Shown: positions 1 to 64,000 of the stretch, in pieces
How the letters are laid out: every line of letters begins with the position of its first letter
How positions within the stretch are numbered: the stretch's first letter is position 1
Assembly (NCBI GenBank): GCA_002269645.1
Contig: NIVC01000031.1
Location: forward strand, 1,302,001 to 1,366,000
Source: Macrostomum lignano
Lineage: Eukaryota
Reading direction: 5' to 3'
Length of the DNA stretch: 64,000 bases
Notes under the pieces: model-generated
What the model was told of the DNA's origin: nothing
Database searches by the model: none
The model's input: the letters and a program-made list of their open reading frames with translations, nothing else
Program-made: the position numbers and the translations under genes

Positions 1-591
1 ATTGTTCAATTTTCATTTAGGCATGCACCTAGCATGATCTGAACTATTGATATTGCTCAATAATATAAAGCAGTGTCTTGGCTTAGTAATGGTTTAGTAA
101 GTTAGCAACAAGCACTGGTAGCATGGTAGTTTTATTATTTCTATGTTCTACCATTCTTATGACCTAAGTGCCATTCTGGTAGGCAAATTAATGGTACTTT
201 TGATAGAAGCACAATTTCTCAATCTCTACCTTATATCTTAAACCAAGCAAAAAGCTTGCCTCCTTACCATTCTTGCCATTGCCTCTCTTAGCTCCTGGCT
301 ACCTCATTCATTGTTTAAGAATTACTTTTGATTGAAACATTTAGGGTCCCAACCCAATTGCCAAAGACTAACAAGTTGAGCTACTAAACCTAAATTGACA
401 ACCAATCTTTTGTTTACAATAGACTAAACTTTCAGTTCACCCAAATAATTAGAACCCTTGTAACTTGAGCCATTATAGTCCATATAATATTTAGTCCAAG
501 AATAATTGTGGTACTATTAATATGTATGTTATACTTTCTATTGTAAATACATTTTTCTATCCTAATATTAATAACCCTTTTTGTTTTTCAG

Positions 592-1246
592 GTAAACAGC
601 TAGTGTCTGCTAAAATGGAAATGCTCCAAGAAATACAAAGAGCTAATCAAAGCCCTTCTATTCTTGTAAGTCCATTAGTTTCAACCATTTATTTTTCATT
701 GACAAATATTTCTAAGACTTGTTTTATTATTTATTTGCTTTAACTTTTATTTTAGGGCACAATCAAGACATCCAAGAATATCTATGATTCACAAGACCCA
801 TCTGAAAAACTGAAAATACATATCTGTATTAGATTTACTGGAACTGTTAAAAAAGTTGAATGCTTTCTAATTATTCATCAGTTTGATAAAACTAATTCTG
901 GAATTTCTGAATGCTATCTTGATAGTAAGCTATACCACAATCATGTTGGCATGATTGTCTTTGACTATACTCCAACTGATATGAAATGGTAAGATAATTT
1001 TTGGACTATTTAAACTATGTTGTTCGATTTTTTTCAATTGATTTTTCAATTCAATAGTCACAATTAATTATTTCTTTTTTAATATTTTAGTAATGAAATA
1101 AATGAGAACTTCTTTGTAACTATTGGAGAACGAGATGAGACAAGCTACTTGAAATATCAAGAGTTTATAACCCAGCTTGGCTATCCTGGTAAGTTTATTT
1201 TGTATCATATGCCAGTTAAAACTTTTATTAATAATAGGACCCACTT
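592..1246 (+). CDS. Partial spliced Rel-homology gene, copy A (end of RHD-N plus IPT domain); 5' exons unresolved
   Basis: Exons 592-665, 756-988 and 1091-1188 have AG/GT boundaries, consistent phases (1/0/2/1) and no stops; a possible last exon is 1238-1246. The peptide TSKNIYDSQDPSEKLKI...HNHVGMIVFDYTP resembles NF-kB p50 SDAIYDSKAPNASNLKI...HRQFAIVFKTP. Confidence 0.6.
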
Positions 1247-1440
1247 AATTCTTCCTGACCAGCATATAGCTTTCTGAAGCTGAAGCACCAGTGATAATTA
1301 TTTTTTATGAGCTTAAATTTTTCACAAAAAAGTATAGCTATAGTCCTTAAAAAGAATAAAATACATCCATATTAAAGTAAAATGATAAAAATATTAACTT
1401 TCTCTGCCAGTGACTAGGTTACATCTCTTTGATTCCTGAC

Positions 1441-1650
1441 CCACTCAGAAAAATTGTGTCCTTGAGCAAGACACAGCTCCACATTGCTTCAGTTCTCCTA
1501 GCTGTAAAATGGGTACTAGTTGGGGTAATTGAAGGTATGTGTGGCGACCCCCAGTCCTTGGACTGAACAGCCGTACGCAGCCTTCAGATGCGCCCGCACA
1601 ATAGCTGCGACTGAGCTGTCGGTTGCACATCTGCCTATTGGGGCACAAGT
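1441..1650 (+). mobile_element. 5'-truncated tRNA-derived SINE with CORE-like central domain
   Basis: GTGTCCTTGAGCAAGACAC...CTTCAGTT...CTGTAAAATGGG resembles the CORE-SINE domain; the body matches the copy at 1890-2197 in inverted orientation. Confidence 0.75.
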
Positions 1651-1889
1651 TCTCAGAATTCCATTAAAAAATCTTTCACATGAATCTGTCTGTATAACTT
1701 GTTCTTCATTGATTTTATTGCCTTCTTTGTCTTCTAATTTTCAGATTGCTACTCATCTTAAACATCAATTGGCATAAAAACTTAAATAGACTATCAGAAA
1801 CAGCAAACCCCCTACTGACTCTCGCTGTCAACCCTCTGGTAATCAAGATTTCACGACGAGTGACGGTGCTTTTGCATGCTCGTGGGCCA

Positions 1890-2197
1890 TTATAATAAAT
1901 ATAATAATTGATTACACCTGCCCCAATGGGCAGATGTGCAACCGACAGCTCAGCCGCAGCTATTGCGCGGCGCATCTGAAGGCTGCGTACGGCTGTTCAG
2001 TCAAGGACTGGGGGGTCGCCACACACCCTCAGTTACCCCAGCTATGCTGGCACCCATTTACGGCTTGGGGATGAACTGAAGCAATGCAGAGTTAAGTGTC
2101 TTGCTCAAGGGCACAAATTGTTCCGAGTGGGTTCGGGATTCGAACCCCCGACTTTCAAGTCACGAGTCCGACGCTCTGACCACTAAACTACAACCAC
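1890..2197 (-). mobile_element. Full-length tRNA-derived SINE with CORE-like domain
   Basis: On the minus strand: tRNA-like head with A box TAGTTTAGTGG and B box GGTTCGAATCC, then GTGCCCTTGAGCAAGACACTTAAC core, shared body and an ATT-rich tail. Confidence 0.85.
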
Positions 2198-2624
2198 CTT
2201 ACACTCGACGATTTGTCAGTTAACATATTTAGAATTGCAGTGCACAAAAGCAGGTGTTTCGTAAGTAAGAATGTCAAGTTTCTGTAAGTGGCATGACAGC
2301 AGTCTGCATTTTCTGTTTCACTGCCTCTTTCTTTGCCTGGTTTCTACTCATATAATCAGGCCTACACTGGGCCATGCTTGTCATTCCTGCTCTGGCTGTA
2401 AGATATCAAGGCAAAGACAAGCAAAACAGCACAATCATACACTCATCAATATGTTAAAGTTTTCACACCCAAAACCAGTTGGTCATCTTTTCTTAGATCT
2501 CACCCTCATGTAACACAACTCACACCACGCCCGTGGTTCTCGTCTTAATTAAACCCCAGTGTAGCTCAGTCCAGTGTCTATGGTATGTATAACGCTTTTT
2601 ATTTAATGGCGGGGCCAAGGATAT

Positions 2625-2654
2625 ATTTCACGGCCGGGCCGTGAAATCAGCTAG
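2625..2654 (+). mobile_element. Helitron-type 3' terminus (5' end not located)
   Basis: Perfect inverted repeat ATTTCACGGCC-G-GGCCGTGAAAT (2625-2647) followed by CAG-CTAG|T. Confidence 0.65.
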
Positions 2655-3583
2655 TGCAGAACAGCGCCTGGCTGAGCCACACTTAGGTTCAAGTATAATA
2701 ACCCCCCCCCCAGATTTGCTGTCTATGGCGTAAAGAATGGCTTCGGACTGGGCTTCTAGCATGGATGAAGGAATTACACAGAACAAAAACAAAACTATTT
2801 GTTGAATGGACAAAAGAATAGAATTTTTTATACAGACATCATAACTGCTTTCTTCCTCTGGGCCACGACGGCTTAAGGGAAAGAAATTAGCATTAAAACA
2901 AAAGGTTGTCTGTGTTTAATATACTACAGCATAGTATGTGCGTTAATCGTGACTTTGGAATTTCTCCCGCGTACAAGCTTCAGCCAGTAAGAACTGGGAC
3001 TATTATTAAATTAGAGCAGCCAGTAAAATTCATGGGGGGATATCCCAGTTTTTAGGAAGCCTTGACCATAGACTCTGTTTCAGACGAGCAATCCTTTCTA
3101 TTCCTTCATCCATTGCTTCTAGGCCTCGGCGAACCTCAGCCATTCTGTACGCCAAAGAAGCAAATCTGAGGGGGATGTTATTTTATGCGTAACTGTTAAC
3201 TGTTCAAAGTTTACTTTTTGTAGGGCAGTAATATAGCTTGTAAGAGCTACGAGTAGCTATATCAAGCATATTATCATTGATTGTATTTGTTAACGTATTT
3301 TCCAACCAAGTATTTGTACTTACAATTGGTCTTCACTACTCAACAATCATGCCTTACTATTTTTCTATCCGCAAATACAGGACTGCAAAGTTCAATCAAG
3401 CCAAAGCCAAGTTCAAATCCATACTCCCTACAACTGAAACTGCTGTGTCGTTACCAGCTACACAGCAATGGCAATACTGACAAGTGGCATTGGGCTGAGT
3501 TTTCATCAGAAGCCCTGGTCTGTAAGTGTTTAAAGTAAATCGTAGCTATAAGTGTTACAGGGGTGTTTATCTATAGTTTAATC

Positions 3584-4106
3584 CGCTTCCGGACATTTGC
3601 CCTCCGGCACTTCCCCTCCGGCACTTGCCCTCCGGCACTTCCCCTCGGCGGCGTTTGCCCTCCGGACATTTGCCCTCCGGGACATTTCCCCTCCGGACAT
3701 TTGCCCTCCGGACATTTCCCCTCGGGGACATTTGCTGTTAAAAAGTTGATGAAAACCGTTATATTAATAAATAAAACAATAATACCGTTAAGAAAAACTT
3801 AAAAGTGTCTCAAAAGCTTAAGACTTTAGACTTTTCTCTCGTAATTCTTGTACATTTGTGTACATGTACTTACTTGTTTGAACACACACTGAAGGGAAAT
3901 TTTTTTGTTTCATGATTGTGGAGAAATTTCATTTCCAGAGGGGAAATGTCTTGAGGGCAAACGTCCGGAGGGCAAATGTCCGGAGGGCAAATGTCCCCGA
4001 GGGCAAATGTCCGGAGGGGAAATGCCGGAGGGCAAATGTCCGGAGGGCAAATGCCGGAGGGCAAATGTCCGGAGGGCAAATTCCGGAGGGCAAATGTCCG
4101 GTAGCC
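3584..4106. mobile_element. Mutator/foldback-like MITE with minisatellite-built TIRs
   Basis: Ends CGCTTCCGGACATTTGCCC and GGGCAAATGTCCGGTAGCC; ~150-bp arms made of GGACATTTGCCCTCC repeats; exact 9-bp TSD AGTTTAATC at 3575-3583 and 4107-4115. Confidence 0.9.
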
Positions 4107-4786
4107 AGTTTAATCTCACTGTTTGTCACCAATTCTGTTGTGGGGTCGGAGGTTACTGGGGAATTTCGGAAGTTTCTTGGGGATTTGGGGAAAATACGCA
4201 AATTCTATTACTGAAAGAAGTATGCTTATTGTAACTCCCGGAGCGTGGAAGTGTCCGAGCGGCAAGACACTGTCTATATTAACTTAAACTAATCCAAGGG
4301 AGGGCTACGCGATGGATCGGAGTTGCCTGAGAAACGGGGCGCACTATAGGGGAATCTTAATAGCTAGTAGGGAATGCTGACATGGTGGGGGATGCGCTTA
4401 ATAGGGAATTAGATAAGGGCAGAGCGCCTAATGGTTGCCTAATAGTTGGGAGCTAAATGGTTAGGGAATGCCTAATGGGATAGGGAGACAAAGTAAATGA
4501 TATTAAGGGAAGGGTCTGTAGATAGGCTAAGGCCTGAGCAAACAGTGCGCCTGGATGGGGAGTTGGCAAATCGCCAGGTTAACCAGAGATCTGGGAAAGA
4601 GGGGGGAAGGCAACACGCCTGTCCAACTGATAAAGGGAAGGGGAGGGGTTTAGGATAATTACTAGGGAAGAGACTGTACGTTCTCTTGGGGAGAAGGGGA
4701 AAGGCTGTACGCTTATAGCTAAACAAAACCTTTGGGGGAGAGAGAAGGCCTTCAAAGAAATGACACAGAGTCAGATCTATTTTTAG

Positions 4787-6514
4787 AACAACTGTTCGAT
4801 TAAAACCTTTGCTAGACTAACAGAAAGTGCTAGGCAAGGAGTATACTCTCCTGTCAATTATTTCGCTTATATTTAAATGATTTTCAGCAAAAATGGCGGT
4901 CACATTCAAACAAAATTTCCGCTAGGTAACATACTTACTAGTATTAATGGCACGTGAGTATTTATGGCTAAGAAAATAATATTTTACGCTTATAGATGTC
5001 AAATTTTTTATCAAGAACAAAATTTGTGCGTAAAAGAAAGGCAACGTGAATACAGCTATTAATGATGTGCATGATTATCAGAGTACCTGCCACATAAGGT
5101 GTTTTTTAACTTGAAGTTTTGAGCTACTATTGACAATATGAATCGAATTGTGCCCGATTGTAGACTTGCCGAAGCCTCCAACTGTATCGGATGTTCAACC
5201 ATACGATATTACACTTAAAAATGGGGATATCGTTGAAGTACTGGTACATTTTAGTCGGCCTATAATTACTGGTGAGTGTTCGTTTTGAGCTGTTGAGTAT
5301 AGTAAAATAGCCTGCACTGAATCCCTTTCCCTCTGCCTTAGCCAACATGGAACCAATTTATGACGCCAATTCTATTTTAAGCATAAGCCGGAGCACATGC
5401 TAGTACGCTCGTACCAATTCGGCAGGCATTGAGAACACGTGCGATTTTTATAGCATTCCGTACCTCAGTTCAGTTCTGAAAATGTGCGTTTTTTTACCTA
5501 TTTTATGCCATCACAACTCTGAAAATTCATACTGGAGCACACAGATTGTCGGTGACCAAGTTAATAGTTAAAAAATTGGTAAAATATCTTGCTTGGCTTT
5601 AACCACTTCGTAGACTAGCTCAAGCCCATAGATCTTATATTCCCTAGATAGGCCACTTTGTATTGCGGCAATAGGAAAAGCGCGACCGCTGTTTTTCGTC
5701 ACTTGTGCGAAAAAAGCCGACGGGTTGTTTCCATTTTGAGTTCAGTAGCTTAAAGACATAGACGCTATTTTTTGAGAATTGAATAAAACTTCTCATGAAT
5801 TAAATAAAAAGCTACTCACTTAAACTAATAATGATGAATTCACATGAATTCACTGCAGAAACTACTGACGAAATTGAGTTCAGTAGTTTATTTTCGCGCT
5901 GTCGCGAGATGCATGTGAAATTGCCCCCATGTGACTTTTGGGCCTTTCTACAGTTGACAGAGCGTCTGGCTGGGCATGGACAAGCCCCGTTGCCAAAACT
6001 TTTTTGCAGATATGCAGTATGTCAATGTCATTCACTCATTGGTTTTTAAAAAGAATATGCTCGTAAAAACTTGTTAACGTTTTAGATTACGACAATCTCA
6101 CTGGCGTCACGCTAACCAGCTCGGATAAAGTATCTCTGGTCAATTTCGAACTCAATGGGGTAATTTTTTATTTTAATTTCTAACCCAGAATTAAGTGAAG
6201 GAAATAAAAGACAAATAAATAAAATAAAGTTGTCTTTATCTTTAAATCTATTTTAGCACCGACTTCGCCTAAAACTGACAAAATGCACCGACAACCATCA
6301 GGAATTTACAAACGTCGAACGCTTTTTTGTCACTATCTGTCTCCATGGCAACAGTAATGGAGTCGAATGGAAAGATATCCAGTCGACAATCATTATTCAA
6401 CTGCCAATGGATCCAATTTGGACCAGCGGCAGTTCGTCGGCGATTGTCGCTCCGCCAAGCTTGCGGGACCGGCGCAACAGACCGGTGGCTGATCTGGACG
6501 CCAGCTTCATCTGA
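4787..6514 (+). pseudogene. Rel-homology paralog, copy B, probably decayed
   Basis: Open exons 5859-6016 (phase 1 to 0) and 6257-6514 (phase 0 to stop). The last exon RLRLKLTK...ERFFVTICLHGNSN matches copy C LLKLQLTK...EQFMAKLCLTKESN. The upstream block 4996-5271 (ICA*KKGNVNTAI...IRCFL...ELCPIVDLPKPP, GTGAGT donor at 5272) is RHD-like but has in-frame stops at 5031, 5112 and 5139. The 5' limit is tentative. Confidence 0.5.
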
Positions 6515-6946
6515 TGCTGGCCAACTGTTCGGCCAAGTTTCGTTTCTGGAAAATGTCAGAGAGGCAATGACATCGCCTTTCTGTTTTTTTTTCGGTATAA
6601 TTTGTATCATTTGCTTTCTGCTTGTTTATTAAAATCAAGCCTCATCTTGCTTAATAATTTTTTAACATTATTCAGAAGGGCAATTACACCGCCTTCCTGT
6701 TTAATCTTTTGTTAAAAGTATTGTAATCTCGGTGTTACTTTCTTATCTGTAAAAAAATAAAATATTGTTTGATATGAAAAAATATACATCCAGGCTGAAT
6801 CCAATTTTGATGTACATATGAAAAAAATAGAATAGAAAGAATTTCTTTGTATATATTTAATTTATAGTAACATTAATTTGATGATGCTATTAATACAGAT
6901 GTGATCGTAGGGGATACATGTAGACTAACAGGTCAACAGAGGCAGG

Positions 6947-9900
6947 CTAATCCTGTCTAGGCCTTTTCGCTCGATTGTGCAAAGAAGGTGTTTTTAGCTG
7001 ATTCAGGTAGATAAACCGTACATCCACGCTGGAAGTTAATCTTCCAGAAGAATTGCTCTCTTTGGTCAAGCAGAGCTTTGCCATGAACTGCTCCTCGGGG
7101 AGATTCGCTATGGTGTCTTGGACTTCCAATTTGGTTAGTTGCAACTTCAAAAGATTCTACAATAATGCGAGGAAGTTTAAACTGAAATCTGTCAAAATAG
7201 GCTACATACGCAAGATGGGGGTGATTCCTATGGGATTAGATACATATATAGAGGCGATCATGGATTAGATTACTGGTGGCCTTACACGCTGTACTTCCAC
7301 TGGAATAGATACTTCCACAGACAATGGATTAGCTGTTGCAGCGCTGGTGCATGGTACCAGTAGTTGAGCAGATATCGTCTCCGATTTCTTTTCTGAAATA
7401 AGTAGAATATAAATATGAATTATATAGTACTTTCAATAAATTTAAGCGAAATAAGCCTTTTTTATCAGTTAACTAACTAATATCAGCTTCGAGCTGCACC
7501 CAGATGTCTGACGTCATCGGATATTGCAAGTCGCGCTTAAGATAGACGCAAACTGGATTGAATGCTTTGACACCAAACGATTTGCCACCGTCACTGCCTG
7601 ATTGGCCTGTGGGTTGTAAATGTATCATTTGTCATGCCATTGGTTTGGTGACAATCACTGACCATCTGAATAATTCCCTACAGAATCGCTGAGCATCTGA
7701 ATAATTGCCCCCACAGAATCGCTGACCATCTGAATAATTCCCTACAGAATCGCTGACCATCTGAATAATTCCCTACAGAATCGCTGACCATCTGAATAAT
7801 TCCCCTACAGAACCGGTGACCATCTGAATAATTCCCCTCTATACAATCGCTGACTATCTGAATAATTCTCCTGTGGAATCGCTGACCATCTGAATAATTC
7901 CTATGCAGAATCACTGATCATTTGAATAATTCCCCTTTACAGAATCGCTGACCATCTGAATAATTCCCCTCTATACAATCGCTGACCATCTGAATAATTC
8001 TCCTGTGGAATCGCTGAACATCTGAATAATTCCCCTACAGAACCGGTGACCATCTGAATAATTCCCCTCTATACAATCGCTGACCATCTGAATAATTCTC
8101 CTGTGGAATCGCTGACCATCTAAATAATTCCCATCTACAGAATCACTGACCATCTGAATAATTCTCCTCTGCAGAATCGCTGATCATCTGAATAATTCCC
8201 CTCTACAGAATCGCTGACTATCTGAATAATTCCCCTCTACACAATCGCTGACCATCTGAATAATTCCCCTCTATACAATCGCTAACCATCTGAATAATTC
8301 CCCTCTACACAATCGCTGACCATCTGAATAATTCTCCTCTGCAGAATCACTGATCATTTGAATAATTCCCCTTTACAGAATGGCTGACCATCTGAATAAT
8401 TCTCCTGTGGAATCACTGACCATCTGAATAATTCCTATGCAGAATCACTGACCATCTGAATAATTCCCCTCTACACAATCGCTGACCATCTGAATAATTC
8501 TCCTCTGCAGAATCACTGATCATTTGAATAATTCCCCTTTACAGAATGGCTGACCATCTGAATAATTCTCCTGTGGAATCACTGACCATCTGAATAATTC
8601 CTATGCAGAATCACTGACCATCTGAATAATTCCCCTCTACAGAATGGCTGACCATCTGAATAATTGTTAACTAGAGAATTCATGTGACAAGTAAAGTTAG
8701 TTCAAAACTCACACAAAATTGGTTCGGAAATGGCATAGGAGTTCAGAACCATTTGAATATCATCCGGAACGAAGGCGAACAGAAGTCGCACGCTTTGCTG
8801 GACTTCTTTAAGAGGATCAACGGACAATGGACCGGAACTTTCGTCATTCGGGTTGTCTATGGATAAAAGGTACATTTAAAAGTACATTTGCAGTATCTGT
8901 GTAATAGTAATTGCTATGGTATAGCTTATACAAAAAGTAAGCAAAACTTACGAAACATTCTGCGCAGATTACGTGAGTTACACTGAGAATCTTCAGATGA
9001 ATTAAACAGTTCGTTAAGCATTTTAGCCTTTTGATCGACACTTTTTAGAACGTCACAGTTTTTACACTTTACAATCCCGATTTTATTGAATCTGAAATGT
9101 TAAAACCATGCGTTATAATGTTATAAATGTATACTGTTAATAAATTTTACATTTTACAAATGGAATGACCGTTAAACAGTTGATGAGACGAAGAAATAGA
9201 CAAAGGATTTTGACAAAATGTACAGATAGATTAGAGACAGACAGACGTGATACGATAAAGACAGACACTCAAATAGACAGACAGACACAAGCAGATGGAC
9301 AACAAAACAGACAGGTAAGGCAAGCAGACGGACAGACAAAGACAAGTAAGCAAGCAGACGGACAGACAAAGACAGGTAGGCAAGCAGACGGACAGACAAA
9401 GACAGGTAAGCAAGCAGACGGGCAGACAAAGACAGGCAAGCAAGCAGACGGACAGACAAAGACAGGCAGGCAAGCAGACGGACAGACAAAGACAGGTAAG
9501 CAAGCAGACGGACAGACAAAGACAGGTAAGCAAGCAGACGGACAGACAAAGACAGGTAAGCAAGCAGACGGACAGACAAAGACAGGTAAGCAAGCAGACG
9601 GACAGACAAAGACAGGCAGGCAAGCAGACGGACAGACAAAGACAGGCAGGCAAGCAGACGGACAGACAAAGACAGGTAGGCAAGCAGACGGACAGACAAA
9701 GACAGGTAGGCAAGCAGACGGACAGACAAAGACAGGCAGGCAAGCAGACGGACAGACAAAGACAGGCAGGCAAGCAGACGGACAGACAGACATTAAGATG
9801 AACGCACAGACAAGGCCATATCGTGACTTACAAAACAGGGATGCTAGTTTCACTTTTTGGCAGCTTGATTTTCTGTCGATAGACACCTGCTGTTGGGCAG

Positions 9901-10762
9901 CAGTAGTCGCCCTTCAAATTCCAAGGATGCACTTTTAATGGCGGCTCGCCAAAGATAGTGCCATTGGTATCAACCAGCAGCACAATCAGCTCTCCATAAA
10001 CATCGAATTCGCGCTGATATCCATCAGTCAATTCCAATGCAATCTTAATAAATTCACCTTGACCATTGTCGTTCCGACCTTTCAGCAAACTTCCAACTGC
10101 CTTGGAGCTGCCTCGTCTAATAAAGTCATTAATCTCGCCATCAGATCGATGGCGATAGGATGATACAGGTTGGTTACTGACTGTGATTTTCACCTTTGGC
10201 CATGGTTGCTGCTGCTGTTCGGCCTATAAAGTGGATAATGAAATAAAGAGCTATTAGTAAGACTGCAATTGTCTGACTAATTTAAAACTGATGTTGATAT
10301 AAAAATTATTAAGGACTTAAATTCGAAAAAAATTCCTCATCTTGTCAAACTAATTTTAGAATAAAAATGAGTATAAAATGAGTACATTTTTAAAGAGATT
10401 TTTTTTTACTTTCAAGAATATTAGCAATACAAATAAACAATACATAAATTTATAATTGATCTGCAACTGTTGCATTTAGCTTCATTATTTATTATCAAGT
10501 AAAGCAGAATACACAATGAAAATATATTAAAATAAGAATTACCCCATACTCAGGCTGGTTTTGTAGAAAATCTCCAGTGCTATTAACACCTTGGTCAGTC
10601 TAAAAAAGTTTTACAAGTAAAAAAATTAAGACAATAAATTTAATTAAATGTTGTTAAAATCAACAACAATCAAGATCTTACGAAGCTTTCAATAAACCTA
10701 TTTGGGTCAGCTATCAACTTATCCACTTCTGATCTATTGCTATAATTGTTTTGTGCCATCAT
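6947..10762 (-). CDS. Complete Rel-homology (NF-kB/Rel/NFAT-family) transcription factor gene, copy C, 419 aa: RHD-N + IPT + terminal NLS
   Basis: Eight exons: 10762-10682, 10599-10543, 10223-9832, 9091-8952, 8856-8713, 7606-7478, 7392-7286, 7156-6947. All introns are GT-AG with matching phases, giving 1260 nt with no internal stop. Collinear RHD motifs: NQPVSSYRHRSDGE (RelA EQPKQRGMRFRYKCEG), VHPWNLKGDYC (PHPHELVGKDC), FNKIGIVKCK (FQNLGIQCVKK), SVRLLF...AISEPIL (AVRLCF...VLSHPIF), VRFIYL...KRPR (MEFQYL...KRKR). Confidence 0.87.
7653..8665. repeat. Intronic minisatellite, ~30-33-bp unit (CTGACCATCTGAATAATTCCCCTACAGAATCG), ~31 copies
   Basis: Visible tandem repeat inside intron 5 of the Rel-like gene. 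Confidence 0.97.
9290..9790. repeat. GACA-derived 30-bp minisatellite (CAAGCAGACGGACAGACAAAGACAGGTAGG)
   Basis: About 16 tandem units in intron 3 of the Rel-like gene; explains the ORFs at 9165-9938. Confidence 0.97.
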
Positions 10763-11774
10763 AAAAAGTTATTTAACAAATATTATTTGTCAATTTTTAT
10801 TAATTATATTTGTATACAGTTTTAAAATACAAAATTGACAAAATGACCAAATGACAACAAATTTTACACCTACACTAAACTCACTAATATAGAAAGTCTT
10901 AGGTTTACTTTAATAAAATTAGAGATGGCCAAAAGTGATTTTTGCTACCACCCAATGTCCCAAAACTTGAAATTGAAATTTGATATATACCCGAAACCTG
11001 AAAATGACCCAAAATTTTAAAGCCAACAAAGGCAAAGCAATCTAGCTTTGATAAACAAAAGCTATTGTGAAGTTTCAGCTGAAAGCCTATTCTTCTTCTC
11101 AGTCACAATGAGTCCCTCAGCACTGAAGACAATACACTGGAGGCAGGCACAACAAGAATGTGCCTAGCAAGCTTTTCAATTTCATTTGTCAATATAAAGC
11201 TGTGCAAAAGACTAGGCTTTTGGTGTTGGTGTTTGGGGGTTGCCAACTTGGGGGTTTAGGGTCAAATAGGCCTAATGAAAGGAGGTGATCAGTGGAGCCC
11301 ACAAGTTTAGGTGGTGAACAAACCCATAAAACTCCATTTTGAGGAGAGAGAGAGAGAAAGACGGTTTAAAGTGGCAAACATTGAGGGAGTGGAAGAGAAA
11401 GGAAGGGTGGCTAAATTGACAAACATATAGAGAAGGGAGAGGAGTTAAATGGGGGCAGATTTAGATTTGCTTCTTGTCTTCTATATTAAGTTTATGGGCT
11501 TATTATTGATTTATATAGATCAATTTGCTAATTATGATTATGTTATGTCTGGTATCCTGTCCATGCCCTAGCAGTGCCTAGTCTAGACTCTAGAGTTAGG
11601 GTGATGCTTTCACTGCTTAGCTAATACATAGGGAAAGGTGCCAATAATAAAACCAATTGAATCTCGGCATAGTCCTAGCTATCAGCTTACACTGTTACAA
11701 TTGCTATATACACTAAGCACAAGCCCAACCCTCTATTCTAGAGGAATCATTAAATTTAATTGATTTATTAGCAA

Positions 11775-11910
11775 ATTTTTTTTTATTTTTTTGTTTTATT
11801 TTTTTTTGAAATAAAAATAAATAGGTTTTATTTGCATTGAATGCACCTACCCGTCTAATATACAGCAACCCGTGGGTAGAAGTTGGGGTGGCTATTACAA
11901 ATAGGCTACA
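11775..11910 (-). mobile_element. Possible LINE/SINE 3' end with A-rich tail
   Basis: Minus strand reads ...TGCATTCAATGCAAATAAAACC followed by a long interrupted poly(A); no coding remnant recognised. Confidence 0.3.
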
Positions 11911-12481
11911 ACCTTTCTACTGGAGAAGCAGGCTGGCCAAAGAAGGTTATAAAAATTCTGTATTCATACATATAAGTTTTACATTTGACTTGGCAGCCAT
12001 CTAAGAAGAGATACACATTAAACTTGGCCATTTGATTGATTGATCCACTTAGCTTTAGATATAAGAATGAGCTTGAAATTTCAGGTATCAATATACCCAA
12101 AAGTGTAATACTAGAAATCAAAATTATAACCCAAAAATTGCAATAAAAATGCCTAAAATTTTGAGTACCCAAAATTCTAGCTAAAATTTTGGGCCATCTT
12201 AAAATAAAATTTCTTAAATTCAACAGTTCTTACCTAAAACTAGAAGTGCACATAGCTAAAAATAGTTAAAAGTAATATTTTTTCACTAAAATCTTCAACT
12301 AGGCCTATAGCACTGCTTAACTTACTAACTTTTTTTTCAATTTTAAACAAACAATCTTTGATTTATTTGTATGGCTTTAACTCTATATAACATTTTGAAC
12401 CTAAGAGTTAATACTAAATGGTACTATGCACTTTTAAAGTTTGTTTGTTTTTTAGAAAGACAACAACCAATCTAACCTATG

Positions 12482-13059
12482 TGGCAATAGTGCAGTTTCA
12501 TTCGCAAAATTATTTTTTGTTTAAATTTGAAAGTTTGAAACCAGAAAACAATAACAACAATGTTTTAAACCATTCTAGCAACTGTGCCAGAGCTCACTGG
12601 TCACGGAACTTTAAAGCAAATGGGTGCTCTATTAATATTAATATACTTTTTTCATTAAATCTTGCCATGCTCAAATGCTACTTGAAAGTTGAAATGCAAT
12701 TTGTCTATGGAAAAAAAAGTTTAAAAAATTGAAAGGGGCTCAAGTGGGGGGGGGGGCTTGAACTGTTTCCCTTTAGCTGAGAAGCTGCTAATATCTGCTT
12801 TTTCTTTTGGACAACATATTGTATTATGGCTGGACAACCACCAAGACCCTTGTGGATAATTCCGCCGAATGAAGTGCTGCTAGCGAATGCTCTACCGCAA
12901 CTAGAGCTAAATGTGCGCAACCTGATGGCTGCCATGGTCTCTGCCACAATCGTTAGAATAATTTAAAACATCAATTTTTATTGTTGTTATTGTTTTCTGG
13001 TTTTGAACTTTCAAATTTAAATGAAAAATAATTTCGCAAACGAAACTGCACTATTGCCA
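12482..13059. mobile_element. MITE-like element with ~110-bp TIRs
   Basis: TGGCAATAGTGCAGTTTC...AACAATAACAACAAT at 12482 is mirrored by ATTGTTGTTATTGTT...GAAACTGCACTATTGCCA ending at 13059; TSD unclear. Confidence 0.75.
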
Positions 13060-13552
13060 ATACCACCTATGCTTATATCTATTTTCTTTTTGATCTAAGT
13101 TGAAAAAAGGTATTAAATAAGTTTTAAAATAGACCAACTTTTAGCTATTATATATGTTTACTTCAAATAAAGTAAATGATTTTGAATTTGATATAATTCT
13201 TTATCAATTTATTCTTTGTATAAATGACTATATATAATGTCTGAATTTTATAACTTAATTAGAAGAGATACTATAAAAAAATATATGATGCTTGTCTATA
13301 TTTATAAAATATAAGGACTATAAGCAAACAATTGTTATATATACCTATATGGCTATATCTATATACTCAACCTTCTTATTTATATAGGGGCTTATACCTT
13401 TGCCTTTTTCAACATATAAAACTAAACTATATTTAAGCCAAGACTAAAATCCTAAGGTTCTTTATGTAAACAAGATTTGTTTCCCAATCTAAAGAAATGA
13501 AAAGTTCATTTGAATGAAAGAAAGCCAATGACTTCTATTAGGCCACTTAATG

Positions 13553-14433
13553 GGTGACTGGTCATTTCATCAAAAACCTTTTCATCAAAAGCCTTTTCGT
13601 CAAATAGTCATTTGGTCAGTTCGTCAAAGTGTGTGTATAGTTTCAAATGTAAATTGAAGTTACTCTAGATTAGTCACATGTATACTCAATAGGTCAGCAT
13701 TAAAAAGAAGTATACTGTTTGTTTAAAATACTGTTTCTAAGAAAAGGCACAAATCATAGTAGCTAGGGCCTTTTCATATTGCTTGTTCTGGTTCCAGAAC
13801 CAGAACCAATTTGTGAAATATAACTTTTTGTCTCTATAACTAGAAGGAGATACGTGCTAAAAAGTTTTTATTATTGAATGACAATCGCCAAGAAGAAAGT
13901 GAAAAATTCTGCTGAGGTTGTTAAGGCAGTCAAACATTCAACAGAATTAAATAGTTATACTGCTGTTTTTTTGGAAGATCCAAACCGATTCTGATTCTGG
14001 AATCGGTAATATGAAAAGCCTCCTAGTTAGATTACTCATAATTGCATAGTAAAATATCAAAACCATGCAATTATACCGTTATTGGTATTAATATTAATGA
14101 AATAACATAATAAAAGCATAATTTCACTAAGTAAAATACTATGTCCATCACAAAGCTAAGAATCAAGATGTAAAAGGAAAATTATAAGTTAGGGTTAGGG
14201 TTATCCTTTTTCATGTTTCATTCTTAGAAACCCTTTGCTTAAACAAAAGGTAGTGAAGTCCTTTTGATATTGATTTATCTTGACATTAAATTATTTATTT
14301 TAAAAACTAATTAAATTATCTAAAAATTAATTACAATGGGCTTTATTTTATCTACCATTTGACGAAATGACAAATTTACTGTTTGACAAAAAAACTTTTG
14401 ACAAAATGGTATTTGACAAAATGACCTAGAACC
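13553..14433. mobile_element. Mutator-like MITE with a nested smaller MITE (13766-14023)
   Basis: Ends GGTGACTGGTCATTTCATCAAA and TTTGACAAAATGACCTAGAACC; direct repeat ACTTAATG (8-10 bp) on both flanks. The inner element has GGGCCTTTTCATATT / AATATGAAAAGCCTCC ends flanked by TA. Confidence 0.75.
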
Positions 14434-16757
14434 ACTTAATGCCTTCTACTTGTTAGGCCTAGTGCCTATAGTTTTAAAACATAGGCCTATCTTAACCTTA
14501 GTCTAGTCTAGGCTTAGATTAGACCAATACTCAACTAGTAAGGTTTAGTAGGCCCCTAATCCCTATAAAAGAATGGAAAATATCTTAACCTTAAATATTG
14601 TAGATGTTAATATAATTTAATAAATTTATTCATTATTTCTAAAGACATCCAAAGAGTTTAAAAAATAGCCCCAGCCTAATTAAAATAGGCCTAAAGCCTA
14701 GTTTATAATTAGACTTAGGTAGGTTTTATAGTAATTAGGCCTAACCTAGTCTTAGAGTTAACTCTAGAGACACTTTACAAATATAAGAGATTATGATGAA
14801 TTAGGCCTACAAAAAAACTTCAATAAAGGCATATTCTAATTTCTAAATATAACATACTATGGAGATACACATTAAAATATTATTTTAACATAGTCTTATG
14901 TAATATTCTATTCTTATGTGCCTGTTTTTATAATAGTATACGAGCTCGTAATAGTTTGTATATTTCTAAATTATGTTTTACACGCGCTATCAAATTAGTA
15001 AACTAGTAGCCGCGTTGAATTTGCCCGAAAAATTTGTGAGGTGGGGTAGAGAAAAAAAACTAAAATTGGAAACTGGTTAAACTTGAGGTTTTCGATTGGG
15101 GTTTCTTCGAAACCGGTTGACGTTGCGTTCGCACGAATAAAGCCGGAAATTATCGCGCAGACGAATCACAACGGAATTTTTTCCCCTGTTTTACTCCAAC
15201 TGCCGGGGTCCTCAAGTCCGGGGGAGGGTAGTCGTAATCGTAGCGGAGCTCGGTTGTGTAGCGGCGCGGTCGTTCAAATGATAAGACACCGTAGATTCAG
15301 ACACCGAAATTGAGCTTGTCGATTTTGCTGAGCTTGTTCCTTCCAGTAGGGTAGAGCTGCCACCACCGTAATTTACGTATTACGGAACGAATAAGTCTCT
15401 GAGCTTTCTTTGAGCTGAGAACTTTAATTGGTTGTTTTACGCCCCACGGGCAAATAACTCAAGATAGGCTATGGCTTAAAGTCAACGGATAAATATGGTG
15501 GTTATGTTTAAATTGATTTATTAATATCTTTATTAATATAACGGAGAGCAGGTTAAATTGATGTTATTACTCGGTTACGTCGAGTTAATTCTGCGGGCCG
15601 CGGTGCTAACGGCTAATTAAATAAATAAACTGGATAGGCGCACAAGTAAATCGGATGACAAACTAGAAACAGAAAACTAAGAAAAGGACGAGGAGGCGGA
15701 GAAGGATGCTATAGTTTACACCGAAACGAACATCAATATATAATTGCCTCAAACTCTACCTCGGCTGGACCACAAAAAGGAAAAATAAAACACGCACAGG
15801 GACCAGCCGCGGTAGGAAAAGCAAAAGTATTGAATTAAGTGGGTTACGAAGTATAATAAGCAACTGCTGGAAACAATTATACGCAAAAGGGAGATTAGCA
15901 GTCCCATTACGGGACGGGGAGCGTGACGGAAAACGTCCCGGCGTGGGAGAACAATTCCGGGTTGGGACAACACGATCACGTAAAGGTAAACCGATTTAAA
16001 GTTTTTTAAAATAATGATTAATGTAAAATTTAATAGACCAAATTAATAAAAGGGGCAGCCACCTGCCACATTAGAAACAATTTTAAGTTTGTTTTACTAA
16101 GCAAAATGTTGCGATAATTATTTTTTAGTTATAAACGCACCTCCCCAGTACCCTATCTATATATAAGCCGATTTCACTGCAAATAAATCAGTTCAGATCA
16201 GTGCAGCCAGGGTGAAATACAGATACTGAGAATAACTAGTATTCTATAGTTATTCTAGTATCTTTGGGTGAACAGCCCACCCCAAAATAAATTTCTGGCT
16301 GCGCCACGGACCTGCCATTTAGGTATTGCAGTATCCATTAAATAATTTGGTAATATCCTAGGTTTCGGATTAAAGTCTAAGCTAGCCTAATCCGAATCCT
16401 AAAACCTGGAATTCTATAATAATCTTATGATTTTTAGAAATAAAATGTCAAGATTTTAGCACAGGCTTAGGCTCTACTAGCTAGTTCAAATTTCACAATT
16501 TTAATACTAAAGCTAATATTTGGTGCACGCGGTCATTCGTATTCGGGCAGACGAAACGACTTTTTTTAAAATAAAAAGTAACAATATAGCTACATAACTT
16601 GTTGGATACTTTTCATAATGAGATATTGCGAGTCATGCAAAGAGTCATTTTTGATCATGAGATATCATTTTTGTATGCGTAATTTTGTTAATCGCAATAT
16701 TTCAAAACAACAACTAACAACAGAATATGTACGGTCGCCTTCAGCGTCAAAGGGTGC

Positions 16758-17313
16758 CAGGGGCATCGCCATCGGGGAGGACAGTGGGGCATGTGATGCC
16801 CCCCCCCCCAGTAGAAGCCATGGGGGACATGCCAACGTACGCTAGCGCTTTGTTGAAGTGTAGCTCGTCTAACATATAGTAGGAAAATAAACGTCAACAA
16901 AAACATAAAATAAAATTTTCTTTCTAGCCAACGCGTTTCGTCAAACACAAGACGCGTCGTCAGGGCAAATTCAATTAACCTTAGTTCACAACACCAATAT
17001 ATTTAAGCAAAACAAACTGTACAGTCCAAAGGCTGTATAAATTCCAAATAATTTGCTTCAAGGCAACAAACACATCACGCCTGCAGCACCAAACTAAGTG
17101 CCTACAGCGGTGAAATGTTTCCTGCAGCACCAAAATGAGTGCCGGCGATGCTAAAATGGTGCCTGGGAAGTTAAAATGAGTGCCTGCATGCGGCGCCAAA
17201 ATGATCGATGACAACACCGATTTGGAAATACAGGAATTTAGTCATGTAAATTTATTCATGTAAAATTCTCGGCTTTGTCCCCCCCACCAGAAAAATCCAT
17301 GGCGACGCCCCTG
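16758..17313. mobile_element. hAT-like MITE
   Basis: TIRs CAGGGGCATCGCCAT / ATGGCGACGCCCCTG (14 of 15 match); degenerate 8-bp TSD AAGGGTGC / CAGGGCGC. Confidence 0.7.
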
Positions 17314-17324
17314 CAGGGCGCGCC

Positions 17325-19380
17325 TCAGGGCCAGGTCACGAAAGAACGCCACGCCGCCGGCCGAATCCAAGGCGCCGGCGTCAGACAGCAGGCAATCGAC
17401 GAAACGCCGAGTGCGCGCCTGCCCTTGCCGGTAGGGTGCCTGCGCGGCGCGGGAATGATGTGGCCTGCTAGCTGAAGTCGCCGACGAATGTCGCTTGGAC
17501 GGATCAGGCCGGCGGGGTGATACAAAGCCGCCGCGTTAGTCACTTGCTCGTAGCCGATCTTGATGGCGGCGCGCAGCAGGCCAGCATGCACGACATCAAC
17601 TGGTTGCTCAAGCGAATCCGTCAGCGTCCAGGTCTCGGCGTTGTACAGCAGGACGGTCTCGATCATCGCCTGGAACAACGCCACACTCTGGCGGTCAGGT
17701 AAGGCCTCGGACTTTTGGAGCACCTTCAGAACGAAAGGCAGCCCAGGCAAGCCCGCGGCAACGCCGCGAATCCTCGCGAACGCCGGGAACCAGACCGCCG
17801 AGGTAGACCAACTGCTGACAACGCAGGAGCTCTTTCGCCTGTCCATCAGCACCTCGGCACAAAATCGCAGCCTCCATGTTGTCCGGGACACAGAGCACAA
17901 CGGTCTTCTGCGTGTTGACCACCAGGCCGACACTCGCCAAACTAGCAAACTAGCAAACTAGCTTGTCCAGTTGTCCAGGGTGCCCTCGACAGTTGAGGAC
18001 AGCAGGGCGAGATCGTCAGCGTAGCCAAGCACGCTGAGCCGCCTCTCCGGTTGACGTCGACCCACGCGTCGCCGCAACAGAAAGCCGTCGTCGTTGGTAG
18101 GAATGTACCAGGCCACGCGGCCTCTGGCATTGGGCCTAGCGGCAGAGACGGCCCGAATGGCGTCATCAACAGCAGCCTGCTGGCGCTGCAGATAGACAGC
18201 CGCTAAGGCCTCCTCTGCCACGAGGGTTGGTCGCCTGCTCAAACGGAGCCTCTCCAGCTCTTCCCTCGCATTCCGAATCGCGGGGTCATCTTGCCATACT
18301 GGCTGCCCCCGCGCTGGGCCGGTCGCATCAGCGGGACTGCTTGCTCCGGGGCGGCTCGAACTGCAGCGCACACCTCTGCGTACTCGGCACCTCCACGCTT
18401 GCCGCCGAGCGCAGTGATGAAAGCGCTGGCAAAGCGGCTGTGCGTGTTGGCGTCAGCGGTGGCCGCTTCGGCGGACGTAGAACGGTTCGCGAAGACGAAG
18501 GTCGCAGACGATCAGAAGTCGATGATCGGACCGCAGAGTAAGCGGCGTGATGGCGCGGCCATTGACGACGCGGCGGCGCTCGCGGAAGCGCGCCAGCACA
18601 TGATCGCTGAGCCTGCCTCCGTGTTGCGTTCCGGCCACACGCGTTCCGCCACCTGCGCTTGCAGCCCACAAAAGTTGCGAGTCTGCCCAGCGGCTTGCGG
18701 AAGCGAGTGTTGGCCGACACCATGTCCTGCCTCTCTAGGAAGTCCTCCAGCGCTCCAGTGCCGTTCTCACGCGGTGTGACGAACAGTGACCGCTCGGACC
18801 TACACAAAACCGCGTTCAGGTCTCCAAGGATGATCACTGTGACACGCTGTGCCGTAGTTGCCTCGACCCGTACCGAGATCGAGCTGCTCAAAAAAGTCTT
18901 AAGCCTCATCAGGGCGGGTGGCAGGGGGCGCATACGCGCAGAACAGGCGAGCGTTCTAGCCTCGAAGCCGAACGTCGACCCGAAGCAGCCGAGGGGACAG
19001 GGAGACGCAGTGACAGCTCTGCTGCAGCCTTGGTCCGACCAGCGCTCCAACTCCTCCACGGCCTCGTTGGTCCGCCGATGTGTAGTAGAGGGTCCATCCG
19101 GCGCCCAGCTCCTCACAGTAAAGCTCTGGGTCAGCCTTGATACACACCTTCTGCAGTGCGATGACATCACAGCTCAGGTCGAGCGCTAGCTTTGCCAGAG
19201 CCCCTCCACCGCCAGGCGGCCTTGAGCGTGCGGCAGTTCAGCGTCTCGAGCCGAAGCGTGGTACGGCCCTGTGGTACGGCTGGGGCTCGATGTAGATGAG
19301 CCTCTCGGTCCCTGGCGCCACCCAGAAGATCCGCGTATGGGCCAGCGCGGCAGCAGCTCGGCGGGGCATCCCCACGTCAC
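17325..19380 (-). mobile_element. Degenerate RTE-clade non-LTR retrotransposon (endonuclease plus RT C-terminus; RT core deleted, frameshifted)
   Basis: AP-endonuclease motifs DVIALQ, GRGGVGALV, IILGDLNA, VSANTRF, SDHRLL; RT motifs GYADDLALLS and YLGG; RTE-type tail LLYNAETWTLT...[10 protein letters not shown]; spread over several frames. Confidence 0.9.
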
Positions 19381-19845
19381 CAGTTGGAAAAAATTATTCA
19401 ATCAAATAAAACGAAAAATGACAGTTGATTAGAGAAACGATGCATAATTAGATAACCACAAAGAGAATTCGTCAGCTAAGGCATCAAAATTGTTAAATTT
19501 AACCATACAAACTGACAATAGTCGTATAATTTACTACTTCTTTCATGTACTTTTGACAAGGAACACTGTATATAGCTATTTTTGTGTCGTAGCAGGCGTG
19601 GCGCACGAAGAGATCCAGTTTTATTACTTCTAGTACTTTTAGTCTGTCTCAATTGCCTCAGTTTATAATAATCTCCGACTTTTTACTGGCGCAAACATCG
19701 CTCTGTCCGCATGTTGCTAAATTTAGCTTATTCTGTATCAAAACAGTATGATGTGTCAGCAAGGCACCAAACTCAATAATTATACAGACAGCATTATGTG
19801 GCACCAAGAGTTGCTCCGTTCCCTCACAGCCCATCGCTCTCGCAG

Positions 19846-22616
19846 TCACGATGAGGCACTCAGGAAGCTGTGCTGCAGCAGCTCCGCGGTGTCCGCTCGC
19901 TTCATCGGGTCATAGTCTACGCACCTGAGGTAGAAGTCCTTCAGGTCGGCTGAGAACCCGTCCGCAATCCGAGGCATCGCCCGCCCTTCGCACCTCAGGA
20001 TAATGATGCGGTGCTGCGGCTCTTTGCCATCAGGAGGCTGCATGGTCGTCAGCTCATACACGGTGCAGCCGAAGGCCCACACGTCGGTTTTGGCTGAGTA
20101 CGGAATCGAGTCGTCCTCGCCCATGAACAGCTCGGGCGCCATGAAGTTCCAGGAGCCTTTTGGCTGGTTGCCTGCGCTCAGGCTGCAGGTGTTGAAGATC
20201 TCCCTGGCCAGACCGAAGTCGATCAGCTTGATGACGCCCTCGTTGGTGAGCATCACATTGGAGCTCTTGATGTCACGGTGCAAGATGGCGCCCTCCGGCT
20301 GGCAGTGCAGGAAGTTCAGGCCTGAGCAGATCTGCAGGTGGAGCAGTTTTGAGCAGTCATAAAATTGGATCTTTCCAATTTTTATCCCACCCACACTGAC
20401 CTGATCTCATACTGATCCGACACTCATCCCACCCATGCCAGGCAAACCCAGAGAATCCAGAGACGCACCTGTCTGGAGAAGTCTCTGACCCCGGACTCCT
20501 TGAACGGCTTGTTCTGACGCTGCATCAGCTCAAAGAGGCTGTGACCCGAGACCAGCTCGGTGAAGATGTACATCCCATCCGAACTCTGCTCGCACTTGAG
20601 GAACTGCACAATGTTGGGATGCGAGAGTTGCTTGAGGATCTCAACTCCACGATTCTCCATCTGAAGTTTTTTCTTCAGTTCCTCTGCGTCTTGTTCAGCT
20701 TGGCTCAGGGGCAGCACCTTGACAGCCACCGTCTGGTTGCGGTCTGTGAGGGCCTTGTACACCTCACCGAATCCGCCATGGCCGATGAGCTGCTTCTTGT
20801 TGCCCTGCAGGATGAAGTCCCAGTCGGTGAAGCTGGGGTCCAGCTGCTTCTTGGGGCTGAAACATGAGGTGAAGGAATTTGATAAATTTTGAGCTGCTTT
20901 GGGCTTCCTAAGTACTATGGAGTCACTCAGCCTTCTGCATCACCCCTCTGCGTCACCGCCCTTCTGCGTCACCACCCCTCTGCGTCACCACCATTTTGCG
21001 TCACCACCATTTTGCGTCACCACCATTTTGCGTCACACCCCTCTGCGTCACCACCATTTTGCGTCACCACCCTTCTGCGTCATCACCCTTCTGCGTCATC
21101 ACCCTTCTGCGTCATCACCCTTCTGCGTCATCACCCTTCTGCGTCATCACCCTTCTGCGTCATCGCACTTCTGCGTCTGCCTGCCTAAGAGAGCAGCTGA
21201 GCTGACTGTCCTAAAATACATGTACATGCACAAAAGCCCTGATGGAAAAGCCATTTCCAATACGAAACCTGTCTTCCCAAATCAACACCTGTAGCTCTGA
21301 CCCCAAAATACACATTAAGATTGGGAGCGCCATGGGGAGCTACCCTGACAAATTCATGATGCCCCTCGCTTGACGGCGGCGCTGCTAAGAATTTCAGGAA
21401 AGTGCCGATCAGGAAAGCGCAATGAATTTTCGCCAAACATATATCAGTATTTTTAGTGTCAGGCAGCAGTTCTCATCCATGACTCACTCAGCTGAGGCGG
21501 CAGTCGGCGCTGAGCTGCCAGCGGGAGGCCGAGAGGCTTCGAGCCGCCGCTGAGTGGAGGAAATCCAGGCCTGCTTTGCTCTTTGGTCTTTGTAGGACCT
21601 CTCTACAGCATCAGCCGGTGTTTCGCCCTCTTTGTTCTTCAAGCTGAACATTTCGGCTCCGATTTGGTCAAAAATGAACTGAAGCGAGTCGACTGGCTGA
21701 GATGCAGCGGCCAAATGGACGGCCGTGTGACCGTATTTGTCAGGAACTGTGAGACAGTCGCTGCCGGCCTCATTCACCAGCCACTTCAGATTTGAATTGT
21801 CAAAATTCACAGCAGCAAAGTGAAATGCTGTTTTATCACTCTTTGTCTTCAGCCGAAAGCCGTCAGTTCCGATCTGTCTCTTGATCCACTCCAGCGACTC
21901 GATACCCTGATGCTTAGCGGTCAAATGGACAGCCGTGTAACCGTTTTCGTCAGGAACTGTGAGACAGTCGCTGCCGAGCTCCTTCACCAGCCACTTCAGA
22001 TTTGAATTGTCAGACTTCTCAGCAGCAATGTGAAATGCTGTTCTATTCCACCGTCCCTTCAGCCGAAAGCAGTCAGTTCCGATCTGTCTCTTGATCCACT
22101 CCAGCGACTCGATGCCCTGATGCTGAGCGGCAAAATGGATGGCCATGTCACTTGATCTGTCAGGAGCTGTAAGACAGTCGCTACCGAGCACCTTCACCAG
22201 CCACTTAAGACAAGAATTGCTTTTTCTGTTCATAGCGGCAAAGTGAGCGACTGTGTATCTCTTTATATCGACAATTCTCAAGCAGTCTCTGGCTCCCTTC
22301 TCTTTAATCAGCTTCATCCAAGATTCGTCCTGATGCTGGGCTGCCAAGTGCACTGGAGTCTCATCACTTTCATTTCTATGTGTCAGACAGCCGGTTCCGA
22401 ATCTGTCAATCAGCAGCTTCAGGCACGACAATCTCACCGGCTTGCAGGCCACGTGATGGACCAGCGGCATTTTGCGAAGTTCTTCAAATTAAAGGGAAAG
22501 TCTTGCGTGTCGAACCCGCCCACCTCCAGCTCGATGTTGCTGTCGATCTCACCGCACAGTCGCTGCAGCTCCTCGCTGTCTCCAGCCTCCAGCGCCGCTC
22601 TCAGCTTCCGCTCCAT
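19846..22616 (-). CDS. Ankyrin-repeat / STE-like (MAP3K-type) Ser/Thr kinase fusion gene
   Basis: The ankyrin exon (22481-21488, ~9 repeats such as ETPVHLAAQ, YTAVHLTAK, HTAVHLAAA) ends at a phase-2 GTGAGT donor and splices in frame to kinase exons 20856-20469 (GHGGFGEVY, VAVK) and 20331-19846 (HRDIKSSN, DFG, APE, DVWAFGC). Probable ATG at 22616; the join to the ankyrin exon needs a 71-nt intron or a frameshift. Confidence 0.88.
20930..21180. repeat. 16-bp minisatellite (CGTCATCACCCTTCTG) in the ankyrin-kinase intron
   Basis: Visible tandem repeat; explains the ORFs at 20889-21294. Confidence 0.95.
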
Positions 22617-23832
22617 CTCTGTTGCCCTGGCTACACTGCTTCTCCTAGCAGCGCTTCTCTGCCGATCTGCTGTCTGCCGCAGCTGTTCCACACGGCTTCA
22701 AACTGAGTGCTTTGCTCTTCTTCAAGCGAATTTGCCTGCCAGCTCAGCAGCAGCAGCAAAAGTCCCGCTGTCACGGACTGAAATCTCTGAGCTCTCCCTG
22801 TGCAGAGAAATTTGTTTAAATGGACTGAGGCCGATTCTCTTCTCTGACCCAGCGGCTGTGTTTGAGGCCTGATTGGGTGCCAGGGGGTCCGGCAGCTGCT
22901 CTGCTCAGCGGGGTGAGAGATGCAGGAGCAGTGAGATGCTGCGAGCTCTGCTGAGTTAAACAATGAGAGCTGACTGTGGCTGCGTGCTCGGCATAGCAAG
23001 TGCATTGTCAGTGGGCAGGGGTGAAGGGGCGGCAGCTGAGACACGAGGGGAGAGATGGAGAGGGGAGGGAGGGCAGGGCTGAGGCTTGGAAGCCAAGCAG
23101 AGCTCTCTGACGATTTTTAATTTACTTTGCAGATAATGCTTTAAATTGAGGATTTTTCTGTTGCTAAATTCAAATAGATGAAGAATGGCCGCTTAGGTTT
23201 GCCAGCGACAATTTACATCTTCCAATATACTAAAAATGAAAATCTTGCTTGCTTGTAATCGATTAGAGAAAAAATGGCTGGACCGATTTTGTTCGAACTT
23301 GCACTGTTCGATCAGAAATTTTTCCGTGACTGTACATGCATCGTGGCTAAGAAATTGCTCGATGCTAAAGGCATTAAATATTCGAAAAACATGCTTTTTT
23401 GCAAAGGTCAAGCAGCTCTTTCGACTTGAAATGCATTGTAAGAATGCTAGAGAAAAAACTGGCTGGTTGAATTCTGATTCTGAAATAGATTGCATCATCA
23501 CTGAATTGTAACTCCGACTTGAATTGAAAATGCAGTGTGGAAGCGTAGCACCAGACTTGATTTAAATTGCGTAACCATATTGTTAACTGATACTGACTGA
23601 CTGAGAAACTGATTATGTCATAACTGCTTCGTGTGATTTACTCTATGCTTGGATTTTAAAGTGTTGAATTATATAAGTGCAAAATTGATGTTATCAAAAT
23701 GATGAGAGCTAGCCTAGAGGTGAACAGACTGAACTGCTAAATGCAGAGACGATGGTTCGAATTTTCATAGAGTATAATTTTTTAATTAAAGCTTTTCAAC
23801 GTCAGGAAAACTAAAAGACTTTTTAAAAAGAA

Positions 23833-26800
23833 TCGTCATGTAAAAATCATAGAAGCGTCATTTAAAAAATCAAAAAAGCGTCATGTAAACAATCATAGAA
23901 GCGTCATGTAAACAATCATAGAAGCGTCATTTAAAAAATCAAAAAAGCGCCATGTAAACAATCATAGAAGCGTTATATAAAAATCATAGAAGCATCATTT
24001 TTAAAAAATCATAGAAGCGTCATGTAAACAATCATAGAAGCGTCATGTAAACAATCATAGAAGCGTCATTTAAAAAATCATAGAAGCGCCATGTAAAAAA
24101 TCGTAGAAGCGTTATATAAAAATCATAGAAGCGTCATTTTTAAAAAATCATAGAAGCGTCATGTAAACAATCATAGAAGCGTCATGTAAACAATCATAGA
24201 AGCGTCATGTAAACAATCATAGAAGCGTCATTTTTAAAAAATCATAGAAGCGTCATGTAAACAATCATAGAAGCGTCATGTAAACAATCATAGAAGCGTC
24301 ATGTAAACAATCATAGAAGCGTCATGTAAACAATCATAGAAGCGTCATGTAAACAATCCTAGAAGCGTCATGTAAACAATCATAGAAGCGTCATGTAAAA
24401 ATCATAGAAGCGTCATGTAAACAATCATAGAAGCGTCATGTAAACAATCATCGAAGCGTCATGTAAACAATCATCGAAGCGTCATGTAAAAATCATAGAA
24501 AAGCGTCATGTACACAATCATAGAAGCGTCATGTAAAAAATCGTCGAAGCGTCATATAAAAATCATAGAAGCGTCATGTAAACAATCATAAAAGCGTCAT
24601 GTAAACAATCATAGAAGCGTCATGTAAACAATCATAGAAGCGTCATGTAAAAAATCATAGAAGCGTCATGTAAACAATCATAGAAGCGTCATGTAAAAAA
24701 TCATAGAAGCGTCATGTAAACAATCATAGAAGCGTCATGTAAAAAATCGTAGAAGCGTCATGAAAACATCATAGAAGCGTCATGCAAAAATCATAGAAGC
24801 GTCATGTAAACAATCATAGAAGCGTCATGTAAAAAATCAAAGAAGCGTCTTGTAAACAATCATAGAAGCGTCATTTAAAAAATGGTAGAAGCGTCATGTA
24901 AACAATCATAGAAGCGTCATGTAAAAAATCATAGAAGCGTCATGTAAACAATCATAGAAGCGTCATGAAAAAATCATAGAAGCGTCATATAAAAATCATA
25001 GAAGCGTCATGTAAACAATCATAGAAGCGTCATGTAAAAAATCATAGAAGCCTCATGTAAAAATCATAGAGGCGTCATGAAACAATCATAGAAGCGTCAT
25101 GTAAACAATCATAGAAGCGTCATGTAAAAAATCGTAGAAGCGTCATGAAAACATCATAGAAGCGTCATGCAAAAATCATAGAAGCGTCATGTAAACAATC
25201 ATAGAAGCGTCATGTAAAAAATCAAGAAGCGTCTTGTAAAAATCATAAAGCTTCATGTAAACAATCATAGAAGCGACATGTAAAAAATCGTCGAAGCGTC
25301 ATATAAAAATCATAGAAGCGTCATGTAAACAATCATAAAAGCGTCATGTAAACAATCATAGAAGCGTCATGTAAAAAATCGTAGAAGCGTCATGTAAAAA
25401 TCATAAAGCGTCATGTAAACAATCATAGAAGCGTCATGTAAAAAATCGTAGAAGCGTCATGTAAAAATCATAGAAGCGTCATGTAAAAATCATAGAAAGC
25501 GTCATGTAAACAATCATAGAAGCGTCATGTAAACAATCATAAAAGCGTCATGTAAACAATCATAGAAGCGTCATGTAAACAATCATAGAAGCGTCGTGTA
25601 AAAAATCATAAAAGCGTCATGTAAACAATCATAGAAGCGTCATGTAAACAATCATAGAAGCGTCGTGAAAAAATCATAGAAGCGTCATGTAAACAATCAT
25701 AGAAGCGTCATGTAAAAAATCATAGAAGCGTCATGTAAACAATCATAAAAGCGTCATGTAAACAATCATAGAAGCGTCATTTAAAAAATCATAGAAGCGT
25801 CATGTAAACAATCATAAAAGCGTCATGTAAACAATCATAGAAGCGTCATTTAAAAAATCATAGAAGCGTCATGTAAACAATCATAGAAGCGTCATGTAAA
25901 AATCATAGAAGCGTCATGTAAACAATCATAAAAGCGTCATGTAAACAATCATAGAAGCGTCATTTAAAAATCATAGAAGCGTCATGTAAACAATCATAGA
26001 AGCGTCATGTAAACAATCATAGAAGCGTCATGTAAACAATCATAGAAGCGTCATGTAAAAATCATAGAAGCGTCATGTAAAAAATCATAGAAGCGTCATT
26101 AAAAATCATAGAAGCGTCCTGCAAAAATTGTAGAAGCGTCATTAAAAATCATAGAAGCGTCATGTAAACAATCATAAAAGCGTCATGTAAACAATCATAG
26201 AAGCGTCATGTAAAAAAATCGTAGAAGCGTCATGTAAAAATCATAAAAGCGTCATGTAAACAATCATAGAAGCGTCATGTAAACAATCATAGAAGCGTCA
26301 TTTAAAAAATTATAGAAGCCTCATGTAAAAATCATAGAGGCGTCATGAAACAATCATAGAAGCGTCATGTAAACAATCATAGAAGCGTCATGTAAAAATC
26401 ATAGAAGCGTCATGAAACAATCATAGAAGCGTCATGTAAACAATCATAGAAGCGTCATGTAAACAATCATAGAAGCGTCATGTAAAAATCATAGAAGCGT
26501 CATGTAAAAATCATAGAAGCGTCATGAAACAATCATAGAAGCGTCATGTAAACAATCATAGAAGCGTCATGTAAAAAATCATAGAAGCGTCATGTAAACA
26601 ATCATAGAAGCGTCATGTAAACAATCATAGAAGCGTCATGTAAAAAATCATAGAAGCGTCATGTAAACAATCATAGAAGCGTCATGTAAAAAATCATAGA
26701 AGCGTCATGTAAACAATCATAGAAGCGTCATGTAAAAAATCGTAGAAGCGTCATGAAAACAATCATAGAAGCGTCATGTAAAAATCATAGAAGCGTCATG

Positions 26801-29800
26801 TAAACAATCATAGAAGCGTCATGTAAAAAATCATAGAAGCGTCATGTAAAAATCATAAAGCGTCATGTAAACAATCATAGAAGCGTCATGTAAAAAATCG
26901 TAGAAGCGTCATATAAAAATCATAGAAGCGTCATGTAAACAATCATAAAAGCGTCATGTAAACAATCATAGAAGCGTCATGTAAAAAAATCGTAGAAGCG
27001 TCATGTAAAAATCATAAAAGCGTCATGTAAACAATCATAAGAGCGTCATGTAAACAATCATAGAAGCGTCATTAAAAAATGGTAGAAGCGTCATGTAAAC
27101 AATCATAGAAGCGTCATGTAAAAAATCATAGAAGCGTCATGTAAACAATCATAGAAGCGTCATGAAAAAATCATAGAAGCGTCATATAAAAATCATAGAA
27201 GCGTCATGTAAACAATCATAGAAGCGTCATTAAAAAATCATAGAAGCGTCATGTAAAAATCATAGAGCGTCATGTAAACAATCATAGAAGCGTCATGTAA
27301 ACAATCATAGAAGCGTCATGTAAAAAATCATAGAAGCGTCATGTAAACAATCATAGAAGCGTCATGTAAAAATCATAGAAGCGTCATGTAAACAATCATA
27401 GAAGCGTCATGTAAACAATCATAGAAGCGTCATGTAAACAATCATAGAGGCGTCATGAAACAATCATAGAAGCGTCATGTAAAAAATCATAGAAGCGTCA
27501 TGTAAACAATCATAGAGCGTCATGAAACAATCATAGAAGCGTCATGTAAACAATCATAGAAGCGTCATGTAAACAATCATAGAAGCGTCATTAAAAAATC
27601 ATAGAAGCGTCATGTAAAAATCATAGAAGCGTCATGAAACAATCATAGAAGCGTCATGTAAACAATCATAGAAGCGTCATGTAAAAATCATAGAAGCGTC
27701 ATGTAAACAATCATAGAAGCGTCATGTAAAAAATCATAGAAGCGTCATGTAAACAATCATAAAGCGTCATGTAAACAATCATAGAAGCGTCATTTAAAAA
27801 TCATAGAAGCGTCATGTAAACAATCATAGAAGCGTCATGTAAACAATCATAGAAGCGTCATGTAAACAATCATAGAAGCGTCATGTAAAAATCATAGAAG
27901 CGTCATGTAAAAATCATAGAAGCGTCATTAAAAATCATAGAAGCGTCAAAAATCAGAAGCGTCATTAAAAATCATAGAAGCGTCATGTAAACAATCATAG
28001 AAGCGTCATGTAAAAATCATAGAAGCGTCATGTAAAAATCATAGAAGCGTCATGTAAACAATCATAGAAGCGTCATGTAAACAATCATAGAAGCGTCATG
28101 TAAACAATCATAGAAGCGTCATGAAAAATCATAGAAGCGTCATGTAAAAATCATAAAGCGTCATGTAAACAATCATAGAAGCGTCATGTAAAAATCATAG
28201 AAGCGTCATGTAAAAATCATAGAAGCGTCATGTAAACAATCATAGAAGCGTCATGTAAAAAATCATAGAAGCGTCATGTAAAAATCATAGAAGCGTCATG
28301 TAAAAATCATAGAAGCGTCATGTAAAAATCATAGAAGCGTCATGTAAACAATCATAAAAGCGTCATGTAAAAATCATAGAAGCGTCATGTAAACAATCAT
28401 AGAAGCGTCATGTAAAAATCATAGAAGCGTCATGTAAACAATCATAGAAGCGTCATGTAAACAATCATAGAAGCGTCATGTAAAAATCATAGAAGCGTCA
28501 TGTAAACAATCATAGAAGCGTCATGTAAAAATCATAGAAGCGTCATGTAAACAATCATAGAAGCGTCATGTAAAAATCATAGAAGCGTCATGTAAAATCA
28601 TAGAAGCGTCATGTAAAAATCATAGAAGCGTCATGTAAACAATCATAGAAGCGTCATGTAAAAAATCATAGAAGCGTCATGTAAAAATCATAAAGCGTCA
28701 TGTAAACAATCATAGAAGCGTCATGTAAAAATCGTAAAGCGTCATATAAAAATCATAGAAGCGTCATGTAAACAATCATAGAAGCGTCATGTAAACAATC
28801 ATAGAAGCGTCATGTAAAAATCATAGAAGCGTCATGTAAAAATCATAGAAGCGTCATGTAAACAATCATAGAAGCGTCATGTAAACAATCATAGAAGCGT
28901 CATGTAAAAATCATAGAAGCGTCATGTAAAAATCATAGAAGCGTCATGAAACAATCATAGAAGCGTCATGTAAACAATCATAGAAGCGTCATGTAAAAAT
29001 CATAGAAGCGTCATGTAAAAATCATAGAAGCGTCATGTAAACAATCATAGAAGCGTCATGTAAACAATCATAGAAGCGTCATGTAAAAATCATAGAAGCG
29101 TCATGTAAAAATCATAGAAGCGTCATGAAACAATCATAGAAGCGTCATGTAAACAATCATAGAAGCGTCATGTAAAAAATCATAGAAGCGTCATGTAAAC
29201 AATCATAGAAGCGTCATGTAAACAATCATAGAAGCGTCATGTAAAAAATCATAGAAGCGTCATGTAAACAATCATAGAAGCGTCATGTAAAAATCATAGA
29301 AGCGTCATGTAAACAATCATAGAAGCGTCATGTAAAAAATCATAGAAGCGTCATGAAAAATCATAGAAGCGTCATGTAAAAATCATAGAAGCGTCATGTA
29401 AACAATCATAGAAGCGTCATGTAAAAATCAAGAAGCGTCATGTAAAAATCATAGAAGCGTCATGTAAACAATCATAGAAGCGTCATGTAAAAATCATAGA
29501 AGCGTCATGTAAAAATCATAGAAGCGTCATGTAAACAATCATAGAAGCGTCATGTAAACAATCATAGAAGCGTCATGTAAAAATCATAGAAGCGTCATGT
29601 AAAAATCATAGAAGCGTCATGTAAACAATCATAGAAGCGTCATGTAAACAATCATAGAAGCGTCATGTAAAAAATCATAGAAGCGTCATGTAAAAATCAT
29701 AGAAGCGTCATGTAAAAATCATAGAAGCGTCATGTAAACAATCATAGAAGCGTCATGTAAAAATCATAGAAGCGTCATGTAAAAATCATAGAAGCGTCAT

Positions 29801-32190
29801 GTAAACAATCATAGAAGCGTCATGTAAAAATCATAGAAGCGTCATGTAAAAATCATAGAAGCGTCATGTAAAAATCATAGAAGCGTCATGTAAACAATCA
29901 TAGAAGCGTCATGTAAACAATCATAGAAGCGTCATGTAAAAATCATAGAAGCGTCATGTAAAAATCATAGAAGCGTCATGAAACAATCATAGAAGCGTCA
30001 TGTAAACAATCATAGAAGCGTCATGTAAAAATCATAGAAGCGTCATGTAAACAATCATAGAAGCGTCATGTAAACAATCATAGAAGCGTCATGTAAACAA
30101 TCATAGAAGCGTCATGTAAAAATCATAGAAGCGTCATGTAAAAATCATAGAAGCGTCATGTAAACAATCATAGAAGCGTCATGTAAACAATCATAGAAGC
30201 GTCATGTAAAAAATCATAGAAGCGTCATGTAAAAATCATAGAAGCGTCATGTAAACAATCATAGAAGCGTCATGTAAAAAATCATAGAAGCGTCATGTAA
30301 ACAATCATAGAAGCGTCATGTAAAAAATCATAGAAGCGTCATGTAAACAATCATAGAAGCGTCATGTAAAAATCATAGAAGCGTCATGTAAAAATCATAG
30401 AAGCGTCATGTAAAAATCATAGAAGCGTCATGTAAACAATCATAGAAGCGTCATGTAAAAATCATAGAAGCGTCATGTAAAAATCATAAAGCGTCATGTA
30501 AACAATCATAGAAGCGTCATGTAAACAATCATAGAAGCGTCATGTAAAAATCATAGAAGCGTCATGTAAAAATCATAGAAGCGTCATGTAAAAATCATAG
30601 AAGCGTCATGTAAAAATCATAGAAGCGTCATGTAAAAATCATAGAAGCGTCATGTAAACAATCATAGAAGCGTCATGTAAACAATCATAGAAGCGTCATG
30701 TAAAAAATCATAGAAGCGTCATGTAAACAATCATAGAAGCGTCATGTAAAAATCATAGAAGCGTCATGTAAACAATCATAGAAGCGTCATGTAAAAATCA
30801 TAGAAGCGTCATGTAAAAATCATAGAAGCGTCATGTAAACAATCATAGAAGCGTCATGTAAACAATCATAGAAGCGTCATGTAAAAATCATAGAAGCGTC
30901 ATGTAAAAATCATAGAAGCGTCATGTAAACAATCATAGAAGCGTCATGTAAACAATCATAGAAGCGTCATGTAAAAAATCATAGAAGCCTCATGTAAAAA
31001 TCATAGAGGCGTCATGAAACAATCATAGAAGCGTCATGTAAACAATCATAGAAGCGTCATGTAAACAATCATAGAAGCGTCATTTAAAAATCATAGAAGC
31101 GTCATGTAAAAATCATAGAAGCGTCATGTAAACAATCATAGAAGCGTCATGTAAACAATCATAGAAGCGTCATGTAAAAAATCATAGAAGCGTCATGTAA
31201 ACAATCATAGAAGCGTCATGTAAACAATCATAGAAGCGTCGTGTAAAAAATCATAGAAGCGTCATGTAAACAATCATAGAAGCGTCATGTAAAAAATCAT
31301 AGAAGCGTCATGTAAACAATCATAGAAGCGTCATGTAAAAATCATAGAAGCGTCATGTAAAAATCATAGAAGCGTCATGTAAAAATCATAGAAGCGTCAT
31401 GTAAAAATCATAGAAGCGTCATGTAAAAAATCATAGAAGCGTCATGTAAAAATCATAGAAGCGTCATGTAAACAATCATAGAAGCGTCATGTAAAAAATC
31501 GAAGCGTCATGTAAAAATCATAGAAGCGTCATGTAAACAATCATAGAAGCGTCATGTAAAAATCATAGAAGCGTCATGTAAAAATCATAGAAGCGTCATG
31601 TAAAAATCATAAAAGCGTCATGTAAACAATCATAGAAGCGTCATGTAAACAATCATAGAAGCGTCATGTAAAAAATCATAGAAGCGTCATGTAAACAATC
31701 ATAGAAGCGTCATGTAAAAATCATAGAAGCGTCATGTAAACAATCATAGAAGCGTCATGTAAAAATCATAGAAGCGTCATGTAAAAATCATAGAAGCGTC
31801 ATGTAAACAATCATAGAAGCGTCATGTAAAAAATCATAGAAGCGTCATGTAAAAATCATAGAAGCGTCATGTAAACAATCATAGAAGCGTCATGTAAAAA
31901 TCATAGAAGCGTCATGTAAACAATCATAGAAGCGTCATGAAAAAATCATAGAAGCGTCATGTAAAAATCATAGAAGCGTCATGTAAACAATCATAGAAGC
32001 GTCATGTAAAAATCATAGAAGCGTCATGTAAAAATCATAGAAGCGTCATGTAAAAATCATAGAAGCGTCATGTAAACAATCATAGAAGCGTCATGAAAAA
32101 TCATAGAAGCGTCATGTAAAAACATAGAAGCGTCATGTAAAAATCATAGAAGCGTCATGAAAAAATCATAGAAGCCTCATTTAAAAAATT
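23833..32190. repeat. Satellite, 23-bp unit (CATGTAAACAATCATAGAAGCGT; 22-24-bp variants), roughly 360 copies
   Basis: Continuous, highly homogeneous tandem array; copy number estimated as length divided by unit. Confidence 0.99.
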
Positions 32191-33059
32191 ATTTAAAAAA
32201 TTAAGAAGCATCATGGTAGAATAAAAGAAGCGTCATGTCAGACATGAAGGGTGTCATGTAAAAATTAAATGCAGCTATAATGCTGTGCTGGGAAGAAAAA
32301 CTGAGACGTAAAGGCTCTCAGAGAATAACTGAGATTACGGGGGATGGCTTCTGAGATGTCAAAGCAAAGTTCAGAAGCTACTTCAAAGTTCATGCACTTT
32401 ACTCAATTTTTTTATTGCATTCTTTGTTGGCTCGCCACTGGGGGGGGCGCTGATAGAAAAAGAGTCATGTAAAAAATAAAAGTAGCACTATGTATACATA
32501 AAAGAAAAGTCATGTCGAAGTTAAAAGATTCATTTGGCAATTGCTACGATGTCAAAGCTAGGTGGAAATCGTTATAGTGCTGTGATTCTTAAAGAAGGAA
32601 TCACTAAAATGTCAATGCTTAGGGGAGAAGAATTGCTGAGATTTCAAGGCTTTAGGTGGGTTAAAGTTAGGTTTAGGTCAGGTGTGGGTATTTTATCGGG
32701 TTTCAAGGTTAACAGGGGATTTTTTAGATTTCAAGGTTTATGGGGGCTATCGCTGACATGTCAAGGCTTACGAGGGGAATAGCTGAGATGTCAAGGCTCA
32801 CGGGGTATAAATGAGATTTCAAGGCTAAAGTCAGAAGCTACATGTAGTTTATTGAAAACTTTTTATTATATTATTTGATGCCTCCTCAGGGGAGGGATCG
32901 CTGATAAAAAAAGCGTAATGTAAAAAATAAAATAAGTTTCATGTCGAAGTTAAGAGATTCATTTGGGAATCCCTACGATGTCGAGGCTTGCAGGGAATCG
33001 CTATAATGCTGTAGCAGTGCTATAATGACTCTTAGAGAGAATTACTGAAATGTCAATGC

Positions 33060-33122
33060 TTTAGGGTTAGGTTAGGGTTAGGGTTAGGGTTAGGGTTAGG
33101 GTTAGGCTAGGGTTAGGGTTAG
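33060..33122 (+). repeat. Interstitial (TTAGGG)n tract, ~10 units
   Basis: TTAGGG repeats with minor variants inside the 3' module of element A. Confidence 0.9.
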
Positions 33123-33940
33123 AAGGTTGACAGATTTTTTAGATTTCCAAGGCTTATTGGGGGCATTGCTGAGATGTCAAGGGGGGGGGGAGTTGATATG
33201 TTAAAGCTTGTGGGGGGGAATTACTGACATGTCAAGGCTTACAAGGTTTGACAGGAGATTTTTTAAGATTTTAAGGATACATGTAGCTTATTAAAAAAAC
33301 GTGTATTGCATTTCTTTGGCTCCCCAACGGGGGGCGTAGATTGCTAGTCTAAATATACTAAAAATGAGTTGTCTGTATGTGGGTAGGTATGCGATAGATT
33401 TCAGAAAAATTGGCTCAACCGATTTTCTTCAAACTTGCACCATTCGATCAGAAATTTTCCTGGGATGGTACATGCATCCTGGCTAAGAAATTGCTCAATT
33501 TTAAAGGGATTAAATATTCGAAAAACATGCTTTTTTGCAAAGGTCAAGCAGCTCTTTCGACCTGGAATGCATTGTAAGAATGCTAGAGAAAAAAACTGAC
33601 TGGCTCGATTCCGATTGTGATAAAGATTGCATCACAACAATTTGAAAACAGTGTCGAAGAAATGCAAACCCGACTTGATTAAAATTGCGTAACCATATTG
33701 CTAACTTCAATTGAGACTGATACTGGCTGACTGAGAAATTGATTATGTCATAACTTTCTACTCCAATTGACTGGCTGTAAGAATTGAATTATAAGGGCCA
33801 CAATTCATGTTCTCCAAATGAAAAGAGATAGCCAGATGCGAACAGACTGGAATGCTAATGTAGTGACCTGGGTTCGAATCTTAGTAGTGCAAAAAGATTT
33901 TTTTATTAAAACACATTAAAAACACAAAACTGCTAAACAT

Positions 33941-35140
33941 AAAAGAGGCACAATGTCAAACATAGAAGAGCCACCATGTTGAACATTAAAGAGCCACCAT
34001 GTCAAACATTAAAGAGCCACCATGTCAAACACTAAAAAGCCACCATGTCAAACATTAAAGAGCCACCATGTCAAACACATACGTGACTACATGTCAAACA
34101 TATACGTGACTCCATGTCAAACATAAAAGAGCCACCATGTAAAACATATACTTATGACTCTTTGTCGAACATAAAGAGCCACCATGTAAAGCATTTACGT
34201 GACTCCATGCCAAATATATACGTGACTCCATGTCAAACACATACGTGACTCCATGTCAAACATTAAAGAGCCACCATGTCATATAGTAAGGAGCAACCAT
34301 GTCAAACATTAAAGAGCCACCAAGTAAAAAATTAAGAGCCACTATGTCAAACATTAAAGAGCCACCATGTCAAAAATTAAAGAGCCACCATATCGAACAC
34401 TAAAGAGCCACCATGTCAAACATATATGTGACTCCATGTCAAATATATACGTGACTCCATGTCACACATAAAAGAGCCACCATGTAAAACATATACATAT
34501 GACTCCATAACAAACATTAAACAGCCACCATGTCGAACATTAAAGAGCCATCATGTCAAACATAAAAGAGCCACCATGTCAAACATTAAAGAGCCACTAT
34601 GTCAAACATTAAAGAGCCACTATGTCAAACATTAAAGAGCCACTATGTCAAACATTAAAGAGCCACCATGTCAAACATATACGTGACTCCATGCCAAATA
34701 TATACATGACTCCATGTCTAACACATACGTGACTCCATGTCAAACATTAAAGAGCCACCCTGTCGAACGTTAAAGAGCCACCATGTCAAACATTAAAGAG
34801 CCACAATGTAGAACATTAAAAAGCCACCATGTCGAACATTAAAGAGCCACAATATGTAGAACATTAAAGAGCCACAATGTAGAGCATTAAAGAGCCACAA
34901 TGTAGAGCATTAAAGAGCCACCATGTAGAACATTAAAGAGCCACAATTTCGAACAATAAAGAGCCACCATGTCGAAAATTAAAGAGCCACTTTGTCAAAC
35001 ATAGAAGAGCCACCATGTCAAACATAGAAGAGCCACCATGTCAGACATTGGAAGCCACCGTATCAAACATAAAAGAGTTACCATGTTGAACAAAAAAGAG
35101 CCACAATGTAGAACATAAAAGAGCCACCCTGTTAAACATA
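33941..35140. repeat. Satellite, 23-bp unit (CATGTCAAACATTAAAGAGCCAC), diverged homolog of the element A satellite
   Basis: Visible tandem array; shares CATGT..AAACA.T.A.AGA.GC with the A unit. Confidence 0.95.
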
Positions 35141-35229
35141 AAATATACACAATTTCAAACGTAAAAGTAAGCGAATTTTAAAGGAGCCGCTATAATGCTA
35201 AAGAAATTGTCGCACTAGCTACTTATTGT

Positions 35230-35920
35230 CTGGTGGATGCTTGCTATTTGGGGATGCTATCTATCTTGGGGATGCTTTCTATCTGGGGGATGCTTGCTAT
35301 CTGGGGGATACTTGCTATCTGGGCGATGCTTGCTATCTGGGGGATGCTTGCTATCTGGGGATGCTTGCTATCTGGGGGATGCTTGCTATCTGGGGTTGCT
35401 TGCTATCGGGGTCTGGGGGATGCTTGCTATCTGGGGTTGCTTGCTATTGGGTGGATGCTTGCTATCTGGGGGATGCTTGTTATCTGGGGGATGCTTGCTA
35501 TCTGGGGATGCTTGCTATCTGGGGATGCTTGCTCTCTGGGGTTGCTTGCTATCGGGGTCTGGGAATGCTGGCTATCTGGGGGATGCTTGCTATCTGGGGT
35601 TGCTTGCTATCGGGTGGATGCTTGCTATCTGGGGGATGCTTGCTATCTGGGGTCTGGGGATGCTTGCTATCTGGGGGATGCTTGCTATCTAGGGATGCTT
35701 GCTATCTGGGGGATGCTTGCTATCTGGGGGATGCTTGCTATCTGGGGGATGCTTGCTATCTGGGGGATGCTTGCTATCTGGGGAATGCTTGCTATCTGGG
35801 GGATGCTTGCTATCTGGGGAATGCTTGCTATCTGGGGGATGCTTGCTATCTGGGGGATGCTTGCTATCTGGGGGATGCTTGCTATCTGGGGGATGCTTGC
35901 TATCTGGGGGATGCTTGCTG
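35230..35920. repeat. 18-bp minisatellite (GGGGGATGCTTGCTATCT)
   Basis: Visible tandem array; explains the ORFs at 35226-36040. Confidence 0.97.
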
Positions 35921-36830
35921 TCTTGCGATGATTTCTTTTTGCATTGCACTTCATTTGAGTATTTTGTCTGTTTTCTTTGTGAAGGCTTTATTTCGCTATT
36001 TTTTTGTTACTTACTTGTAGAGAACAGAGATTCTATATAGATGTCCCCCAACGGGGGGCGAAGATTGCTAGTCAGTATCTAACAGGTGACGTTGGCATGT
36101 AACAGGCGACATCAGTATCACCTGTTAGACACTGATGTCACCAGCTGGATGCGGATGTTACATGTATATGCTGATGTCATATTTTATATAATAATAGTTA
36201 ATGTTTACTTTTGGGACCTGTTAGATTAATAGGCCTATTTTCATATTACGTAGATGCATATGCCCTGTCGCGTTGTACAATCGCATTATTTGATTTCCTA
36301 GAATGTCCTCACTTAGTCACTAAAATTGCATGTAGTTGCAAGGCAATGTATAGTTCCCACTAAAATATTCGTTATCGAAGAATAACATTCGTGCAGCGGT
36401 TTGTACACACGTACTTGCATTTCCTAAATTGTGGTTGCATGCAAACTCGGGTAGCCTAGAGTGTCTTAATGGTTTTACGAGATTTTCCGTATATTTATTG
36501 AATATTAGTAGAGTATCAAATAAAAGTTCTGTAGCTCTTAGAATTTATCATTTATAATTTATCCTAACAAAAAATCTGCCGCCAAGTTATTGATTTTAGA
36601 GGTGCATCTTCTAAAAAGGACAGAGTATTTCATGGATTAAATGTTACATACGTTACAAATTTGTACTACAAGGCAATATTTATTGCTCTATCTTGTGTGT
36701 CAATACTTGTAAATACTTGTAGGAAAATACTTCTACGAGTAGACTATATTTGTAGTCGCGGTGAAGACTAAAGTTCTTCGATCAGTCGGTATTGTTCGTA
36801 CATACCAGGTACATGTATCGTTTAATACAG

Positions 36831-39214
36831 CTAGCTTAATAATAACTTGCGAGCCTCACTTCTGAACCATTTCAACTGCCAAGGCTTAAATTCCCCTTCG
36901 TCATGCTTCACACAAGTCCTCAAGACGGAATAGCGAAAGTCAGCACTCGTTGAGTGAGTCGAATTGCTGTCAATAAATTTCTGACATTCCTTGAGCGCGA
37001 AGCGGATACAGTAAGTTACATTTTTGTTGCACGCTGTGCTAACAATCAACTGAGCCAGCAATCCAGTCAAGGAAGAATTTTGTTGGGTCCCAGCTGTCAC
37101 ATACTCAAATACGTTTTCAAGCAAGCCTTCTACAACATTCGCTTGTGACAATGCAGAAAAATCTTTTTTGTACATGCGTTGCATTCTCAAAACTACGGCC
37201 CAAGGTGCGAACTCGGTTTCATTCTTCAGGTATCCCATGACGATCCTCACCGGCACAGAGTAATCAATTATTCCTAGAGATGCCAAGGTGAAGCTGTCAT
37301 ATATCAGACTGGCTCTGTCAGCAGGTGTGAACACTGTGTGATCTGTTGTTAACTGAGCAGCCAGTCTGTCCCAGTTCTCTCTGTCATAATTCACCTGATA
37401 GTGCCCGCTCGACCTCAGGTTGATCAGGTACCAACCCGTAGATGAGTCCAAGGGCAGCCTTAGCGTCTCGCCTCTCATCCAGTGAACCAGGTGCGCCACC
37501 TCCGATCTGCTCCATCCGGTATGGTTCAAGTTGGTCATGGTAGTGATGGGAATACTCCAGGTCAGGTTGGACTTCTCTTTATGACTGAGGCTAACAATAT
37601 CCTGCTGCCTGAGAAGCAGCGAACCATTTTCCATGGAGCAAGTCACCAGTGGATAGCCTACCTGCTTGACCCACGAACTCATCACCGTTTCAGCGTCCAG
37701 GCTCTGCTTGTGAATCCGCAGCTGCTCATTTAGACTGGAGTAAAAATCTTCTGAGCCAGCGTTTGAGTAGCTGTGCTTCCTGATGTAGCTGGACACGGCA
37801 GCGCCAAACACGCGAGCGCCGATGGAGTTGTGCATCATTCGGAGGCACCTTTCTGATACACAATGTAGTCAAAAATACCATCAATTTCCGTTGGTGTTGA
37901 GACGTCCATCTGGATCGGGTGAACTTTATAACGTTTTCGTTCGAAGTTCATATCAAACAGATATTTTTGAAACATAACAAAATGACTGTCCAAGTCCGAC
38001 TCCGAGCCCCACTCCAGCCCCAGATAGCTGTAGAACGTCGAAAATGCTTCGTTGAGCCAGATTTCATTCCACCATTTCATGGTAACCAGGTTCCCAAACC
38101 ACTGGTGGACGATTTCGTGAGACACGGTGAGAGCGTTTGTTAGTTTTGATAGTGTTGTGGTGGTGTTCTCATTGTACATAAGAATATTCTGCTGGTAAAT
38201 TATGAGTCCCCAGTTCTCCATCGCCTCAAAGTTAAGCAAAGGAACCCCTGCTTGCTTGGTAATGTTCGTTTTATAGGACACGTTGAGCAGCTTCTCAAAG
38301 GCTTCGATGGCTTTAGCAGCTACAGAAAGAGTAAAGTTGGATTTCTTAACGAGCTCTGGTGACAGCCAGTTGGTAAAAACTCGTCCCTTGCTGTCGCTAT
38401 GACTGATGGATTCAAACTTCGCCACCAGGAAGGCCAGAGTGTAGGTAGACATTGTCGGAGTTGTCTCGAAGTCGTCTTTTATTACAACTTTTGGTTCCAC
38501 AGAGTTGGAAAACCAGGTGTTTCCAGGTACTGAGGATGAGGACTTGATTGGCATGTTGCTCAGTGCAGTGAATTCTCTGCCTCTGACCAAACTGACATTG
38601 AACTCCGCCTTCATTGCTGGCTCATCAAAGCAGGGAAAAACTTCTCTAGCATGGATTGGTTCAAGCTGCGATGATACCAGATAGTATTCTGTGCTGTTCT
38701 CAGAATAACTGCTGCTCAAGTAGAGTCCAGTTTTTCCATTCTTCACGAATTTTCCTTTGAATCTGTCGATCAGCACTGTGTAGGTCTCGCCGGCTCGAAG
38801 CGGCTCGCCCAGCTTAATGGTCAGCCATTGTTTCTCCACATTTTCCTCAATCTTATCTACAATGACGTCACCACCTGTGCTGTTTCGCAGCCGCACTGTT
38901 GGAACTTCCAATCGGACGGAGTGCAACTTGAACATGTCAGTGTCGTTAACAGCTTCAACAGCGATGGAGACACTGCCAGTGAAGTAGCAATCACCAGGAT
39001 TGCTGGAGTAAATAAAAGGAGCAAGGGTCAGGGCGTAGCTCACTGGCTTCACGTCGGTTGGAAGTCGGTAGCTCGACTCGCTTCCATTGTCAGCAGCAGA
39101 TCGCAACATCAGAGCCAGCAGAATGGCCAGTGAGGCTGCAATCAGCACTGCTGCCACCAGCACAGTCACTAGGAGCAGCGCTTTTCGACATGCACCGACG
39201 CTTTCGAAAGGCAT
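36831..39214 (-). pseudogene. Intronless M1 (aminopeptidase N-like) zinc aminopeptidase gene split by a frameshift
   Basis: N-terminal TM anchor, LPTDVKPVSYALTL, AREVFPCFDEP, EAMENWGL, HEIVH-x18-E. The ORFs join at YQKGAS / RMMH (canonical KGASVLRML); the C-terminal domain appears shortened. An assembly error cannot be excluded. Confidence 0.85.
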
Positions 39215-39551
39215 TTTTCAAAATCTGCTTTGGTGCTGCGCATGCGTTTTCGCGCAGCTGGTTGAAATACGATACTGTTTGTTTATAATATGCCGAGCTG
39301 GGGGTGCTTAATTGCGATGCTTCATACTTCATGATTGCGATAACAGTTAGTTGTTTAGAGAATAATCTGGTTAACTGCAACAAATGTCATTGGGACAGAC
39401 AAAAACCATACTAATATTATACTGCGAGACACTGCGCCATACCCCTAATCAGCATTTTGATACAGTGCAGAAAGTCAATGCGCAGTTCACTTACTATCGA
39501 AGCTTTTAATGAATTGCGACTTTAAAAGGTTTCTAGAAATTTTTCTACGTC

Positions 39552-42500
39552 GATAGCACACCAGTGAGCCATTGTCAGGGCAGTGGATAGCACACTAGTG
39601 AGCCATTGTCAGGGCAGTGGATAGCACACCAGTGAGCCATTGTCAGGGCAGTGGATAGCACACCAGTGAGCCATTGTCAGGGCAGTGGATAGCACACCAG
39701 TGAGCCATTGTCAGGGCAGTGGATAGCACACCAGTGAGCCATTGTCAGGGCAGTGGATAGCACACCAGTGAGCCATTGTCAGGGCAGTGGATAGCACACC
39801 AGTGAGCCATTGTCAGGGCAGTGGATAGCACACCAGTGAGCCATTGTCAGGGCAGTGGATAGCACACCAGTGAGCCATTGTCAGGGCAGTGGATAGCACA
39901 CCAGTGAGCCATTGTCAGGGCAGTGGATAGCACACCAGTGAGCCATTGTCAGGGCAGTGTATAGCACACCAGTGAGCCATTGTCAGGGCAGTGTATAGCA
40001 CACCAGTGAGCCATTGTCAGGGCAGTGGATAGCACACCAGTGAGCCATTGTCAGGGCAGTGTATAGCACACCAGTGAGCCATTGTCAGGGCAGTGTATAG
40101 CACACCAGTGAGCCATTGTCAGGGCAGTGGATAGCACACCAGTGAGCCATTGTCAGGGCAGTGGATAGCACACCAGTGAGCCATTGTCAGGGCAGTGGAT
40201 AGCACACCAGTGAGCCATTCTCAGGGTAGTGGATAGCACACCAGTGAGCCATTGTCAGGGCAGTGGATAGCACACCAGTGAGCCATTGTCAGGGCAGTGG
40301 ATAGCACACCAGTGAGCCATTGTCAGGGCAGTGGATAGCACACCAGTGAGCCATTGTCAGGGCAGTGTATAGCACACCAGTGAGCCATTGTCAGGGCAGT
40401 GTATAGCACACCAGTGAGCCATTGTCAGGGCAGTGGATAGCACACCAGTGAGCCATTGTCAGGGCAGTGGATAGCACACCAGTGAGCCATTGTCAGGGCA
40501 GTGGATAGCACACCAGTGAGCCATTGTCAGGGCAGTGGATAGCACACCAGTGAGCCATTGTCAGGGCAGTGTAAAGCACACCAGTGAGCCATTGTCAGGG
40601 CAGTGGATAGCACACCAGTGAGCCATTGTCAGGGCAGTGGATAGCACACCAGTGAGCCATTGTCAGGGCAGTGGATAGCACACCAGTGAGCCATTGTCAG
40701 GGCAGTGTATAGCACACCAGTGAGCCATTGTCAGGGCAGTGGATAGCACACCAGTGAGCCATTGTCAGGGCAGTGGATAGCACACCAGTGAGCCATTGTC
40801 AGGGCAGTGGATAGCACACCAGTGAGCCATTGTCAGGGCAGTGGATAGCACACCAGTGAGCCATTGTCAGGGCAGTGAATAGCACACCAGTGAGCCATTG
40901 TCAGGGCAGTGGATAGCACACCAGTGAGCCATTGTCAGGGCAGTGGATAGCACACCAGTGAGCCATTGTCAGGGCAGTGGATAGCACACCAGTGAGCCAT
41001 TGTCAGGGCAGTGGATAGCACACCAGTGAGCCATTGTCAGGGCAGTGGATAGCACACCAGTGAGCCATTGTCAGGGCAGTGGATAGCACACCAGTGAGCC
41101 ATTGTCAGGGCAGTGGATAGCACACCAGTGAGCCATTGTCAGGGCAGTGGATAGCACACCAGTGAGCCATTGTCAGGGCAGTGGATAGCACACCAGTGAG
41201 CCATTGTCAGGGCAGTGGATAGCACACCAGTGAGCCATTGTCAGGGCAGTGGATAGCACACCAGTGAGCCATTGTCAGGGCAGTGGATAGCACACCAGTG
41301 AGCCATTGTCAGGGCAGTGGATAGCACACCAGTGAGCCATTGTCAGGGCAGTGTAAAGCACACCAGTGAGCCATTGTCAGGGCAGTGTATAGCACACCAG
41401 TGAGCCATTGTCAGGGCAGTGGATAGCACACCAGTGAGCCATTGTCAGGGCAGTGTATAGCACACCAGTGAGCCATTGTCAGGGCAGTGGATAGCACACC
41501 AGTGAGCCATTGTCAGGGCAGTGGATAGCACACCAGTGAGCCATTGTCAGGGCAGTGGATAGCACACCAGTGAGCCATTGTCAGGGCAGTGTATAGCACA
41601 CTAGTGAGCCATTGTCAGGGCAGTGGATAGCACACTAGTGAGCCATTGTCAGGGCAGTGGATAGCACACCAGTGAGCCATTGTCAGGGCAGTGGATAGCA
41701 CACCAGAGAGCCATTGTCAGGGCAGTGGATAGCACACCAGTGAGCCATTGTCAGGGCAGTGGATAGCACACCAGAGAGCCAATGTCAGGGCAGTGGATAG
41801 CACACCAGTGAGCCATTGTCAGGGCAGTGGATAGCACACCAGTGAGCCATTGTCAGGGCAGTGGATAGCACACCAGTGAGCCATTGTCAGGGCAGTGGAT
41901 AGCACACCAGTGAGCCATTGTCAGGGCAGTGGATAGCACACCAGTGAGCCATTGTCAGGGCAGTGGATAGCACACCAGTGAGCCATGTCAGGGCAGTGGA
42001 TAGCACACCAGTGAGCCATTGTCGGGCAGTGGATAGCACACTAGTGAGCCATTGTCAGGGCAGTGGATAGCACACCAGTGAGCCATTGTCAGGGCAGTGG
42101 ATAGCACACCAGTGAGCCATTGTCAGGGCAGTGTATAGCACACCAGTGAGCCATTGTCAGGGCAGTGGATAGCACACCAGTGAGCCATTGTCAGGGCAGT
42201 GGATAGCACACCAGTGAGCCATTGTCAGGGCAGTGGATAACACACTAGTGAGCCATTGTCGGGGCAGTGTATAGCACACCAGTGAGCCATTGTCAGGGCA
42301 GTGGATAGCACACTAGTGAGCCATTGTCGGGGCAGTGGATAGCACACCAGTGAGCCATTGTCAGGGCAGTGGATAGCACACCAGTGAGCCATTGTCAGGG
42401 CAGTGGATAGCACACCAGTGAGCCATTGTCAGGGCAGTGTATAGCACACCAGTGAGCCATTGTCAGGGCAGTGGATAGCACACCAGTGAGCCATTGTCAG

Positions 42501-42897
42501 GGCAGTGGATAGCACACTAGTGAGCCATTGTCAGGGCAGTGGATAGCACACCAGTGAGCCATTGTCAGGGCAGTGGATAGCACACCAGTGAGCCATTGTC
42601 AGGGCAGTGGATAGCACACCAGTGAGCCATTGTCAAGGCAGTGGATAGCACACCAGAGAGCCAATGTCAGGGCAGTGGATAGCACACTAGTGAGCCATTG
42701 TCGGGCAGTGGATAGCACACCAGTGAGCCATTGTCAGGGCAGTGGATAGCACACCAGTGAGCCATTGTCAGGGCAGTGGATAGCACACCAGTGAGCCATT
42801 GTCAGGGCAGTGGATAGCACACCAGAGAGCCAATGTCAGGGCAGTGGATAGCACACCAGTGAGCCATTGTCAGGGCAGTGGATAGCACACCAGTGAG
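39552..42897. repeat. Satellite, 34-bp unit (GATAGCACACCAGTGAGCCATTGTCAGGGCAGTG), ~98 copies
   Basis: Near-perfect tandem array. Confidence 0.99.
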
Positions 42898-43101
42898 TGT
42901 TATATCATACTCGAATAATGACTACAGAATATGACAAAATTAGGAACTCAAATATTTTGAAATCGTGCATCCTTTGTATTTATTAAACTAAGATAAAATC
43001 AATATTTATGCCGTGTTAATTCCAAATTAATTTGTGGTTTACAAATCTGAAAAGATATTCAGTGAATTCAGTGAATGGTCAATGACTTTTATAGTGAATC
43101 G

Positions 43102-46100
43102 CTATACTATTATCTCGGTAAGGGAGCTCTGCGACCAGCCGCTAGTCAGTCTGCTAGAAGGATTTTTGCAGATATATCCGTCAGAAGTTGATCCAGTCTT
43201 CGCAGCTGACAGCTCAAGATTAGTTCTCCTCAGGTAGGTCATGAAACCGCCGCCATCGAAGCCGGTCTGTCTGGCGGCCCATCGGAGACTGCCGGACACG
43301 ATGGGCTCGGGGTAGGCCGAGTACGAGGAGAATGCTGACCGAGCTGAGATCTTCGGGTTGGATTAGGAGTAGGAGTAGGAGTAGGAGTAGGAGTAGGAGT
43401 TGGAGTAAGAGTAGGAGTAGGAGTTGGAGTAGGAGTAGGAGTAGGAGTTGGAGTAGGAGTTGGAGTAGGAGTTGGAGTTGGAGTAGGAGTAGGAGTAGGA
43501 GTTGGAGTAGGAGTAGGAGTAGGAGTAGGAGTTGGAGTAGGAGTAGGAGTTGGAGTTGGAGTAGGAGTAGGAGTTGGAGTTGGAGTAGGAGTAGGAGTAG
43601 GAGTAGGAGTTGGAGTTGGAGTAGGAGTTGGAGTAGGAGTAGAAGTTGGAGTAGGAGTAGGAGTTGGAGTAGGAGTAGGAGTTGGAGTAGGAGTAGGAGT
43701 TGGAGTTGGAGTAGGAGTTGGAGTAGGAGTAGGAGTTGGAGTTGGAGTAGGAGTTGGAGTTGGAGTAGGAGTAGGAGTTGGAGTTGGAGTAGGAGTTGGA
43801 GTAGGAGTTGGAGTAGGAGTACATGTAGGAGTAGAAGTAGGTGTAGCGGTAGTAGTATTCTCACCTCTAAATTGTACTTTAAAATGTCTAAAATCTGAAA
43901 ATCCTCATCGTCGTTGCCAAACGGGTTGATGAGGCACATGGCCACCTTCATCCAGCCCATTAGGAAGAGAAACTGCGGAAAATGGTAAAGCTCTGTTAAA
44001 TCACAATCCCCATCCCTATGCTGCAAGAAGATCCTAGCAGCCCAAACGCACCCTGAAAACGCCGAACACCGGAACAAACAGGTCGATTCGATCGTCCATA
44101 ACGAAGGCCTCGCCGTGGTGCTCAGCCGAGCCGGCGAACTCAACGATGTGGATCGGCTGGACGCTGCGATTCAACTGGCGCGACAGCTCAGCTGCCGTGT
44201 TCTTGGCGTTGATGAACTGCTGGCTGAACAGCTGCAGGAGGAAGTAGCTGTAGACCGCTATGATCACCACCTGCGAGAGAAGAGGAGGAACTCTGCTTGT
44301 GCGTTGTGCGATGCTTAACTAATTTGATTGACACCTGTGCGCTGCTTACCTGAGTGTATACAAGCGGAATAAGCACATTTGTGTAATTAATCAGCGTTTG
44401 CACCTTTCTGCGGCACTTCTCAATCTCTTCAATCAGGATCGACATGGTTCTGCAAGGTTTGCAGGATTTTTAATGGGCTTGTGGCACTGACTGGGGTGCC
44501 ACTACTTTGATCTCATCCTTCGGATCTCATCCTTCGGATCTCATCCTTCGGATCTCATCCTTCGGATCTCATCCTTCGGATCTCATCCTTCGGATCTCAT
44601 CCTTCGGATCTCATCCTTCGGATCTCATCCTTCGGATCTCATCCTTCGGATCTCGTCCTTCGGATCTCATCCTTCGGATCTCATCCTTCGGATCTCATCC
44701 TTCGGATCTCATCCTTCGGATCTCATCCTTCGGATCTCATCCTTCGGATCTCATCCTTCGGATCTCATCCTTCGGATCTCATCCTTCGGATCTCATCCTT
44801 CGGATCTCATCCTTCGGATCTCATCCTTCGGATCTCATCCTTCGGATCTCATCCTTCGGATCTCATCCTTCGGATCTCATCCTTCGGATCTCATCCTTCG
44901 GATCTCATCCTTCGGATCTCATCCTTCGGATCTCATCCTTCGGATCTCATCCTTCGGATCTCATCCTTCGGATCTCATCCTTCGGATCTCATCCTTCGGA
45001 TCTCATCCTTCGGATCTCATCCTTCGGATCTCATCCTTCGGATCTCATCCTTCGGATCTCATCCTTCGGATCTCATCCTTCGGATCTCATCCTTCGGATC
45101 TCATCCTTCGGATCTCATCCTTCGGATCTCATCCTTCGGATCACAGTAGCACAATGACACACAGAGTCAGACACAAAGCCAGACACAATGACAGAAACAG
45201 AGCCAACCTGACATCGCAGTAGCACAATGACAGACACAAAGCCCGATACAAAGCCAGACACAATGGCAGACACAATGACCGACACATAGCCAGACACAGT
45301 GCAGACACAAAGCCAGACACAAAGCCAGACACAGTGCCAGATACAATGCCAGACACAAAGCCAGACACAATGACAGACACAAATCCCGATACAAAGCCAG
45401 ACACAATGACAGACACAAATCCCGATACAAAGCCAGACACAAAGCCAGACACAATGACAGAAACAGAGCCAACCTGACATCGCAGTAGCACAATGACAGA
45501 CACAAAGCCCGATACAAAGCCAGACACAATGGCAGACACAATGACAGACACAATGCAGACACAAATAAAGCCAGACACAAAGCCAGACACAAAGCCAGAC
45601 ACAAAGCGAACCTGACATCGCAGTAGCACAATGACAGACACAAAGCCCGATACAAAGCCAGACACAATGACAGACACAGAGACAAACACAATGCAGACTC
45701 AAAGCCAGGCACAAAGCCAGACACAATGGCAGAAACAATGACAGACACAAAGCCAGACACAATGGCAGACACAATGACAGACACAATGACAGACACAGAG
45801 CCAGACACAATGCAGACACAAAACCAGACACAAGACACAGTGCCAGACACAAAGCCAGCCAACCTGACATCGCAGTAGCCATGCAGCATGGCCTGTTTGC
45901 ATATCCGGGTGGCCCACTGCATTGGCAGCCAGTACTCAGGACAATAAGCCCTCCCGTACTTGGCGCAGTACTGCTGCTCAATTTCAGCCATGGCTTCAAT
46001 TTCTGAGTCGGTGGCCAGCTTGCCGAAATGAGCTCGCGCCTCGCTGCTGGAGTTGATGCAGTTAAGGAAGCTGCGCACTGGAAGCGCCTTGCCCTGGGAA

Positions 46101-48170
46101 CGCTGGAACAGAAGGAGCCACTCGCGTGCATTTGACTTGCTGGCTTGTAAAGTCTTTCGTGTAATATCCGGCCGTTTTACGTGGGCAACCATGCTTCGTG
46201 AGTGGGGCCCCTGACTGAACGCCCCTGTCTCCTGGTGGGCGCCTCTGTCTCCTGGTGGGAGCCCCTGTCTCCTGGTGGGCACCCCTGTCTCCTGGTGGGA
46301 GCCCCTGTCTCCTGGTGGGCACCATTGTCTCCTGGTGGGCACCATTGTCTCTTGGTGGGAGCCCCTGTCTCCTGGTGGGCGCCCCTGTCTCCTGGTGGGA
46401 GCCCCTGTCTCCTGGTGGGCACCCCTGTCTCCTGATGGGCACCATTGTCTCTTGGTGGGAGCCCCTGTCTCCTGGTGGGCACCCCTGTCTCCTGGTGGGA
46501 GCCCCTGTCTCCTGGTGGGCACCCCTGTCTCCTTGTGGGCGCCTCTGTCTCCTGGTGGTCGTCCCTGTCTCCTGGTGGGCACCCCTGTCTCCTTGTGGGC
46601 GCCTCTGTCTTCTGGTGGTCGTCCCTGTCTCCTGGTGGGCACCCCTGTCTCCTTGTGGGCGCCTCTGTCTTCTGGTGGTCGTCCCTGTCTCTTGGTGGGC
46701 ACCCCTGTCTCCTGGTGGGCACCCCTGTCTTCTGATGGGCACCATTGTCTCTTGGTGGGAACCCCTGTCTCTTGGTGGGAACCCCTGTCTCCTGGTCGGA
46801 GCCCCTGTCTCCTGGTGGGTGGGAACTCCTGTCTCTTCATGGGCATCCCTGTCTCCTGGTCTCCCGATGGACACCCCCCTCTTTGGTATTTATGAGGATG
46901 TCAGAATCTATCAGTGCATTTTGCACTCTAGCTATAAGAGATTCACATCACAGTTTTCCCGTTAGCTACTCATGAATGCATGTATGCGATGCCCCGTAGT
47001 CCCACCAGTTTCCAAAGATGAGTCCCAGGAACTCACGGGCCAAATTCGCCACAGGCTGCCTCTCTGTTGGACTTTGCCTTCGCTGAAGTAGACCTGCAGC
47101 TTGCGGCAGATCTGGCTCAAGCCCAGGATCCAGCCCAGGTTCACGTGCCTCATCAGGTTGAGCCGAATCTGGCGAGCCGTCTCAGCCTCCTCTGGACTGC
47201 TGGTGATGAAGGCTTGAGCGAAGGTTGCTAGGCGATTCATCCACGGGATGCTGAGGTACATCTGCCACCAGCGGGCCAGAATACCTGATGGATTTGGATG
47301 GAAATGGCAACTTTTGGGAGAACCTTGGCGTTTCATTTCTCCAACCTAAAAGTGATTAGAGCACTGTGAGCAATGAGCAATGAGAACAATGTGAGCACTG
47401 TGAGTGGACTTGGCCATCCTTCAGTCCAAAGCGCTGCCAAGGATCACTAGGAACACTTCGTTCTAGTCTAGTAGTCCTTGAGCGCTGCCCGACCGCCAGA
47501 GGGCTCGGCTGTGGCAGGCGGTGATCAAAATCGTCCTGCTATACAACGCCAAGACGTGGACGCTGACGGCTACGCTGGAGCGGCAGCTGGACTCGGCGCA
47601 CTCAGGGCTGCTCCGTGCGGCCTTTCGAGCTGACGAGAGCGTCGGAACCGAGGCCCTGTACGATCGGGCCAAGCTGCAGCGCCCGTCCATCATCCTGCGC
47701 CGGCGGCGACTTCAACTGGCGGGCCACGTGATCCGGGCCAAAGGCTACTGCAGAACGTTCAGGACGTCCTGCTGCTCAAATGCGGACTTCGTTCGCGCTC
47801 AGGCTCTGCGGCGCGCCATCTGACGCGCCCTAGTCTCACTGTGACCTTCCATGCAGGGCTGCGTACTTTGCTGTTGTCGTTTTTGTTGTTTAGCAATCTA
47901 CTCACCTGACACAAAGAAGGCCAGCAGAAACGATAGTGGGATCTCTCTGTCCCTCTCGTAGCAGAATTTCACTATTCGTTCGAAGTCTTGCCTACCAGCG
48001 GGTGCGAGAGCCAAACGATAGGTGAGACTCAGAGCTGAGTAGAGCACGATGTAGATGAGCAACTCAGCGCCGATCAGCTTGTAGATGCTGCCCTCCCACA
48101 GGAAGAGGATCCGGAAAGCAGCGCCACCTTGCTGACTGTTCATGATGGTTCTACCGTAGGACACAGACAT
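43102..48170 (-). CDS. Bestrophin-family anion channel, 7 exons, ~511 aa
   Basis: Exons 48170-47906, 47284-47037, 46210-45864, 44449-44350, 44270-44052, 43972-43865, 43350-43102 with consistent phases. Motifs [56 protein letters not shown]. Confidence 0.92.
43363..43850. repeat. (GGAGTA/GGAGTT)n hexamer microsatellite in bestrophin intron 6
   Basis: Visible tandem repeat. Confidence 0.97.
44507..45140. repeat. 14-bp minisatellite (GGATCTCATCCTTC), ~45 copies, bestrophin intron 3
   Basis: Near-perfect tandem array. Confidence 0.98.
45141..45880. repeat. Complex (GACACAAAGCCA/GACACAAT) repeat containing copies of the exon 3 end
   Basis: Low-complexity array punctuated by AACCTGACATCGCAGTAGC at ~45205, 45471, 45610 and 45861. 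Confidence 0.9.
46213..46862. repeat. 20-bp minisatellite (CCTGTCTCCTGGTGGGCACC), bestrophin intron 2
   Basis: Visible tandem array. Confidence 0.97.
47470..47830 (+). mobile_element. RTE-clade LINE 3' fragment in bestrophin intron 1
   Basis: [31 protein letters not shown]...[13 protein letters not shown]; homologous to 17440-17700. Confidence 0.88.
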
Positions 48171-48874
48171 GACTGCTGCAGATCAGTTCACAATAGGGCC
48201 AGGTATTGTGTGACGGCTGAGAACTTGCTCAGAAATGTCAGCATGCAGCGCTGAGTTATGTAGCCACAGAACTAGAAGCCAAAAATCTCGGAGAGAAATC
48301 TGGTGTCACATTACCGAGTCAAAGAGCGCCTGCACTCAATGCACTAATGCTGATCTCAGCTGAGTATAGGGTGGCTGGACAGAGAGGCTCATGGAGATGC
48401 GCAAATTTCACCTGGAAAATTATTCCAGCTTTTCGACGCGCGCAGGGTTTGAGGCAGGCATTGGCAGATTCGGCTGTTTTGCCGACTGGCTGGCGGTTGA
48501 GGAGTGGCAGAGACAGGGGCTGGTCTTGAATAATTAATTAATCTTCTGCGGCAGAAAGTGGGCGCTCCGTCTGGTCCTGCAGTTTCTCACGGAGCTGCAG
48601 CTTGGGGGGGGGGGGACGCACGGAGCTGATGAGCAGGTGGGCAGCCAGCTGTAATGCCTGAGCTGGCAGAGTTCTACTCTCCTCCCATTGTCACCAGCTC
48701 TGCTTTGTTTCCCTGCGGGCACTTCAGGCGGCAAAACGCAGAAGCTTTCGGTTGTTTTTTGTGAATTGCTTTGGGCTGCTGAGCACAACAGGTAATTAAT
48801 GGTGCGAAGTATTGTTTTGATAATGGTTTTACCTGCACCTTACTTTTTAAGTCGAACAGCCAAATCCAATGTCT

Positions 48875-49560
48875 AACACGAGACTCCAGTGTCTAGCAGG
48901 GGACTCCAGTGTCTAACAGGTGACTCCCATGTCTAACAGGAGACTCCCGTGACTAACAGGAGACTCCCGTGACTAACAGGAGACTCCTATATCTAACAGG
49001 AGACTCCGATATCTAACAGGAGGCTCCAGTATCTAACACGAGACTCCCGTGTCTAACAGGAGACTCCCATGTCTAACAGGAGACTCCCATGTCTAATGCA
49101 GGAGACTCCCATGTCTAACAGGAGACTCCCATGTCTAACAGGAGACTCACGTATCTAACAGTAGACTCCCATGTCTAACAGGAGGCTCCCATGCCTAACA
49201 GGAGACTCCCATGTCTAACAGGAGACTCCCATGTCTAACAGGAGACTCACGTATCTAACAGGAGACTCCCATGTCTAACAGGATACTCCCATGCCTAACA
49301 GGAGACTCCCATGTCTAACAGGAGACTCACGTATCTAACAGTAGACTCCCATGTCTAACAGGAGACTCCCGTATCTAACAGGAGACTCCCGTGTCTAACA
49401 GGAGACTCCCATGTCTAACAGGAGACACCCATGTCTAACAGGAGACTCCCATGTCTAACAGGAGACACCCATGTCTAACAGGAGACACCCATGTCTAACA
49501 GGAGACTCACGTATCTAACAGGAGACTTCCATGTGTAACAGGACACCACCATATCTAACA
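48875..49560. repeat. 20-bp minisatellite (GTCTAACAGGAGACTCCCAT), ~34 copies
   Basis: Visible tandem array. Confidence 0.97.
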
Positions 49561-50144
49561 GCGCAAGTGTGCATTCAGTTGAAAAAAACGTACTCCGCTA
49601 TCTAGAGTAGTCTCAAAAGTGTTTATAAGTTAAATAAGTTATGAGTTAAAAAACAAATATAAATAAAATCCAACACATAAATGGGATTAAAATGATATCC
49701 AATGCCCCATGTATCGTAGATGTATATCTGTCATAGCTTAAATTATGACAATTTAAAATCAAATGACAATGCGTTATTCTTGCTATGTAATTAAACTCCT
49801 AATTGTTTGCGGGGGTATAATTTTAAATGTTATGAATTATGAATTCTATGAACTAAGCCCTAAATCCGTCCTAAATCTTGAACCCTTTATCGAAAATGTG
49901 TCCAATAAACCCAAGAGTAAACTGAAAGTGCTAGGCGACACGTGTAGGAGTCTAGGAGTGAATTGTCAGGAGTGCGTGTCCGATAATACTATTAAGAGTG
50001 CTGTTCAAGAGCTACGAATAGGAGGCACTTTATCGGCGGCAGGAGTGAACTTTAAGAGTGCGTGTCCAATAAAACGGAATCCTCCTAGATCACACTCCTC
50101 ACTCTTGTTAAATATATACCTTACATGTAAGTGTGGAAAGACGT

Positions 50145-50418
50145 GGGGGGGCGTAGCCCTGCGGTCTAGCGCAGGCTCTGGTGTGCCAGCGACCCAGGCT
50201 CGATTCCCAGTGCAGTCACATTAATTTGGAGCTGAATTGGAATCTCGGCTTGGCTCTGCTCGTGCAATTAACGGCCTTGAGAGCCAACCTTCCAAGGCAC
50301 AGTGAAGTGTACATGCCTAACGATAATATAAAGTTAGGGCGGCTGTACACTCCTGTGTGAGTGTGTGCCTGCGTACGTGCGCCAGGGTGCACACAACCCC
50401 CCTGCCTCTAATAAAAAA
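50145..50418 (+). mobile_element. Full-length tRNA-derived SINE (second family) with 12-bp TSD
   Basis: A-box-like TAGCCCTGCGG, B-box-like GGCTCGATTCC, A-rich tail TAATAAAAAA; TSD GTGGAAAGACGT at 50133-50144 and 50419-50430. Confidence 0.85.
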
Positions 50419-50852
50419 GTGGAAAGACGTACCTATAGTTTATCTATAGTCAATTGAAACTTTGCATGTCACTCATGTTTTCTGACTTTGATGAAGAGGA
50501 CGACACCTTCTGTGATTCTCTAGCCAGCCGCTTTATTCCAGCTTCTATAGCAAATGTACAAGTAGAACACAATTAACCAACACTCGTAAGTGCTGCCACA
50601 CATCTCTATTTGAGCTGTAAACATATCCCCGATTCCAACCAGTTTAGAGTTGCCATGGTTACCAGACGGCTGTTGACTCGAAACATGTTTCATTCGAAAA
50701 ACACTTTGTTAAAACAAATATTACCGTTGATAAATTGATAAGGAATCAATAACTAACTTATTTTTTAATTATATTTTAACCTTCTATAGCTTCGCGCTAC
50801 ATGAAACTCATGCATGTACAATAGGTGTACATGATGCGACAGCGCCCACTGC

Positions 50853-59215
<8,363 letters not shown>

Positions 59216-59619
59216 AGTTGGCCGTGGTGGATTTTTATATATGTTCTGCTTCAGAAAATATTTTAAAGCTCTTTTTTCGTTTCCTATCTATTGTTAATAC
59301 AGCTACTTTTAGGCCATATTTATACAAAGATGGGGGGGGACAGAACAACCTTTGCGTGCCGTATCATACGATAGCTGAAAATTTGTTATAAAAAACGCTG
59401 GCATTCTACCGATCAATGTGCTCGCAGGTGTGACACTTCCCACTGCAAGCAGACTCTCTGTACTTCTTTTTTTATCGTCAAGTGCATAACACAGCTGAAT
59501 GAATTAACCGCACAAGCACAACACCCTGGTTATCAAACTGATCGTGGCAAAGTTGCTTTTGTGCTATTTTAAACAAACTTTACAAAAAAAATTTAACTAA
59601 ATCATGCGCCACGTCGTGT

Positions 59620-60810
59620 GTCACGTACATGTAGCAATCGGAATTATACGGTATGCAACCAACGGCACACGGCGGTCTTGCTACTCGAATTTTACGATTT
59701 CGCTCGATCACGTGCTGGTCCCCAACTCGCGTCATTGGCGCCCCAATTACCTCAGGCATGCGCGACTCAACATCGTCAGGATCAACCGACGATGCGGCCG
59801 TCCCGACCCTGACTGGACGCAAAAACAGACGGGCGACTCCGGTTTCAGCCCTGCAGCTCCGCTATGTGGCTCCCCACATCTCAAGCGTGATGAACCGCGT
59901 GCCTTCCTGGCACCGCTGCATCAACCGACCGACTGGAACACTGCAGCATTGTGCCGCGATCCCGAAGAAGGCTGGGCCAGAACAATGAGGGAAGAATTGA
60001 CCGCAAGGGATCTCGCTGATGTCCTGCAACACAAAGCTCTCCGTCTGTAGTCGATGTTGGACGTTGACTGTACGAGTCCGAACTTCCGTTACGAGCAGAA
60101 CGGGTACGTTCTGGGCCGCATATATTTACAATTGCACGCATCTGCCAGTCGACGCTAATCACTATCATCGTTGAATTCCAAGCAGCATTCTACTCGGTGT
60201 CGAGAGCCGCACTTCCACTAGCTCTCCTGGGCTTATCGGGTCCACAGCAAGGTGATCGACGCCATCATACATGTCGACGTTTTACCACGATACCTTTTTG
60301 GCCCCTCGTCTGGTGTTCTGCGGGGCGAAACGCTGGCACCCTTTCTCTTTGTGCTCCTGCAGGACTGGCACCCCCTCGGCTGAAGATGACTTCGAGCTGC
60401 GCAAGCGCATTTTTGGCCGCTACGTAGAGAAGCGCCTCAGCATGCTTGACTCAAGGTCGACTAAAGTACATGTAATCCACTATCTGACTATACAGATGAG
60501 TCGAACTCACCCTCCTGATATCAGTAGTTGCAGATCGACAGTCTGATCGAAGTATAGTAGCTTCTAGAGTCGGCCTTGTGGTTAACACGACACTGATCAA
60601 GGTGTGGCAGGGGCTCGGCTCTGGCAGAGATTGTATGCAATTTAGTTCGTTAGTCGAGATCGTCCTGCTGTACCAGTACAACACGGGGACATTTAAATGC
60701 TTACGGCCACACTGGAGCGGCAGCTGGACTCGGTGCAATCGCGGGTGCTTCGATTGTGCGACCTTTTGAGCTGCCGAGAGTATCGACGCGACCGAGGTCC
60801 AGACAGCGCA
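59620..60810 (+). mobile_element. Heavily decayed RTE-clade LINE
   Basis: Scattered motifs SLDHVLV, AIPKK, SGVLRGETLAPFLF (RT motif) and LERQLDS, in the same order as in RTE elements. Confidence 0.75.
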
Positions 60811-63630
60811 GGTGCAGCGCAGGCAGTGATTTTAATTGTTAGACCGACCAGCCGAGAGCTACACGTACATATTGCAGTATGCGTACTGCTATAGCCTCTA
60901 TAAGTTAAGACATTCTAGCCTCCTGCTCATCTTTCAGCAGGCGCATCGCGAACCCTTTGATACGTACATGTACATAATGTGGTGCCCTGCTACATACATG
61001 TAATTGCGATGCCGAGGCCCAGCTACATGTAGCCAAACAACACCGCTGGCGGGGTGGACTTCGCGCTGAGGCGCGCCAATTGAAGCACCCTTATTGCGCT
61101 TGGCTTTCTTTTGTGGGTCGCGTCTTTTTTGTTTTTTTAGGGGTTTGGACAGCATCACTTTCTTATTCTTGGACAGTCTTAGCTGTGGGTGTATAATTTT
61201 TACTGTATGACTTCTTTTTTATGGTAATTTTTATGAAGGATTTATGGTAATCATTTGCCGTGGACGTCAAAGGACTTTGGGAATTGAACATCTTGCCAAC
61301 CAAAGTTTGAGTCCCCCGAAGTTGGGTGTTTCTTTATAATTCTGGCTGGTATCATATTTAATTAGACAGTCACACATGTGCATATATAGTTTACGAGCAT
61401 TTAATATGCGTACAGACTATAAGTACGCTTTAATGTATAGTGTGTAGCTCAAGAATTCAGGTCACGACATCAACAAGCAGCAGTTCACTTGCCGAGTGGG
61501 TCTGCACCCAATAAATAGATTTGTGATACCGGAAATTGAAACCGCTGACTAGCGTCAATTACCTTTAAAGCAATAAAACGGAACTTAAATTGCAAAAATT
61601 ACCCAAGGAATGAAAATAAATATCGTAGAACTATCATAATCTTAGGTTGAAATAGTGGAATATTTGTTTTAACTAGAGTACTTTCTAGAAGATTCTATTA
61701 CGCGAAACCAGAAGACCTGCACTTTAAAACAGAACACCGCACAACATGCACACACCCGATCGTAGTGTTAGGGCCTATTTGTTTATTTTTTGCTTCCGTC
61801 TTGTACAGTGGCTTATATAAGTCTCGTTTTTAAGTTTTTTATTATATTAAACCTAATAAAGTATCATATTGAATAAAAATATTGTTTGTTGTTTTTGATC
61901 TTTGTTTCGTTTAACAGTCCTGCTATGAGTATGGCTATGTAGCCATATACTTGTAATTATTAAGCTTAATCAATATTCAATTTAATACACTTCATTATTA
62001 ACTGATATTGGCAAATATACCTCCATTATGCATTATTTAAATTAAAGTCTACACTTCAGCCTTCAGGTTAAAATTTAGATGTGAAACTTAGCATCAACCC
62101 TTAATAAAATTGTATAGGTTTATAGGCCTACCAGGACTAGTAGTAAGGATAATTGATTGAGTAAGATGCAATTATTTGTTTTTGTAAGTTATATTATACT
62201 ATGATATTGTTTAATAGGCCTATGTATATATTTAATGCTATAGTGTTGTGTTTTAGCTAATTATGTTTAGGGCTAGATTTAATCTTCTAAAAATATTTAA
62301 TTCAATAAAAATAAGTAGGCCTATATTAAAATATATATGAGACAGTGCCTGAATTAATAGCCTATTTTTATATGCACAAATAATACTCTATGTTTTCGTT
62401 ATGTTTTCTTAAAAATGCACGTAGTTGAACTTACACAAAAAGGGAAGTTATTATTACTTTTTTTAAATGTTGTTATTCCCAAAAATATTATCTTTTGTTT
62501 AAACTGTAACAAATTTCTAGTATAAATAGACACGCTGAGCTATGGCCAGGAAGGTGCAGCGTATGTGCCAGAATAACATCTATCAAAATTTTTGTTGTGC
62601 TCCATGTGCGCTGAGAAAAAAAAAATTATTTATGCGCCATGCGTCGAGAAAAATACACTTGAAAAAGCACCATCAAGTATTAATAAGTATCTAAATTGAA
62701 TCAATACCAATGGAAGTTCAAGCAGTTCAATCATGGCTTCTATTTGCAAAATATAAGCAAAAAAGTGCAACAAAAGCCGCGAAAGGCGCAAACTTGTTAA
62801 GTTAAAAGCTACAATTAATAAAATTTGAAATAGAAACAACATTGGAAATAACAACTATTGTATCGACTATCGTTTATCAATTGATTGATTGATTGATTGA
62901 CATTTAATATACGTTTTTTTATTATTCATTATTATATTGTCACGCACACTGACGTACCTTGTGCACTATGCGCCAAGCCATGCATTGATGCGCCAAGCCC
63001 ATGTGCGCAGCGCAGTGAAGTGTGCGCCGTGCGCCGGCAAATTGCTGATTTGTGCCGGAAAATTCCGAGGATTCTATCATCTTCTTGGCTATGGGCGCTA
63101 AGTAGGCTTGAAAAGTATACTGTTTGCTGCCTCTTGGTTTTTAATAAGCAAACTTAGTTTGTTCTAAATATTAAAATCGCTTAAAGACTTAATCATTTCT
63201 TAGAGTATAAGAACCTCAATTAAGAGTATCAGAAACCGCTAAAAGCAAGAATCACCTCAGGGCAATAATTGTAAAGTTGCCTCAAGGCAGGAGGACTGCT
63301 TTATAGCAAGAAAAGATCGCCTCAGGGTGGGGTAAACCGCATAAAGCTGTGACCCTCTGATCCTGGGAATGTCAGGACTGAGAGACTAAGAATTAGACAG
63401 TGCCAATAGACCGCTCAGGCTAAAAGTACAAAAGTAGATAAGTAGACACTACCAATAAAAGTACATGCGCTACCAGTGGAAAGGCAATTAATAGGGCCTA
63501 ACCAGTAGGATTGCTAAAGAGAAATAGGTCTATGACAACTTTGGTGGCAGCGAGTAAGGCTAAACAAAAGAATAATTAAGAGCACTAGGACATATATTAT
63601 ATATTATTAGCTTAGCTTTAATATGTATAT

Positions 63631-63845
63631 ATAACTTTGGCCAATCAGTTTTTACCTCTGTTAAAACCAATATTAAAGGTTAAAAAATTGTATGACCTTC
63701 ATATGCCAAGAAATCCCAATGTAGATATTGCCTTTTAAACTATGTAGGGTAAATAGGTCTAAGTCATCATATAGAATCATGCGTATGTCTATACACATTT
63801 TAACATTGGTTTTAATGTAAATAAAAACTGATTGGCCAAAGTTAT
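63631..63845. mobile_element. Small AT-rich MITE-like inverted repeat (~50-bp arms)
   Basis: ATAACTTTGGCCAATCAGTTTTTA...TTAAAACCAAT is mirrored by ATTGGTTTTAA...TAAAAACTGATTGGCCAAAGTTAT. Confidence 0.65.
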
Positions 63846-64000
63846 TTTTATCTTAATATAGCTTTATTATTGTAGTATATTCTGCACTTATTTTGCCCTT
63901 TCTCCTTTGTCTTTGTCTAGGTTAGTGGACTTGTTGAACTTTAGGTAGATAAAGTAATTTCAGTTTTGATAGGATTATAATTTTGTTTTTATAAGGTTTT

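Follow-up and report, generated by a model that had tools for sequence, protein, structure and literature searches.

An intact, divergent Rel-homology-like gene of Macrostomum lignano and its most likely coincidental ankyrin-kinase neighbor

Class II Rel proteins (RelA, c-Rel, RelB, and Dorsal) share an ordered set of Rel-homology (RHD) motifs and end their conserved part with a basic nuclear localization signal (NLS), without an ankyrin tail. Class I NF-kB members (p105/p100/Relish) carry a C-terminal ankyrin inhibitory tail in the same polypeptide, and p50-like RHD-only products (processed NF-kB1/NF-kB2) are obtained by processing of such an ankyrin-tailed precursor. IkB proteins feature six to seven IkB-specific ankyrin repeats and an N-terminal DSGxxS degron. 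Kinase domains and ankyrin repeats are also combined in one polypeptide in RIPK4/ANKK1 and ILK/TNNI3K; in RIPK4/ANKK1, an N-terminal RIP-type kinase is followed by the repeats, and RIPK4 feeds into NF-kB. In IKK/TBK1, the kinase is followed by ubiquitin-like and scaffold/dimerization domains.

In flatworms, canonical NF-kB, p50/p105, and c-Rel were reported to be lost or not found (PMC4484250, PMC11432056), TLRs are missing (PMC8609888), and so are RIPK and NIK (PMC4894443). A preliminary description of the locus studied here had cited NF-kB as reported missing from several flatworm genomes, which agrees with the first two reports and has to be qualified by seven highly divergent RHD genes found in Schmidtea in 2026 (PMC13563047). 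The Schmidtea gene tested in that work was the closest Relish/Class-I NF-kB homologue; its knockdown was lethal and had no effect on the transgene-silencing response assayed (PMC13563047).

Within the window, i.e., the whole stretch of 64,000 nucleotides from the free-living flatworm M. lignano analyzed here, one intact, very divergent Rel-homology-like gene, designated rel1, was identified on the minus strand (6947..10762). It comprises eight exons (10682-10762, 10543-10599, 9832-10223, 8952-9091, 8713-8856, 7478-7606, 7286-7392, and 6947-7156) and encodes 419 aa. The model was spliced by hand, with GT-AG at each junction and consistent phases, and is corroborated by the public M. lignano protein BOX15_Mlig027372g2 (P0001), which is 93% identical to rel1 (BLASTP), has essentially the same exon structure, and is named “RHD domain-containing protein” in UniRef. 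No literature match was found for the locus tag Mlig027372. Large minisatellites are carried by the rel1 introns.

The last nine codons of rel1 (NRAKRPRQD; 6950..6976, minus strand) are directly followed by the stop codon (6947-6949). The basic cluster KRPR lies nine residues after FIYLNQ and two residues before the stop, a spacing resembling that of p65 (FQYLPD...KRKR). KRPR is thus NLS-like and may function as an NLS. Its position after the last conserved strand corresponds to that in class II Rel proteins, as does the absence of an ankyrin tail: no Ank match was obtained for the 419-aa protein (Pfam), so that the C-terminal inhibitory tail of class I NF-kB is not found in this polypeptide. 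The preliminary description, according to which the intact copy stops right after its NLS with no ankyrin tail, was borne out in this respect. In contrast to class II Rel proteins, rel1 possesses no trans-activation region, since the protein ends at the NLS-like cluster. An RHD followed by an NLS with no activation domain is likewise the layout of p50-like products; however, the rel1 gene itself ends after the NLS, and its motifs look more Rel-like than p50-like.

Among the 24,736 Pfam families searched, RHD_DNA_bind (PF00554) was the top match of rel1 (19.5 bits, E=1e-3), and likewise of P0001, with 25.6 bits (E=1.4e-5, already corrected for library size), both scores being below the gathering score of 27. 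The match covered positions 60-136 of the 169 profile positions. When the PDB was searched with a profile of the rel1 family, only two sequences matched, both of them RelB. Comparison of the rel1 N-domain with the canonical RHD-N using hhalign yielded P=0.002, versus 0.11-0.61 for the cross-controls, at a probability for the RHD match of 5-14%. Furthermore, MAFFT alignment with RelA, c-Rel, and Dorsal independently aligned the recognition loop and the GS, HPxxLxGxxC, FxNxGI, and VRLxF motifs, and the order of the motifs in rel1 is colinear with that in canonical Rel proteins (x[FY]R[YH][KR][CS][ED]G, GS, HPxxLxGxxC, FxNxGIxxxK, and VRLxF in RelA, c-Rel, RelB, and Dorsal).

The codons for SYRHRSDG (10137..10160, minus strand) were aligned by MAFFT with the Rel recognition loop RFRYKCEG. 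In p65 numbering, R35 and G40 are retained and R33 is lost, the substitutions F>Y, Y>H, K>R, C>S, and E>D being conservative; compared to class II Rel proteins, R33, Y36, and C38 are changed, and ~20 residues are inserted behind the loop. The codons for HPWNLKG (9909..9929, minus strand) were aligned with the Rel motif HPHxLVG by hhalign, by the PDB profile alignment to RelB, and by MAFFT. Exon 4 (8952..9091, minus strand), encoding FNKIGIVKCKNCDV, was aligned with the Rel motif FxNLGIxCVKKxD by the RHD HMM, hhalign, and the PDB profile, and it ranked first among all 2216 six-frame segments of the window searched with the canonical RHD HMM, with a value that is weak alone (E=0.37). Taken together, residues ~47-290 of rel1 bear a weak but specific similarity to the N-terminal RHD DNA-binding subdomain and the start of the dimerization subdomain.

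The dimerization subdomain, which class II Rel proteins possess, is undetectable in rel1. No Pfam match to RHD_dimer (PF16179) or IPT was obtained at E<=10 for rel1 or P0001, residues 269-419 compared with the canonical dimerization domain gave P=0.35 (hhalign), and only scattered residues (C, G, C, KxD, W, AD, P) were aligned in this region by MAFFT. AlphaFold2 reached a pLDDT of 30 from the single sequence, which is unusable, and of 42 from a hybrid alignment with RelA, c-Rel, and Dorsal, with values <50 in region 269-419. The top Foldseek matches of the hybrid-alignment model were RelA and p65 (TM 0.19-0.28); this result was discounted as circular, because RelA was part of the AlphaFold2 input alignment, and both TM-score and confidence were low. 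The identity to class II Rel proteins is ~20%. Neither the 131-aa ORF of exon 3 alone (Pfam) nor the spliced protein searched against the PDB by phmmer produced a match. A Pfam scan of the three minus-strand frames of 560-10480 (stops written as X) returned no match, Ank included; as even the true rel1 exons were missed, this negative was given little weight, and the spliced model was built instead.

An exhaustive phmmer search of 1.84 billion representatives revealed no relative of the rel1 family outside M. lignano, and no orthologues are known elsewhere, unlike the situation for class II Rel proteins. The homologue search with the canonical RHD profile recovered Rel proteins of vertebrates and Drosophila alone, none of the sequences being from a flatworm, and planarian proteins were recovered by neither of the rel1/P0001 family searches. 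The Schmidtea mediterranea RHD genes, which likewise belong to a flatworm, are long-branched, and resemble immune NF-kB little (PMC13563047), are therefore likened to rel1 by description.

We consider rel1 to represent, with a probability of roughly 60%, one intact, lineage-restricted, fast-evolving RHD-like gene of the Rel/NF-kB class, with the ankyrin-repeat kinase gene 9.1 kb upstream being an unrelated neighbor. Its product would be nuclear and would bind DNA through an altered recognition loop, with SYRHRSDG where canonical Rel proteins have RFRYKCEG. Lacking an activation domain, it would behave like an RHD-only factor, working as a repressor or alongside a partner protein. The resemblance to RHD could instead be due to chance, rel1 then being an orphan gene of unrelated fold, as all RHD scores are sub-threshold, the hhalign probability is low, no confident fold was obtained by AlphaFold2, and the C-terminal 150 residues are similar to nothing. 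However, Pfam, the PDB profile, and hhalign converge on one family and one stretch of the protein, the motifs being in colinear order, and the library-corrected Pfam value of P0001 as well as its UniRef name point in the same direction, so that a chance origin is judged improbable.

A true RHD descendant that is no longer under selection, i.e., a young duplicate of no consequence drifting to pseudogenization, is an unlikely explanation as well, if one to be taken more seriously. Between rel1 and P0001, 17 non-synonymous and 3 synonymous differences were counted, corresponding to a dN/dS of 1.59. Neutrality was not rejected at this value (p=0.59), whereas omega=0.2 was (p=9e-5); with 20 substitutions, the test has little power. 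Since the ratio is compatible with neutrality, function of rel1 is not assured. The missing homologues outside M. lignano, the exons skipped in the public fragment models P0002 and P0003, and the minisatellites within the introns also fit decay. Against this, both copies retain canonical splice sites and an open frame of eight exons (419-432 codons), and their exonic length differences amount to only 45 nt in exon 2 and 3 nt in exon 3, both in frame. Moreover, the amino-acid changes between rel1 and P0001 cluster beside the recognition loop, which fits diversifying selection, too.

The preliminary description had listed three Rel-homology sequences within 11 kb, of which the intact one, rel1, withstood the analysis. 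The two others match at the level of shuffled queries. Candidate copy B (ORF 6272..6625, minus strand) was matched by tblastn only at E=3.9, and its match to the RHD HMM fell in the wrong region (E=54). Candidate copy C consists of fragments at 5571-5799, 5130-5357, and 2631-2915 (span 2631..5799, minus strand) with tblastn E values of 0.13-4.8 each. The best colinear tblastn chain between 480-6946 and the rel1 protein reached 75 bits, compared to 77 +/- 18 for shuffled queries (n=150), 75 of which (75/150) attained this score. No segment of the candidate copies ranked first in the RHD HMM scan of the 2216 window segments. In the paralogous locus encoding P0001 (L001), indels of 8, 1, 1, 6, 2, and 7 nt as well as deletions of ~100-140 nt disrupt the frames of the candidates, the 8-nt indel interrupting that of copy B. 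The Rel-like motifs noticed by eye (QPVGFFRTSDEK, FNDIPIFKC, and VLFLFCVIPSS...SEAILYAIDSK) were rejected on the basis of the shuffle test, the HMM scan, and the broken frames. Both candidates are no better than chance and would be chance ORFs or, at most, unrecognizable relics.

The ankyrin-repeat and Ser/Thr kinase gene (19846..22616, minus strand; hereafter Ank-kinase) encodes 643 aa in four exons (22553-22616, 21488-22481, 20469-20856, and 19846-20331), all joined at GT-AG sites, with the ATG at 22616, precisely the end coordinate given in the preliminary description. Pfam matches to Pkinase (E=2.7e-58) and Ank_2 (E=7.7e-23) are strong, which completes a divided outcome of the HMM check proposed for the spliced proteins: kinase and ankyrin domains were found, RHD_DNA_bind was the top family but sub-threshold, and RHD_dimer/IPT was absent. 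Ankyrin repeats (~25-320) precede the kinase domain (373-639), which retains intact VAVK, HRDIKSSN, DFG, and APE catalytic motifs. This order is the reverse of that in RIPK4/ANKK1, RIPK4 being a distant match (E=1.3e-25, 27% identity), and unlike IKK/TBK1, the protein ends a few residues past the kinase domain. The closest solved kinases were SLK, STK24/25, MST4, and MAP3K5 (ASK1), at ~5e-35, and neither IKK nor TBK1 was among the best 60 matching solved kinases. Judged by these matches, the kinase domain is closest to the STE20/MST/ASK1 type and not to IKK, TBK1, or RIPK; an STE-group affinity (SLK, MST3/4, ASK1) and a species-level expansion likewise distinguish the gene from RIPK4/ANKK1 and ILK/TNNI3K. 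The ankyrin region best matched NOMPC (6e-29), followed by ankyrin-1/2 and TRPA1, and matched IkB-beta at only 3.3e-7 over ~80 residues. These repeats thus appear generic and not specifically related to IkB, and reading of the 643-aa sequence by eye revealed no DSGxxS-type degron; the IkB arrangement was therefore not found in the Ank-kinase.

Rel1 and the Ank-kinase gene lie 9.1 kb apart on the minus strand, the latter upstream, as had been described. From this linkage, a lineage-specific, NF-kB-like signaling module had been proposed, in which the repeats of the Ank-kinase would keep the RHD protein cytoplasmic in an IkB-like manner until the fused kinase releases it. Both genes are intact, the NLS-like end of rel1 lies exposed in a protein that carries no inhibitor tail itself, and a rewired pathway is conceivable in animals lacking TLRs (PMC8609888), RIPK, and NIK (PMC4894443). 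In addition, an Ank-kinase paralogue (P0031, 45% identical) is located on the contig of P0001, at a distance of 65 kb from it, making a loose regional association of Rel and Ank-kinase genes possible. However, the Ank-kinase family is large, scattered, and recently expanded in M. lignano, with at least 41 paralogue clusters on ~19 contigs, and no Rel-like sequence was found within 10 kb of six Ank-kinase gene copies at four paralogous loci. At one of them (L005), the Ank-kinase is accompanied by bestrophin and M1 peptidase genes, with no Rel gene. Similarity among the paralogues ends where the gene does (window 19768-23219), and so does the duplicated unit. A GC-rich (58% GC), degenerate, non-LTR-retrotransposon-like block (17325..19170, minus strand) separates rel1 from the Ank-kinase; it was identified by eye from the motifs GYADDLALL (RT) and GDLNA (endonuclease-like), Pfam finding nothing in it. 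Upstream of P0001, no Ank-kinase was found in the readable 10 kb, the synteny test being limited there by an LTR retroelement that occupies the first 4.1 kb of the locus. Because Ank-kinase genes are abundant and scattered, an outcome that the preliminary description had itself named as refuting, and given that the kinase is not IKK-, TBK1-, or RIPK-like and the repeats lack IkB character and a degron, the module is unsupported and must be regarded as highly improbable; the juxtaposition of the two genes is most likely coincidental.

The module, on which the excitement of the preliminary description rested, is unsupported. The locus is left with a new addition to the divergent flatworm RHD proteins, set beside them by description and auto-annotated before. 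Its practical value is modest, as the RHD annotation exists already, the homology is borderline, and evolution of the gene looks unconstrained. Nevertheless, rel1 provides a defined target for knockdown and functional assays in M. lignano, a transgenic and RNAi-tractable model. A bolder reading, to which we assign a slim chance, is that rel1 and its near-identical paralogues represent the only surviving, highly derived Rel/NF-kB-class factor of macrostomids, an RHD-plus-NLS protein with neither inhibitor tail nor activation domain, with the excess of amino-acid changes adjacent to the loop reflecting diversifying (pathogen or stress) selection and not decay; bolder still, a member of the Ank-kinase family might serve as cytoplasmic retention and release partner of rel1. 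If the reading as sole surviving macrostomid Rel factor were true, rel1 would offer an entry to a rewired immune transcription pathway in a genetically tractable flatworm without TLRs and canonical NF-kB.

The locus contains one real, intact and very divergent Rel-class RHD-like gene, rel1 (6947-10762, minus strand), which has already been auto-annotated, and one real Ank-kinase gene (19846-22616, minus strand). The window as a whole is eukaryotic in content, featuring introns, minisatellites, one large satellite and relics of retroelements. The exon chain of rel1, assembled by reading splice sites and phases in the sequence, consists of 10682-10762, 10543-10599, 9832-10223, 8952-9091, 8713-8856, 7478-7606, 7286-7392, and 6947-7156; the splice sites are canonical, the phases agree from exon to exon, and the encoded product is 419 aa long, with the C-terminal end ...FIYLNQLKTPSLHNRAKRPRQD*. 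The top match of the spliced protein was its M. lignano paralogue P0001 (BOX15_Mlig027372g2, 432 aa; 93% identity, 100% coverage), assigning the window to the free-living flatworm Macrostomum lignano; UniRef lists P0001 as an 'RHD domain-containing protein'. Both genes share essentially the same exon structure, exon 2 differing by 45 nt and exon 3 by 3 nt, in-frame in each case, and the rel1 gene model was thus independently validated. The 45-nt indel in exon 2 reads PE[HLSSLDCSYDCANPE]YG (window 6947-10762 versus 10001-16251 of L001, the locus of P0001). The introns of rel1 harbor two minisatellites (7651-8665 and 9275-9788, made up of 34-nt and 30-nt units) that give rise to long spurious ORFs in every frame, and related arrays of the CAGACAGACGG type were found again at approximately 51.1 kb and 57 kb.

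To assess the Rel homology, the spliced proteins were compared with Pfam, as the preliminary description had suggested, and the expectation was borne out in part. Pkinase and Ank were recognized strongly, and RHD_DNA_bind was the top family for rel1 (E=1e-3, 19.5 bits; residues 139-216 against profile positions 60-136) and also matched P0001 (E=1.4e-5, 25.6 bits), both scoring below the gathering score of 27. The dimerisation subdomain (RHD_dimer/IPT) gave no Pfam signal in rel1 or P0001 and a profile-profile value of P=0.35. Pfam scans of the minus-strand frames across 560-10480, and of the largest rel1 exon alone, matched no family. Searching 177,635 PDB sequences with the rel1-family profile yielded two matches at E<=10, both being RelB and both covering the region of the Pfam match. 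Profile-profile comparison of the rel1 family with RelA, p50, Dorsal, and c-Rel resulted in P=0.008 over 136 columns, and in P=0.002 for the N-terminal subdomains only, cross-domain controls ranging between 0.11 and 0.61. The RelA query used here agreed with the p65 database entry along its entire length (100% identity). Unguided MAFFT alignment of rel1 with canonical Rel paired SYRHRSDG with RFRYKCEG, VGS with AGS, PPLKVHPWNLKG..C with PPHRPHPHELVGKDC, FNKIGIVKCK with FQNLGIQCVKK, VRLLFAF with VRLCFQV, and CQ.GSDGGKSFG...C with CRVNRNSGSCLGG...C; we take these motifs to resemble Rel more than NFAT. AlphaFold2 reached a pLDDT of 30 from the single sequence and of 42 with a hybrid alignment including canonical Rel proteins. 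The top Foldseek matches of the hybrid-alignment model were RelA and p65 (E=3e-5 and 1e-4, TM 0.19-0.28), but these carry little weight, since RelA was part of the input alignment and the result is circular. True RHD ancestry of rel1 is considered probable (roughly 0.85). An exhaustive phmmer search with P0001 against 1.84 billion representatives recovered two M. lignano fragments and nothing else, indicating that the rel1 family is without detectable relatives elsewhere.

L001 lies on contig NIVC01000504.1 and aligns colinearly with window positions 1-15,460 at 91-98% nucleotide identity; it is therefore a paralogue, homeologue, or allele of the window locus and not that sequence itself. Most length differences between the two are due to minisatellites. 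Between window rel1 and the gene of P0001, exons differ by 1.7% and alignable intron positions by 2.7%. Of the coding differences, 17 alter the amino acid and 3 are synonymous; the resulting dN/dS of 1.59 fits neutrality (p=0.59) but is incompatible with omega=0.2 (p=9e-5). Several changes cluster directly after the recognition loop, where rel1 reads DFIRRGSS, P0001 NFNSQGST, and the public fragment model P0003 NFISQGST. This pattern fits relaxed constraint or diversifying selection, which are indistinguishable with these data. The reading frames are open in both copies, and all length differences in exons are in-frame. Most likely, the rel1 product would act as a nuclear, DNA-binding, RHD-only factor whose specificity is altered. 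Whether it is functional is uncertain, given the apparent relaxation of selection.

Three Rel-homology genes had been proposed for this region, of which only rel1 withstood analysis. By eye, several minus-strand ORFs at 2.6-6.6 kb look like parts of rel1; their individual tblastn E-values ranged from 0.13 to 7. The top colinear tblastn chain reached 75 bits, as compared to 77 +/- 18 bits for shuffled queries, half of which (75/150) attained 75 bits. When the canonical RHD HMM was applied to the 2216 stop-free segments of the window, rel1 exon 4 ranked first, candidate B (6272-6625) reached no better than E=54, with its match falling in a wrong region of the profile, and candidate C (5571-5799, 5130-5357, and 2631-2915) had no segment among the matches listed. 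In L001, the frames of both candidates are broken by indels of 8, 1, 1, 6, 2, and 7 nt plus deletions of approximately 100-140 nt, and mismatches are spread evenly across codon positions. In view of these four adverse tests (tblastn, shuffling, HMM, and L001 frames), three Rel genes were not confirmed; the two extra copies do not stand up and are, at most, relics beyond recognition. The public annotation of L001 places a 320-aa product without a Pfam domain (16699-22821, approximately window 610-6510) across this same region on the plus strand, opposite rel1, and a single-exon 91-aa product (16669-16944) on the rel1 strand. On the plus strand, an RHD signal was absent, the top segment (756-989) reaching E=3 with the canonical RHD HMM. 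A short repeated element is present in inverted copies at 1420-2200, and AAELSVAHLPIGA appears when either strand of it is translated. This element, probably a dispersed transposable-element fragment, was found in L001 and L002 as well.

The ankyrin-kinase fusion gene was confirmed by a four-exon model (22553-22616, 21488-22481, 20469-20856, and 19846-20331), all junctions being GT-AG and the ATG falling exactly on the end coordinate first assigned to the locus (22616). Its 643-aa product features Pkinase (E=2.7e-58) and Ank_2 (E=7.7e-23) domains and the catalytic motifs VAVK, HRDIKSSN, DFG, and APE. Among the best 60 matches, the kinase domain is closest to STE-group SLK, STK24/25, MST4, and MAP3K5 (approximately 5e-35), and IKK, TBK1, and RIPK are not its closest relatives. 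For the ankyrin repeats, NOMPC, ankyrin, and TRPA1 scored far above IkB-beta (6e-29 versus 3e-7). Within the gene, a 210-nt unit (70 aa, two ankyrin repeats) is repeated 2.4 times at 86% identity (21706-22210), and the intron between ankyrin and kinase exons carries a 16-nt microsatellite in 16 copies (20922-21177). Directly upstream, a strongly A-skewed 8.4-kb satellite array (23829-32189) comprises approximately 370 copies of a 23/45-nt unit (AGAAGCGTCATGTAAA[A/C]AATCAT) at 92% identity.

An intact Rel-like gene does lie near the kinase gene, as described: both share a strand, and 9.1 kb separate the kinase stop from the start of rel1 downstream. The proposal that both form an NF-kB-like module is not supported by the distribution of the Ank-kinase family, which comprises at least 41 M. 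lignano clusters (P0004-P0044) on approximately 19 contigs, often in tandem and mostly with ankyrin and kinase domains together; the next matches beyond these are unrelated kinases with <=32% identity. As far as these searches reach, Ank-kinase genes are abundant and randomly placed, the outcome that the preliminary description had named as counting against the module. In the 10-kb flanks of four paralogous loci (L003-L006), none of the six gene copies had a Rel-like sequence nearby (lowest tblastn E 0.15), and nucleotide similarity among paralogues is confined to window 19768-23219, indicating that the duplicated unit is the Ank-kinase gene alone. A wider grouping is seen at L005, where an Ank-kinase accompanies bestrophin and M1 aminopeptidase, families also flanking the window copy at 36.8-47.3 kb (M1 aminopeptidase with Pfam Peptidase_M1_N, Peptidase_M1, and ERAP1_C, 36831-39214; bestrophin, 43220-47336; both minus strand, as is an astacin metalloprotease at 50853-51536). 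An old segmental duplication may lie behind this; order and orientation of the three genes at L005 differ from the window, and no Rel gene was found there. Conversely, no Ank-kinase lies within 10 kb upstream of the paralogous Rel gene at L001, with two reservations. First, a 45%-identical family member resides 65 kb downstream on the same contig. Second, synteny between L001 and the window stops at approximately 15.4 kb of the window, at an LTR-retrotransposon fragment (L001 1-4136) with minus-strand gag-like, protease-like, and RT (YLDDIIIYS) ORFs, and is untraceable beyond because the distal 4.1 kb of this upstream flank are retroelement. Between rel1 and the Ank-kinase gene, a block of 58% GC (17325-19400) has long ORFs that overlap one another on either strand and contains the motifs GYADDLALL (RT) and GDLNA (endonuclease-like); no Pfam family was recognized in it, and, judging from its sequence, a non-LTR retrotransposon in degenerate form is the probable identity. 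With scattered clusters, no Rel neighbors in the paralogues sampled, and a kinase and repeats of types other than those of the NF-kB pathway, the Ank-kinase gene is most likely an incidental neighbor of rel1 from an expanded family.

The statement that NF-kB was reported as not found in several flatworm genomes is broadly right: parasitic helminths were stated to have lost it (PMC4484250), and a survey from 2024 did not find p50/p105 in Platyhelminthes and gave c-Rel for Chordata, Mollusca, Annelida, and Arthropoda only (PMC11432056). Furthermore, the M. lignano genome was reported to be without TLRs (PMC8609888) and flatworms to be without RIPK and NIK (PMC4894443). No mention of rel1 or the gene of P0001 was found in the literature. 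For Schmidtea, a 2026 study described seven RHD genes with high divergence from NF-kB; knocking down the one closest to Relish proved lethal and left the immune read-out used unaffected (PMC13563047). Divergent flatworm RHD genes are therefore no longer news.

Follow-up and report, generated by a model that had tools for sequence, protein, structure and literature searches.

According to published reports, p50/p105 is missing from flatworms (PMC11432056), and the Rel homology domain (RHD) genes of planarians are all long-branch, none of them clearly NF-kB (PMC13563047). Within a 64,000-nucleotide stretch of a Macrostomum lignano contig (hereafter, the window), an initial annotation described an intact Rel/NF-kB-like transcription factor overlooked by gene calling, which raises the question of whether such a gene is real, how much of it is Rel-like and what kind of factor it might encode. 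We find it to be a very divergent member of the known Rel-homology family.

Gene structure and the sister copy

The gene runs from window position 10762 to 6947 on the minus strand, where eight exons joined across seven GT-AG introns (phases 0, 0, 2, 1, 1, 1 and 0 for introns 1–7) give a coding sequence of 1,260 nt, that is, 419 residues plus a stop; the frame first proposed, down to its KRPRQD end, was reproduced to the residue. Exon 1 (10682..10762; aa 1–27, MMAQNNYS...) holds in-frame ATGs at 10762 and 10759 and a GTAAGA donor, and is followed by exon 2 (10543..10599; aa 28–46). Exon 3 (9832..10223; aa 47–177, ending in phase 2) encodes the first portion of the RHD-like N-terminal domain, exon 4 (8952..9091; aa 177–224) carries FNKIGIVKCKNCD at 9052–9090 and exon 5 (8713..8856; aa 224–272) closes the domain with SVRLLFAF and SEPI. 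The C-terminal half, of unconfirmed fold, begins on exon 6 (7478..7606; aa 272–315) and extends over exon 7 (7286..7392; aa 315–350) and exon 8 (6947..7156; aa 351–419), which ends in a TAG stop at 6947–6949; all eight exons lie on the minus strand. Intron 3 contains a 30-nt minisatellite of about 17 copies (9275..9788), which creates long spurious open reading frames (ORFs) on both strands, and intron 5 a 34-nt minisatellite of about 31 copies (7651..8665).

A sister copy on M. lignano contig NIVC01000504.1 is already catalogued as PAA81993.1 (BOX15_Mlig027372g2; UniProt A0A267G7I1, ‘RHD domain-containing protein’). Its eight exons, seven junctions and stop all correspond to those of the window copy, to which it is 96% identical over aligned residues (93% by BLASTP counting indels), and the two loci are collinear over 14 kb, flanks included. 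Since the sister was modelled in GenBank with these very junctions, they are not a chance construction, and comparison of the two copies confirms an eight-exon gene that is real and intact. The 14 splice sites are conserved save for two single-base differences, both in intron 4 (donor position 3 and the acceptor tract). Two indels separate the coding sequences, both in frame: one of 45 nt between CCTGAG direct repeats, which leaves exon 2 of the window copy shorter than that of the sister, whose exon 2 ends with 15 additional residues, and one of 3 nt, a one-residue deletion in the sister. The codon directly before the start ATG is CAG in the sister and ATG in the window copy. Among the introns, intron 2 of the sister holds an insertion of 3.1 kb, and its intron 5, with a shorter minisatellite, measures 450 nt against 1,106 nt in the window, a difference explained by the 34-nt minisatellite plus alignment gaps. 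An alternative donor of exon 7 at 7274, which would add four residues (423 in all), was rejected in favour of 7286, as the annotated sister splices at the equivalent of the latter. Three older UniProt models describe a form that skips exon 4, using an internal donor at 9887 in frame.

With a sister so similar and identically spliced already on record, the gene family had not escaped annotation, contrary to the original suggestion. That suggestion does apply to the window copy, for which there is no correct model and whose only database trace is a mis-spliced 234-residue fragment (P0124) named ‘Cadherin domain-containing’. Literature searches on Mlig027372, on M. lignano and NF-kB, and on conserved intron positions in RHD genes returned nothing specific. 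We consider it probable that this is a real, intact and lineage-restricted gene, present in the partly duplicated M. lignano genome in at least three near-identical copies, of which the window holds one.

Rel homology of the N-terminal domain

Among 24,736 Pfam families, the best match was RHD_DNA_bind (PF00554), which scored 19.5 bits (E = 1e-3) on the window protein and 25.6 bits (E = 1.4e-5) on the sister, both below the curated cut-off of 27; the N-terminal part of the window protein alone gave E = 2.8e-4. A hidden Markov model (HMM) that we built from 24 vertebrate Rel proteins scored 17.7 bits (E = 1.3e-7 at Z = 1), with no shuffled sequence among 3,000 exceeding 8.3 bits, and a six-frame scan of the entire window with our Rel N-domain HMM ranked exon 4 as the best segment and exon 3 as the second. 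Over the same 66 columns as our HMM match, hhalign gave E = 0.003 against Rel, with a probability of only 10%. The landmarks SYRHRSDG (10137..10160, minus strand; aa 68–75), HPWNLKG (9909..9929, minus strand; aa 145–151), FNKIGIVKCKNCD and SVRLLF align in order with RFRYKCEG, HPHELVG, FQNLGIQCVKKRD and AVRLCF of RelA.

Gene structure provides a line of evidence of its own, being shared with the Rel family in intron position and phase. Intron 3 (phase 2, at the codon just before the F of FNKIGIV) matches exactly an alligator RelA phase-2 intron before the F of FQNLGIQ; intron 4 (phase 1) falls within one codon of a phase-1 alligator RelA intron; and intron 5 (phase 1) sits at the inter-domain linker, as in RelA. 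Together, the Pfam match, our own HMM and the exact intron match bear out the claimed relation to the RHD for the N-terminal domain. The homology, as it can be read from sequence, is genuine but weak and confined to this DNA-binding domain.

From the single sequence of the sister copy, AlphaFold gave an uninformative model (pLDDT 30). Supplied with a MAFFT alignment of the sister and 33 Rel proteins, it modelled residues 61–287 at pLDDT 52–88 and failed to fold the C-terminal domain (29–44), and the top 30 PDB matches of this model in Foldseek were all NF-kB/Rel chains; both the confidence of the N-terminal domain and the fold match are biased, because the Rel alignment imposes the family. Of the two-domain fold that had been anticipated, a p53-like (s-type Ig) DNA-binding domain plus IPT, the N-terminal domain was modelled as Rel-like on a biased alignment and the C-terminal domain was not modelled with confidence.

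Could the likeness have arisen by chance, or through convergence of a beta-rich protein unrelated to Rel? All sequence scores lie under curated thresholds, phmmer searches of PDB sequences with the full protein, its N-terminal part and its C-terminal part yielded nothing significant, and the fold match carries the bias just described. We nevertheless regard this reading as highly improbable: the best of all Pfam families was the one predicted in advance, our independent HMM scored well above every shuffle, intron 3 agrees in position and phase within the best-aligned block, and the RHD name of the sister copy comes from an independent database rule.

Divergence limits how far the relationship can be taken. 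With the sister copy as query, phmmer against 1.84 billion representative proteins recovered M. lignano fragments only, and a word-indexed search of 5.8e9 proteins had the same outcome; with no homologue outside M. lignano among the representative proteins, the gene has no comparative support. It is too divergent for assignment to a subfamily (Rel, NF-kB or NFAT), the p50/p52-like type first suggested included, or for a meaningful tree. In place of the recognition-loop signature R-x-x-R-x-R-x-x-C-E-G (RFRYxCEG), the aligned segment reads SYRHRSDG, in which the first arginine is replaced by serine, F by Y, Y by H, C by S and E by D, and the second arginine and the glycine are kept; this loop does not fit the Rel type, nor presumably the NFAT type (RAHYETEG). 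A 12-residue linker that holds the DNA-contacting Arg187 of RelA is deleted as well. The description of the protein as carrying every RHD landmark in order therefore stands for the N-terminal domain, but neither for the recognition loop nor for the C-terminal half, which gave no profile signal.

The C-terminal half and divergence between copies

Against the RHD dimerisation/IPT domain, the C-terminal 145 residues scored −0.3 bits with our own HMM and P = 0.48 with hhalign; Pfam RHD_dimer (PF16179) and TIG gave no match, and a comparison of this half with all Pfam and PDB entries revealed no similarity. Matches to DUF6175 (E = 0.009–0.05) and DnaA (E = 0.87) were dismissed as noise-level. The basic cluster RAKRPRQD (6950–6973, minus strand; aa 412–419), a candidate nuclear localisation signal at the C-terminal end, lies ten residues downstream of FIYLN. 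Read by eye, F-x-Y-L followed by a basic cluster resembles in its spacing the end of the RelA RHD.

The ORF ends at residue 419 with no ankyrin, glycine-rich or transactivation region beyond the basic cluster, and the annotated sister model stops at the same place, where the next called gene is on the opposite strand; the absence of an ankyrin or transactivation tail was correctly recognised at the outset. At 419 residues the protein is also too short for NFAT-type regulatory regions. We asked whether ankyrin repeats at 21484–22470 could represent a split partner of IkB type, and rejected the idea: they are found on the 5′ side of the RHD gene, fused to an STE-like kinase domain as part of an upstream kinase gene.

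An RHD-type N-terminal domain might instead be fused to a C-terminal domain other than IPT, a new architecture that would not act as a dimeric kappaB-type factor and might, for instance, bind as a monomer or serve as a regulator that does not contact DNA. The C-terminal half is unlike Rel dimerisation domains or any Pfam or PDB entry, exceeds the length of an IPT domain by about 30 residues, was not folded by AlphaFold on the Rel alignment and, as detailed below, evolves very differently from the N-terminal domain. Yet it comprises about seven alternating-hydrophobic stretches, as expected of an Ig-like sandwich, RelA likewise has a phase-1 intron at the domain linker, the spacing of F-x-Y-L and the basic cluster has the resemblance noted above, and fast-evolving IPT domains are often missed by sequence searches. 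On balance we judge a non-IPT domain unlikely.

Between the copies, dN is 0.017 and dS 0.015, with 0.018 in short introns; expressed as percentages, the coding sequence has diverged by 1.6%, short introns by 1.8% and intron 3 by 1.4%. Because coding divergence equals intron divergence, purifying selection on the N-terminal domain is not demonstrated. The dN/dS ratio is about 1.1 overall and reaches 2.9 for residues 56–190 (10 nonsynonymous against 1 synonymous difference). The 16 amino-acid changes are clustered in two patches, one just after the recognition loop (NDFIRRGSS in one copy, NNFNSQGST in the other) and one after HPWNLKG (DYCCPTA against EH-CSTA). All 16 nonsynonymous differences fall in the first 275 residues and none in the C-terminal 144, against a neutral expectation of about 5 (P ~0.001 for this split by our own calculation). 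With 20 substitutions in all, testing has little power.

Such a pattern bears on whether the gene is a redundant duplicate drifting to loss, its N-terminal domain decaying under relaxed constraint after genome duplication and the frame intact only through youth, at about 1.6% divergence. The dN/dS values, a coding divergence no lower than that of the introns, the Pfam score of the window copy below that of the sister and the change of the sister's CAG to ATG ahead of the start codon are in keeping with drift. Against it stand the full frame in both copies with both indels in frame, the retention of all splice sites, a C-terminal region free of amino-acid change and the weakness of a test on so few substitutions. 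We think drift to loss improbable.

The same contrast between halves could be read as neofunctionalisation: a Macrostomum-restricted Rel offshoot would have kept only the RHD DNA-binding fold, its rewired loop diversifying from one genome copy to another and its C-terminal domain frozen in a different fold or one changed beyond recognition, and would have acquired new DNA specificity and new partners. This proposal is speculative and we hold it, too, to be improbable; were it true, the gene would supply a factor of new specificity in a phylum in which clear NF-kB is hard to find.

Possible function and known Rel-type systems

Returning to a real, lineage-restricted Rel-homology gene, residues ~55–272 would form an RHD-type beta-sandwich contacting DNA through a remodelled recognition loop, with one of two loop arginines kept, glutamate changed to aspartate and the Arg187 linker lost. 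If the protein binds DNA at all, its target is probably something other than a canonical kappaB site. Residues ~273–405, with their alternating hydrophobic stretches and a protein sequence identical between copies, may serve as a partner or dimerisation module, probably a degenerate IPT domain, and RAKRPR could act as a nuclear import signal. Lacking an activation domain and an inhibitor of its own, the product would then work in the nucleus as a small DNA-binding or partner subunit, and separate proteins would have to supply any regulation.

Vertebrate RelA, c-Rel and RelB (PF00554 plus PF16179; for example PDB 1NFI and 1RAM) share with the window protein collinear N-domain landmarks, the intron before FxxxGI and a basic cluster at the end, but at ~20% identity the window protein lacks the RFRYKCEG loop, the 12-residue arginine linker, a recognisable dimerisation domain and an activation domain. 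Class I NF-kB genes (p105/p100/Relish, giving p50/p52 after processing) encode a glycine-rich region and ankyrin repeats, both missing from the window gene, and class II Rel proteins (RelA/c-Rel/Dorsal) have a transactivation domain after the RHD, where the window protein ends at its basic cluster. The NF-kB of Nematostella vectensis is likewise encoded without C-terminal ankyrin repeats, but it has a canonical, readily recognised RHD and binds kappaB sites; the window protein is far more divergent and has no glycine-rich or activation region. The practical lesson is that the family was in the databases all along with the window copy mis-modelled and misnamed, and that only the N-terminal domain is honestly Rel-like.

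Closer in lineage are seven strongly divergent transcription factors with an RHD, described in Schmidtea mediterranea (Development 2026, PMC13563047), which, like the window gene, are long-branch flatworm sequences with no clear NF-kB assignment; that study did not include M. lignano (PMC13563047). No orthology to a planarian gene is demonstrated, because the search of representative proteins with the sister copy gave no pairwise match outside Macrostomum. A minimal RHD-only gene in an early-branching and genetically tractable flatworm offers a handle on the fate of Rel-type factors in the phylum.

Gene structure and Rel homology of the N-terminal domain

Within a window of eukaryotic, AT-rich composition and abundant minisatellites, the rebuilt minus-strand model reproduces exactly that of the initial annotation: eight exons (10762–10682, 10599–10543, 10223–9832, 9091–8952, 8856–8713, 7606–7478, 7392–7286 and 7156–6947) joined across seven GT..AG introns of matching phases (0, 0, 2, 1, 1, 1 and 0), giving a coding sequence (CDS) of 1260 nt and a 419-aa protein ending in RAKRPRQD*. 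A bacterial-style open reading frame (ORF) listing contained only fragments of this gene, and long spurious ORFs arose from a 30-nt minisatellite within intron 3. ORF reading and Pfam found no ankyrin, glycine-rich or activation region in the protein, which bears out the tail-less architecture first proposed.

The top Pfam match was RHD_DNA_bind. The full-length protein scored 19.5 bits (E = 1e-3), its isolated N-terminal part 21.4 bits and the sister copy on contig NIVC01000504.1 25.6 bits (E = 1.4e-5), all under the curated 27 bits. Using our own Hidden Markov Models (HMMs), built from an alignment of 24 Rel proteins (A1) with a RelA Rel-homology (RHD) starting sequence verified against PDB 1NFI, the Rel N-domain model scored 17.7 bits (E = 1.3e-7, single comparison), against a maximum of 8.3 among shuffles (n = 3000). 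When the whole 64-kb window was scanned in six frames with this model, exon 4 and exon 3 ranked as the top two segments and no other RHD-like segments were detected. Alignment by hhalign (E = 0.003, probability 10%) covered 66 columns spanning HPWNLKG...FNKIGIVKCKNCD, and MAFFT paired SYRHRSDG, HPWNLKG, FNKIGIV, SVRLLF and SEPI with RFRYKCEG, HPHELVG, FQNLGIQ, AVRLCF and SHPI of RelA.

Gene structure provides independent support for Rel homology. When alligator RelA (P0018) was mapped to its genomic locus (L002), a phase-2 intron fell in the codon directly before the F of FQNLGIQ, exactly matched by intron 3 of the flatworm gene (phase 2, directly before the F of FNKIGIV). The next RelA intron (phase 1, PFN^VSLEE) lies no more than one codon from intron 4 (phase 1, RMF^HNPNDE), beside an indel, and the RelA linker intron (phase 1, YDN^RAPNT) has an approximate counterpart in intron 5 (phase 1, PIL^CQSG), around which 12 residues are missing from the flatworm protein. 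With about 5 RelA introns and about 870 position-phase slots, we estimate that one exact match together with a near match of the same phase would arise by chance a few times in a thousand.

AlphaFold failed on the single sequence (pLDDT 30). Given a MAFFT alignment (A3) of the sister protein (P0001), an older M. lignano model (P0002) and 33 Rel proteins, it placed residues 61–287 at pLDDT 52–88, and all of the 30 best Foldseek matches in the PDB were NF-κB/Rel chains (first p52, 7CLI; E = 7e-10). Because A3 imposes the Rel family, this result denotes compatibility, not proof. The AlphaFold comparison suggested in the initial annotation was thus compatible with a Rel fold for the N-terminal domain but uninformative for the C-terminal half, which stayed at pLDDT 29–44.

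The C-terminal half and placement of the gene

In residues 273–419, a Rel dimerisation domain was not detected by our own HMM (−0.3 bits, not above shuffles) or by hhalign (P = 0.48), and the C-terminal half matched neither Pfam RHD_dimer or TIG nor any PDB entry. The landmarks placed in this half by the initial annotation, like pairings made by eye (VCVYLKRD with FLLCDKVQ; RFIYLN and KRPR with EFQYLP and KRKR), are resemblances only. The claim of RHD landmarks in order holds for the N-terminal domain, where MAFFT and HMM align them, but has no statistical support in the C-terminal half. Its approximately seven alternating-hydrophobic stretches are compatible with an Ig-like sandwich.

No homologue outside M. 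lignano was found at E ≤ 0.001 among 1.84 billion representative proteins, and a literature search found no published mention of the gene. Platyhelminthes have been reported to lack p50/p105 (PMC11432056), and Schmidtea mediterranea to possess, besides a conserved NFAT5, seven RHD factors that are highly divergent, with no clear NF-κB (PMC13563047); our gene adds a macrostomid example consistent with these reports. We regard it as a divergent newcomer to a known kind rather than an overlooked family, and it is not assignable to Rel, NF-κB or NFAT.

Sister copies, constraint and predicted function

Among 5.8 billion proteins searched there were just two matches, both of them from Macrostomum lignano, and the exact window protein was absent from a 15-billion-protein collection. 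The top match, P0001 (GenBank PAA81993.1, BOX15_Mlig027372g2; UniProt A0A267G7I1), carries the UniRef name 'RHD domain-containing protein', and its locus (L001) is collinear with window 1–14200. All seven CDS junctions are identical and splice sites are kept except for two single-base differences in intron 4; the proteins are told apart by 16 substitutions, a single-residue indel and a longer in-frame indel (15 aa, flanked by CCTGAG direct repeats) where exon 2 ends. P0003 represents a third, distinct gene copy. The 234-aa P0124 (UniRef A0A1I8J8N8) is identical to the window copy across exons 3, 5 and 6, but lacks exon 4 and the last part of exon 3, translates exon 7 in a wrong frame and is named 'Cadherin domain-containing protein'. 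The gene family was thus not missed by annotation as originally supposed: it is already annotated, correctly for the sister copy, and the window copy is mis-modelled and misnamed.

P0002, P0003 and P0124 all join ...CCPTA/CSTA straight to exon 5 (DNPNDE) through an internal GT at 9887 in exon 3. The frame is preserved, but 65 aa are lost, among them the best-conserved RHD motif, FNKIGIVKCKNCD; this exon-4-skipping form may be either a genuine isoform or an artefact common to the three predictions. The two loci differ mainly by insertions and repeat number, since sister intron 2 holds about 3.1 kb of extra DNA (L001 10451–13527) missing from the window and intron 5, with the minisatellite at 7651–8665, measures 1106 nt here versus 450 nt in the sister. 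Directly 5′ of the sister ATG lies TTTTTCAG (L001 9995–10003), a possible splice or trans-splice acceptor; at window 10759–10765 its CAG is ATG, with loss of the AG and gain of a second in-frame start (MMAQ versus MAQ).

Between the two CDSs, 16 nonsynonymous and 4 synonymous changes (dN 0.0166, dS 0.0147, ratio approximately 1.1; only 20 substitutions) give no evidence of overall purifying selection, because cleanly alignable non-coding sequence diverges similarly (short introns 1.8%, intron 3 1.4%, flanks 2.7–3.4%). Neither indel shifts the frame, and neither copy has acquired a stop codon. The 16 replacements all lie within residues 1–275, with none in the last 144 (calculated P of approximately 0.001), and cluster in two patches that each vary across the three copies known: IN[D/N]F[I/N][R/S][R/Q]GS[S/T], directly following the recognition loop, and G[D/E][Y/H]C(C)[P/S]TA, which follows HPWNLKG.

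The N-terminal domain would most likely form an RHD-type DNA-binding sandwich. Relative to the RelA residues that contact DNA in published structures (Arg33, Arg35, Tyr36, Cys38, Glu39, Lys122, Lys123 and Arg187), the MAFFT alignment retains Arg35 and Lys122, alters Arg33 to Ser, Tyr36 to His, Cys38 to Ser, Glu39 to Asp and Lys123 to Asn, and lacks the linker carrying Arg187; these changes would make canonical κB specificity unlikely. The invariant C-terminal module probably serves dimerisation or partner binding, and RAKRPR probably nuclear import. Since ankyrin, glycine-rich and activation regions are absent, we postulate a small DNA-binding or partner subunit controlled by other proteins.

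Surroundings of the gene

The RHD gene is preceded on its own, minus strand by a GC-rich (0.53–0.58) ankyrin-kinase gene (17300–23050) with N-terminal ankyrin repeats (ORF 21484–22470) and an STE-like Ser/Thr kinase C-lobe (ORF 19846–20394; closest solved kinases SLK/STK10/ASK1/MST). We rejected it as an IκB-like partner, its repeats being joined to a kinase domain. Beyond it are an 8.4-kb satellite array (23829–32189; 23-nt unit, approximately 371 copies, 92% matches, strong AT skew) and an interstitial telomere-type TTAGGG run (33061–33122, approximately 10.7 copies). Two abutting minus-strand ORFs encode an M1-family aminopeptidase (36831–39214): 37835–39214 carries Peptidase_M1_N and M1, and 36831–37838 the final part of M1 followed by ERAP1_C; the split at approximately 37836 suggests a very short intron, frameshift or sequencing error. 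A 34-nt unit is repeated over 3.3 kb (39552–42897; 98.5 copies, 97% matches), followed by many more mini- and microsatellites at 43–59 kb, including an 86–88-nt repeat family at 52.8–56.0 kb, and a minus-strand ORF at 50853–51536 encodes an astacin (M12A) metalloprotease domain.
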